From contig BDGG01000002.1 of assembly GCA_001949185.1 (NCBI GenBank), forward strand, positions 248,001 to 312,000: a stretch of DNA of 64,000 nucleotides, read 5' to 3'. This DNA is from Ramazzottius varieornatus (lineage: Eukaryota > Animalia > Tardigrada). This document shows positions 1-64,000 of the stretch, in pieces (position 1 is the stretch's first letter; every line of letters starts with the position of its first letter). The notes beneath the pieces were generated by a model. That model was not told the DNA's origin. It saw only the letters and a list, made by a program, of their open reading frames with translations, and searched no databases. Made by a program: the position numbers and the translations under genes.

Positions 1-2894
1 CGGATGAAGAACTAGCCGTTACCGTACCAACTTGCGCACCGGACTGGCATGTGTAAATGAAGAGGTTGTAAGCTGACTGTGCGAACTGAGGTGGGGAACA
101 CGAGCTGCTCGACGGAGAGGACGGTGAGGGTGAATTGAATGTAGGAGCCAAAGTGGACTGACAGTTGGCTGACACTGTGATGGTGGCAGATGAAGTACCA
201 CCACAGTTATTGGCCGCAGTCACCGTCACGGTTTGTGTCGGGGTGGAGGAAGAAAAGCCGGAGCCGACCGTCACTTGCCCAGTCTGTGAGTTGATGGACA
301 AGGCTTGGCTGTTGAGCGAATAGGAGCTGGTACCCGTGGCTTGAACAGTGCCTACGGATGTCCCCGCTGTGCAGGAGGAGATGAAAAAGTTATAGAAAGT
401 TTGGCTGAACTGTGGCGATGTACAAACTTGCTGGGGTTGGGACTGTCCAAGACAAGAAGGGTTGATGAAGACGATGGCGGAAGCCATGCCGCATTGGCTA
501 CTAGCCATCACCGTCAGTTGGTTGCTGTTGTTGTCGGTCAGTTGGGTCGTCAGGGTAATCTGGCCGGATTGTGGGTTAATGCTGACGGCTGGACTACCTT
601 GGATGGAGTAACTGACTGAAGTACCACCCGTTACCGAAACCGACCCCACGAAGGAGCCAGCAGAGCACTGTGTGATGGAGAACTGGTAAGCTGACTGGAC
701 GAACTGCGGTGGTGTGCACTGCGGTGTTTGGCTGATCGGTTGCGGTTGTGGTTGGGGAGCCGGAAGGCTGAAGACATTAGCTGCTGGCGGAGGCTGGGAG
801 AAGGGCTGCGGGATGGACTGGATGACGGGGAAAGGTTGTGGCTGGGGCTGAGGTTGGTAGACTGGTTGGAGGATGGGTGCTGACGGCGGAGCAAAGATCG
901 GTGGAGCGACGGGGGAAGGTGGCGGCTGGTAGTAAGTGGGACGGGGAATACCGCTGCTACTGCCACCGTATCCTCCTCCTGCCACGGCCGGTACAGCCGG
1001 AGCTGCGTAGGAGGGAGCGGGAAGTGGAGCTGATGGTGCGCCGTACCCTCCAGCGCCATAGGCAGGCGCAGGCGCGGGAGCCTGGATGACTGGCGTGCCG
1101 TATCCACCACCATACGACGGCACTGGTGCTGCAGCGGGCGGGGGAGGTGCTCCATAACTGCCAGCCCCACCATAAGAAGGGGATGGCATCGCTGCTAGGG
1201 CCGATGGGGCACCATATCCTCCACCATAGGACGTAGCCGGAGCTGGGGCTGAAGGGACAGCGTAACCACCTCCATAGGAGGGAGCTGGCAGGGGAGCTGG
1301 CATGGGAGCTGGTATCGGAGCTGCTGCTGCGCCATAACTTGCTCCTCCCCCTCCATAGCTGGGCATTGGTGCAGCAAGCGATGGAGCAGCGTAGCCCCCT
1401 CCAGCGCCGTATGAGGGAGGCGGCACTGGGGCTGAAGGAGCACCATAAGCGCCGTAGGTAGGAGCGGGGACGGAAGGCTGAGCTGGAGCGCCGTAACCTC
1501 CTCCACCACCGTAACTGGGACTGGGTGAAGGAGCAGCTGAACCATAGCCACCAGCACCACCAGCCGAAGGTGTCGGGCCGTAGCCAACCTGCGATGGAGA
1601 AGCCAGTGCCAGAATGCCGAAAACGCCACTGGGAGGTGCTACGCTCTGAGCGCCGTAGCCTCCTGACGCTGCAGCTGCACTACCGTAACCTCCAGCGGAT
1701 GGCGCAGCGGGAGAAGAAGCGTAGCCTGGGGAAGACCCGTATGACGGTGCAGCAGACGAAGAGCCATAACCTCCACCACCGATGGAAGGTACTGAGCCGT
1801 AAGAAGGCGCGGCCGGCGACGAACCGTAATCAGACGCACTGCTACCGTAACCGCCACTGGAAGTCCCAGCACCACTTCCAGAAAATATCGAAGAGGGCAG
1901 TATGTTGACTCGTACTGTACTGTCGCAATACTACAAATGAATGTCAATAGGACAAGATTCTCATTCTGCCCTTCGGACAATACGTTGATTGACTTTACAA
2001 GCTGAACAATTACTCTTGACTTTGAGGCATGCTTTCCATATTGATATTCTGACTTTTTTTACTCTCTGGTGGTTACCCAACGAGGAAAGAGGAAAGCCAT
2101 CTTTGGAACTTACCAGGCGTGACCCGCTGGTCTGAGTGGCGCGTACCCGGAACTCGACGGCGGAGCGCGTATACTTTCTTTGGAGGGAGTTGGAGACGGT
2201 AACGTCACCGGTGACGGGGTTTATTGTGAAGCGTTGAAAGGCAGTGTCTTGGATAGAATACTGTAGGGATGAATTGGTGGGGTCGACAGCGGCTACCTTC
2301 AGGACGAAGCTGCCTGGTGTCAGTGTGTCGGATATGACGGCTGTGTATAATGGTTGAGCACAAACAGGCACATTCCTCGCCAACAACTGCCGACCTTGAG
2401 GTAACTACAAAGGGATCAAACGTCACGTATGGCGTTGTAATCCTTCCAGACGCTACTTTTTATTGGGCGTCTTTGAGCTTGTCTTTCACAGATTCAGGCG
2501 TTGCAAATTTGAAAGCAGTTGAGAACCCGGCAAACTCGACAGTATCACTCTTTTCCAGGGACGCACGCTTCCAGCCAAGAATACCGTAAACATGTGCCAC
2601 TTTGAAAAACAGTCAAAATCTCCAAGCTCGTCTCTCCAAGCCTAGTTCTCACTTGTTGAAAATAACGTACAAAAAGAAGTAAGGCCTTCAGTTCCAAAAT
2701 CGTCTCAGAAAGAACTTGAATTTCCTACTATCGCACACTTTCGGAGCCAAGAGCTAGGTTTGAATTTGGCCTGGCTGAATGATCGACTACATGTTCGCAG
2801 ATTAAAACAATTGCCTTACCAGTTTGGTCGAGCGACATGTTGAGCAAATGTATAGGAGGATGAATATGGGAAAGAAAGGTCTTAGACGTATCAT
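1..2894 (-). CDS. Secreted cadherin-like repeat protein with a long Gly/Tyr/Ala/Pro/Ser low-complexity region (partial; runs off the window start)
   Basis: Exons 2894-2820 (MIRLRPFFPIFILLYICSTCRSTKL, signal-peptide-like), 2404-2114 (cadherin repeat PVCAQPLYTAVISD...FTINPVTGDVTV...VRATQ) and 1930-<1. All joins are GT-AG and in phase. The last exon gives YCDSTVRVNIL, then GGYG/APSYG repeats, then short PxF..Y.F..C..G..VG.V cadherin-like repeats. The ORF track misses the main frame because it has no stop inside the window. Confidence 0.8.
2531..2620. repeat. N27 palindromic element (1 unit), intron 1 of the cadherin-like gene
   Basis: CAAACTCGAC...CCAGGGACGCA-N27-TGTGCCACTTT. Confidence 0.7.
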
Positions 2895-4132
2895 TAGAGA
2901 GACGGAAGACTGTGGGTGCCAGTATCTGCGCTGGTTGTGCAGGCTAGTCCAGCTGGTAATCCACATGAGTAAAGAGAACAAGAGATTGAGGCGCACAGCG
3001 CCCAAAGGTCACTTCGGTATCGCGCCGATGACCAACAGAAGACTTTGCCGGTACTCATGTGATCTTGTTATCCAGACATAATTCCATAATCCAGTCAACG
3101 GAACGGGACACGCTGCGCTTGCACCTCTGCAGGTTGTCAATCGAGGAAGTGAAAGATTGAGTGAAAGAACGACCCCTTATTTACTCTACCAAATATTCCT
3201 CTTGTCTCACGGCGATGGAGACGCATTAGGCGAGAAAAACCTTTGGAGCTAAAGACTGACCATCAAGCTGGGCAACGCGGCGACGGAACAACGACAAGGC
3301 GTTAAAGTAAAGTTCATCCATCTGTATGGTCAGTACACATTGACCATATATTACGTGATGACTGGGATGGCTTCGGACCGACAGGCTCATCTGCCATCAG
3401 TGCGCCAGCTGATGGTACTGTATACGTCCATCAGTGTAGGCTATTTCACACGATGCTCTGTTTTTCTTAGCATCCCCTCCCTTTCTACTTGAACCGCATG
3501 GTCTTGTTGTTTCGTCCCCCTAAACTAGGTGAAACGGGCTTTGATCAACGTTGGACGAGGCGCCGTTGCGCTGCGGCGACGGACAGCGGACCTGCCTCAC
3601 CCGCTGGCGCTATCAGCGCTATCTGCGCCATTGTTGGCCTCTCAACAAGAGCACTAACCGGTATGCTCCCAAAGACATACAGGCAGTGTATATTTGACAA
3701 CAAACTGTTACATTCTCTGCGCCTATGTACTCTGCATCTTAAGAACAACACGCAGCGTGCGATCTCACTGGGCTCTCTGTCCGCGACGGACAATGGCCAC
3801 ACTGCGCAGTCAAGGATATCCACTCTCGACCCAACCTGCCGCTCAATCTTCCCTCACTGTCCTCGCCTCCAGTCACAGACTCAAAACTGCACTGTCGAAA
3901 AGTGTCAAAATGCTTCCTTCTTCTGCATAATGACTGACCAAAATTACCGGTGGATATCATCTGATGCCAAAAGAGCGGCCACAGTCACAGCCCGATACAA
4001 GCTTTTTTCCCTACACAAGCAATCCCACTGAAAATGTCCAGATGTTCTTATTGATTATAGTCATCGTGGAGTTGTTTTGTTTGATGCATTTAGCGAAGAG
4101 TAGCCAGGCGCCAGCTGGATGGCTGGCTGATA

Positions 4133-7100
4133 TCAGGCCTCGCTGGACTGTTGGTAGGCTTGTCGTACGATGGCGCCCTCAAAGTCTTGGGGGAGAGTGT
4201 CGCTGCCGTACAGCTTCCACTTGTACGTCTGAAAGAGCGGTAACCACTTGCATATACCACTCTTCCCTGCTAATCATCTGTTGACAAAAGACCCTTACCG
4301 TAAAGCGGTCAATGCCGAAGGATGGTACAGTCAGGTGGAAGACCACTACTTCCATCCAGGCGTTATCGGTATTCAGTGCACTGTCCAAGTAGCCGCGGTA
4401 CAACTCACCCAGTGTCAGCGCCTGCGCCCCAAAGTTCTCCATGATCTTGGCCAGTCTACCTCTCAGAATATCCATCATTGTCTAGCAAATTACACAGAAC
4501 AGTCAATCAATTGTACTCTGCTGATAGGCACTATCTTCCGTCAAACTCTTTACATCACTCATCATTGGCATCGACGTGACGTCTTCCACGTCCAGGTCCG
4601 TCTCGTTCAGCGTCGTCGTGTCGTACAGGAAGGCATCCAAAAGTAAGCACGCCACTGCGTATTCCGATTCATGGTGACCCAAGAATCGCTACAACATATT
4701 GGCCATGCTTTGAATTGGGGACCTCGATGAACAACCTCAACCAGGTCCTTTCATAAGTGGCGCATCCTATACTGTACAGTGTATACTGCCGACCTGCCTT
4801 TTGGAGCATGCCACTATTCTCCTCTTTAGCCTTTGAGCTGTTTACCTGTGGCAAAGTGGCGTCGCTGGTGGGCGTTCGTTGGACAATGTAACGGAAGCCA
4901 GCTGCGGAGGAGTTGGTGATGAGGAGGTAGACCTTGTGGTTGGGGCCGAAACGCGGCATACCACCGCGACCCCGAAGACCAGTACGACCGAAAGGGTTTC
5001 TGCAGAGAGAAAAGTATCTTGATGGAGTAGGCTCTTTACTACAAGATAGTGTATACAGCGACAAGGTGGTTAAAGTCAGTTGGACTGACAGTGGGTTGCC
5101 GTTAGAGTCGACGTTGTATGAGACAGCTTGGCCATCTTGGGTGGTGATCCAGCAGCGACGGCCTCGGGAGCGGCCTGATACTGAGCGCAAGTCCGACTCA
5201 GAGTCCACCCAAGGCGATTCCTCCCCGCTGAATTCTCCGGCAGCCTTGTTGTAAACCTCCGGCCGGTAATCGTCCAGCGAATCCTACAACACAGCCAGTT
5301 TCTACCGCTGGAAATGGTTTGGAGCGAAACACTTTTCTAATCCAAAACTTCACCATGAGTTTGGCCTGGGTTTACCTGCCAGTCCACTCGATCGTCGGGG
5401 ACGTACAGTCGAGAGATGGCTGTTGCCGGGTAGGGTGAGGCACGCGACTGTTTATGTGGATAAGGCTGCGCCACTTCCGACACACTTCTCAGCCCTAAAC
5501 ACAATATTCCTTCCTCATTTTCCCCCTGATTTTCACCATCAATATCCACCACCTTTCCGAAGGCATGGGTACGTACGATTGCTTTTCATCTGGGCGGCAT
5601 CTTGAGCTGTCCTCCCTGTCTGCCGGGTGTATTCTTCCACATCCATCATCTTCCGGTCAGCGGCCGTCAGTTTCTTGGCCAGAAGCGCCAAATCGGCCTG
5701 AATCTCCGTCAAGCTAATAGCAACATGCAGTAATTCGTCGGTCCCCTGTCTTTCAAGATACCAATGTTTTTCTTACGTTTTGACTTGCTGTTGAGGGACT
5801 TTGGGCGCTTCGGCTTCCTGTTCCTTGCCGCGGAAGTAGTCGAGAGCTACACCCTTCCAGAAAGTGTACGTGTCCCATTCGATGGCTTCACGGCTGACTC
5901 CTTTGTTCGTCAGTCCTGACTGCAAACACAAGACATGGACAGACACTATCAAGACCTTTTACGTCTAAAGAAAATAAGCTTTTTCCTTACTCCCAGTCTG
6001 GGCGTTTTGCGCTCAAAGATGAGTCTGTAGATGTAGCCTAAAGCGTAAAAGGGTGGCGGCATGCTGGTACGATTGGCGTAGTCCATCACCACGCGAGCTC
6101 GATGATACTTCCAAACCAGGTTGGCCTGCGCAGCTTGCTGCAGTTGTCGGTACCTGAAAACAACACCGTATTTCAAGCTTACTCTATTATGGCATAGTTT
6201 TCATCCACCTTTCTGGCTTGCTTTTGACCAGTCTAGCCTTACACGTAGAAGGCGCTCAGCAGGTTGGAAAGGCCCAGTTTCAGCAAGACGTAGTACTGGA
6301 TGACGAAGAAGTAGGACCAGAAGCTGACGGTGGGACAGCTGTAGTCGTCGTACTCGCCCGTCCAGCATCGCTCAGGCGGAATACCGTCAGCTCGACCACT
6401 GCGATCAGTGTGCCGCCACGGCGCCGACAAGCCTTTAGTCCTCTGCCGTTCGCAGCCTGGCGTACTGCAAAACAGACAAATTGAGACTAGTACTTGCAGC
6501 TCTCCGCTACCGATATTAGGTAAGAAACGACGGTATACGGTTTCACTCCGATCGCTATCCCAACCGGCGGACGTCTACCGTGGTGTAGGCTGAAAGCGTG
6601 CACCACTTCAAAACAAAATGACCTTGCAAAGTGGCGCACGGTTACAGAGGTATTGGCTGAGAGCGTGCGTCACTTGGAAAATTCTTGTAGGTAGATCGAT
6701 CCTATACATCAGCCAAATGGCCTCCACGGAAGTCACACGGTCAAGTCTGGTTCAGTCCTACCTGCAAGACTTCCCATAACTCATTCCAATAATCCAACGG
6801 ACTACTTACTATTCGAGTTCGTTGGGGAAGCCAGCAAAGATGGTGAAAACCCCGCGGTACCAGGCGTGGCGCCAGTCGTCGCCCGTCAACGGCCAGTCCG
6901 GCGTTATGACGCCTTGGAAGATGAGCGTTGTAGCAATCTACAAATACCGACAGAGCAGAAGAAGCTTTGAGCGTTGCCGTCTTTGCCGGTTGGCTTCTTT
7001 CTTTTCGCGAGCGAGCAGGAAAAGAAACAAGTCATCGAGGATGCTTACCATGAAAGGAGCCAGCAGCACCAGCCAGCGGGCCAGGTCGTCGCAGAACATC

Positions 7101-10100
7101 TGGCCGACAATGCGGATCACCGGCCCGAAGGTCTTCTCCATGTAGTAGAAGAAGCTCCACACCCGATAACAGTAGTACAGAATACCTGCAAGAGAAGGTC
7201 ACGCAGTGTAAAACCGGTTTGGTTATCGGATATGGACAACATATTTTGCTACGTTTTCTTCATAAATGAGGTGAGTATAGTAAAGACAGGGAAGTTTCCC
7301 AAGAATTATTTACCGAAGGCCAGAATGACACGCCCGGCGAAGGGGTGATCGTATCGATACGGAGCGATGCGGTACAAGAAGAAGAGAATGTTGAAGAGCG
7401 TCTGCGATATCAGATCGTAGCTGCGCTCGACCCAGAAGATCTTTCGGTAATGCCGCTGATCGTACAGCGTCCTAAAGAGAAAAAAATGTCATTGATAAAC
7501 AGTCCTAATCGTTTTGACCGCATGGCCCTTCGGCAAGGAGACTGGACGGAATTCTTCTGCCAAGTGGCGCGCGTTTCCAGCTCATAACACCAGAGTTATG
7601 CGCCACTTGGGACGAGGGTCAAAGTCGACAGCATCGCTTCCCCCCAAGTAGCGCAGGCTTTCGGCCAATAACAACGCAGATATGCGCCACTTGGGAAAGC
7701 AATCGTGTCCAGTTTGCTTTCCATAAGGAGAGGCTCACCGGGTGACGATGTCGGACCAAATGCTGATGGTGATGACAAAGACGGCGATGTCGACGCCGAT
7801 GAAGCGGCAGGGGGGCAGCATGATGTCGACGCAGATGAGGATGATGAACATCCAGTAGAAGAGATGCCAGGCGTAGAAGCGCACCACCGGTGCGGACCAG
7901 ACGGCGTGGATCATTTGCCCCAGAGGCGGTCTCTGTTGAGACATGGTTGTGTTTTCCGCGTCAGCGCCACCTGTCTGGTAGCGTTTCACCTTGGCCAACA
8001 CCCGGTTGATGTCTTCTTCCGTCCGAGGACGCAAAACACCCTCTGAAATTGGCCGATAAAAATAGGATCACAGTTTCATGTGATGACCGCAACGGCTCGA
8101 CCAGATGAGAGATAGTCGCGACTCTCGAGCTTGCTGGCTATAGTTACCTTTGGCTGGGTCGTCGATGGGGGCAGTAGTGGGCTGTCGCAGTAGCGGGAAG
8201 CTCAGCCATATGTACATGGGGAAGACCAAGACGGCCGAAAGAAAGAGCTTCAGGCTATCGTAGTTGCCCTTCACCCTGATGAAGTTGGAGTAGTACTGGT
8301 CGAGCCAACCCTGCACACTGCCATGCGCTACGAAACCTCTGCAGAGAAAGATAGCCAGTCAACAAATTTCACTTCGAATTTTGCACATACTGGCATCAAG
8401 AGCTCGGCAAACAAGCTTGACAAAATCGCTGTCTCTCCTCAAGTGGCGCACGTTTGCCTTGTTAAGGGCTGGAAATATGCGCCACTTGGAAAAGCAATCT
8501 TGCCTAGTTTGATCCTTTTCCCAAGCGGCGCACTTTTCAGTGTTATTGACTGGACCGCTTGGAAGACGATCGTGTCGAGTTTGTTTGGTTAGGTCCCAGC
8601 TCGAAAACTTCCACAGCGATTCGAACAACAGTCATTGGACTAGCTTGGCTAGCATGTCGTACTTGTTGTTGGTGTCATAGGCCAGTTCCAGTGGCGTCTT
8701 GTCGTTAAAGTCCGGGAAGCGTTGGGTGAGGATGACGGGTCCCCGTTGCCCGGACTTCTGGACACCCTTGTCGAAAATGTCCACCGCCACTTTAGCCAGG
8801 TCATTGGCGATGTTTTTGAGACCTACGCCAGTAGCTGCATTGCTGACTCGTTTGTACAACCCGTGGAACAGCGACTCGGCAAAGAGGGCTTGCGGCAACG
8901 GCTCCGCATGATGCTTGATCAGCGTCTTGACCATCTTGGGACGGTTGAACAAAACGGCGTGGACAATCAAGGCATTCATAGCCTACAACGAAAACCCCAC
9001 AGTTACTGTACTGTCTGGACGACCACTCGGCAAGATCGTTGTACCAAGTGGCGCACACTCACAGCTAATAACAGTGGATCCGTGCGCCACTTGGGAGATC
9101 AACTCGACAAGATAGCTTTCCGAGTGGCGCATTCTTTCAGCTGGTAAGTTAACACGGTAAAGGTGCGCCGCCTGCGAAAACTATCTTTGGCCAGTTTGTT
9201 TGCCAAGCTTCATAATTTGACTCAAGATTCCGTAACCAGTGAGACTACCTTCTTTTCCTCCGTAGCATTGTTGAAGTCCTCCGTCTGGCCGTAGGCGGCA
9301 GCCGTCAGTCCGTAAGCATCGATGTAGTTGCGGACACCGGTTAATTCTTTAATGAGCCAGTTGAGTCCGCTGGTGATGAAATCCGGTCCCACAGGCTCGA
9401 CTGCACATGACAAATTCAAAAAAATTTGGTCTGACGCTCGAGTTAAGCATAGCACTGATGGCAGACAGAAAGAAAGATACATAGATACAGTCACGGTCAT
9501 GGGTCATGGGCACCCCTTCAAACTTTCACTTTTTTCGGTATACACCGCGATCCTCTGGACGGAATCACATTATTGTTTCTTCTCCTAACCGGCAAAACAC
9601 TACTCTTCAAACTGCAGAGACAATGAAAGTAAATCTCAAAGTAAAACAAACGTTGTATTTCGGCGACCCAAAAGACACCGGAATTCTCAATGTCCACCGA
9701 TACGGTAATCCTGGATTCAAAAATTAATAACTTGGTGTCCACAAGACTGTTCAATGTAAATTTTTTTACATAAACCACAGGTTTCGTTACGTGTTCTGAC
9801 GTGTTTGAACCAACAAGATCTTCTGTTCTGAACCTTAGAAAAAAAAACGTTTCGAAAATGTCTTCCTCCAGATCTGAGCACGCCCTTCAAATTCGAGAAC
9901 TTGTCATCAGACATCATTCAAATCGCGTCGGAGCGAGTGCAATAGCTCGCCGGGTATGTCTTCCACGGACTACAGTCCAGAATATGATCAAGAAGTTCGA
10001 GATGACGGGATCAGCGGAAGTGAAGCGACGACCGGGACCAACTCGGAAGACCACTGCCCTCATTGATCGGATTATCGTGCGCAAGGCAAAGTAAGATCGA

Positions 10101-13100
10101 CGTATTTCTGCTGTTAAAATCCAAGCCCAAATCATGACCGAACATTCCGTTGACATTTCGGAGTCCACAGTCAAACGCCGGATCAACGAGCAAGGTATGT
10201 TTGGAAGGGTGGCCCGTAAAAAACCGTTCGTCAACTACGCTAGCAGAATGAAGCGTCTAAACTTTGTCAAGATGTACGTAAAGGAACCGCAGTCGTTTTG
10301 GAATAACGTCTTGTGGTCAGATGAGACCAAAATAAACCTCTTTGGTTCAGATGGAATGGTTCGAGTTTGGAGAAAGCCGGGTGAGGAATATGCGCCAGTT
10401 TGCACGGTACCGACTGTGAAGCATGGTGGTGGTCGGCTGATTTTCTGGGGATGTTCCAGCGCTAGAGGAGTGGGAAATCTCGTTGTGATAAAAGGAAATA
10501 TAGATGGCCTCATGTATCGAAACATTATGGACCAGAACGTGCTTCAGTCGGCGAAGAAATTGAAGTTGAAGAAGGGGTGGCACTACCAGCAGGACAACGA
10601 TTCGAAGCATACTTCAATCGTTTCTCGGGACTGGATAATCGAAAAGAAGATCAAAATCTTGCAGTGGGCACCCTACTCACCAGACCTTAACCCAATAGAG
10701 CACTTATGGTCGGAAGTCGAACGCCAGCTGAAAGGAAGGCATCCTTCGAACCTGGAAGAACTGGAGGAAACCGTCAAGGAAATCTGGTACGGAATGGACC
10801 CCGAAATATGCGCAAAGTTAGTTCGTTCCATTCCGAACCGGCTTCGAAAGGTAAAGAAGAACCGTGGCTACCCAACGAAATACTAAGAAGCCAGCGCGTA
10901 ACGAGAAAAACGTGGGAAACAAATTTTCGTCTGAAGGTGATGCGATTTGTAGCTGGTGAATTTTGGGCACAATTAGGAAAAATATTTTCCTCGCTTTTCT
11001 AAGTTATCCTTTCTGATCTGAATTATCATTAGTAGATGGGTAAAGCTTCGAACCAGATGTACATAAAATTGGAAACGAATCGGAGTGACCGTTGACGAGC
11101 TTTACCAGAAATAGGGAAAGTTTACGAGGGTGCCCATGATCCATGACCGTGACTGTAGTTGAAAAGACCAACCGATGCTGTATCGCATGATGCCTTCCCA
11201 GACATGTTCGGGAAAGAACTGACGGTCCTTGGCTTCTCGGAACAGTTTCAGTAACTTCACATCACTGACGTACTTCCGCGTCCGAAAAAGGTGTTGGAGG
11301 TAAATGTCGACGAACATTTCCCGGTTTGGAAGCAACAAAGCCAACTCGAAGACACTTTCCGGCAGCTAAAATTAGTATCTTGTCTTTAAGTAATGACATT
11401 TGGTAAGATTCCACTTGAGGGTGCACTGTAGAACAGAAGGAACAGCGCGGAGAGAGCCTAAGTTGTCCAACCATAATCACGTTTAGAAAAATGTGAATTA
11501 CCTCCATGTCAGACCAGGGTGCCTTGTTCAGCAGCATGTTCAGGGCCACAGTATGGTTGTTGCATTTGACCGCCAAGGACAAGAAATGCTCGAACAAGTC
11601 CGGCGTCGCTTCTGCAAAGTGAAACAAGGCGTGAGTAACTGACAGTAAGGCAGGGATCACATGCTGACGAGTGGCCATAAAAGTCAGCTTACTGGTGCTG
11701 GAGGAGCCGATGACGCTCTTCAGGACGAAACTCTGCAGGTCGCCAAAGTTCTCCATCTGTCGGCAGTTCATGATGGACAACAGCGGTCCTTGTTGGTCGG
11801 GGAAACCCAGCTTCAAAACCTCCATAACGGAATTCAGGCAGTCAACCATCGAGTATTCGTCTTCACGAAGAAAAGGGAAGGCACGCTGGAGCTGCGTTCC
11901 AACGCTGGTTCGGAGACCTGGACCATCCAACTCTGCGCTGTAAAAAAAACGGACATGCGACCAAAACTTTGAACAATCTGCCTTCTCCGGTATTACAGAT
12001 CAAAAGTCCGGTTGCCCCAAGTGGCATACGCTTTCAGTCAATATCGCTGAAAACGTGCGCCACTCGAATGAAAGAATCTCGACGGATCGTTTTGAAAGTA
12101 GCGCACTCTTTCAGCCAAGAACAATGAAAATGCGCCCCACTTGAAGTAACGATCGTCTACGTTTCGTTTGCCATCCCCCAGATTAGTGTCTGTACATACC
12201 TTTCATGGATGGCACTGGACAGAATATTTCCCAGACCACCACAGCCTTCCATGATGACGATGGGAACTTTAGCTTCCAGATAGGCTCTAATGCGATCCAG
12301 GTCGTCCAGCTCGCCCTGGAAGAGAAAAGCCACCATGGGCACTCCCACAAACTTCCGACCTTCTTCCCTGCGGCCTGCAAATGGCACTTGCGATAACGTA
12401 CGGCACAGCATGGCCCCAGAAAACTATCAATGGTAAGAGCCATTTACCGGACGTAGCTCGTCGGTTGAGTTCTTCCTGAACTTCCCTTTCGAAAGCGACC
12501 CGCAGCAAGCTGGACTCCTTGTAGGATTGGCTCTCCATCATGGCGTACAGTGGATGGTAGCCGTCCAGTGGGAATTTTGGTGGAGGCGCGTTGGCACTGC
12601 CGATCGACACTGGTACATCATGCGGATATTCCTGTTGTAATGACACAGGTTGGCCCACAGAAAATTCATATCTTGAATAAAAGGAAACGCATGACGTCTC
12701 AGACCCGTTCGTACTTACAACACGAAACTGGCTACACCCCACAGGCCACAGCCATTGTGATACGTCATACAGTGTACGACAAAACAAATCGTTAAAAATG
12801 GGTGTATGGAGCCAGACGGTTGAAGCCAATAAAATTTTCGCATGCATGAAAAACTAATTTTCATTGGCTGAGTTGTAAGTAAGCTCAGCTGGAGTGTTAC
12901 GCCCATTTCTAACGGGTCAATTTTGTCGTACACTGTACTCAACCTCCACTAGTACGGCCTTTAATAGCGAGTAAGATCAAACGACACACAAAATACTTCT
13001 GTCTTGCACTTACCGTATCTGCTTCGTTGTACCTGAAGAAAGTACAATGTCCGAATCGTATCAGACTACGTCATAATTTTCGTCTAAGAATTAACATTGC

Positions 13101-14145
13101 AAAAAGGAAAAGAACAGCATACCTGCTTGAGGGTACGACACCAATCAGCGGAAGCCTACCGACAGGCTCTCCCAACGCACGTCGCTGGATTTCTTCCTCG
13201 CGTACAACGTCTCCCCACATGCGACTAAGTCCATAGTACAAGCCGTCATCAAAGATCCCCAGGCGCAGCGTGTTGATAAGCTAAAATGAAACACAACACT
13301 GGTTTTTCGTCACTGCTGTCTTCTCGTCACCTGTTGATCGCACTGCCATAGTGCGTGCTATGGCCCCGGGGGGACTAGTGTCACAGCGGGCGCCGTTCCA
13401 GTTACACATTTTCTGGTGGAGAATATGACGTCATGACCTAGTCTGAACTTCATTTTGGATAGCTAAACGTTCCGAATGTTCGCCTCGTTCTGTTGATTGA
13501 TGCCCAGCTGACTGCACAGCCCGTTTTGTATTTGACAACGTGGTCTACCAATTCGACGGTCCAACGTCGAATGGCGTGCTGTGTTATGTACAAAGGCCGA
13601 GCGCATTCCATCACGCACCTACAAAAACTGCACAGTGTGCAGTACCGAACAGAGGTTCTTGGATGATTTTGGCCTGTCCTTGGACACTACAAACCGTGTA
13701 TCTTGTCTCCACCAAATATTCGACACGCTGTGACACTTGTCTCAGCGCGGCAGCGAACGAGCAGCGAAGCAGCCAGCTGTTCGGACGCACTCTGGCACTG
13801 CGGGACCCATAAAACTGGAACTCTTGTTAACTGTACTGTACCTTGATGAAGCCTCCTTGGAGGGCTGATCGATAGTCATCCCGTCGCCATTGACCATAGC
13901 TGGTGTTCCCAGTAATGAAAGTGATCAATACATCGGGATTGTATCGGAACCATGACTCTCCAGCTCCGCTCCGTGGGGAAACTGCCTCCCGTGCTGCGGC
14001 GACTGCTCCACTGACGTCCGAGGCACGAAGGACGGGCTTTCTCTGCAAAGACACACAAGCGGTATAGCTGAACTAATCGTTCTTCCCACAAGCTGTAGGA
14101 GAAGGGATCTGGAAACCGTTCTCGTAATCTCGTTTATAGATAAAA
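4133..14145 (-). CDS. TRPM2-like cation channel with C-terminal NUDT9-homology domain, paralog A (multi-exon; 5' end uncertain)
   Basis: MHR/SLOG-like exons (PIVIMEGCGGLGNIL), AVLFNRP, WSAPVVRF pre-S1, S5-pore-S6, TRP box VWKYHR, and NUDT9-H motifs RNPFGRTGLRGRG..GPNH and YRGYLD...NTDNAWME. The last exon ends QQSSEA* at 4133. Confidence 0.9.
4740..4820. repeat. N27 element, degenerate/interrupted unit, TRPM-A intron
   Basis: TAAGTGGCGCA followed by a longer spacer and ATGCCACT. Confidence 0.5.
6590..6690. repeat. N27 element (1.5 units), TRPM-A intron
   Basis: AAGTGGCGCA-N27-TGCGTCACTTGG. Confidence 0.8.
7540..7716. repeat. N27 element dimer, TRPM-A intron
   Basis: Two units, both with 27-nt spacers. 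Confidence 0.85.
8415..8583. repeat. N27 element dimer (second unit partly deleted), TRPM-A intron
   Basis: AAGTGGCGCA-N27-TGCGCCACTTGG, then AAGCGGCGCA. Confidence 0.85.
9025..9198. repeat. N27 element dimer, TRPM-A intron
   Basis: Spacers of 27 and 32 nt. Confidence 0.85.
9488..11155 (+). mobile_element. Tc1-family DNA transposon inside an intron of TRPM paralog A
   Basis: TA on both flanks (9486-87, 11156-57). The 28-bp TIR CAGTCACGGTCATGG(G/A)TCATGGGCACCC has 1 mismatch and extends imperfectly to about 50 bp. It contains a DD34E transposase. Confidence 0.95.
9858..10886 (+). pseudogene. Tc1 DD34E transposase with a single in-frame stop (TAA 10092-10094)
   Basis: HTH N-terminus (MSSSRSEH...LPRTTVQNMIKK) is in frame with the 10134-10886 ORF. 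Motifs WSDETK, QQDNDSKH and SPDLNPIEHLW are present, with 34 residues between the second D and the E. Confidence 0.9.
12005..12165. repeat. N27 element dimer, TRPM-A intron
   Basis: The first spacer, CGCTTTCAGTCAATATCGCTGAAAACG, is near consensus. Confidence 0.8.
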
Positions 14146-14565
14146 CTAAATCCGCCCTAACAAAGACATGCGACAAAAAGAGTCAAAGACGATGCTACAG
14201 TCTTGTGCTGTTTCACAGCACCATCGATCAAGATATGATAATTGTTGTTGAACCAAGACTGATGACGACAACGGAACCGCTCACATCATCGCGGTTATAT
14301 CAGAGAGTGCTCTCTGTCGTCGTCCAGGATATTTCAACTGGACAGCCCATGAGACAATCAGTTGATTTTGTCTACCTTTTCCAGCTTTTGTAGTTTTGTA
14401 CCAGCGCAGTGCCATGCGTACAGCACTTCTTCGGAATCCAGATTCTCGATCTTCTTCCTCAATTTTTCTGCAATCCTTGTGTTTTCAAACTTTCTTCACG
14501 ACCTTCGATGACCACCTAGTGAATACTTATAGATCACACCTGTGCACATTAGGCTCTAGAAAAGA

Positions 14566-15228
14566 ATGTCGACTGGGACATTCGACCCCGAGGAGTTGGA
14601 ATTCCTGGCTGAAGAGACGATGGTGACCATCATTCCCAGCGCTCGCTACCCTCTCTTCTACATGCTGGGTGGCGATGTGGGACCTATGGAGCCGTCCATC
14701 CCTGTCCCAGTGCCCCTCTGGCTAGCCGTTCACATGCGCCAGCGCAAGCAGTGTCGACTGGTGGTGCCCGACTGGCTGGCGGTCGAGCCTCTCCTCAAGT
14801 TGAAAGAGGACGAGAACAACTCCCCTGTCTTCACTTCCATGCCCACCAAGCACTATATCGAAATCTCTCAGGTCATCCTCGAGAGTTTCGGCGATGAGAT
14901 ACCTCACAGTAACGACATACGTAGGCTGACTAAGGACATTCTGGACCTGAGGCTGGCCAAGCTGCGGGCTTCGGTGGACGCCTTCATCAAGGGATCCAAC
15001 GTTTACGCCAAGGTGGACAACATCACAGAAGTCGAGCTGTGCTCACTGAGGAATCTGCTGACCAGAGGAGTGGACCAGCTGGATATGCTGAGATCGGCGG
15101 GGACGTATCGAGCACCTGTCGCAGCAGCCACTGTTGAGGATAGCACGACATTGTCGACGAATCCTGGCTCGGCTGTTCGCTCCTCACGACTCTTTTCTTC
15201 TGATCGTAATACATCGGTAAACAGCTGA
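14566..15228 (+). CDS. GINS2: DNA replication GINS complex subunit Psf2 (intronless CDS)
   Basis: FDPEELEFLAEETMVTIIP...VPLWLAVHMRQRKQCRLVVPDWL...DLRLAKLR matches the Psf2 family pattern. Confidence 0.95.
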   Translation: MSTGTFDPEELEFLAEETMVTIIPSARYPLFYMLGGDVGPMEPSIPVPVPLWLAVHMRQRKQCRLVVPDWLAVEPLLKLKEDENNSPVFTSMPTKHYIEISQVILESFGDEIPHSNDIRRLTKDILDLRLAKLRASVDAFIKGSNVYAKVDNITEVELCSLRNLLTRGVDQLDMLRSAGTYRAPVAAATVEDSTTLSTNPGSAVRSSRLFSSDRNTSVNS

Positions 15229-15448
15229 CACCTTTCCAAACAACGTGCCATTATCCTCCCTATTTTGGCAACTTAGTTTTTTTTGTGTGAAGAGTACTTT
15301 GAAGGAAGTTGGAGAGAAAATCCGAAAATGGACTCGGATTATTTTCGTACGGTACTGAAGGCTTCTGGTTAGCAATCAATCAGCGCAATTTTCCTAATTA
15401 TCTACATTTTGACTCTAGCTGTAGGACTGTCGGATGCGGTGATGTAAG

Positions 15449-15745
15449 TCAGAATCCTGCGGGCTCACCAGATCTCCTGAAAACTTTCTTTGCACCCTGA
15501 TCGATCCCGTCGTTATCATGGTCATGTACTGAACTTCAGGAGGAAAAATTAATTTTTCTGGCATAAGAGATAACGGAAGGAGACAGTACCTTGTCCAGGA
15601 CAGCTGGAGAATTGGCTTTCAGGATTCCATTTCCGTCTGGAGCTTCTTTCTCCCCGAGACGTTCAGCCAGTTGCAGATAGTCCGAAGCATAGCCATTCCC
15701 GTAAGTTACTTCCTGGTGATTGTGAGTCTTGGTCACAGGGAGCAT
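15449..15745 (-). CDS. Possible small two-exon protein of unknown function
   Basis: MLPVTKTHNHQE...AVLDK, then a GT donor and AG acceptor in phase, then GAKKVFRRSGEPAGF*. A TATA-like box lies upstream on the same strand (16286-16292). No recognised homology. Confidence 0.25.
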
Positions 15746-16566
15746 GATGGGCTGAAGTCCCTTACATGCGCATTCAGAACAGTTATAGTTGTCGTGTATA
15801 TTACTCAATTTGCATGCTGGTAGAACAGTAGCAAATCTTCTAGACTACTTCCAGTTTAACAAACGTTTTCGTGGCCGAAACACAACTTGAAAATTTTTTG
15901 TGAAAGTCTTTTACAGCCGGAAGCTATTAAGATTACTTGGACAGAGGCGGTTGTCGCGAGCCCGGAGGCTTTGGCTTGATTCGACAGCTTTTAAAAAGTC
16001 TATGCCGGTCTGTTCGTCAGAGGACGACAGAAGCCACTGCTCCGAAGTTTACCTAACTTGATGACTAGCCAGAGAAGAAAATCGAAACTGGATAGCGGCT
16101 CAGCTGAAATGTGGCGCTGCGTTTTACGGGCCCGCAGGTGAGTCCGAGGTCCTCGGCTCTTACGGATCAGCCTCAGGCTACGAGTCAGATGGGCCGTGGG
16201 CAGAGTAAGCTGTCACCTGACTCAAACCCGGCATATGGGCCGGCGAGCGAGTTCGCAGTTCATGTATGACTCCTGCCCTCACGTATTTTATACTATCAAC
16301 ATTATGACGGCTGGAGGCGGAGTCATCGTTCAGAATTTGTCAGTTTCTTTGACCGGCATTTCATGACGTCAGACCTGACTTATTCTGCCCACTGCCCAGT
16401 TGATACAGTAGCAGCATGGTACAGTACAGGCGCTCGTCGACACGAACATACCACAGTCAACGTGAAGAACCGAGTAGTCAGCGTAGCGGAAGAAAAATTA
16501 AATTGGCCATTGAGCAAATCTACAGCCTTGGTTTCAGTCTGGGTTTTGTTGTATAGCAGCTGTGTG

Positions 16567-19500
16567 TTAGGCCTTGAGGGATCGAATGATGGTCGCGTCG
16601 AGTTGCGACAGTCCGCTCAGGTCTGCAGTTTCCGCATTCCTCCATCGATACCCCTGTAAAGTGCCAGCTTACAGTGCGATCAGATGGACCATGGCTGATC
16701 CAACAGCAAAAATCTTACGGAGCTTTGGTCCAGTTGCACAAGCGGCACATCGATTCTCAAGATCAAAGCTTCTGTCCAGGCGTTATCGGTATTGACTGGA
16801 GAGTCCAGATAGCCGCGGTACAGTTCCCGGACACGAACCGGCGGCACTGTTTTCCCTTGAGTCTCGCGGTCTTTCTGCCATTGCCTTTGCAGCAGTTTCG
16901 GAATAGTCTAATTATTTCAACAACTTGTTAACTTAGTGGAGGCCCAAAACGTGGGACAGATTGACGTTCCTCACCCTGGCTAGGCTTTCTTCCGACGTGA
17001 TCAAATCTGGATCGAAGTCGGCCTCTGTGCTCGAGTCCGTCTCGTTGAATATCGAATCGATTAAGACAGCCGCTACGGCGTACTCCGAATAGTAGTGGCA
17101 CAGAGGTACCTGCAGAACGACCCGCTGAAAAACCCAGCCAATCCTGTCAAGTCGTGCAGGGAAGTGAAGTTAGGTACCATACATGAGGAAGAGACTGCAA
17201 AGCGCTTTGGATGATGAAGCGGAGAGTCTGCTTCACACTGTGGCAAGTGATGGCCACAATGATGCGGTGGTTGGGTCCGTATCGGCTGTTATGACCCCGT
17301 CCGCCTAAGCCCGTTCTGCCTCTCGGATTCCTGGGCAATGTTGAAAAAAACAGTCCTGTTACGTCATACGCGGCAGCCGAACAAACAACTTGATGACATT
17401 GTTTCCCACCAGCGGCGCACCTTCTCGGTGTGACCAACTGGAAACTGCGTCACTTGGAAAACCGATCTTATCGAGTTTGATTGGCTTTCCAGGTGGCGCA
17501 TAGTCTAACTGTGAATGACTGAGAAGTTGCGCCAGCTGAGAGAGCTTTCGCGCGACGCTGCCTGGTACAATCAAACGAGCTCTTTGCTTACAGAGGGAGG
17601 TTGTTGGCGTCGATGCGGTAGTAGACAGGTCGGCCATCTTGGTCCAGGACCCACGACTTGCGATATATAGCAGAGCCGTCGTTATACTGGATGGTGTTCC
17701 ATTCGGCCTCGTCATGCTCACTGGCGCTACGGCGGAAGTGGGCCCTTCCTGCTTGATTGTCGTGCTCCCGGTCAACAAAGTCCTGCTCTTCCGGGGTGAA
17801 ATCACTTAGAGGTTTGTTGAACGTCTGTGGAGCGTACTGATCGTAGGCGACTGACCAGTCGACTTTCTCGTCGGGCACATAGCAACGGCGGATGCTCGTG
17901 TCGGGATAGACGGTTCCGCGGCTCTGGATGAAAGGTATCGGATCGAGGACCTCGTGCAAATGAACCACTGCTCCCCCACCTCCAGCTTCTACGGCGATGA
18001 CGTCGGTCAAGTATTATGTCATCGCCAATTGCGCACCACGTCCTTGTCATTTTTCCATTATTCATCTTAGAGGACGTAAAGCGCCATCTACCTTTCGGCC
18101 GATACTGAATTTGGCTCAACAACTGCTTGCTTTGTACTTCTCAGGGACTAAGCGCAATATTCGCAACACACCGACAGAACCAAGCTGTAACACATAGGTA
18201 TTCCTGCGTTACGTCCTCTGTACTTCACTTCTGATACGAATCGGAAGAGGTGCGCGGATTGAAAGAGAAAGAGGGTAACTAAGCAAGGACAAAGAAGTTC
18301 TCAAGAGTAAAGGTTGTACACTAGGCAAATTGCCTCCATATTGATTAACCTTCTTCACGCTGGATGAACCTGGCAGTGTTCTGGACGTGGCTGTGAGCAT
18401 CCTTCGCGTTGTCATCCAGGGCGGACAGCTTCTTGTCCATCTCCTTGACTTTGGCCAGTAGACTCTGCACATCACCTTTAATGGTGCCCAGCCTGCAAAA
18501 TGACAAAGTGCTGCCCAGTAATCTCTCATAAAGTTTCTGGTCTACACCTGCCACGCCGTCTCCTTCTGGAGTTCAGCAGTGTAGCGCTGAATGTCTCTCT
18601 TACAGGGCATTTTGCTGTTTGGGGATGCCTTGGGCAGCAGCTTGCTGGCTCTTTTGTGTCAAGTACAGGTTGGCTTTGTGCTTCCAGTAGATGAAGGTGT
18701 CCATCTTGACATCCGACTCCACGTCTAACGGTGCAAGCTACCAATCACAGTACTCAAGGTGTAACGACGACACAAACAGGCAAGAATATTGTGGGCTGGC
18801 CTTACCTCTTGTATGCGGTGGCCTTTGTTGGTCACAAAGTACTGGACAATGGTCCATAGGTTGCCGATGATGCTGAGGGGGAAGGGCAGGATGGAGCGCA
18901 AGTGGTACTCCAAAAGGAGCTTGAAGCGATAGTAACTCCATACCAGGTCGACCTTCGGCCGTTCCGCCATCATGCGAAAACTGTAACAGGCCATAGGTCA
19001 AAAGACGTGCCGTTGACTCGATAAAGCCGTTTTTGCTAAGTGGCGCACGCCTTCAAATAGTATTACAGTAAACATGCGCCACTTGGGGAAACTATCTTGT
19101 CGAGATACGAAAGGCACAAGACAAGTAACAAACAGACGAAACTGAGCTTACATGAAAAAGACCATCAGGATGACCATCATGCCCAGTTTGAGGAGAAAGT
19201 AGTACTGGATGACGAAGAAGTAGGACCAGAAGGAGACGGTGTTGCAGGTGTAGTCGGTGTAATCGCCCAGCCAGCAGCGGTCCACCGGGTAAGCCGTGTT
19301 GGGCTGCGTAAAGTTGTTGTAGTTGATTCTACTGGTCCGTTCGCATTGCGGGTTACTACGACAAGGGGCCGGTCATTAGGCACTTCAACGCGGCATGACA
19401 TGAAGTATCGGCCATAAAACCCTACTATTCAAGTTCGTTATAGAATGCTCCGAAGATGGTGAAAGTCGACCGGTAGAAGGCTCGTCGCCAGTCTTCTCCT

Positions 19501-22500
19501 GTGAAGGGATAATCTGGGGTGATCAAGGCTTGCCAGATGACTCCCGTCGACACCTACAACGCAACTGTCATGTTTGAAGCTCAGATCGCAGTTTCAAATT
19601 TAGGCAAGCAAGCTGGACAAGGCGCTTTTTCTGAACGACTACATCTCAGCACCTAACAGTGCAAATATGCTCCACTTGAACAACAGGGTGACTGGACCAG
19701 ATGTGACTTCCCAGGTGGCGCACGCTTCCGGCTGACAGCACTGAAAACGTGCGTCACTTGCAGAACAAAAATTCGACATTTCTGACTCCCCTCGCGTCTA
19801 CTGATAGTCCTTGACACTTACGAAGAGAGGAGTCATCAGGATGAGCCACTTGGTGACGTCTTTCCTCCACATGACATTCATGAGGCGGGTGAATGGTCCG
19901 ATCATGCGGTTGATGGGGTAAAACTTGGTCCAGATGCTGTAGTAGTAGTACATGACACCTGCCGAAACAATAAAGGGATGCGCTGCACCGTCAAACTGAA
20001 TGATAAAACCGGAAGATAGATGTTGGCACCTACCGAAAGCCAGGATGACTCGCCCTGTGAAGGGGTGCTCGTAGCGGAAAGGCGCGATGCGGTACAGGAA
20101 GAATATGATGATCCACACAGTTTGAAAGAGAATGTCGACGGCGCGAAGAGTCCAGCCGACACGGCTGTGCTTCAACAGGATATCTCCAATCGTCCTACAG
20201 AAAACACGTTCCCATCAACCAGCAGCTCGGCATACAAACTCGACGTAACCCTCGATCAGATGGCGCATATTCTCAGCCCCCAACAGTCATAACGTGCGCC
20301 ACTTGAAAAAACCATCTTCTCGAGTTTGACTGTTCTCCCAACTGGCGCAACGTTCTCAAGGGGTTTTGGCTGGAAGCTTGCGCCATCTGCAAAAACGATC
20401 TTGATCAGTTTGATTGCCTAGAGAACTCAAGCTAGAAACAATCGCAGAAAAATGGTTTCATCATACGATACATCGCCTAGGCCGATCCAGAAATTTAGGC
20501 AGTGAAATGTGAAATGTTTGGATACTCGTAAGGCAGCTTCTTACCGAGTGACCAGTTCCAGCCAAATGAGGACGGTGATGATGAAGACGGCGATGTCCAC
20601 GCCAATGTTGGTGCAGGACGGCAACATCATGTCGACACCGAGGACGACGAGAAAGGCGAGGTAGATGAGGAACCAGGTGGTGAACTTGACGATGGGCGCG
20701 CTCCAGACAGTCAAGAGCATGGCCGGCAGCGAAGGGCGGTATTCCTTCTGCTTCTTGGCTTGACCACGCTCGTATGATAGATTTGTTCGATCGAGTGCAG
20801 CCAGGTGAGACTTCTTCTCTTCCAGTGACCGTGGCTCATGAAGGTACTCGTCCTCTGCAATAAACATGACACGACATCAGTCAACGGAAGATGGTCTATG
20901 CGCAAGGCTTCATACACCGACCTTTGACTCCGCCAAAGCGGGAGCCACCTTTGCCTTCTTCTCGCTGGCTGGGGAAGCTGAGCCAGAAGAACATGGGAAA
21001 GATGAGGTAGGCCGATAACAGCAGCTTCAACGTGGGCAGAGAGCCCTTCACCCGCACAAAGTTGAAGCTGAACTGATCCAGCCACGTCTACCACAAACCG
21101 ACTCGTATAGGAAAGACCAAGAGAACAAAACAACAGCTCCACCGACACGGGAGAACGGGTATTCAAGTGGCGCATCTCCCCACTACTTCGCATCGGAAAC
21201 GTGCGCCACTTTCATGAAATATCTTAGCAAGCTTGTTTCCTCAAGTGGCGCAATTTTGCACTGCTGTTGGCTAGAAGCATGCGCCACCCGAGAAAGTGTT
21301 CTTGGCGGCTTCCTGTACCTGAATGGTTTGGTGGCCGATGAACTTTTTGTTACGTGCATCGAAGGCCATTTCTAGGGTTGTCTTGTTGTTGGCCTCTGCC
21401 ACTCCACGCAGAAAGAATGAGCGCGCTCGGAGGGGCGATTCCTTGATACCTGAAGACAAAGGCGTATGCAAGAAAGGGGGCCGGAAGTCGATTTGTAATG
21501 TTTACCCAAGTCAAGGATGTCGGTGGCGATAGCACCGAATTCGTCAGCCTGCTTCTTCAAGCGGTCGTGGAGCTCTTCGTTGTTGATGTGGCGGTAGATG
21601 CCGCGGTATAGCGACTCGATGATGACGCAAAGGGGGATAGGGTCGGAGGCGTACTTCAGCAGGACCTTGAGAAGCGCGGGTCGGTGGAACAAAACACCGA
21701 AGACCACCAAAGCTCGTAGCGACTATCAAACGGGACGTATGCATTTTACCGATACGCACAAGCAGCTAGATTTGAAAAGAAATTCAGGCTAATGAATTTG
21801 TACATTAGCATCGGCTAAGACGGGATCGGCGACTGTGTCATCTCGTGTCAGAGCAATCCGCGACATTTCATGGAGGTCCAAAAAGTTCTTGATGCCGGTC
21901 AGCTGTTGGATCAAAGGGTTAAGTTCCCTCAGAATGAAGTCTTCACGGACGGGCTCGGCTGAAAATGAAGAATTTAAGCGAGTGTGCAACCCATCCCTAG
22001 AAAAACAGCGTGATTGAAACTAGAAGTTACTGATTTTTACTTTGACTGTGGCCCAAGATATTATCCCAAATGTAGCTCACGAAGAGGTCGCGACCATTGG
22101 CTTTTTGAAAGAGGAGCAGTAGATCCAAGTGCGAAGTGAAAAAGCGCAGCGGGAACTTTTGCCGAAGCAGCAGGTCGACGAAAGCCTCGCGGTTGGGCGC
22201 CATCAGCGCCGACAACATGGCCGAGTACGGCACCTGCTCAGCAATAAGAAAATAAGACAAGAGATTGTTCGGGCTCCTTATCAAGAGAGGTGCACCAAAG
22301 AAGATGAAGAAATCCATACTTTCGCCGGAAGTTTGTTCCATGGTGAACAATCCAGCAACAAGGAGCTGGCAACTTCCGGTTGGTTTAACTGGATGCACAG
22401 TTTGAAGTTACGGTTGGCTTGGTCCGGTGTGGCATCTGCAGTAGAAAACAAGAAACATTTAGAAGCAGGAGCCGGCAATATTATCCAACTGAGTTTCGAT

Positions 22501-24155
22501 TACAGTACTTTTCTCAGCAGAGCTGTTGATTAGAGCTTGCAACAAAGTTTTATCCAGCGATGTGAAAGTGTCCAAACGGCTGCAGTCTGCCACGTACAGC
22601 AGTTTCCCTTCCTTGCCGGCGCCAGCTTCTACTATCTCAAGTATTTTATCGACATAGTCAAACTTCATCCCTTCGTTGGCTTGAAGCTCCGGAAAGGATC
22701 TGGCAAGGCGAGTAGCCAGGCTGCTGCGGGTGCGGCGCCGGTCCGGCTCAGCACTAAAAATGTTCCAACCGACTCAGGGTAATACTAGACCAAACCGTCC
22801 CACCAAGCAGCGCACGCGATCAGCTGATAACTCCACCAACATGCGCCACAGAGGAAAACAATCAAACTGGGCAAGATCGTTTTGCCAAGTGCTGCATGCT
22901 TCCAGCCATCAACACTGTCAACACTGCCAACACTTGCCATCTTGTCGAGCTTATTGGCCGATCTTCCGGTTACACCACAACTTCAATATTCAACGTACTT
23001 TGACCTTATGTACACAAATACAAGCCGAGAGTACCTGTTGCTGACAGCGAACGCAAGGATGTCTGCCATGCCGCCGCATTTGTCCATGACGACGACAGGA
23101 GTGCGCAGTTGGACGTAGGCCCGAATGCGGTCGAGCTCGTCGAGCTCCCCTTGGAAGAAGAAGATGATGTGCGGAACGAACGGCACTGCTCCATCGTGAA
23201 CTATTGAAAGACAGCTCAAGGATAAGTGACGTACTAGTACAATGATACAAAACAGCAAAGCATGGCAAGAGTTGTCATATACCCACCGTCACCTTCGCTT
23301 TCGGCCAGTCGAGCCCCCAATTCGTTCTGCAGCTGCTTCTCAATGTCGACGCGAAGGAAACCGGCGTCATCGTACTTCTTGTCCAACAGCAGGTAGTGCG
23401 AGCGGTAAGGACTGATACCGAAGCCGCTGTTCTCCGTGATTCCCGGAGTGGGAACAACCTTCACGGCGATCTCGGTAGTTCCTGCTTCGTTCTGCAACAA
23501 AAGCAGGACAGAGTCTGACAGACCATCAACAAGATAAGCAGGAAGGACAATCAACCGCACGGTGTATTTGTGCCGGCACACTTACCAAGTTTCCAGTTCT
23601 GGCTATTCCAGTTCGCTCCGCGACTCTGGTCAAGGGAACAAAGCCAATGTACTGGACGAAAGGTTTTCTGTGTCCCTGCTGAATTTGGCTGTCGATCAAG
23701 TAGTCGCGGAACATTTCCTCCCGTTTAGCTGCGGTGGCCACCAGCCGCGAAATGCCATAATCCAGGCCATCGTCGATGACCAAGAGGTCCAGATTGCCCA
23801 GGAGCTATTCATCATCTATTAGTAGGACACTTTGGTAAAAGCAGGTTCGATGGAAACTTACGTTTATGAAGCCCGTCTGGAATTCAGATCGAAAGTCGTC
23901 CCGTTTCCATGAGCGGAAGTTCTGTGTGCCGGAAACAAAGGAAACGATGGCGTCAGGCACACGTTCAACCCAGCGTCGTGACATGTCCAAAGCCAACTCC
24001 GGCCCGTTGATATCATCTGTGGCCAGGAGAAAGGCTTTTCGCTGCAAGACAGAAAGCAGATGGTTTGATCCAGCATAGACATGATCCTGAACGGTGTACT
24101 TCTGGCACGCGCAAGAGACCAACTTTCGGTCCAGTTCCCGCGAAAACTCTCCAAA
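16567..24155 (-). CDS. TRPM2-like cation channel with C-terminal NUDT9-homology domain, paralog B (multi-exon; 5' end uncertain)
   Basis: Colinear with paralog A: FQGELDELDRIRAY, VLFHRP, WSAPIVKF, TRP box VWSYYRF, RNPRGRTGLGGRG..YGPNH, YRGYLDSPVNTDNAWTE. The last exon ends IIRSLKA* at 16567. Confidence 0.9.
17390..17545. repeat. N27 element dimer, TRPM-B intron
   Basis: Spacers of 26 and 27 nt; junction CGATCTTATCGAGTTTG. Confidence 0.8.
19015..19105. repeat. N27 element monomer, TRPM-B intron
   Basis: CTCGATAAAG..TAAGTGGCGCA-N27-TGCGCCACTTGG..ATCTTGTCGAG. Confidence 0.85.
19610..19780. repeat. N27 element dimer (first unit degenerate), TRPM-B intron
   Basis: CAGGTGGCGCA-N27-TGCGTCACTTG. 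Confidence 0.8.
20235..20412. repeat. N27 element dimer, TRPM-B intron
   Basis: Spacers of 27 and 29 nt. Confidence 0.85.
21140..21300. repeat. N27 element dimer, TRPM-B intron
   Basis: Two TCAAGTGGCGCA-N27-TGCGCCAC units. Confidence 0.85.
22785..22950. repeat. N27 element dimer (second unit degenerate), TRPM-B intron
   Basis: AAGCAGCGCA-N27-TGCGCCAC; junction CAAACTGGGCAAGATCG. Confidence 0.7.
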
Positions 24156-24320
24156 CCTTCACAGAATTTCTTACCAGGATAAACCTTCACACCGAGAAAA
24201 AACGTTTTATTCAGTATCCAGACACTGCGACAAACCAATCGCTGATACACAACACGATGTCTTCTGTTGAGTGAAACACGTTCGAAGAACGGGAACAAAA
24301 GTGTATCGGTAAATTCGGCA

Positions 24321-24486
24321 CACGCGCCTGACCCAAATGGGGGCATGGACAAAACTGTGAGCAGCGGAGCCAATGCGGCACGGGCCAGCTAAGCCTGTCC
24401 AATCAAATGAATCAATCGGAGCAACCTCGCTTTCGCTCCGCTGCTAACAGTTCTGTCCATGCCCACAGTTAGGCCACGCGTGTTTA
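24321..24486. mobile_element. Foldback/MITE-like inverted repeat upstream of TRPM paralog B
   Basis: Left arm GGGCATGGACAAAACTGTGAGCAGCGGAGC pairs with right arm GCTCCGCTGCTAACAGTTCTGTCCATGCCC and extends imperfectly outward. No clear TSD. Confidence 0.6.
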
Positions 24487-24621
24487 CAGTACAAGCAAAC
24501 GGCGCACGAGGCCACGAGCCACTATTCGGGAAAAACTCGGGCGCTTCTACTTACGAATACAGTTTCAGCAAAGTCAACATATTATCCGGAAAAACGGAAA
24601 GGAAAGTGTGGAGAGGTCTCA

Positions 24622-25908
24622 TCAGTCCGTCACTCCCGCTTTAGCCAGTTCGAGACGAAGAGCGAACCTTTTCAGCTCAAACTCGCGCACTTTCTGCCTC
24701 TCGTGACGATCCTTTTCTCGCTCTTGTCTGTCTTCTTCGACTTGCCTTTCTTCCAAGGCCATCTTTCGCTCCTCAAGAGCCAGCTGGCGTTCAACAATAG
24801 CTAGTTGTCGCTGACTGATGGTACAAGTCAGTAGTTCGCCCGAAGAGAATGGCCTGCGGATTGTTGCTCTGCGTCTGGACTTGACTTTTACACTGGCCTC
24901 GCAACTTTCTGGCAGCATTTCTTCCACACCCTCTGGTGCTGACTCAATCTCCACGTCTTCAGATACGTTGCACATCAAGTCTTCCTCGGGAGCAGGTAGC
25001 TGGGCCACAGAAAATTGGTTCCCATAGATAGGATACAGTCTGTGCCACAGTGGACACCTGTCTTCAACGGCTTCTGCAAAGGAGAAGCACAGTGGGATAC
25101 GAGTCACTCCTAAGTCTTACGAGGGTACAGTAGTACTCTAATCTAGTAGACACTTTGGAAGGAGTCAATCAATCATTCGACAGAATTTGATTGATTGCAT
25201 TATGGTCTAACCCAGTTTCTGATTGATAGTTGTGTCCACAAGAATACACAAAGCGCTAGTAACGTCAGTGGCCAATAAACATGTCAAAACTTCAGCCGCT
25301 CCGGCCTCCAGCAATAGCAGTACCATTGTAAATTCAAAAATTAAAGTATCCCCAATGCTGTTCGCGCACGACGCCATGAAGATACGACAAAGCTCGATGG
25401 GTCTTTGACGCAATGCGCGACCGGAAGTGAGAAAAGCAAGTTTGACCAGCCACTTACTTCTAGTCTTCTCGTCTTCCATTCGCTCGCTGACGAATGTGGC
25501 GTCCAGATCATCACATTCCGAGCTTCCTTCAGAAAGAAAATTCAGCGCTTCTTCGTAGCCTTTCTTCAAGTGGAGCAGCTTGTTCTTGACCGTAACGGCA
25601 TCCCGATTGATGCCATGCTGCTTGAGGTAACTGGATATCTTCCTGTGCAGTTCAGCCTTCCTGATGTTGAGCTTGCCAGTGAGGGGGTCAATCTTCCCTG
25701 CACCACTGATCAGCGCGCTGTTAGCAGGTTGCTCCATCCATGTGAGAAGAACTTCTTCATCCGCTTTCCAGGATCCGTATCCGCGAGGTTGACGGTCAAC
25801 AGCTCTCTGCTCTGCACTGACGGGAATCAGAAACGGATGCTCGTCTTCCCCTTCCCAAATACGCTTCCTCCTTCTCGAGGGAGGAGCTTCACTGCCTTCA
25901 TCCGCCAT
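24622..25908 (-). CDS. Myb/SANT-like (trihelix) DNA-binding protein with C-terminal coiled coil, 2 exons (25908-25458, 25073-24622)
   Basis: W..DEE.LL.W...HRKISSYLKQHGINRDAVTVKNKLLHLK, then CPLWHRLYPIYG after a phase-1 splice, then an E/R-rich coiled coil. Confidence 0.75.
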
Positions 25909-27096
25909 AGCACGCTTGGACCTCGTACAGGCAGAGCCAGTTCAGATTGTCCTCTTTGTGAGCAAGGAGTGAACAATCAACAAAGAACCGGAATAGAGAA
26001 TCGACAAAATCTAACTAGTATCTAAATGACCTGATAAACCCAATAAGTCGATAGTGTAAGGAATTCGATTGATTGTTGATTGGTGGCTGGAACGCAGTGT
26101 TATGACGTACTATCAATACTTTTGTTGTTATGTCACGCACGTCATCCAACGTGTGTTGGCAGCACTGACAACAGTCAAAATGCAGCTGTTAAATTAAAAT
26201 TCTCGAACTTGCTCCCAGAGTATGAAACTACCACCAGGAAGTTTCACGCAAAAAATAGAAGAAGTTGGGACAGCCACTTACCATGTCGAGGACGGGACAT
26301 CCACCCGTTCGGCGTCGGGCTACTTCATTCTTCGTGGACCTCTGGACATCGGTAGTTCCCTGTGGCGCATGCTCCTCGTGGTTGTTGTAACGGTCGTCAA
26401 AGTCCAGTATCCCTGCCCGGATCATTTTGAGCACGTTTAACGCTCACTCCCTCAAAGATATCCTCTTCATAGACTTGTGATGCTTTTAGACTTCCTTCCA
26501 GCTACTATAATATTAATGTAGATACGCCGTGCCAGATCACAGTACCAGAACGTCAATGGACGAGGAACCTTATCTGACAGTTGCACAGTTTGGCTGTTCG
26601 AAATCGCCGCGAACAGTTCGCCCCGGGCAGGTGGCTTCCTCACATCGAATACTTGTTATGCTATCGCTTTAGCCTTTTCTATCAGGTGGCCACGTCGATT
26701 AAGAGCATGTTCGAAGTATTCACTGCTAGAGTAGAAAACAATCTCGATGGAACGTGCAAAGCTTTAAGCAAGGCCTTCGGCCATTTCGTTCGAGCACAAT
26801 GAAATATTCTTTACAGTACGGACATACACGTACAATGGGACAGGCCTTTTCGCTGGGGCGGTTGGGGAGCACGCACGTACTCGACCGATTCCCATTAATG
26901 TCATTTTCGCCACTTTTCTACAGTTGAATTTTCATTTTAGCGTCATTTCCGCCTGTCCCATAATTCCCCATCATAGAAAGAAGCGTAGAAACAAGGTAAC
27001 GGAAGCACGCGTTGCTGTCAACGAATACATGGTTGCAGATTACCGCATCATCGTACTAGACACATCGAGAACCACGGCTGTTGCACCAACGTCCAT

Positions 27097-30000
27097 CTAC
27101 ATGGCTTGTTCTCGCAAGTAATGGACGGCTCTTTTAATCACAAAGACCCGATCCGAAGGCAGTACTGGACAGTTTCTTGGTGGGTTACATATGACAAAAC
27201 GTCGTGTAGAGCGAGGCCCAGCGTCATCTGGTGCCATCAGGCGGTAGAGCCCCAGGCAAATGGTTTCGTACTTACGAAGAGCCGTCAGCAGGAGCGTCTC
27301 ATAGGTTCCCCCCTGTAAATCATCACAACTGAGACCGGGCCAGATGGTAACCACTGATGTTGTATGACTGACCACTAGCATGGCGTATTTGGCCTCTTGC
27401 AGACTGATCTGCTGGAGGAGACAACGGTCGGTGAAGGCTTCTTTTTGGGAAAGGTTGGGTCCGCCAATGAGGCCGGCACCCTCGGCCAGCATCTGCTCAA
27501 ATTCCGGCGTTATCCCCCCGAAGATGATGTGGCGGAGGATATTCAGTGTGAAGGGGTTGAAGTATGTCTAGTCAGACATAGGCTTAGACACTAGCTACAA
27601 GATATATGGAAGGTGATGATAACCTACGCTGACGAGGAGGGACTGCAGGACGCTGGTGGCGAAGGCGTGGCCACAGGCGAATGGCTCGGCCATAAAGAAC
27701 TCCCGACTGTCCGCATCGTCTTGCTCGATAAATTGGATGTTGGAGTCATTTACTGAAAGCTAACAGGAGATGGAAACAGAACAAAAGATGTGTATAGTGC
27801 GAGGCCGATAGGGCAGCGTACAGTATGTAACAGTTGAGACTACCGTAATGCCTCATGAACTTCGCGAAGCACGTCATCATACGCGTACAGTTCAACTACC
27901 GGTCCGAAAATTTTACCCTACCAACCCCCTAAGGGATCTTTCGCGCGTACCATGATCTGCTTCACGAAGTTCATGAAGCATTACAGTACGTACTCACTCA
28001 GTTCCGTAAGGAGCGGTACAAGGAGGCCGGGTACTACCCGCCCTCCAGGAAGGGACTTTGCAACGCTACGAGCAGCCTGCCTGCCAAAGGTAGCTATACG
28101 AAACCAAACATAGTAATGGCTCCACTGATTCTCGATGACTCGAAGAACAGCATTTGTCCAAGGCCAGTTCTTACCGTCGACGGATGCTTCAGGACCCGAC
28201 GTCCTGTGGGTTGGTCGATGTCTGGACACTGCTATCGGTGTATCATTGAAAGCATCATCCAGCATGCCAAAGTTCATAGCCTTGATTGTCAAAGATGCTA
28301 AAATGGTGTCTCTGTCGGAAAGCAGAGAGCCGCCTCCATCCAGGCCTGTTGTGGCAGTCAGCAGCAGAGTCCTCTTAGACGTGTGAATATTAACGGCGCG
28401 CAAATCCGCTCTGCTCAGCCCGAACACCTGCATGCAATCCACTGACCATAATTGACGGTCGTCAAGCGGACAAAAGACTGTGAGATGCCTGTATAAGCTT
28501 GCCTCAACCAAGTGGACCTTGGGGAAACTCATCAAGTTCTTCCATTCCAAGGCTAGAAATCTGGGGTCACTGAGGATGACGATATCGTGCAAGTCCTCGT
28601 ATCGGCTTGTCGAGCTGCGCAAGGCTTGGACAAAGTTGTTCAATCCGATGACCGATGTCGTCTCACCGGTAAAGACGACCAGGACGATATGGTTGCTAAA
28701 GTTCCGTCGTGCAGCCTGAAAGCGGTCCTACAAAGCAGACAAGCCTGCAATGAAGACAGCCAGCTGCAAAGCACGCCCCCCGTCCCCATCGGATGCGAGC
28801 TGGTGCTACATTTTGAAGTCAGAATTGGGTGTTCGGGTCAGCATTTTACCATGAGAATATCGTTGAAAGGCTTGGGCGGACACCACCAGAACATGCCGGT
28901 GGAATCGAAGCGTGGCTCTCCTGTCAACCTCAAGACGTGGCCTTTTTCGTCAGTAATGGGCTTGTTGACATTCTTCTTATTCCATACGGCCCTGGCCAAC
29001 AAATTGACACAGCTGAGACCCGAATGGATTCCGATCTAAGCGTCGACTGTCTTACATGCTTCCAAAGTGGCGCATGAAATAGACAATCTTTTTCTCGACG
29101 GAGGTGAAGTATGTTCTCTCCAACTCCTGCAACTCTAGGCGCCGCTTTTCCACCTGGACGGTGCTGATACGTCGACGATCGCCCAACTTGGCCAGCTCCG
29201 TCGCCGCTACCGATGAAAAGAAATAGCCGGTCGGCAAACTTTCTTGTTCCGGGCCTTTCGGCCCTTCCATGTTTGGCGACGATCGGACTCGCCCGACAAA
29301 GTTTCCGTTGGCCATCGGCGATGAAGGATGGTCAAGAGATGGCTTGTCGTACGCTTGGTCGCAACAACATGGCTGGATAAGGTGGGCATCGGCCAGGTCA
29401 TTATGACACCTTTGACAAAAGCGCCATGCCCTGCAACACAACAGATACTGTATACCTCAGGTGATCGCGGCCGCTGATGGAGATCAAGTATTGGGCAAAC
29501 CGTTCGGCCTGTTGGGCGCTATCCGCAAGGAAGCAGCCGCAAGTGCCGTTGGTCACAATGAAATCGGGCGGGTTGAGGATGAACTGCAGGGAGAAGAAAG
29601 AGGCGCCTTCGACAGGCGGTTTTGCCATCGCAATCAGGAGAATATCCAGTTTTAGATAACAGACTTCGGCGGCAGCTTCGAAGGAAAGTCCCTCGAATGC
29701 TCGACTCATTCGGCTGGTGTACATTTCTTTGCCGGCCCCGGTTACATACTCATTCATCCATACAGGGTTCTATCATATAAAAGATGCTTCGGCCAGGCTA
29801 CAAGAGTTTTGTGCGCCATAGCCCACCTCGTCAGATGTGTCGCTCGAGCGGGAGGCGAAAAGGTTGCCCATCAAAGTGGAGAACCCAGGGGCTACACAGG
29901 ACTGTGCCAGCAGACCCAGCTTGATTTCCGGCAAACATACCACGTTGTCACCCACTTGTGGGTCCCAGTTTGGTATACTCGTCAGATAAGACTGCAATAC

Positions 30001-32452
30001 ACCATTACAACTAAGTCGCAGGCAAACAAAACGTGCTGTGCTGTGCAAGATTACCATCTGAAGTGGCGCACGCGTCTCACCAATAAGAACGACAGCGTAC
30101 GCCACTTGCCAAAGCAATCGAAACTAGGCAAAATCCTTCTGCCAAGTGACGCATGCTTCCAACCAACAATACCACAGGCGTGCGCCATCTGGGAAAACAA
30201 ATCATCTGGAGGAGGCGCAGGTTCTTAGTGCCATCGACTGGACGCGTGCGCCAGTTGGAGAAACGATCTTTTACGCTGAGTTTACCAGGCAGCTTCCCAA
30301 CCACAGTAACTAAGATTGCTCTAGGTGACTGAGGAATATTTGGTACATACCTTGCTGCGATATTGGAGGAGCTGGACGATTATGCGTGTCTTTGGATGGT
30401 AGTTCTTGACAGCAACGACCTACAAAGATTCCTGTATGACGCGGGGGTAGGAAAGAGAGTAGGAAATCAGTATACTTGCTCGCATGATGTTGTTTCCGTC
30501 CTCTGCTTCGGCATTGCTGGTCGGGATGTCGGCTAGAATGAGGACGGCATCGGCTTCGTGAACTTTTGCGCGACTACAGTCGCCGGGAACCAGAACGTCC
30601 CCTTGAAGGTAGCCAATCTGGAATCTGTTCATCTTGATGAAGCGGGCAAACTCCATGTTGGGCTCCGTTCTACGGACCATGCAGGTCGTACAGAAAAGAG
30701 CTCTCTCTCTCTCTCTCTCTTGATCAAATCATCGTAGACACAGATGCAGAGAGCGACACTCACGTACGGTTCAAGACAGATAAGTTTGATTCCTTCGATA
30801 TTGCGATCCGGGTGGAAGAACTCGTTGAAGATGGCCACAATGGTGGCGTGGGTCACGTATCCACAAATCACGACATGTCTGGGGAAAAGTGGTGAAAGGT
30901 AGGCAAGGCTAAAATTAATTCAACTTGGCCGGGACTGTAAATACTTTTCGTTATGGACGCTCCGATATTCGCCCGAGTATTTTCGCCGACTTCCCACCAG
31001 ACGCGCCACGTCGGGCAAAGCCAGTGCTATGACAGCCTAAGCACAACGCTGGGTAAGGCTAAGGGCAAAAAACACAACAAAGCACGATAAGAAAGAAGTA
31101 CCAGCACGACTATGACAAGGCAGCAGTTGGTCATTTTGCCCAGGACGGTCTTGACGTAAACATCAGCGGAACCCAAAGTGGCCATGGTACCAAAGGCAAA
31201 GTAGCAAAAGTCCCAGTACGATACTCGTTGCCCATCAAAGGCTTGATAGAAGGGGTCGCCCGAGTTTTCCACCTGAATAACACCCCATAAAAAGACAACA
31301 GTGGTCATTTCATCAACCGAAGTGGGTGCAGAACTGATGTTGGAGGTACCAAATGGAAGAGGCCACCAGCAGCCAGCAAGATGGCGATCCAGGTCAGGGC
31401 CAACTGCATCAGCTTGATTTTGGCGGGGCTGAAGATCAGACCGATGGCAGCCAGCAGAGCCGGCAGTCGACGAAGGTACAAGACACGAAGGAACTTCAAG
31501 CCTGTCCACATGATTGTCACAGTCAACGATCAGAGCATTTGCGCTGACCAGTAGAGGGAAAAACCCACGTATACCTATCCAGTCGCGATCCAGCATGAGA
31601 CCGACAAAGGCCGGTGGCACCGTAAAGTAGTCGATGACGGAGTAAAGGTTGAAGATAAAGGTCACCTTATCATCCGCCGCCAGAAACTATCAAAAGCACA
31701 TATAGTTGCAGCAGGTGTCCAAGAAGGCCATCAAAGGTCAAGGAGGTCGACCCTATTACCCGAAGGACGTAGTAGAGCAGGAAGAAGCAGTTGAAGGCAA
31801 AGTCCACCTGCTGTGGCGCGTTGGCCAGCCAGGCTCGGCACCATTCCACGTCGCGGATTCGACTGCAAATTGGTCACTCTCATAACACCTTACCACTCTG
31901 TGCTATTTCCAAGGAATTTTGTGGTCGTGCGCTATATATGGCTGGCCCAGAACTTACTGCGAGACGCTGCTGTAGTAGATCATCAAGGAGCACATGCTGA
32001 AAAGAAAGGCCAGTCCTGACTGCAAGAGCACAACCTACAGTTTACTTATTACATTGTATCGCCCTCGTTACTCGGCCGATAACCAACACTAATGCCCAAA
32101 GCATTTTAGCCATTTAAATCAGCAGAGATGATACCAGGATCCGTCCAGAGAGGTAATGATCAGAAACGAGCCTATCGGCGGCACTGCGCAGGGCTGCCGT
32201 CCGGCGCATCTCCTCCAGTGTTGGCCCTTTGTGGCTGGGCACTGCCTTGATGCTCTTTGCCCTGTCAGCCCACAAGACGGCCACCATTCTCTTGCGGTGC
32301 TCCTCTTTCCTCAAGTAGAGGACTAGCCTGAGGCCTCCGACGAGGCTGGCCAGAATGAAGGGGCTGCAAATGCTGGACAGGAGGAAGACCCACCATAGGC
32401 GCTCTTTGCCCAGCACGACACATGGTGCGTTGTAGCTGGGGATAACCATCAT
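27097..32452 (-). CDS. Divergent Slo/BK (KCNMA1-family) channel-like protein, multi-exon
   Basis: S0 [32 protein letters not shown]1 [64 protein letters not shown], and C-terminal [15 protein letters not shown]. Confidence 0.9.
27843..27986. mobile_element. TA-flanked foldback MITE in a Slo intron
   Basis: TA-CCGTAATGCCTCATGAACTTCGCGAAGCA ... TGCTTCACGAAGTTCATGAAGCATTACAG-TA: 3 mismatches in 31 bp. Confidence 0.75.
30050..30270. repeat. N27 element trimer, Slo intron
   Basis: Three units, all with 27-nt spacers. Confidence 0.85.
30701..30720. repeat. (CT)10 microsatellite in a Slo intron
   Basis: Read directly from the sequence. Confidence 0.9.
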
Positions 32453-32863
32453 CGACTACAGTCAACAATAGCTGCACGCTTGGCCCCAAATCCCAGGAGG
32501 AAGCCACAAAATGTGGGGCCGACAGCACCTGTCGTATGCGCTACCTGAAACTTGTCTGCCTTGAGCTACGAGCAAACGTAGACTGTGCGCTATTAAGGGC
32601 CACTCAAAAGATTTACAGTGTAGGTTATGAAGTTTTACCCGCTGCAGAGTATTAAAAGTGTCTTACTATTACGGCAGAAGCAGCTTCAGTGCTCTTATCA
32701 GCAAATTCACTGTACGGTGGGAGACGTGCCAAATCTATTTAATACTCGTTCTGTGCTACCACCACCACCAGTACAAGACCAGGTGAACGGCGTGGACATC
32801 CGAGCCACAGCCAAACACCGATCGCAGGGTCGTCCCGGAAATTGTCGTCATAGAGTAGCTGTA

Positions 32864-33002
32864 NNNNNNNNNNNNNNNNNNNNNNNNNNNNNNNNNNNNN
32901 NNNNNNNNNNNNNNNNNNNNNNNNNNNNNNNNNNNNNNNNNNNNNNNNNNNNNNNNNNNNNNNNNNNNNNNNNNNNNNNNNNNNNNNNNNNNNNNNNNNN
33001 NN
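32864..33002. other. Assembly gap (139 N)
   Basis: Run of N. Confidence 1.
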
Positions 33003-33619
33003 AGTTCTATGAGTCATCAGTTACCGCACCCGCTGCTGTATTCCCCCTGACAGATTTCGTTCATATATTATACTACAGTAGTTCCGCGTATTTGCTTACT
33101 ACCGTACTGTTCTTGGTGGTGCGATGAGCCGTGGATGGTGTCAAAATTCTAGATGCAACTGGTGAGAAGAGCCCTTCGGTTGTGTTACTAAAAAATGCGG
33201 TGGTGAGATGAGCCCATCGGTGGTGCTGGTGGTGAGAGGAGCCCTCTCCATTATTTTTAGCCCAGATGCTGAAAGCCCGAAACAACTGTAGGGAAAGTCA
33301 GTTACGTTACGTAACTTGTCCAATTAGTAATTAAATAAACCAGTCCACATTGCAAGGCACAAACTTCCTTCAAGCGACTTGAAAAGGTGTAGTTAAACAG
33401 CCAGAAGAGGGGAGAACTTGCGATACCCGCAAGCGAGATACACCAGAGCCTTGAGCGGAAAGGAAGTTCTTTGATGGACCAGCTATCGACAGCAGTGCGT
33501 AACATGAACCCTCAACAAGACTGACAGGCGCGGAATGTCCCTTCTTGAACCGTAAACGTTCGCGCTTTATCGGAAACCCAACAACTGCACGAGGAACCGG
33601 ACGGTCACTTCATCTTGAA

Positions 33620-33805
33620 CCTGGACAGATAACTCAGCATGCTCGTCTTCTCAAGTGGCGCACGCTATCAGCCAGTAAGGCTGATAATGTGCGCCAGTTT
33701 CGGGAAATAATCTAATCTTTAGCTCGTTTTCTTGAGTGGCGCACTTTGTCACTGTCGGCGGCCTGGAGCTGTGCGCAACTTTGGACAACGATTTATTCGA
33801 GTTTG
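33620..33805. repeat. N27 element dimer, outside any confidently called gene
   Basis: Spacers of 27 and 28 nt. Confidence 0.85.
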
Positions 33806-33985
33806 TATGCTCAGATCTCACAAGTTCTTTACAGCGTCACATCGATGCGCTGAAGCTGCCCCAGGCAAAAAGCCTAACGTGTCTATCACATGGACTTGAC
33901 AACACAGGGATGCTAGACGGGTGAAGCGTCCAAAATAATTACGGGTAACAAGAGTCGTTTCCTTCAGGTAGCACTAGTGGAGCTT

Positions 33986-35139
33986 TCATGGTGCAGCGGT
34001 GGTGGTGGCAGCTTGGGCTTGTTCCAGCAAGTAGCGCTCATAGTAGGTCTGGTAAATAGGGATACCCTTGTAGTAGCTGAAGCCGTCGTTGTAAGGGTCG
34101 GGTGTGGTCGAGGCGTCGGCGTACCCAGCACCACCGTAACCGGGCGATCCTCCGCTGTAGGAGGAAGTGCCGTTCTGCGCGCCATAGCTATCCGTACCGC
34201 CACCGTAGCCTGACTGACCCACACCTTGCACACCATAGCCCGTGTTGTACGACTGCGTACCTCCACCACCGCGCGGGAAGGCGTTCATGATGGGCACGAC
34301 GAAACGTGGGCCGCCGTCGAACCATTCGGTCCAGGGATATCTACGACACAACTACACTTAATCAACTTTGAAAACTAATTGCAGAAAATTCGCCATTCAG
34401 TGTTCTTCCTTTCCCGTTAAATCGTAAAAAACTGCCAACGTTTTTCAATTACTATATCTAACTCAACACAGTACCGATATTATCTACGTTATATTTTGAC
34501 CAACTTGAACAAGGTTTTTATGATTGGAAAAAGGCTTGAGCTGCAAAGTGACAGAGGACAAACGTACCCGTAATGACCATAGTACAAGTTGGGCAGCCAG
34601 TATGGTGTTCGGAAGAAGACAGGTTTCTCATCGATGGGGACGGGTTTCTTGAAGTAGACGCCGCTACCTTGGCCATGTCCACCATACGGGCTGGAAGCTC
34701 CATACTGGCTATAGCCCGAGCCACCATAGCCGCGAGCGTCGGCTCCACTGTCATACCCGCCCGTCTGGGCGGCCAACTGACCATACGGCCCCGGAAGTGA
34801 AGCGCCACCTCCGGGATACCCTCCACTCATGGCTGGTGCTGCCGCGTATGATCCCGCCTGACTGGATATTACTGTAACAAACGAGAAAAATCACTCAGAA
34901 TGCCACCTTGTGCTATCCACTTTATGAGCGACCAAATTCAGAGTGTATCTGATAACTGCGATGAATTCAGCTACACTTCAGCCTCTCTTCTACGGTCGAT
35001 ATCTGAATCTACTCCAAACTGGCAGTCGACAAACTCCTACTTTCACCGTTTTTTTGTCCGTTCTGCGCAAAGAAGTCTTACCCGAAAAAAGAAATCCGAA
35101 ACAGAGGGAGAGGAACAGGAACAAGCTTTGGTGGTCCAT
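33986..35139 (-). CDS. Secreted Gly/Tyr-rich protein, 3 exons (35139-35082, 34871-34568, 34340-33986)
   Basis: The spliced N-terminus MDHQSLFLFLSLCFGFLFSVISS-Q is signal-peptide-like. GYG/SYG repeats flank an aromatic/Pro-rich core (KPVFFRTPYWLPNLYYGHYGYPWTEWF). Splice phases are consistent. Confidence 0.75.
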
Positions 35140-35889
35140 CCTCGAGGGACCCAATGAGAAACGGTCTTCAGTAGGATGTCGGAGGTTCCCGCGATCGATC
35201 AGTAATAACCCAGGCTGCCGTTTCACGCTATAGAGTGCCACATCGCTACGTCTTCAACCAAGTCTTCACACCGTCAAGATTATAGCAAGAAGAAGTATCA
35301 CAAGTGTAAAGTTCAAGAGCAAGAGATATGGAACGAGCGACGCATCGGACGTTAAGGCTCGACCGGTTCTCGCTTCAGCGAGAACCTCATTTCCGCATTG
35401 GGTAACAGTAAAAACCCGGTTACTGCCTCATCTTTCGTTCATTCACAGTAACTGAAGAGAGCTCAACGAGTGCCCAAGGGCATTCTAACAGTGAACGGAT
35501 GACCAGAGATGGCAGCATACGCTAGCGAGCGAAAGCTCACCTCATCTGCATACCAGCTGATCGTAGCATATAGGCAAAAGATTGTATGCAGGTGCGTGAC
35601 AGAGTGCACTTCTTGTCCGGCGCTCTTCCCTCCACTAAGAGTTTCTAGCAAGGTTTAGCGAAAAACTGGTCAGACACTTCAGTACTTCCACTCTTATGAA
35701 TACGCGAACACGATAAAAAAACCTCTTCAAATAATGGCCTCAATTTACAAAATAATAAACGTCGGTAATGTCAGAGGCCAACTGTGGTCGTGTACAAAAA
35801 AGGCGATCAAAATAAATGCAAACGTGTTTCTTGGACATTGAACAAATTTGGAAAGAAAGCTGACGATATTTGACTTACAAGGAAGTCTC

Positions 35890-38800
35890 CTATTTGTAAA
35901 GGGCTAAGCGTTGAGCAGTCTCTTGGAGCTGGACGAGAACAGCATCAGGTAGTTGGAGACGCATGGCGGAGCGCAGGTAGCCGTCGAACTTCTTGACGTA
36001 TCCACTCAGAATTTGCCTCCTATGAGCAGCGAGAAAAATCGTTCAGTCATATAAATGTTCCTTGGAGAGAAACACGAGCTAGGCAAAAAGAGCCCGACAA
36101 GACTGTCTTCCCAGTTGGCGCGCATTCACAGAGTAATTTGCTGCCGGCGTGCGTCACTTGGAATACAATCTTGAGGATTTTGTTCGCAATAGCAATTGTG
36201 TGTAAGTTGGTGACAGTACCTTCGTTCTTTGCTTAAAGACGATCGTCCATTGTCTTCGATCAAGGTATCGACGATGATGGCGTGGACCCGCAGCAAGTGT
36301 TGGGCTAAGACAGTCTGCGAAAGAAACAAACAGCAATAAAATTTGTTCACTGCCATCCGCTGAAGCAAAAAGCAGCTTACATCAGAGGCATATTTCTCCA
36401 GAAGGCACTGGTAGACATCCACGACAGAGGCGATATCTTGCTCGAAGCCGTCGACGATGCATTCCACCATGAAAATGGGATCCTGGGAGGAAAGGTCGGG
36501 CATCGAAGCATAGACACTTTCAAAGGCTTCCACTATCAAATCTACATACGAAGAACCGTTACTGAATGCATTCTTCAGCACAGCAAGATATGAACTTATG
36601 CAACTACCTAAAGCGCAATACTGGTCAGCTGGAGACAAATGGCCGCGTATCTTGTTGACTTCGTCGGCGATGAGGGATAACCTTCTTTCCCGCTTCAGAT
36701 TCTTCCTTTTCGCGTACTCCAGAGCTATAATGGCACAACTCGACCGTAGAGACTACATATAAATGATTGTAGCAAAGAGAGGTCATCGCACCGTTTCGAA
36801 TAAACTTTTTCCAGGTGTGGATGATGAGCGCGGCTTTGGCCGGTTCTCCACAAAGACTCATCACCACTAACGTCCACTGTTGCGCCTCAATCTCGTTTGC
36901 CACCTCGAACAACTACAAAACAAACAACTACCCTATAAAAGCCTTCAAAGAGCCATTTGACCTGCCTTCATAACTTTTATTCTTACCTTATTGGCATTTA
37001 GCAAATCGAAAGTCAGTTTGGCCCGAGTTTCCGGCGTCACCGTCACATCGAAGGTCCGATCTTCGACGTAGTTGTAAAGTTCCTGCTGCAGTTTCGCAAG
37101 CTGAGAAAGAAAGAAGAAAAGCAAATGAAACTTTGATACGGTTGCAAGCTCAGCACACAAACTCGGCAAAATCCTTTCCCAGTGCGCCACTTGGGAAGCC
37201 ACTCAAACTCGACAAGATCGTTTTCCTAAGTGGCGCACGCTGTTACTGTTATCGCCCAAACATGTGCGCCACTTGGGAAACCGACCTTGCCCAGTTTGTT
37301 CGCCCACATCAAAAGATAAAAAAGCATTGGAACTTACCGCCAAGTTAACTTTGATCGTGCCAAGGAACTCTGCCAGAGCCTGTGCATATCCCCTCAGTTC
37401 GAGCGTTTGACACAGCATGGAGATCCTGGTCAGAGCTTCCACCCTCTCGGTGATTCTAATCTGTGCCTTCTCATGCAGCGCCATTTCACTCAGCGCCTTC
37501 GCTGCATTCCACAGGTCGCCCTGCCTCTCTGCACATTCGGCCATCAATTTCAAGAACCTAACACTGCTCTCGACATCGTTCTGGCCAATACTGCTCAGCT
37601 TCCTGATCAGGTAATCTTTCAGGTAGGGTGAGCTACTAGCCATGGCATATCTGTCCAACTGCATGGAGAAACACCACTCAAAGATGGAAAAGTGTAAAAG
37701 AACATCGGACGAGTGGGTGTAGATCCAGTCTAGAACGAACTCCAACTTGGCCCGCGCGTCGGCAGGTCTCAACCCCCTACTTAGGGCCGTGCTGTCCCCC
37801 ATAGTCCCTATCCGGGCCGTGCCGTTCAACCCTGGACTAGCCAATGCCGTGTCTCGACCGCCTACTGGCGTAGCGAGTCCGTCCAAGTCACTCAACATTT
37901 TGGTGATCATTCCGTAATACCTAAAAGCGAAAAAGACTTTGTGTTATAAAGGAAAGGTCAAAAACAGAAAGGAAGAAGAACGATCGGAAAGGTAAAAAAA
38001 TATTCAAAATGCGTTTTTACTTTTGTCGTTGTTCCATGGCGGCTTTTCCCGCAGCGTCGGTGGGGATTTCATTGTTAATGACAAAGCGAACAGCGTAGTT
38101 TTGGAGATCGGCTTGAATGGCGGCAAGGCCACAAATTTCGGCAGCTGCTTCGTAGAAGCCACTTTCCGTCAGCCTGTCGACGATCTCCCGAAGACCCACG
38201 ATGGTGGCGTTGGGTCGAATCAGCTCTAGGGCGGTCTCCAACATGGCCCGAGCTCCGCTCTTGTCGTCGGCACTCTTAGCCTTATCAATCACTGTCAGAA
38301 CCTACCAAGGAACAAAGAGGCTGACCAACCGAGAATGTCCCTCATAGACCTGCATACATGCGAAGTTCCGAGTGAATAGGAAAGCACAGCAATAGCATGC
38401 ATGCAGTTAGATATCTACCGTTCGTCAAAATAACAAATCCAGAATACTAACAAAACTTCTTTTTACGTGTTTTTACCTTCATTGTGATGGCATCGTCTTG
38501 GTCAAATAGTTTCGGGCAGATCTCTTGGAGGTACGAGCTGACTTTCAGGACAGACTGCGTGTCGGTGCCTTCGTCAAGGTAGCGCTGGTGGATGGCCTTG
38601 ATGGTGGCGTCGACGACGGCTCTTCCAGTGGGATTGACCAGAAGTTCGGAGAAGGTGACACTGACGAGTGTTTCCTTGTTGTAGACCTTGATGACGTAGT
38701 CCAGAATCTGCGTCAGGCCTTCTTTCAGCAGGAAGTCCCACAGCCGCAGTAGCTGCATGGTGTTGTCCATTAGAGCTGCCAACGACTTCACCGATATCTA

Positions 38801-41800
38801 CCAACGACAAAACCACCGTGTCGATCTGAAGTAGCTCCAGTACAGCCCGAAACATTCCTAAGATTAACCAACTCGCAAAACTAGTAGACAAAAGCATTTG
38901 CTGGTCCTGCAAAATCGGCAGCCAACATGACATCGACCGCCATTCACTTGGTTACACGTACACCATCGCAAAGACCGCAACCGCCGTCTGTAGGTTCATG
39001 AGCCGCAATGTTCACGTACCTGCATGCCAGTACGGTATTCCCCCGATATCTCCACGGAGCCTGATACCCATGGCCCCACCTACGAAACGTACATGACGTA
39101 CGGCGGATAGGCGCGTATGTATGGATGACGTACGTCCTGTAGGTGGCGCCACGCGTAACGGGGTTCGCGAAGATATCGGGGGAATACAGTATACTATCGA
39201 AAACACCAACACAAGTGTAAGCAGGTACATGGAACACTGCACTACATACGGACTGCCGACCTTCAATTCATGCTCAGTATCCAGCTGCCGGACATTGTAC
39301 ATTCAGTTCTATCCACCGAAAGGCCCATAGTGATTTTTATGATGTGCAGAATACAAGAAACACGAACCATTTCGACTTTTGTGGCGTTGATGGCAACCAC
39401 GGCGTCTTCGGATGGGAGTCCTTGGTGGAGTCCTTGTTGGTTCATTCGTCGGTGCGGATAAAAGAGCTCGTTCCAATGCGTCTCCAAGTAGCGTTTGACA
39501 AGCGACAATTGATCGATGAAAACCTGAAACTCATCTGGAATGAATCTGAAATTCAGTTCGTAACCCAACCCGAAAGCGTTTACCTGGATGTCCGTCTGAG
39601 GGATGCCGCTGATCCACGCGATACCGCCTTTGAATTCAGCTCCAAAGACGAAAGGATGCACGTTCCATAAAGGCGCGATGATACGGCTGAAGAGGAAGTA
39701 GTAAGCGTCATGTTTAGCGGAATAGACGATCACTGAGCGTGGAGTGGACGACGGTCTTGGGGGCGAAGGTGTCTGTGTAGGAGGAAAGGTCCGCGGACCG
39801 CCCACCTTAACTGCCGAGGATGCTGCCTAAAAACCAGATCAAAAAGTCAATCAATAAATCCTCAGTTAATGAGTCCAATCAGAAGACAAAACGTCCCCAT
39901 CAGTCTATCATCCACTTGCGCCCACACCAAAGTACAGATGTGCGTTGAGAGGTGTATGCATGTCGGTGAAAGTCTGCAGAGAATAAGCTGGAATCATTTC
40001 GTCTACCTGCGTACACGCAGAGGTGGAAAATACCGCAAAGATGTATGCAGTCGCGTGATGGATCTCACAAAATTTCGAAAAAGATTGGAAATTCACAAAA
40101 ACTTTGCCAGTGGTCCCTTACTTCTCGTTCGACAATTGGGTCGCCACCGTAGACTCTAAGGATCTTGGTGGCTAACTTGGCGATCTCGCCGGAGGTGGTA
40201 ACGCAGGCCAGATGGAGGGCCAGGAAGCAACTTTGGAAAGGCGGTAGCCACTCGATGAACTCGCGCACTTGTGCAGACATGGGGTTATGCGTTCTCAGCA
40301 CTCGCTCTATGATGTCAACAGGGTAAGACTTCTCCAGCAGGTAGCACTTCTTAGAGGTCGAAACGACCAAGACTTTGCGGAATGTCATCAGCTGGTTCAG
40401 CGCCAGAGAGCGTGATTGAAGGGAGAGGGAATCCTGGGCGAACTGCGGAACTTCCTGCACTGCTTCAATCCTACAAGGAGAGCAGCCATTTTATGCGTAC
40501 GAGTAGGGATGCGCTTGAAACTCCATGGCAAATCACCGATATTTGTATATCATCTGGCAGCAGGGCAAACGAAGTGGACAAGGATGTTTTTTCTAAATAG
40601 CGCACAGTATCGGTGTTTTCGGCTGGCGATGTGCGCTGCTTGGAAGAGCAGCTCTTGTCGAGTGTGGGTGTTTTTTCAAGTGGCGCTTTTTTTAGTCTTA
40701 CAGGCTGAAAACGTGCGCCACGTGGAAAAACTATACATTGTCGAGTTACCAATTCATTCAATGTCAGAAGGGTTCGAAAGAAACTTGGTAGTAACGTAAC
40801 TGACCGGTAAGGGATTGACAGGACGCTGACGGACTCTCTGAACTTTTCGTCGTACATGTACAGGTCGCTGCTGGTGGACACCACATCGTCTTGCTCGTCG
40901 CCATCGCCGGGTGCCACCATCAGTGTCGTTCCTTCGGCGTAGAACGAGTCGGTAATGGTCAGATGAGCTGTCACCTGCGAGATGGGTGCAGAAGGGTTGT
41001 GGCCAGGCGGGAAGCGGATGTGCCCAAGAACGAACTCGCGCGACGTTCCCCGATACACAATCGAGAAGAACAGCCGAAGACCTGCAAGAGAAAATATGAC
41101 AGCGCTACGTTATATTTCTTTCCGAGTACAAACTACCTACCGGTAGAAGTCAGGAGAAAGAAGGGGTATCGCGTCGATTCCCACGTGTCGATTGGATGGA
41201 CCGAGACGATCTGCTTGATCTGGAGACGATCGACGTTGCGAAGAAGCGGTAAAGCTTGGTTGACGATATTCTGGAAGCTGAGGTGAACGTGACGGACCGA
41301 CGCGGTTCCCGTCGCACCCAGATCGTACAGGTCCACGTTGTTGTCCTTTCTCAACGTGTACAGTATCTGCAACGAATGGAATACTGTTGAAAACGGATGT
41401 CCTACCGAAATCGACGGCAGGACAGCGAACTGTGCATGATCGTTTTCTCAAGAGGCGCACATACCCAGCTAATAAGACTGAAAACGTCCGCCACTTGAGA
41501 TCACGATTTTTTCCGTTCGTCTGCCGGCCTCCCAATTACCCAAATATATTCGTCCAAAGTCCAAACTCAATTCCAAAATTTCCCTAAAGCTTTTCGAGAA
41601 ATCTACTTCGAAATCCGTTCTGGATTTTCACACTTGCCTTTCTGGTTTCGTCCATAATCATCTGGACGACGGGTTCTTTTCTGAAAAGTAAATGGAAGCC
41701 CGGCAAAGCCGTAGCTATCCTCTCATAGACAGCCAGTGTGCAGTTGGCCAGCTTTGGTCCGAACCACAGCCATTTACTAAAAGTATTCTGCTTGATGTTC

Positions 41801-43123
41801 TGCAGCTCACAGACTTGGCCTTCCATGCCACCCAGAAAGACGCGGCTATCTCGTGTTGTCTGAATTTTATTGAACCGCTGATCGTTGGTTGAAATCCTCA
41901 ACGAAAATTCGCCCGTCTGCACGACGTAAGTACATTCGTTCGCTGTGACGTTACTGAAGAGGACTTCGGTCAGCGTAGCGATCACCACGACGAAGGGAGC
42001 GCCATAGTGAAGAAGACCTACGAAAAGAAAGATTCAGTACTCCAAGAGAGTAGTTCATGTATATTTTTCTCACCTGGGCTTAACGTCGATAAGAGACCGA
42101 CGGCTGTGATGAACTCAGGGTACTCGATCGTCGTAAGATCCCTTGTGTTCTCCCAAGGCCAAATGTACAGCTTCGTTTCAATGAAAGCGTAGGCCATGCG
42201 AAGTGCGGGGAAGGAGCCCATTCCACGATAACCGTTCTGGTTCTCGTTCAAAGCGCGAGAGACGGTATCGTTCAAGGCGAATTCTTGGGCGATGCGGAAG
42301 TGAGAAACATCGCTGGGAACGTAGTCGTCGGGATGAGCGCCACTTGCGGAGGGATACTGCATCGCAGCTGCAGCATAGACTTTATGAAAATTCAGAAATC
42401 CAGCATGTCAGAAACAAAGCGTCAAAATTTGACGGTTTGACGGTCAAATTAAGCCAATCAGTTCGAGAGGAGAATCATCACGTGATCCACTGTAGGAACC
42501 ACCGAGTCACGTGTTTCCGGCTGAGTGACGTCAGGTACCATAAATTTCTTTTTTGCACTCAGGGCGGACGCCACCGCCTTGACTGAACAGCCATCAAGAA
42601 AAGGCCGTGCCCGGGCTAACTTACCAGCGTTTGTGCCAACAAGCTGGTCAGCTATGTCAAGCTTCATCTGGTCCTTCTTGATGCAATCTTGCAGGTAAGA
42701 GTTGGCCTGTTCGAGACTGACTTCCTCCCCGGAGGTGAGGGAAGGCAGACCCATGGAAGTCATGTCCGCCGAGTAGAAGGTGTTGTCCACTTCGTCATCA
42801 TTGCGAGGTGCGAGAATGGAAGAAAAGGACGTCTCGTGAGCGGTCGACAGTCGGTTATCGTTAGACGTCTGACGGTAAGCCATCCGTTCTCTGGTTCTCA
42901 GGATGGGGTTGATGGGCTTTTCAGTGGCTGGGGGTTTCGTGGCACTCGAGGAGGGTAGTGTCGGGTAGAGAGACGACTGTCGCGCTGGCCGAGCGATCGG
43001 CGACATGTCGAAGTTGGGCGAGCCCGCAATCACGGAAAGATCGGGCATCCGCCCTTGTCCGGGTACAGGCCGCATCGCTTTATCCAAGGGCGTCGAGAAA
43101 TGCAGAGGATTCCACTGCTCCAT
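35890..43123 (-). CDS. NUP155: Nuclear pore complex protein Nup155 (Nup170 family), multi-exon
   Basis: YPSASGAHPDDY, GMGSFPAL..AFIETKLYIWPW, RVFLGG..GQVCEL, VIVYSAKHDAYYFLFSRI, LHFSIFEW...SPYLKDYL, and a C-terminal solenoid ending LALYK* at 35890. Confidence 0.9.
36090..36180. repeat. N27 element monomer, Nup155 intron
   Basis: CAGTTGGCGCG-N27-TGCGTCACTTGG. Confidence 0.75.
37158..37298. repeat. N27 element (collapsed unit plus full unit), Nup155 intron
   Basis: CAAACTCGACAAGATCGTTTTCCTAAGTGGCGCA-N27-TGCGCCACTTGGGAAA. Confidence 0.9.
39033..39189. mobile_element. TA-flanked foldback MITE in a Nup155 intron
   Basis: TA-CGGTATTCCCCCGATATCT ... AGATATCGGGGGAATACAG-TA (1 mismatch); imperfect pairing continues for about 60 bp per arm. 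Confidence 0.8.
40572..40748. repeat. N27 element dimer, Nup155 intron
   Basis: Spacers of 27 and 26 nt. Confidence 0.75.
41435..41510. repeat. N27 element monomer, Nup155 intron
   Basis: GATCGTTTTCTCAAGAGGCGCA-N27-TCCGCCACTTGAG. Confidence 0.8.
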
Positions 43124-43991
43124 GTTGTCGAACGGAGGGAGAAAATGTCTACAAGCGAAAATGCATTTTTTGAAAATGACAATGCCTTGTCAGCCCGGCC
43201 TCGTTCACCTGCCAAGTCGCGCGAATCCTCACATACTATCTAGGACTCAAATATTAAAATTGTTTTGGGATTTCAGTATTCATACCTCTGATACGACAAG
43301 GAGATATTCAGGCAGACCGGTCAGGGAAAGCCAGAGCAGAAGAGTGATCCATTCCGTCCAAGTCTAGCAGCTCCGTCGTCGACAGCTCTCGATGTCCCGT
43401 GTCCAGAATTGGTGTGAAGCCAGCGGACAAAGCGGTGGGGATCATCCGTCAAAGCCTTGACAAGTCAGGAGAAAGCACAGTATACAGTCTAGACCAAAAG
43501 ACGTGAAGTGAAGAAGTGAAGAAGACGGTATCGATTGAAACCGGCTAAGTTAAAATATTTCTGTAGCCCCAAGCAGCCCCGAGCAGGCTGGAGCAGCCCC
43601 GAGAGCCAACTTTGCTTGCGATTGCGAGGTCCGGAGCTTTGGGACTGCCCCCGCGCAAAAGGTCAACGTCGCCAGTGTTGCACAAAGTTCACCTCGTCCT
43701 GCTTTCGCTGTAGTATTTGTTCCCGTTCCAGAAAGGCATTCAAACCTCACAAAGACTTGTGGTACTGGAAGATCCCGCTGTATATCGGACGTCCACACGA
43801 CGGGGAGGATAACGGAGGCCGGAGGAAGTAATGTCTATTTGATTGTCGGAAAGCTCGCTCAGTAGTTTGTAATAGCTGTAGGTTCTTCGTTGATCGTTGA
43901 TTGATCCGAGAACTTTGAATGTGTTGCCTGACTGGAGCACTAGCACGGTGACTACAGTTTTCTATCGCTTGTTGTAGATCCAGCAGGAGAC

Positions 43992-44357
43992 ATGGCACAA
44001 GGCCCAAGGGGGAAGCTGATAGCTGTGATGGGCGACGAAGACACGGTAGTAGGTTTCCTGATGGGAGGCATCGGAGAGCTGAACAAGCAGCGCCACCCCA
44101 ACTTTTTTGTGGTCAACAAGAACACCTCGGTGGGCGAGATTGAGGAAGCCTTCAAGAACCTTTGCAAGCGAGACGATATTGGCATCATTCTGATCAGTCA
44201 GAACATTGCCGAGATGATCCGTTACGTGGTGGACAGCTACCATCAAACGATCCCTACTGTCCTGGAGATCCCTTCCAAGGACCACCCTTACGATGCCAGC
44301 AAAGACTCCATCTTACGAAGAGCCAAGGGTATGTTTACCTCCGACGACTTCCGCTAA
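43992..44357 (+). CDS. ATP6V1F: V-type proton ATPase subunit F (intronless CDS)
   Basis: [23 protein letters not shown]...[29 protein letters not shown]. Confidence 0.97.
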
Positions 44358-44658
44358 CTTTGTAGAAGGCTTTATAAAAAGTAGTCGGGCATGTCAGAGT
44401 TTTATCTAGTCCCTGCATTCCATTCGGAAGAGATTTGATCACGTTGGTGTTCTCGTGTCAGTCAGAACGGTCTACTACTGTAGTGGGAAAACTTTTCGTT
44501 TTCATTCAGTGTTTTTGTGCTTCTGTCGCTGTACAAAAATGCGCAACGGGAAATGTCGTGAATAAGTGTCTATGTATGAGAGTTCCGGAGATCATTGATG
44601 CGTTCGTCCCGAGCCCAATAAAAGAAACGGGTTCGGAGATAGTCTAACGTTAAGTGCT

Positions 44659-45374
44659 TCAAAGAGGTCCACCAGCTTCTCTTCTCTCTCCAGCTGTATC
44701 TCCCCTCATAGCTCTGTATTTTGCCATCTCGTTAGGAAAGCTTCTGGCTAACTCCACCAGAAGGTGAGCTCTGAATTTCTGTAGAGAAAGCAATTTCGTG
44801 ACTTCTACAGACTAACAGTAACAGACTGCGAAAGACAGGGAAACAACTGCATCATCTCGTCAACTTACTTTGAAAGCGTCGATCTTGCCTTTGACTTCTT
44901 CGTTTTTCTGTATGGATTTCTCCATGCAATCTTTGGTGTAACTCTGGGGATTCAAACCTTGATCCACGTACTGGACAACTTCGAAAGGGACGCGGATGTC
45001 GCCCAGAGCGCCTTTGGCATAGTCCAATTCCCTCAGGCCGTTTATCTGTCCATTTCTGCAAAAAATGAAGGGACTCGACAAGATCCTTCTCTTAACTGGC
45101 GCATGTTTGCATTGTAATTGGCTGATAGCGTGCGCAACCTGGTCATACAGTCTTAGTCTAGACGACTTGCTGTTGAGGTTCCATATTTTACTGTTACCCA
45201 CAATCTTTGGTTGATGACAGGTTGGCTGGTGGGTTGTACGTCCGACACAATGATTCCCAGCTCGCGATAACTTTCCATGACGCTTTCCAGCAGTTCCTTG
45301 AAATGGTCCAGTTGATCTCGTCCTGGCTGGTGATTCCCCAGTCCGGCGTTGCTCTGTCCGTAGGTATACTCCAT
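44659..45374 (-). CDS. MED10: Mediator subunit 10, 3 exons
   Basis: RELGIIVSDVQP..Q.VINQRL / VPFEVVQYVDQGLNPQSYTKDCME...VKGKIDAFK / KFRAHLLVELARSFPNEMAKYR. Confidence 0.93.
45072..45165. repeat. N27 element monomer, MED10 intron 1
   Basis: ACTCGACAAGATC..AACTGGCGCA-N27-TGCGCAACCTGG. Confidence 0.75.
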
Positions 45375-45997
45375 CGCAAGCCGTTTCTACTTCCAGCTTC
45401 CAGGCAGAAGAATCGATTTTTGGTTAAACGTCACAGGAGAACTAGAGTCTGGAGAATGAACATGAACGAAAAAAGATCTCGAGACGAAGTGACAGGGTAT
45501 TGCGCGTGCCTTGCAATACTGTAACGTAATATGACGCAGCGTGATATTGTATGACGTTCTGACGTCAGAGGACCGGAAGTACTCGCCCGGAAGGAGGGAG
45601 ATTTCAAAATCCATTGCGCCGCGGACCCCCTAGTCCCTAGAAAGACTTTCAAGTTTCGATCGCATCCCACATTCTGAAGCATTAAATGTGTCAAATTTTT
45701 TTCACAATCAGTAGATTCTCCCGGTAGGGTTTACAGTAGGAGTGACATTGCTCGACGTGATCATCATCATTTAGATGATAGGTCAACTTCAGTCCTCAGT
45801 CCTCATGCATAGAGTAGATGCAACAACAGACCAGAAGCTGCAAACATGACCTGAAGAACTATGCACAAAAGCATACGCTTTTACGTACACAGCTCAGAAC
45901 CGAAAGATGCTGGCGTAATCCGAGCTCGATAGTCATCTCCCACAGAAATTCAGCTTTTAGACGGCAATAAGAAATGAACAATAGTCTACTCCAAGAT

Positions 45998-47295
45998 TTA
46001 TTTGGGGAAAATAACCTTTTCTTCAACGAGCGCATTCACTTTACCATTCAAAAAGTCTCGTAAATGTGCCAAGCCTTCATAGAACCTGAGCTTGTCTTCC
46101 AGTCGTGGCCACTTGGATCCGCGCGGGCTGGATGACGGCATGACGTACAGGACGATATCCGTGCCTTGCAGATAGTCTTCCTGTCTGCCCAGCTGGAAGT
46201 ACTTTTTCCCGTAGAAAGCTTCGTAGATGCCGAGTCCGTTAAACGCTACAATTCTTGGGCGATACTGGAGGATCTTTCGCCGAAGTTCGAGAGCTCCTTC
46301 TTTTAATTCGGCCTTCGTGATGTCTGCACTTCCGGCGGTCGGTCGACCTACGATATTCGTAAGGCCGATGCCGAACTCCGTTATTCTGTCGTCATCATTA
46401 AAGGTTAAAGGTTCAGGAACTAGACCTGAGCGGTACAAACATGGCCCTGAGAATAAAACAATGCCATTGAGCGATTCAGATTCGCTGCTTGGAAACAATC
46501 CACTCACAGAAATGATTCGCCGGGTTCGCGTAATTGTGGCCACGAGTCGCAGAAAACCGTCCTGGATTAAACCCAACCTGAAGGACCAAAGCAGGGTGAA
46601 AATAAAACTATCTAGGTTCGCTTGAAGAGCTGTCATGAGCTCAGAGGTACCTGTACTTTACATAATTATGGGCAGGGACAAAATTAAAGGCAGCTGAGCG
46701 AAAGCGGTAGTACTCTGGTTGATTTATTTGATTGATCAATTTTAGCTGATCCGTCGTATTCCGTACCGCCTTCGCTCGGCTGCCCATAATTTTGTTCATG
46801 CCCATAATTATGTAAAGTACGTGTACTGATAATTGAGAAGGGGGAAGAACAAGAGCGTACTATTATAATGTCCAGACCTTCGCGCAACTTGTCAGCTATT
46901 CGGACGTCCTGTAACGTCTCCATGACTTTCTGTGCTTTAGAAGCCTTCTTCGGTGCGGGACGAGTTCTAAAGAATTAGGACGGGGGGTTCTCTTTAATAC
47001 AGCGAGCAATAAGACCTAACTGTCACAACAGTACAAAGTTCCTATGCAGTAGATTGGCCGGAAGTTGATTGAGCGTCTTCGGTACTCACCGTTTCCGTGA
47101 GTCTTTAGTTCCTTCACCTTCCTCGATCTGTTTCATCGTTGTCGTCGGACTGTTAACTGGTACGTTGAACGGTTCCGTGGATCCGCTAGTTAACGCAGAA
47201 CTTGAGGTAGTACTCTGTGGAAGTCCAGCTGGAGGCTTCTTTGACGGCTGGAACGCAAAGCGCGCAAAGTTGAAACCCGTGCTGCTCCCCGCCAT
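45998..47295 (-). CDS. TDG: G/T(U)-mismatch thymine-DNA glycosylase (TDG/MUG family), 4 exons
   Basis: Spliced product: LDIIIVGFNPG..SATRGHNYANPANHFWPCLYRSGL...GIGLTNIV.RPT...VAFNG...VMPSSS. Confidence 0.9.
46650..46823. mobile_element. TA-flanked foldback MITE in a TDG intron
   Basis: Arms of about 57 bp (GTACTTTACATAATTATGGGCA...GAGCGAA.GCGGTA) in inverted orientation, with TA at 46648-49 and 46824-25. Confidence 0.8.
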
Positions 47296-48131
47296 TACTA
47301 CTTCGCCGCAGTTGTCCAAACGATTGTGGTCTTAGTTCAACACAGACACTACAAACTACAACAAGAACCAGGCTACAGTTGTCGCAATAACGGATAAAAC
47401 TGTCAATCTTGCCGTGATAAGCTTTCCTGCCTTACCATCGAACTCGGCCACAGAGGTGGCATCACATGAACTACTTGTTACGATCCCAGAGTCTAGACAT
47501 AATTTCCGCTCCTTCCGCTTGGCGAAGCATCCAAACGTAACAGCCGAGAACACACTCCTTCTGCGGCTTCTGACAGGTGAGATTCAAGGATTTAGTATAC
47601 ACTATGCATCGGTGCTTCTAGTTCTGGTCCTACTCCTAGAGTAGAGCTAGACGTACAGTGGCGTCAAGTCAGCCTGTTATGTCATGCCATTTCTATCATG
47701 TCGTCATCCGTGAGCGAAGCCCAGCCAACATGGACGAGCTGCTAAATATGGCTTCCTTGAATACTGTCGGAACTCATGGTTGATTAATTGATGGACACTA
47801 CAAATAGTTTGTGCAAGGCCATAATTCAGCAGTTCATGCATGCCGATCAACGACACGGATCAACCATTCTAAACAGCGTTGGACCGTTGATTACCCAGCG
47901 AAATACCGAGAACAGTGATGAGCTGCTAAAAGGGGCCTTCAGTTGCACATGGCCTGCCAAAACCGCAAGCGGACGAAAACGGCGTTTGATTAATCATTAC
48001 AGACATTAAGTTGCCACCGCCAGATGAAAGTCCCACTGTAGCTAAGATGAGTTGCAACGTCACTCATAAGCGCAGCAGCTGATCAGAACTTTGAATAGCT
48101 GGGCAGTCACTATACTTCCCAATGCCAGCCA

Positions 48132-51100
48132 TAGACCTAGCAATGGTATGGTTTTACCACACCACACCGAAAAAAACCACACTTTTCGGTTTCGGTGTGC
48201 GTAAAACACCAAACCGAAAAAAGTGGTGTCCGTTTTACACCGAATCTTCGGTTTCGGTGTTCGAGGACACCACATCACACCAAACCGAAAAACTTTCGGT
48301 GTACCGGTGTTAAATAATAAAACAAATAAATAAGACCATTACCGCAAATCCTCGACTACGCTCGGTAGTTGATTGACACACCGTGTTGATTATTTCGTGC
48401 TGCAGAGACCCATAATCTGACAGATGCGGGGTGTTTTCCTATGGATGTGTACCTTTCTGTCCTTTATCGAACTTTCGCCCATATCCTTTGAACTCAGCTA
48501 GGTAGCATGTTTCGAAATAGGTTAACGTGGGACCAAGAGCTGGAGCAAATTCGTGCGGAGAGCGAAAAGAGGGATGGCTCACGACGCGAAAGCGATGATG
48601 GCGAAATGGCCGACACCGATGTGCTAATGGATACTGTCTCAGCTGCCTCGCCGTTCCCGTCTCCAAGTACACCGACGTCGACTGTCAAAAGCAAGAAGAG
48701 TGCGAAAGATGTGAAACATCGAGCGCCTGTCTACAAGTACTGGAAGCATTATGAAAGAGCCAAGAAGTTCAAGTGTGGCTTTGGTAACTGCTCGCAGACG
48801 TACGCGTACAGCAATTCCAGCTCTGTACTATCAACTCATACCAAGGGTTGTCATCGAACCGACTGGGAGAAAGCAGAAGGAAAGACGGCCAACTCCACCA
48901 GCTCACAATCAGCAGCAGTCCCGAAAGTCTTTCAGCCCGTCGTACCAAAAATGAGCCGTAAAGTGCAGCGAGCGCTTGACGATCGACTCAAGCGACTCAT
49001 CACAGGCGGAAATCTACCCTTCGCTCTTGTGGACTATCCTAATTCATAGAGTTTGCCCGAGCTTTGAATCCTTTGTACGAAGACCCCAGCAGGAACACAT
49101 TGAAAGCCTGGCTTGTTGCGGATTTCGGGAAGTACAGGCAGAAGGCAAGCCCTACTGCTTGAAAGTAATTTTACTCTGGACTCATTTAACATTTGGTCAT
49201 AGTGCAATTTGTTTTCTAGGTGAGGGGACAGTTGGCTAACGTACCCGGCAGAATCTCCCTAGCATGATATCTATGGACGTCTGTAGCCCAGGAAGGATAC
49301 ATGATTACTGCACACTGAGTGACTTCTGAATTCGAGCTAGTGGAACTACTGCTCGGGTTTGTCAGCTTACCAGCAGAACATTCCGGAGAAGCTCTGAATG
49401 AAGAAGTCATGGCAATCTTAAGAGAGTACGGTATCGCGCACAAGACGTTCGGTTGGACCACGGATGGGGCTGCTAACATGAAAGCCTTTTTTAACGATAT
49501 AAAACCAGAACTTCAACTAGAACGCCAAAGCCAGAATGTCAATACACAAGGTACAACGTCACGAACCAGTTTCGTACGAGAAAAGTTCATAGACTAACTG
49601 GTTTTGGTAACTAAGACCTAATGTGCTGGAAAAATATTTTTTATTTGTTTTTTGCAGTGTCGGAATTCCGCCTACGATGTGTCTGCCATGTAATGAACAA
49701 CGTAGCGGAAGTTGGTGTCGAAGATGACCTGAAGATTGTGAGCCGAAAATGCGAAATTCGTACGAAAGCCTAAAGCAAAGAAGCAGTACATCGCGTTACG
49801 AGAGTCAGAGAAGGACAAGGACAAAGACAGGCACCTCAGACTACCCTTGGATGTCTCGACAAGATGGAACAGTACTCTACCAACGCTGCGCGGCGCTTAC
49901 GAGGCATGACATCATCTGAAAAGGTATGCTGCTACTTATGGTACCACCGCGTTCAAGAAGAATTTGCTCAAAGATTCCGAGTGGGAAGATGTGAGCCGTC
50001 TGATGAGTTTCCTGGTGCCGTTAGAGCAAGCTACTTACGACTGCTCGGCATCACGTTGTCCTACGTTTCACCTCGGCAAGCAGTGTCTTTCAATTCTCCA
50101 CGACCACTTCAAGGAAAAAATAGTTGAGTGAGAAAAGAGCTGCGTTAATTTGGGAAATGTGGTTTTACGTGTCCACTTTGGATCATGGATTCTCAAGTTA
50201 CTTTATTGGAACAAAACTATTTTTTCACGGAATTCAATCTGGTTATATATTCAAATCCGAATTGAAGTTGCTCTTCTTTCAGGTTAATTATTTTTCCTTA
50301 AGGGTAAGGATGAGCTTCCAAATTTACTAAATTGGTGTTTGTGCATGATAATCATTTGCAGAAACCCTATATCAAAAGAACTGCTGCGAAGATGGCAGCC
50401 AAGCTGACGTCAGTGGAGCCCGATAGTTGGCAGCAAGAAGCCGTAACCGTGGCTCTTCTTGCGGATCCATGCGTCAAAAAAAATGCCTTCGCGAATCCGG
50501 AAGAGAAGCTACAAGCTAAAGTGCTGAAGAAATACGCCGTTCTTTACTCAGATCAGAGTATCGGAATTCCGCACAGTTCCACTGTTACAAACTCACAGCC
50601 TGCATCTCTACGCGAGTCTTTCCTGCGAAAAATCACCAGCGGTTTGACTGCTCAACAGAACAAAGTCGACAGTTATCTCGGAAGCTCTGCGGAGCCAAAA
50701 TGTGACGTGCTGGCGTGGTGAAAGTCCCGCCGTAATGTCTTCCCTGTTTTATCTAAAATCGTAATAGACTTCATGGCTGTATCTGCATCTTCGGTACCAT
50801 CTGAACGTTGGTTTTCTCGCGCTGGCAAGGTTGTTACCAAGTATAGAAGTTCGCTTGGTAGTTTCACCGTGCAAGTTTCAATGTGTTTAAAATCTTGGTA
50901 TTTTTTTGAGTTTCCGTGTGCGGCGCAGTTTGATTTGTTGATGTCGAACTAATATTGAAAACTAGCTCTCAATAATTTTTCGGTTTTTCGATTTGGTATG
51001 GTGTGGTGTACGGAAAGTTTGGTGTGAGATTTGCACCACACTAGAAAAAGTGGTGCGACTTTCGCACCGAAAAAGGAATTTCGGTGTGGAGAAACACCAA

Positions 51101-51146
51101 ACCGAAAAACACCACACCACACTTCATCACACTTTTGCCAGGTCTA
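48132..51146 (+). mobile_element. Decayed full-length hAT transposon (BED finger, RNase H-like core, hAT dimerisation domain)
   Basis: Perfect 8-bp TSD GCCAGCCA (48124-31, 51147-54); imperfect TIRs TAGACCT(A/G)GCAA; subterminal ACACC/ACCGAAA arrays. Coding remnants YWKHY..C...C..HTKGCH, TTDGAANM, RLPLDVSTRWNS and SASSVPSERWFS are broken by stops and frameshifts. Confidence 0.92.
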
Positions 51147-52255
51147 GCCAGCCAACCGTAACTCCGATTACGCTACAGTATTTCTCGAAAATAAGGGGAG
51201 CTCCGGAAGGCAAGATGTAGCTTTACGACACGAAAGGGGCGGAGCAAGGCCGTAGCTACAGTTGCAAAGTGAACGGGAGTGGCCACTTAATCTCTATAAT
51301 CATCAAACAGTTGGTAACGTGTACGTGGTATAGACTTCCACACACAGACATCCGGTTCAAACTATGTCACTCACGCTTTTTGCAGCCCACCGGTTGCTTG
51401 TGTTTGGCGAGACGGTTTTTTTTTGTTGTTCGGATTCCTTGATTGAATGAAGAGCTCATCTTGAGTTTTGTTAGTGGATTACATCACATTACGTACTGTA
51501 TATCACCAACGTAAATTATATCGGTCCCACCTATTTGTTAGTGGAACGTAATCAATTAATCGCTCAGTCAGTGTGTTTGACGTTCCGGCAAGGCTCCCTT
51601 TAGCAGCTCATGTATGACCGGGAACAAGGAAAGGCTTCCCAACATCAAGTTACAGCCCACGGGAAGACGGCAATCAATCAATCAGAATTTTTCAGGCTCA
51701 AAAAACCGTTTCCGATGTTGTTCGAGCACCAGGTCTCCTGATTTGTTCGGACAGAATTTACGCACGGATGATCAAATTGTCAGTTTTAGTTTCTCTTGGC
51801 AGGTTGTACGAGGCAGCGGCGTTGTTTTTGATATATCAGGCTGGGGCCGCTGGGTGAATCATCCGTCCATCTCTGGGGACGGAAACGGAAATACAGATTC
51901 ACTGAAGCGAATTCCCTTCCCTCGATTTGCTAGATCCACTTTCTAGTTCCGCTTTCTCTTTGTCCGCGGTTTCAACTATAGGACAGGGGAACTCTGTTCG
52001 ATGCGTGTCTCCTAGGGCTTTCTTGGTCCAGTACCAGGAAGAGCATAACTGGATTTGCCTAGTTGACTTCGGTCCATTGGTTCAGGAAACGGAGGTTAGA
52101 GACAATAGTTTACTCAAGTCATCAGCAACAATTATCTTGCCTCTTCCGTCTCCCCTGGGCTGGTAGGCTGAATTCGGCTTCTGGCGTTGTCAAATTGCAT
52201 GAGTGCCTATTGTCTGTGAGGTGCTCACAGATGGTTATTCTTACAGACGTTGAGA

Positions 52256-53911
52256 ATGTCTTTCTTCCGTCGCAACTCCACGAAGCAGTCTTCCGAAGCT
52301 GCGTCAGAACCTCCGTCCCCATTACCAGCTCCCAAACGACTGACGACGCTGTCATCAGCGTCCAACTCCTCTCCACACTCACCGAATTCCAGTTCTGCAT
52401 CTACTGCATCAGCTGATGATAGCGAAAGCGGGTAAGCACAGTTCAGGCAGATATATGAACCCTGGTTCGGGTTCAGGTCTATTTCCGCCAATTTTGTGGG
52501 CTCGCCTCGAAGGACGCAATTGACGTCATGCGGTAGCATATTCTTGATTGCGGTAATCTTACATCATGCGCGACTTCATCGGCTAAGCTTGTCATGCAGC
52601 ATATTTTTGCAGTGCAACGATTTCGCTGGGAGCCGTGGAAGACCCTACCGTTCCTACGCCATGGTCTTTCGCCTTAGACTCGTCTTGGAAAGTATGGTTG
52701 ATGGCTACTCTGGTGCAGTTGTGAATTCTTCAAAGATGATTTCCACGCAATTTTTCTGCAGGAAATGGAAGGACGCATCGAACCCCCTAACGTGCGAGGA
52801 GATCGTCGTGAAGCGGAGGTACGCATAACCGAACGAGACTTTGGCCAAATAATGACGAAATTTCGGGCGCTATTCGCGTTGCAGATGATATTTGGAATCT
52901 AGACAAAAAACTCGGCAAGATCTAATTTGCGTAAGCGGCGCACGTATTCAACCAGTAACACTGAAACATTGCATCTCTCGAAAAAATAAAATCCGACAAG
53001 ATCGGTTTTTCACATGGCGCACTCTGTCATTTGGTAACACTGAAAGCGTGCGCCACTTGGGAAAATTAATGTTGTCGAGCTTGTTCGGCGGGCTACCATC
53101 TGGTTTTCTAACTGTATTCGTTCATCATTGTTAATCTTGGCAGATTGTTCGACCGACCACCGACTGTGGTCCCTACGACGCCAAGATTCTCATCTGCGCC
53201 GACTCGATCGGCAGACCGCTGGAGCTGAAGATCATGGAGATTTGCGGACTGACGGTTTACATCACAGCTTGGGGTGGCAAAACCATTGCCGATGTGCTGG
53301 AAAGGTCAGTCTTCCTTCGCTCCCGAGGTGTCGGAACAAAAGTCCTGGTTCTGATAGCCGGCACCAACGACATCTCCCAGCTGGTCTGCACTAACCCAGC
53401 CAAGTCAGCCTGTCCCACCTCCTGTCAGGAGGCTGCCAAGCAGCTGGTTAACCAGTACAGGTTCTTCCTCAAGCATAACTGTGATCGATATGATGTGGTT
53501 TTTCTCACTGAACTCCTTCCTCAGAAATGGGAGGATGAGGGTAAGCAGGCGTTAGCTACCATGCTGATAGAGTCTTTCAATAAGGAACTGGCCAACTTAG
53601 TGGCCGAGTATGAGTTTATGTTGTCGACCGATGATGAGAAGCGAGATCTTCAAATATTTCTAATTCCTGTCTATGATGAGTTTGATTTCGATGATCTCGA
53701 TGCGCTAAATAACGGCAAGGAGAGTTCCGTCCATCTCAAGTACGTCGGGCTGTCGTCCGAAAGAGCATTCCGCCGAAATCAGGCCGGCGGTGACGTGCAG
53801 AAGCAGAGACATCCCCGGGAAAAGTTTGCCACGGTTATTGGCGAGTTTCTGCAGAAGAAGCTCTGCAGCAATAGTCAGACGTTGGAAAAGAAACAGGACG
53901 AAAGTACATAA
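52256..53911 (+). CDS. Ser/Pro-rich N-terminus plus SGNH/GDSL-hydrolase-like domain, 4 coding exons
   Basis: Four exons (starting about 52256, 52613, 52762 and 53144) join in phase. SGNH blocks: ILICADSIG (I), WGG (II), LIAGTNDI (III), ESSVHL (V). Confidence 0.7.
52908..53083. repeat. N27 element dimer, SGNH-gene intron
   Basis: Both spacers are 27 nt; ends with TTGTCGAGCTTG. Confidence 0.8.
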
Positions 53912-54311
53912 TATTTCATTCATCACAACAAAAAGTTTGATTTTTTCCAGTAACGTGTTTGTTTTGTGTCGTTTTGAGGCGGAAGTCTGTTTGATCGATG
54001 AAATCCAATTCGTCACCTTCGGATTCTGTTTCCGATGAGGCCACCGCCGGAAAAGTTTGTCCTCTCGAGTAAACAGAGCACTTGATGAACTATGACTGTC
54101 ATCTGTACATTTTGCATACGTTGTAATTTCGCAAGGTGGTAACATAGCAAATCGATTTCTGTGCATGGAAGATGGCCGCCATGATCTTTACCAAAGTACA
54201 CGTCGTTGTGGTTTGCCGATGTGGTCCGCCGATAAGCCATGAAACTTGCGTCTTGGTTCAAAGTTGGAAAATAGGAGGAAATTGACGTAGCAAGCTAATC
54301 AGGTCTTGGCG

Positions 54312-56489
54312 ATGGAAAGAGGCATCATTATGTCGAGCTCGTCGGCGTGGTACGAATCCTGGTCTCCTGACGGAAGTGTCTACAACTGCTCATCCCTGAC
54401 CTTCGACGTCGGCTCCATGACCGACCCTAATGCTCAAGATATTCGCGTGGCCGCCGCTTTGGTCAGTAAATTCACTTTCCGTTGTTCGACAACATCTGCT
54501 TTCATATATTGCCTCTCGTTTCAGCCAGAACCGGCGTATCTGATGCGGGAAACCTTCTACGACGAACAAGGTGTCTGCGCTTCGGACGCCAAGGCTCGAC
54601 CTTCCAAAGTCTACTGGGGTGGTGTATGGATCTCCGTTCTTGCCAGAATCTGCCTTACAATAAATGCTCGGTAAGGCCAGCAAGGTCTGCTATGGATTTT
54701 ACTTTCTCTTGATGAAACCAGAATGCCGGATAACTCAGAATACCAGTTCTAAAGATCATAGACATATCGATTCGAAAGGTGCTTCCCGACATCCTATCAC
54801 GTTATTTTTCCATGTTACATATTTATTAAGAGATTAGAAAGAAAGTCATCTGAACGTTATTGACAGGTGTAAAATTTACGAAGCCATCGACCACAACGAC
54901 ACTTCCAACTACGGTGACAGCACGGCTCTGCGCGACGTGATGCAAGACAAGGCTGAAATCGCACTGACGCCACTGCTTATCACGCGAAGCCGATTCGGTT
55001 CCGGCAACTACTCCATCCTGGCCTCGCTAAAGAATAAATCTTACGCTCTAAGTATACAGTGAATATCCACTTAATTCTTGACTGCTTGAACCCTGACGTA
55101 ACCTTTCATGAACATGATATGCTCGTTAGCGTTGGGAGGTCGGCAAATGGCCCGAGCAGGAGCGTTTTCTTAAGTGGCGCACAATCGCGGCCAAAAACAA
55201 TGGGATCGTGCGCCAGATATCGATTATGCTCAATTCCTTTACCAACGACTCATATCTTTTATGTTGTTTAATCCTTAGTCTTGAACAAGAAGTACCTGAC
55301 GTTGGACTCTTCTGGCACCGAGCGGATCGTTGTCGGCAGCTTCACCCCCGACTCATGGCTGGGTATCGTAGCCTGCGTTCTAGTCATGTTCACTACTCTG
55401 TGCCTTTCTCAGAAGCTCCGCGAACTGTATTACAACAAGCATTTCACATGGAAGGAAACCATCAGCGATGTTTTTCAAGGCATCCTCGTCGGAGATTTTC
55501 GTAGGACGTTTTAAACCCCCTCCCTGTATACAAAACTGCTGTGGCAAAACTGAAACGTATTTTCAGCCGACGAAATTTGCGTCATCCGGGACACTCTGCC
55601 ATCGACGGCGACCCTGACAATTCTCTCGCTGATTTTCAGCTTGATCATCGTCAACTACATGAACGCCATTATTCCCTACCAACTAGCAGTCAGCGCCATG
55701 CTGGTTCCCCCCTTCTCCACTCTGCCCAATTTCTTGTCCAACCCGGACTTTGTGGCCTACGGTAACAAAGCCGTCCGCGAATCCATGTTGGTGCGTTTCT
55801 CTTTTGAATCTTGGTATGCCATACTAGAGTTGCCCACAGTTGGCTGCATCGACTGTGTTGTAGGATAGCAAAGACGAGGTGTTGCGTCAGTTCGCTACAA
55901 GGATGAACGCAATCAACAATAGTCAGAACTATTACGAGTTTATGACTCGCAACTCCAGCAGCAAAGAGGTCTACCTGGCACACAAGGAAGGCGAAATCCT
56001 ACTAGCCAACTACTCGTGCGACTTTGTCGAAGCGGTTCCCAACGTCCTGTCCTTGACCATTGCACCTTTGTGGTTCAAACGAGACAGTGACATATATTAC
56101 AAGTTCGCCCCAAGGTCAATTATTCACGAAAGTACAACGGTGACCTTTATTTAGAGCCGTAAATTTCCTTTAACAGGTTTGAAAGGTTGCTGTCGGAAAA
56201 GCTCGTCGATTCAGACCTAGGGTACTACCGCGAATCATCGTACGACGTTTTGCGGAGAGCCAACAAATCCAAGAACCTGTGTATTGCGAAACCCTTGCCG
56301 GGTAACCCGGATCTGGGCAACCGTGGGCTGAATTTGGTCGACTTGACTTTGCCCTTCGTCGGCATCATGCTCGTTAATATCGTGGCTTGTGTAGCCTTGC
56401 TGCTAGAAATTCTTGTTTATCGCTTTTCTCATCGAAGAATTCGGCCCATGACGGATCAAAGTAACTTAGATAGTTTGCACAGGCCATAA
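54312..56489 (+). CDS. Divergent ionotropic receptor (IR/iGluR-like), copy 1
   Basis: S1 AEIALTPLLITRSRF, pre-M1 SFTPDSW, M1, re-entrant segment, M3 IVNYMNAIIPYQLAV, PPFSTL, S2 CDFV, and M4 LNLVDLTLPF..LLLEI. Confidence 0.8.
55150..55245. repeat. N27 element monomer, IR copy 1 intron
   Basis: TAAGTGGCGCA-N27-TGCGCCAGAT. Confidence 0.75.
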
Positions 56490-56871
56490 CTGCCACGCCA
56501 TGACCTTGAAAATAGATGTTCTGCTGGATCTTTTAATCTCCTTTACGAATTTTCTGTACACGTCTAGCAGAAAGTGTTTGCTGATTTCGTGATTACCTTC
56601 CAGAGTAAACATGTATTACAAAGCTCCGTTAAGTAAGCTAGCCGTCCAGATTCACCCGAGTCTCAAGTTCTCATGCAGTTGAAGCAATCAGGTCGGATCA
56701 CTCTGTAGTGAGCCGAATTTTGTTGACAGCTGGCTGCAGCCGTCTCGAAGTGGATGTCGAAGCTGGTCCATATCGTGGATCTTTCAGCAAAGTTATAAGC
56801 TTCTATTGTTCCAGTAAGAGTTAGGCCTCAAATTCGGGTTGACAAGACCGCATCCTAGCTGCACAAGTACC

Positions 56872-58867
56872 ATGAACCAATCTTCAAGGGACGCTGAAAA
56901 GTGGCTGGAGCTATGGGGGCCTCATTCCAACTCGATCTTCAATTGTTCCACCAATACTTTTGACGTGGGCTGCGCTGACTGCAGTGACATCAGCATTGCA
57001 GTTCCTCAGGTATAACTCTCATTCTAATACGTAGGCGCTGATTACCCTATGAAGGTAAGCTTCTTTTTCGCAGATTGATCCACCGTGGATCCTGAAGACG
57101 ACGTTTCCGCAAGATGAGCCCTGCCGAGAAGGACCGACCAGAGTTTACTATGGAGGAGTTTGGATATATACACTGCAGAAAATCTGCATGGGCCTAAACT
57201 TCAGGTATGTTCTTATAAGACAGCATGGTGTGAGATACCGTTGGCTATGAATGGGAAACTGGGAGTGCGACAAAGATTTTTTCCGAAAGCGGCGCACTTT
57301 CTTGACGCTGCTGGCTAGAATTGTGCGCCAGTTGAATGGGCCATAATGTCATTCTTGATTCTTACCCCAAGTGGCGCACGTTTTCGGTGTTACTGACTAG
57401 TAGCATGCGCCCCTTGGTTCAGACGGTCTTGTTGAGCTTCCTGGGCCCTGGCCAATGTCCCCCGTGAATTTGTGGTTTCAGATGCAAACTGTACGAGCCG
57501 ACCTCGGCGCCTGACCCGTCTCCTTACGGAGACAGCTCGGTATTACGAGACATTGCCATGGGCCAGGCTCAGATGGGCATCCAAATGATGCTCATCACCA
57601 CTTCCAGATTCGCTAGCGGTAACTATTCCCTGATTCCTTCCTATATCGCAAAGAGCTACTCGCTGTTGATTCATAAGCGTCACCTGGTCTCCGACACCGC
57701 TACCGGCTCGCAGCGCATGATCTTCCAAACTTTCTCCCCGACGTCCTGGGCTGGTTTGGGCGTCATGCTGCTAATTATTTTCACTGCACTATCTCTATCG
57801 CAAAAGATGCGTATGTTGAAGTACAGAATCAAAGTTCGCTGGCGTGACATCTGGTTTGACGTTTTCATGGGAGTCCTCAACAATGACTGGCGTAAGACTG
57901 CAATCTCAAAGTCGCAACTGTGTGGCAATGTTGGGTGAAAGGCTCTGTCTTTTCACAGCCGAGCAAATGACGGGCTTCAAGCGAAATTTGGCCTCGTCCA
58001 TCACGCTCATCGTTGTCTCTGTACTATTCTCGCTGGTCGTCGTTACTTTGTTCAACGCCATGTTACCTTTGAAGTTAGCGACCAGTCCTTCGTCAAAACT
58101 TCCCTTCTCCACACTGGACGAGCTGCTGCAGATGGACTACAAAATTTACGGAAGTACGGCACTCAGAGAATCGCTCATGGTAATAAAGGGTGACGATACA
58201 AGTACAGTAGGGAATCAGAAGCGAGGAAACATCAGTGAGGGCCATGTTGCAGGAAAGCAAGAAGGAAGTCATTCAGCAGTTGGCCGCTAAGATGGAGGGT
58301 GTCAGTAACAACGTCGACTATTACGAGTTGGTCGGCAAGGATGCAGCTCCCCGAGCAGTCTACCTGGCCCACAAAGAAGGGCGATCGCTGCTGGCGCTGC
58401 TGCCCACCAACTGCTCCTGCAACTTCATCGAAGCCATTGCCCACGTCCAAGACTATCCCGTGGCACCATTCTGGTTCAAGAACGGCAGTCAGCTGCACAC
58501 CGACTTCAAGCGGCTGTAAGTCGGCTTTTTTCCTGCACCATCGAGACCAGTTAAAAGACTTGTCGATCGATACAGGTTCTACCATCTGGCCACACAAGGC
58601 ATATTCGACGGATCAATCCGATACTTTTCCCATTTCGTCAGCGAGGAACTGGTGCGCAATAACAAGTCCCTCAACTGCCTGCCAAGGCCGCTGCAACGTG
58701 AGACGGCCTTGGGAAATCGAGGTCTGCAGCTAGTTGACCTTTCCCTTCCCTTTATTTGCCTTTGTGGGGTTGAACTGGCTGCATCTGTGATAGCTTGCTT
58801 AGAATACCTCTCGGTAAGAAACGTCTGCATTTTCCGCTCGACAAAAGTCACTCCTTCATCTAGCTAG
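56872..58867 (+). CDS. Divergent ionotropic receptor, copy 2
   Basis: Paralogous exon by exon to copy 1 (TFDVG, YYGGVW, ITTSRF, TFSPTSW, LPFSTL, LQLVDLSLPF). Confidence 0.8.
57265..57437. repeat. N27 element dimer, IR copy 2 intron
   Basis: Both spacers are 27 nt. Confidence 0.8.
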
Positions 58868-58971
58868 CTAGCTGACAAGCAATAAAGTGCAGACCGCTTT
58901 GGGCAGCTGTAGGAATTGTTCTGGATCGCCACCCTCTACGCTCTTTCCGAGGTTTTTTTCATGTTGTTCGA

Positions 58972-61686
58972 ATGCCAGCCAAGTATGAGCAGGATTCAGC
59001 CACTTGGCTTGAATATTGGGGACCTCGCAACGGCTTCTACAACAGCACCAGTGGCACTTTTGACGTCGGTTGCGTCTCTTGTCGCAACGTCCCGGAAGTG
59101 TGGGTTGCAGCACAGGATAGCGTAAGTTTAAGCACCATGTGTCCGTCAAAAGCTTTAACAAACGTGACCTCACTGCATGATATTGGTGTAAGGGCTGCTC
59201 TTTCTCTAGCCCGAGCCTCCTCTGCTACTGCTCAAGACCTTCAACGAGACCGTGACCAACGCGACTGAGAATGACGGGGCAGGAAACACAAGGCGCCACT
59301 ACTACGGAGGCGTATGGATTCTGACTCTGGAGCGAATATGTCTTTCCATGGCCATCCGGTAATACAGTCAGCCTCTCCCAAAAGTCTATTACGTCAGGCA
59401 AGCAAACTTCTTCAACTTTGCCCGCTGCAATAATATATGTAGAAGCTTGCTTGCCTGTCGTAATTGGCTTTTGGGAGAGGTTGACTGGGCTTCTTCATGA
59501 TATGAATACAGGGCTAATCTAGCGCAAGAGGCCGTCTATTTCAGATGTAAAATTTATCCAGCCGTCGAAGGAGTGTACGACACCAGCGAATTTTCCGACA
59601 GTGCGGTGTTACGGGAAATCGTGGCTGGCAAAGGCGATATCGGCCTATCCCCGCTGGTGGCGACCTCTAGCCGTATCTTCTCCGGCAACCATTCGGTGCT
59701 GCTGTCACCCTTCAACTTGTCCTTCTCCATCATCCTCAATAAAAAGTTTCTGTATCGCGATTACTCTAGTTCAGAGAATATTCTGGACGGTATCTTTCAA
59801 CCTGAGGTCTGGCTACTTCTGATGGTTCTGATTTTGCTGATGACAAGCGTCTTGTACCTCTCCCAAAGACTACGCTTTCGCCTCAGCCGCCAAGTCTTCC
59901 CACCGAGAAGTCTTCCCCTCGACACCTTCATGGGTGTCCTGTCGGGCGACTTCCGTAATTTCTACTTCTTCTCTCCTGAGCCGTGCCGGATATAACCGCT
60001 AATTTGATTCTTACAGAGGACCATCTCATTCGGATCAAGGGAAACCTTCCATCGGGTGCGCTCGTGACAACGATGAGCATTATTTGCGGACTGGTGATTG
60101 TCAGTTACTTCAACGCCATCTTGCCCTACCGCCTCGCCGTGGAAGCGCTGACCAAAGCGCCCTTTTCCACTGTCAAGGATTTCCTGCAGTCGGACTTTAC
60201 GATATACAGCTATTTTTCTGTCAAAGAGTCCTTTTTGGTCTGTGTAAATTTTGCAGGACAGGCAAAATGTTGAATATTTAAGAGGGTCTCTCCTGCAGAA
60301 AGCTTCCAGTCCACATTATCAGCAGCTAGGCGCTCGGATTCAACCTCTGAGCAACGCAGTGAACCATCCAGAGTTTATGGCGCGACCCAACTCTGAACGA
60401 GAAGCCTTCATCGCTTATACTGAAAGTCAAATTGTTTTGACCGACTACACCTGTGACTTTGTGCAGGCCGTCCCAAATGTGCAAGGTTTCTCCAACGGTA
60501 TATTCTGGTTCCGCAAGGGTAGTCCGTACTACCTTACGTTCGCGCTACGGTAAGCACCATGCAGGAACAGCACAAGACGTCATACTACAAGATGGTTATT
60601 TGAAGTTGCGCACCCTTGCAGCTCGTAACAACGCAAACGTGCGCCACTTCGGAAAACAAGCATACTGTCGACGGGAACCCTTTTCCAGATGGCGCACGCT
60701 TCCACTCACTCGAAATGCAAGCGTGCGTAGAGATGGGATAAGTGTGATTTACCGAAATTTACCGAAACTGAATCGAACTTATCGATTTGGTATGAGAAAT
60801 GACCGAAACCGGAATTATCGGTGTGAGTCTCACACCCAAGAACCGATATCGGTGTGCGTTCGCACCAAACCGATACCAAATCGAAATTTTTCGATAAATT
60901 GAAACTTACCGAAAGGCCCAGAAACATGAGGGTTTGACCGATTTCTGAGCGATCCCGAGAAAGTTTTCGGCTTACAGACTGTATCTCTGCTAGCTTGATA
61001 GACAGCCATCCGGTGGAGGAAAACCTCCCAACATCTCAAGACACGCCAAGCGTTGTACGTTTGCGGCTCGCCCCGTTTTGCGCCAGTTTTACCTGGTTTT
61101 CCCTTTAATAAGAGGAACTTTATATTTTTCGGCTTACCGATTTTTCGGTTTGATTTGGTGTGATAAATCGAAATTTCGGTGCAGCAATTTACCAAATCAA
61201 AAATATCGGTGTGTGGACTGCATACTGAAATTTTTGAATCGGTGTGAAAGTTTACCAACTCGGAAAATACCACACCGAACTTAATCACACTTATCCCATC
61301 TCTAAGCGTGCGTCATTTGCGGGACGATCGCATGCGTTTCATTTGTCGGCCTCTCGGACGGAACTCTAATTCGGACTGGTTGCAGGTTTTTGCGTTTGGC
61401 GAATCAAGGTGTGCTGTACAACGACATCAAATACTTTGACCAATACATCCGTGACCATTTGACCGATCAGAATAAAACATATGGTTGCGTCCCTCATCCA
61501 CTATCGACAAAGCTACAATTGCCCTTGGTCCGCCGCGGACTGTCGGTCCAGGACTTGGCTCTTCCCTTCAACGCCATCTTGGCGGTGTCTGCAAGTGCCG
61601 TCCTTTTTATGTTTGGTGAGCTTCTTTACTACAAGTGGTCGTGCCGACGAATTGTCCCAGCCCATTCGTCAACAGAAGAAGACTAA
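58972..61686 (+). CDS. Divergent ionotropic receptor, copy 3 (last intron enlarged by a MITE)
   Basis: TFDVGC, YYGGVW, GDIGLSPLVATSSRI, IFQPEVW, SYFNAILPYRL, APFSTV, LSVQDLALPF. Confidence 0.8.
60580..61330. repeat. N27 element dimer, IR copy 3 intron; second unit split by the hAT MITE
   Basis: Removing the MITE and one TSD restores CAGATGGCGCA-N27-TGCGTCATTTG. Confidence 0.8.
60728..61304. mobile_element. Non-autonomous hAT-type MITE (577 bp)
   Basis: Perfect 22-bp TIR TAGAGATGGGATAAGTGTGATT, perfect 8-bp TSD AGCGTGCG (60720-27, 61305-12), and subterminal ACCGAA/TTCGGT arrays. Confidence 0.95.
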
Positions 61687-62331
61687 TGACATTCGAAGGG
61701 CAGACGTATCGACATGATCAGACCTACAGACGACTTCCGCCTACTCCTTTGAACCGATATCTAATCTTTACCACGACATGTGATGATGAGGCTTAAGAGG
61801 CCCCCTATGCGTCAGAGAGTCTCTGGTCCTCCGGCAGACCTGACCTCCACCTGAGCGAGAGTCGCCTGTGGAAGACAAATGTTCTTAAAATAAAGCTAAA
61901 TCTTTGGCCAAAGGTTCCGCATGCAACTTCCGGAGTTGAGTGTGACCTGTCATGTGGTCGATGATCATTCAATTTCTTGTCATAGTCTAATCGTCCATAC
62001 CGCAGCTGTTGGACCGTTTTATAGGTTAAGGGGATTTATGACGTTTGTCCCTCCCATTTGTGGAAAAACAGATAAATTTCTCGGTATTTGATGGTCCTAC
62101 GAAATGTATAAACCACTGAGGCGCGAGTGCCATAAAGTTTGCCCGCCCGCTATAATCCATATTTCCGCAAAAAATGGAATCATAAATGGTGCCAAACCGG
62201 CCCAACATCTAAATTAACCGTTCGATCGACCCCGGACTTCGATAGCAGACGTAGTCTTAATATAGAAGTATAGCACAGGGAGCATGCAAACACTGGCTTC
62301 TTCCCGCTGAATACGCCAGAGACAGAGCCGA

Positions 62332-64000
62332 TCAGATGGAGCGGAAAGAACCATTGTGGGGCACGAAGACGTCGAGGGAAGTGGCTGAGGGCAAGAGCCT
62401 GACCATAGCACTGGGAGAGCGGGAGGGCGATGGCTGGAGCGAAGGTGCGTACAGCGTCATCTTGCCCTTTGTCTTCTGGCTGAAGTTGCTCAAGGTGATG
62501 GTCCTTCGGGCAGTTGCAGCCCCGTTGACTACGGAGGCTCCACTGCTGCCGTCCAAGCAGCTAAACTTCAGCCGAAGCTGTACGGGTGTCCCCGGCGGTT
62601 GCACAACGTTGCCTTTTCGACAGCAGGACGCTTGCAGCTTCTGCACACTAAGGTTGAACAAGGCATAAATTAGCGGGTTGACACAACTGGAGAACCAGGC
62701 CGCACACTGGGCTAGACTGCCCACAGCGCGAGGAATCTGGTCCTTCATACGATAGTCCGTCCAGACGTTGAGCAGATTGACCGTGAAGTACGGTGTCCAG
62801 CAGATCAAGTGAGCCAGGAGGATACAGACGGTCAGTTGGATCGTTTTGGTCTTGGCTTGGCTTAACATGGTCTTTCTGCTCTTGAGGTGGTTGGAGTTTG
62901 GGCTGGACGCATTGTTTTGGCGGATAATCATCAGCGGAGCAGCGGCATCTCGAGGGTTGGGAGAGGAGGTGCGCCAGACGGCGCGAGCAATCTTGTAGCC
63001 ACAGAGCGTCATGAAGCACAAGGGAGCCACGAAGACGCAGATAGCCAGCCAGGTCACGTTCAGCTTCCTCTGCCAAGACGCTGTGTACCCGTGACTGCGA
63101 CACGCCATGTGCGACTTCCCTTCACCATCCACACCCACTTCCACCTATACAAACGATCCAAGAACCTTACTTCCCCTCATCATGTATTGCGTGATTGATC
63201 ATTGAGGCCAATTCACTTCGATTAGGCTTAGGCGAAATTGGCGCTCGTGACCTTTGAACTGATCGATGATATACCTGTAGGAAAATAAAGAGCTGCGGAA
63301 TGGCCACAAGGGCGGCCAGGAGGAAAGAGACCAGGATCATCTTGCGGCTTCGTTGGACCGAACGCGAGAAGACTAATGGCTTGCAGATGGCTTCATAGCG
63401 GTCAAAACTCATGGAAACCAGGATGAAGGAAGTGCCGACAAACAGAAGACATTGGATGTACGTCGAAAGCTTGCAAACGATATTGCCGTAGGCACCTTGC
63501 CCAATCCACTCCCAAAAGATTTCCGTCGACATACTCAGAACCGCAATCATGATATCACCTGCAATACAAGAAGTCATATAATCAACATTTATGCAAAACT
63601 GGTATGACAATTTATTTAGTGCGTTACTTGCTAGGCCACGGCGAAATTTCGCCGTGACCGGATGGTTTTTCATTGATTACGGATTCGTGAAAGACAGGTT
63701 TCGATGAGACGACTTGGAAATCAGAAACCAAGTTTAAGCCGATTACTGGAAAACTAATCAAAGAGAAAGCTTTTTTTCCAGAGGGATCGATCAGCTTACC
63801 GAGAGCCAGAGAAACGACAAAGATGGAGACAGGACGGCGGCATCCTCCGGAACGCCATATCATCAGCAGGACCATAGTGTTACCGATTAGCGCCACCACC
63901 ATAAAAGTCGACATCAAGACGAGGAACTCCGAAGACTGATGGACATCCAGCACTTTTCCGGAGACCGCTTCCGAAGCGTTTACGGCCGGGCTAGGCTCCA
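62332..64000 (-). CDS. Rhodopsin-class neuropeptide GPCR of the vasopressin/oxytocin/CCAP/GnRH-receptor superfamily (5' end outside window)
   Basis: TM1 GN, TM2 SLA(L)GD, CK..YIQ...SMSFDRYEAICKPL, AIPQLFIF, KTIQLT..CWTPYF, SSCVNPLIY. Confidence 0.88.

What the first reader, a model, noticed from the sequence alone, without database searches (positions are those of the whole stretch)
2531..61330. Dense, intron-confined palindromic element with a rigid 27-nt spacer (AAGTGGCGCA-N27-TGCGCCACTT): candidate undescribed cis-acting system
Seen in the sequence: about 24 clusters (about 40 units, roughly one cluster per 2.7 kb) in the introns of 10 genes, including housekeeping, channel and receptor genes, plus one site outside called genes. 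No full unit lies in an exon. The by-eye consensus is CAAACTCGACAAGATCGTTTTYCCAAGTGGCGCA-N27-TGCGCCACTTGGRAAAACGATCTTGTCGAGTTTG. Of 37 units counted by hand, 31 have exactly 27 nt between GGCGCA and TGCGCC; the others have 26, 26, 28, 29, 32 and about 42. The spacer sequences are heavily diverged, and the period between tandem units varies freely (66-84 bp). No TSD is visible. Inference: a neutrally decaying MITE this old should have accumulated indels in the spacer as it has in the outer linkers. Conserved half-sites 33 bp apart (about 3 helical turns, same DNA face) point to selection on geometry, for example a dimeric DNA-binding protein that marks chromosomes at high density (insulator, holocentromere, pairing or condensin-type site), or a conserved pre-mRNA hairpin. 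The half-site variants CAGGTGGCGC and CAGATGGCGC resemble the CTCF core AGRKGGCGC, but this is only a resemblance. Caveat: I found units by their half-sites, which inflates their apparent conservation.
Basis: partly seen in the sequence, partly recalled or inferred. Interest (0 to 1): 0.92.

Follow-up and report, generated by a model that had tools for sequence, protein, structure and literature searches.

The report
Catalogued tardigrade MITE, unusually conserved core
The palindromes are copies of an abundant miniature transposon already listed in the published repeat library of the tardigrade Ramazzottius varieornatus. Its two 10-bp inner half-sites and their 27-bp spacing have decayed three to five times more slowly than the rest of each copy, which suggests that something, probably a DNA-binding protein, still reads them.

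Summary
The window has 42 units in 25 clusters, and 27 of 32 half-site pairs lie exactly 27 nt apart. The genome holds about 15,000 units. All six clusters checked against spliced RNA contigs are intronic.

The element is not undescribed. It is the roughly 125-bp palindromic MITE entered as ramVar1-0, -16 and -23 in the curated R. varieornatus library of Peona et al. 2024 (PMC11071193). Sister subfamilies are ramVar1-6 and ramVar1-7; the latter is labelled Sola. This scan had already reached that identification on other DNA of this genome.

Copies found without using the half-sites show half-site divergence of 0.09, against 0.36 in the adjoining spacer stem and 0.24-0.29 in the arms. The transposon tips have decayed like the arms. 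Genome-wide, the exact core 12-mer occurs 5283 times, against 342 for the tip, 391 for the arm and 114 for the spacer. Spacer length changes about five times less often per base than the outer arm.

Arm pairing is not compensated, copies look uniformly old, and I found no close relatives. I therefore favour constraint acting in place on a paired protein-binding module (about 0.5) over purely transposon-level history (about 0.3). No binding protein, cross-species data or polymorphism test could be obtained.

The parts
2530..2614 (.). cluster, 1 unit (left half-site decayed)
   Evidence: nhmmer
4718..4768 (.). partial unit: left arm plus an exact left half-site only
6550..6681 (.). cluster, 2 units
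7525..7722 (.). cluster, 2 tandem units
8394..8599 (.). cluster, 2 tandem units with both full outer arms
9017..9208 (.). cluster, 2 units (second spacer 32 nt)
12011..12183 (.). cluster, 2 units
17373..17549 (.). cluster, 2 units, inside a 261-nt intron (17330-17590) of a minus-strand gene
19015..19106 (.). cluster, 1 unit, inside the 171-nt intron 18981-19151
19601..19765 (.). cluster, 2 units, inside the 268-nt intron 19552-19819
20224..20420 (.). cluster, 2 units, inside the 350-nt intron 20194-20543
21152..21319 (.). cluster, 2 units, inside the 231-nt intron 21088-21318. Arms and spacers are barely recognisable, yet 38 of 40 half-site bases are intact.
22783..22964 (.). cluster, 2 units, in the intron that begins after exon end 22755
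30041..30301 (.). cluster, 3 units
33612..33820 (.). cluster, 2 units
36085..36187 (.). cluster, 1 unit
37181..37313 (.). best-preserved unit of the window, plus the remnant of a first unit whose interior is deleted
   Evidence: 99 bits
37228..37237 (+). example left half-site AAGTGGCGCA
37238..37264 (.). example 27-nt spacer (stem, 9-nt loop, stem)
37265..37274 (+). example right half-site TGCGCCACTT
40554..40748 (.). cluster, 2 units
41419..41538 (.). cluster, 1 unit
45068..45154 (.). cluster, 1 unit
52890..53093 (.). cluster, 2 units
55130..55258 (.). cluster, 1 unit
57272..57446 (.). cluster, 2 units
60587..60727 (.). cluster, 2 units (second truncated)
61303..61356 (.). partial unit

Best explanation
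The units are old, immobile copies of a catalogued non-autonomous DNA transposon of Ramazzottius varieornatus. The entries are ramVar1-0, -16 and -23, and the sister subfamily ramVar1-7 is labelled Sola. The element is a roughly 125-bp near-perfect palindrome, in effect two terminal inverted repeats of about 58 bp joined over a 9-nt loop. It often occurs as an inherited tandem dimer with a period of about 82 bp. It inserted into short introns and now makes up much of the intronic DNA here.

The 10-11-bp half-sites lie about 40 bp inside each terminus. They are most likely a protein-recognition module that began as the subterminal binding site of the family's transposase. This step is inferred.

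What is unusual is that the rest of each copy, including the cleavage tips, has decayed by about 0.3-0.4 substitutions per site, whereas the two half-sites have decayed by only about 0.1 and their 27-bp spacing has rarely changed. I read this as constraint acting on the copies where they sit. On this reading a sequence-specific protein, either transposase-derived or a host factor, still binds the pair as a dimer-like unit. Loss of the sites is either selected against or the sites are shielded from mutation. Which protein binds, and what binding achieves, is unknown.
For: Identity: my HMM consensus matches the library entries read. There are 2116 exact 9+9 pairs genome-wide. Units cover 6.0% of the window and 2.7% of 200 kb of evenly spaced genome.

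Slower half-site decay: in copies detected with only the outer arms informative (n=27), half-site divergence is 0.091 [0.069-0.112] against 0.357 [0.323-0.397] for the spacer stem. With outer arms plus spacer informative (n=66), it is 0.095 against 0.28-0.31. In 97 copies anchored only on an exact outer-arm 12-mer, the exact left half-site occurs in 28 and the right in 30, which implies per-site identity of about 0.885. The neighbouring 8-mer is exact in 9 (about 0.74) and the spacer 9-mer in 2 (about 0.65). Exact 12-mer counts genome-wide are core 5283, tip 342, arm 391 and spacer 114 with a control of 48. Simulated copies with uniform 32% decay, run through the same pipeline, return half-site identity of 0.69-0.73, not 0.88.

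Decay happened after insertion and independently in each copy. Arm-to-arm complementarity within copies is 0.83 for half-sites against 0.46-0.50 for spacer stems, and equals the product of the two arms' identities. Linkage between variable columns outside the loop is weak. Per-copy divergence is close to binomial and uncorrelated between blocks. Three copies compared with the whole genome have no close relative. The near-identical copies that do exist share their flanks, so they come from duplication of a larger segment. The tips, which the subfamily consensuses conserve, are decayed in the copies.

Spacing: the partner half-site is at exactly 27 nt in 83% of cases, over a 27-nt span. An outer-arm motif is at its modal offset in only 62% of cases, over a 14-nt span.
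Against: No binding protein, footprint or expression effect is known. The local sample is only 96 units (264 kb). The genome-wide evidence is k-mer counts and a by-eye tally of 100 listed rows. About 30,000 half-sites under selection is a very large target. Half-site mismatch counts are close to binomial; this also fits sites that were all perfect at one time and have since decayed freely. Subfamilies with different outer arms but an identical core exist in the library, so the core was certainly also constrained at the level of the transposon. I could not obtain related species, orthologous sites or polymorphism. My first test for subfamily structure was too conservative by design and counts for little.
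Confidence: 0.5

Rival explanations
1. Transposon-level history only. Any copy with intact half-sites at the right spacing could be mobilised in trans. The half-sites were therefore kept by selection for mobility while arms and spacers drifted in the source lineages. After the transposase died, all columns decayed equally by about 0.1. There is no host function and no constraint in place.
For: The library holds several subfamilies (ramVar1-0/-16/-23, -6, -7, -20) whose outer arms differ by about a quarter of positions while core and spacer stem stay the same. Half-site mismatches per copy are close to binomial, as expected after a single stop of activity. Terminal and subterminal sites conserved better than interiors are the usual pattern in MITE families (established knowledge of MITEs). 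Two earlier follow-ups of this scan judged the family ordinary.
Against: Inherited variation should be shared among relatives, but linkage outside the loop is weak and per-copy divergence is not overdispersed. No relatives were found for three query copies. The spacer stem and the tips are as invariant as the core among subfamily consensuses, yet they are as decayed as unconstrained arm positions in the copies. A copy with decayed tips should not be mobile. An arm-anchored sample of 97 copies contains no young, near-consensus cohort.
Confidence: 0.3
2. The conserved feature is an RNA hairpin in pre-mRNA. The two half-sites form a GC-rich 10-bp stem in either orientation of the element, and that stem is kept for splicing, editing or small-RNA processing.
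For: All tested clusters are intronic and transcribed. Because the pair is palindromic, the same stem forms whichever strand is transcribed. Nine units folded as RNA on the transcribed strand all pair the half-sites, at -16.6 to -30.1 kcal/mol; seven of the nine have z-scores of -2 or lower.
Against: There is no excess of compensated pairs. Observed complementarity equals the product of the two arms' identities. In the nine transcribed units, 7 half-site changes are wobble-compatible and 9 are disruptive, as chance would give (my tally). A loop length fixed to the base is not expected for a simple hairpin. Rfam gives no hit.
Confidence: 0.07
3. The cause is a mutational cold spot or some other non-selective effect, for example local sequence context, or very short-tract conversion among copies.
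For: The slow decay is homogeneous across copies, with no mixture of kept and abandoned sites.
Against: Identity drops from 0.95 to 0.64 between adjacent columns at the inner edge of the half-site. A/T and G/C positions of the half-site are equally conserved. The half-site CpG is its best-kept position, while CpGs elsewhere in the element are among the worst. The transition fraction is 0.69 in the half-sites and 0.57 elsewhere, so no unusual mutation spectrum stands out. Conversion tracts of 10 bp are not known (established knowledge).
Confidence: 0.08

Closest known systems
ramVar1-0 / ramVar1-16 / ramVar1-23, curated R. varieornatus repeat library (Peona et al. 2024, Mob DNA, PMC11071193, supplementary file 3)
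   Same: The same sequence. These are 113-125-bp palindromes with the same tips, arms, half-sites, 27-nt spacer and loop as the consensus I derived. The curators class them as DNA transposons, complete, TIR 'whole', TSD 'unclear'.
   Different: The library gives only consensus sequences and a class. The main text has no occurrence of MITE or intron. I found no mention there of dimers or of slower decay of the half-sites.
ramVar1-7 (labelled DNA/Sola; 123 bp, TSD 4 bp, TIR 56 bp) and ramVar1-6, same library
   Same: Same architecture, identical half-sites, spacer stem and 27-nt spacing.
   Different: The outer arms differ at roughly a quarter of positions, symmetrically on both arms. These are minority subfamilies in my sample. 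It is the only Sola entry in either tardigrade library as stored, so no autonomous Sola partner is on record.
Transposon-borne binding-site families: CTCF sites spread by rodent B2 SINEs, and SETMAR binding to Hsmar1/MADE1 inverted repeats (from my own knowledge, not checked here)
   Same: A high-copy mobile element carries a protein-binding motif to thousands of places. A transposase-derived or host protein may keep reading them.
   Different: In those cases only a minority of copies is thought to be constrained. Here nearly all detectable copies keep both half-sites at fixed spacing, and the binding protein is unknown.
Bacterial REP/REPIN elements (from my own knowledge)
   Same: Short palindromic units, often in doublets, with conserved stems, variable loops and very high copy number.
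   Different: That is a different domain of life, with an HUH-type transposase, and the elements are intergenic. Here the elements are eukaryotic and intronic, with MITE termini.

Membership tests
MITE (non-autonomous class II transposon) | Short, non-coding, high copy number, dispersed | tested here: met
   125-bp monomer or about 205-bp dimer; 96 units in 264 kb; 2116 exact 9+9 pairs and 5283 exact core 12-mers genome-wide
MITE (non-autonomous class II transposon) | Terminal inverted repeats | tested here: met
   The whole element is a palindrome out to the GGGAGCTCGG tips. The library lists TIR 'whole' or 56 bp.
MITE (non-autonomous class II transposon) | Target-site duplication | tested here: inconclusive
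   There is no excess of 2-8-bp direct repeats at 51 element ends, only an A-W-W-T bias before the tip. The library says 'unclear' for ramVar1-0 and 4 bp for ramVar1-7.
MITE (non-autonomous class II transposon) | Autonomous partner sharing the termini | tested here: not met
   Six hAT loci carry no unit. The Tc1-like element in the window has unrelated TIRs. No autonomous Sola is in the stored library. The search was far from exhaustive.
Published family ramVar1-0/-16/-23 | Sequence identity of the consensus | tested here: met
   Consensus compared by reading.
Sola superfamily | 4-bp TSD and a DDD transposase | tested here: inconclusive
   The 4-bp A/T-rich flank bias fits, but no TSD is demonstrated.
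Introner elements | The element creates the intron and supplies or adjoins both splice sites | tested here: not met
   Introns extend tens to about 150 nt beyond the elements. After subtracting the element, their sizes resemble those of element-free introns.
Structured RNA / pre-miRNA-like hairpin | Compensatory base-pair covariation, or an Rfam match | tested here: not met
   Observed complementarity equals expectation. No Rfam hit. Folding is possible.
CTCF-type insulator site | Match to the CTCF core, a CTCF gene in the genome, and occupancy | not tested
   Only an 8-of-9 resemblance, recalled from memory. The literature places CTCF in the panarthropod ancestor (PMC5094011), but I did not search this genome for it.

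The most novel reading that the evidence does not exclude
The roughly 30,000 half-sites carried by this dead MITE are kept by purifying selection as paired binding sites at fixed 27-bp spacing for a sequence-specific protein, perhaps a domesticated transposase. That protein would mark introns throughout a compact tardigrade genome. This would be a transposon-seeded, genome-wide cis-element system in which nearly every copy, not a small subset, is constrained.
Probability: 0.4. Interest if true: 0.85.

Novelty: new variant of a known kind. Interest (0 to 1): 0.55.

Why it matters
The repeat itself is ordinary and already catalogued. It is RepeatModeler family ramVar1-0 (family number 0) for this genome. 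What would matter is the pattern inside it. Thousands of transposon copies have lost their tips, arms and hairpin pairing but kept two 10-bp sites at an exact distance. That would be one of the clearest cases of wholesale retention of a transposon-borne binding module, in an animal with a 56-Mb genome where non-coding DNA is scarce.

It gives a concrete, cheap experiment: pull down what binds a 47-bp probe. It also gives a sharp computational test: divergence of half-sites against flanking columns at orthologous copies between strains. If that test fails, the family remains a useful example of how selection for mobility can mimic host constraint.

Tried and rejected
Rfam scan of the window: no hit.

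Literature search for the half-site strings: only unrelated papers.

Metagenome scan for the exact pair: one hit, a GC-rich bacterial coding region, so a chance match.

hAT as partner: 143 dimerisation-domain hits in the genome, but the six loci fetched carry no unit.

The Tc1-like transposase between two clusters (10134-10886) has its own 55-bp TACAGT-type TIRs and is unrelated.

Near-identical copies as evidence of recent hopping: rejected, because three copies share their flanks on both sides.

TSD search: negative.

My first test for subfamily structure kept the structure in its control and is uninformative. Hierarchical clustering returned a single cluster and was dropped in favour of pairwise linkage.

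The fetch from genomes stopped after 200 kb, and loci from the genome search after six more.

One paper search was badly posed and gave nothing.

CTCF presence in this genome was not tested.

Full report
**What is there.** The window contains the motif pair far above chance. GGCGCA-N20-45-TGCGCC occurs 16 times against 0.11 expected. The 10-mer half-site with up to one mismatch occurs 64 times against 4.4 expected. When left and right half-sites are found independently, the gap between them is 27 nt in 16 of 19 pairs in the window. It is 27 nt in 27 of 32 pairs at two mismatches, and in 76 of 92 half-site observations over 264 kb. A profile search finds 42 non-redundant units in 25 clusters between 2530 and 61356. 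These cover 6.0% of the window. The assembly gap at 32864-33002 is real. It lies more than 600 nt from any unit and nothing here depends on it.

**Organism and abundance.** The window is C2:248001-312000 of a 55.84-Mb, 200-contig assembly. This fits Ramazzottius varieornatus (55.83 Mb in PMC5531438). A single-exon PSF2 gene in the window has Hypsibius exemplaris as its nearest named homologue at 61% identity. Genome-wide there are 2116 pairs with both 9-mers exact (control 0) and 5283 exact core 12-mers. In 200 kb taken at even steps from two contigs there are 54 units (2.7% of the DNA). Together these imply roughly 15,000 units.

**Anatomy.** The spacers are not unrelated. They share a consensus that continues the palindrome: a 9-nt stem, a 9-nt asymmetric loop and a 9-nt stem. 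The palindrome runs outward for about 50 nt on each side to tips beginning GGGAGCTCGG, preceded by an A-W-W-T-biased flank. The monomer is therefore about 125 bp. Of 63 clusters, 32 are single, 29 double and 2 triple. In most doublets the two units are direct repeats. The linker is a short stub plus one outer arm, and its polarity follows the orientation of the loops. The dimer is thus an inherited form with a period of about 82 bp, not two chance insertions.

**Where it lies.** RNA contigs from four studies laid on 17000-22999 show a minus-strand gene with 17 introns. All six clusters in the stretch lie in introns of 171, 231, 261, 268 and 350 nt, plus one intron running past the end of the stretch. 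The element-free introns are 56-111 nt. The elements are insertions into ordinary short introns, and they do not supply the splice sites. I could not check the other clusters against transcripts.

**It is already catalogued.** Two earlier follow-ups of this scan, on other DNA of this genome, had said the palindrome is the core of a 125-bp MITE in a published library. I traced this to Peona et al. 2024 (PMC11071193). Supplementary file 3 holds ramVar1-23 (125 bp), ramVar1-0 and ramVar1-16 (113 bp), which read the same as my consensus. It also holds sister subfamilies ramVar1-6, ramVar1-7 and ramVar1-20.raw, and a copy nested in a hAT consensus. The curators list ramVar1-0 as a complete DNA transposon with TIR 'whole' and TSD 'unclear'. 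They list ramVar1-7 as Sola, 123 bp, with TSD 4 bp and TIR 56 bp. That is the only Sola entry in either tardigrade library as stored, so no autonomous partner is on record. The exact half-site does not occur in the H. exemplaris entries as stored. 'Undescribed' therefore fails. The paper's main text has no occurrence of MITE or intron, and I found no mention there of the element's internal conservation.

I built profiles in which chosen columns were replaced by random letters, so that they carry no information. Copies detected by outer arms alone (n=27) have half-site divergence of 0.091 [0.069-0.112]. Their spacer stem, which was also free in that search, is at 0.357 [0.323-0.397]. Copies detected by arms plus spacer (n=66) have half-sites at 0.095 and other blocks at 0.28-0.31. 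As a genome-wide replicate I listed copies anchored only on an exact outer-arm 12-mer. Of 97 true copies, 28 have an exact left half-site and 30 an exact right one, and 10 have both, as the product predicts. This implies per-site identity of about 0.885. The 8-mer next to the half-site is exact in 9 copies (about 0.74) and the first spacer 9-mer in 2 (about 0.65). This tally was made by eye. Exact 12-mers of equal length from the same consensus occur 5283 times (core), 342 (tip), 391 (arm) and 114 (spacer, control 48). Half-sites outnumber termini by only about 1.5 to 1. Simulated copies decayed uniformly by 32% with indels, run through the same pipeline, give half-site identity of 0.69-0.73. 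The method does not create the effect. Uniform neutral decay is rejected.

**Spacing.** Over the 27-nt spacer, 17% of pairs have changed length. Over a 14-nt stretch of the outer arm, 38% have, as measured by the offset of an independently detected arm motif. That is about 0.007 against 0.034 events per nt. Among the first 100 exact pairs genome-wide, 79 have 27 nt and most of the rest have 26 (my count). The spacing is not rigid, but it is about five times better kept than the arm.

**When did the differences arise?** The subfamily consensuses are near-perfect palindromes, so mismatch between the two arms of one copy measures change since that copy's source.
- Within copies, half-site pairs are complementary in 0.83 of cases and spacer-stem pairs in 0.46-0.50.
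- Both values equal what two independently decaying arms would give, so nothing restores pairing.
- Outside the loop, variable columns are almost unlinked. The loop columns are linked, but that reflects loop orientation.
- Per-copy divergence is close to binomial and uncorrelated between blocks.
- Three copies compared with the whole genome found nothing better than 70-85% identity over short stretches.
- The arm-anchored sample holds no young cohort.
- The few near-identical copies share their flanks on both sides and belong to a larger duplicated segment.
- The tips are conserved among subfamily consensuses and are needed for cleavage in cut-and-paste transposons (established knowledge). In the copies they are as decayed as any arm column.

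Taken together, this looks like one old, star-like family whose copies have long been immobile. Only the half-sites and their distance have been spared.

**Interpretation.** I conclude that the half-site pair is a protein-recognition module, probably the subterminal binding site of the family's transposase by origin. This is inferred, because it is the part held constant among subfamilies. I further conclude that its persistence in dead copies is best explained by constraint acting in place (confidence about 0.5).

The main rival is pure transposon-level history (about 0.3). Under it, any copy with intact sites could be mobilised in trans, so sites stayed perfect until the transposase was lost and have since decayed by about 0.1. 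It fits the binomial spread of half-site mismatches. It does not fit the lack of shared variants, the lack of relatives, or the decay of tips and spacer stems. An RNA hairpin is possible on energetic grounds: all nine units tested pair their half-sites. It lacks covariation and any wobble preference, so I give it about 0.07. A mutational cold spot is hard to square with the one-column drop in identity at the inner edge of the half-site and the well-kept CpG, so I give it about 0.08. The CTCF likeness is 8 of 9 bases, recalled from memory, and was not tested.

**Limits.** The local sample is small and part of the genome-wide evidence was counted by hand. The decisive tests are a census of all copies against their subfamily consensus, and divergence or polymorphism at orthologous copies.

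**Verdict.** The element is a known MITE.

Noticed in passing
window 9486-11157: A Tc1-like transposon with 55-nt TIRs starting TACAGT (84% complementary) and a 250-aa ORF at 10134-10886 carrying HTH_Tnp_Tc3_2 and DDE_3 domains. It sits between two MITE clusters but is unrelated to them.
   Followed up: partly
window about 50698-50901 (G000:C2:298698-298901): A hAT dimerisation-domain match with one in-frame TGA. A 22-nt inverted repeat at 47918-47939 / 51590-51611 (91%) may mark its ends. The genome has 143 such domain matches.
   Followed up: no
window 46647-46826: A different palindrome: 63-nt arms, 87% complementary, 54 nt apart. It is probably another MITE family.
   Followed up: no
G000:C1, about 7.2-8.9 Mb: Exact tip 12-mers of the MITE are about four times denser in the last 1.7 Mb listed for contig C1 (30 of 63 hits). 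Exact arm 12-mers also crowd above 6 Mb. This means either more copies or better-kept copies there.
   Followed up: no
G000:C1:584809-585007, C1:5688727-5688925, C17:732999-733197: Three nearly identical copies of a segment that contains a nested MITE copy and shares flanks on both sides. It is a larger repeat or a segmental duplication.
   Followed up: partly
window 17000-22999, run X19: One RNA data set under the same species label differs from the assembly by about 1-3% (35 listed differences, mostly in exons). It comes from a diverged strain or population that could serve for a constraint test.
   Followed up: no
window 14566-15228: An apparently single-exon GINS PSF2 gene (220 aa). The nearest named homologues are Hypsibius exemplaris at 61% and Paramacrobiotus metropolitanus at 53%.
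   Followed up: partly
window 20224-20420, 30041-30301, 33612-33820: Within these arrays one unit seems to have its loop in the opposite orientation to its neighbours. This could be decay that blurs the call, or an inversion between the inverted half-sites.
   Followed up: no
G000:C24:3966-4086 and 15250-15370; C22:15991-16111: Three MITE copies with identical BLAST scores on two small contigs, two of them 11.3 kb apart. This hints at a long tandem or duplicated unit.
   Followed up: no
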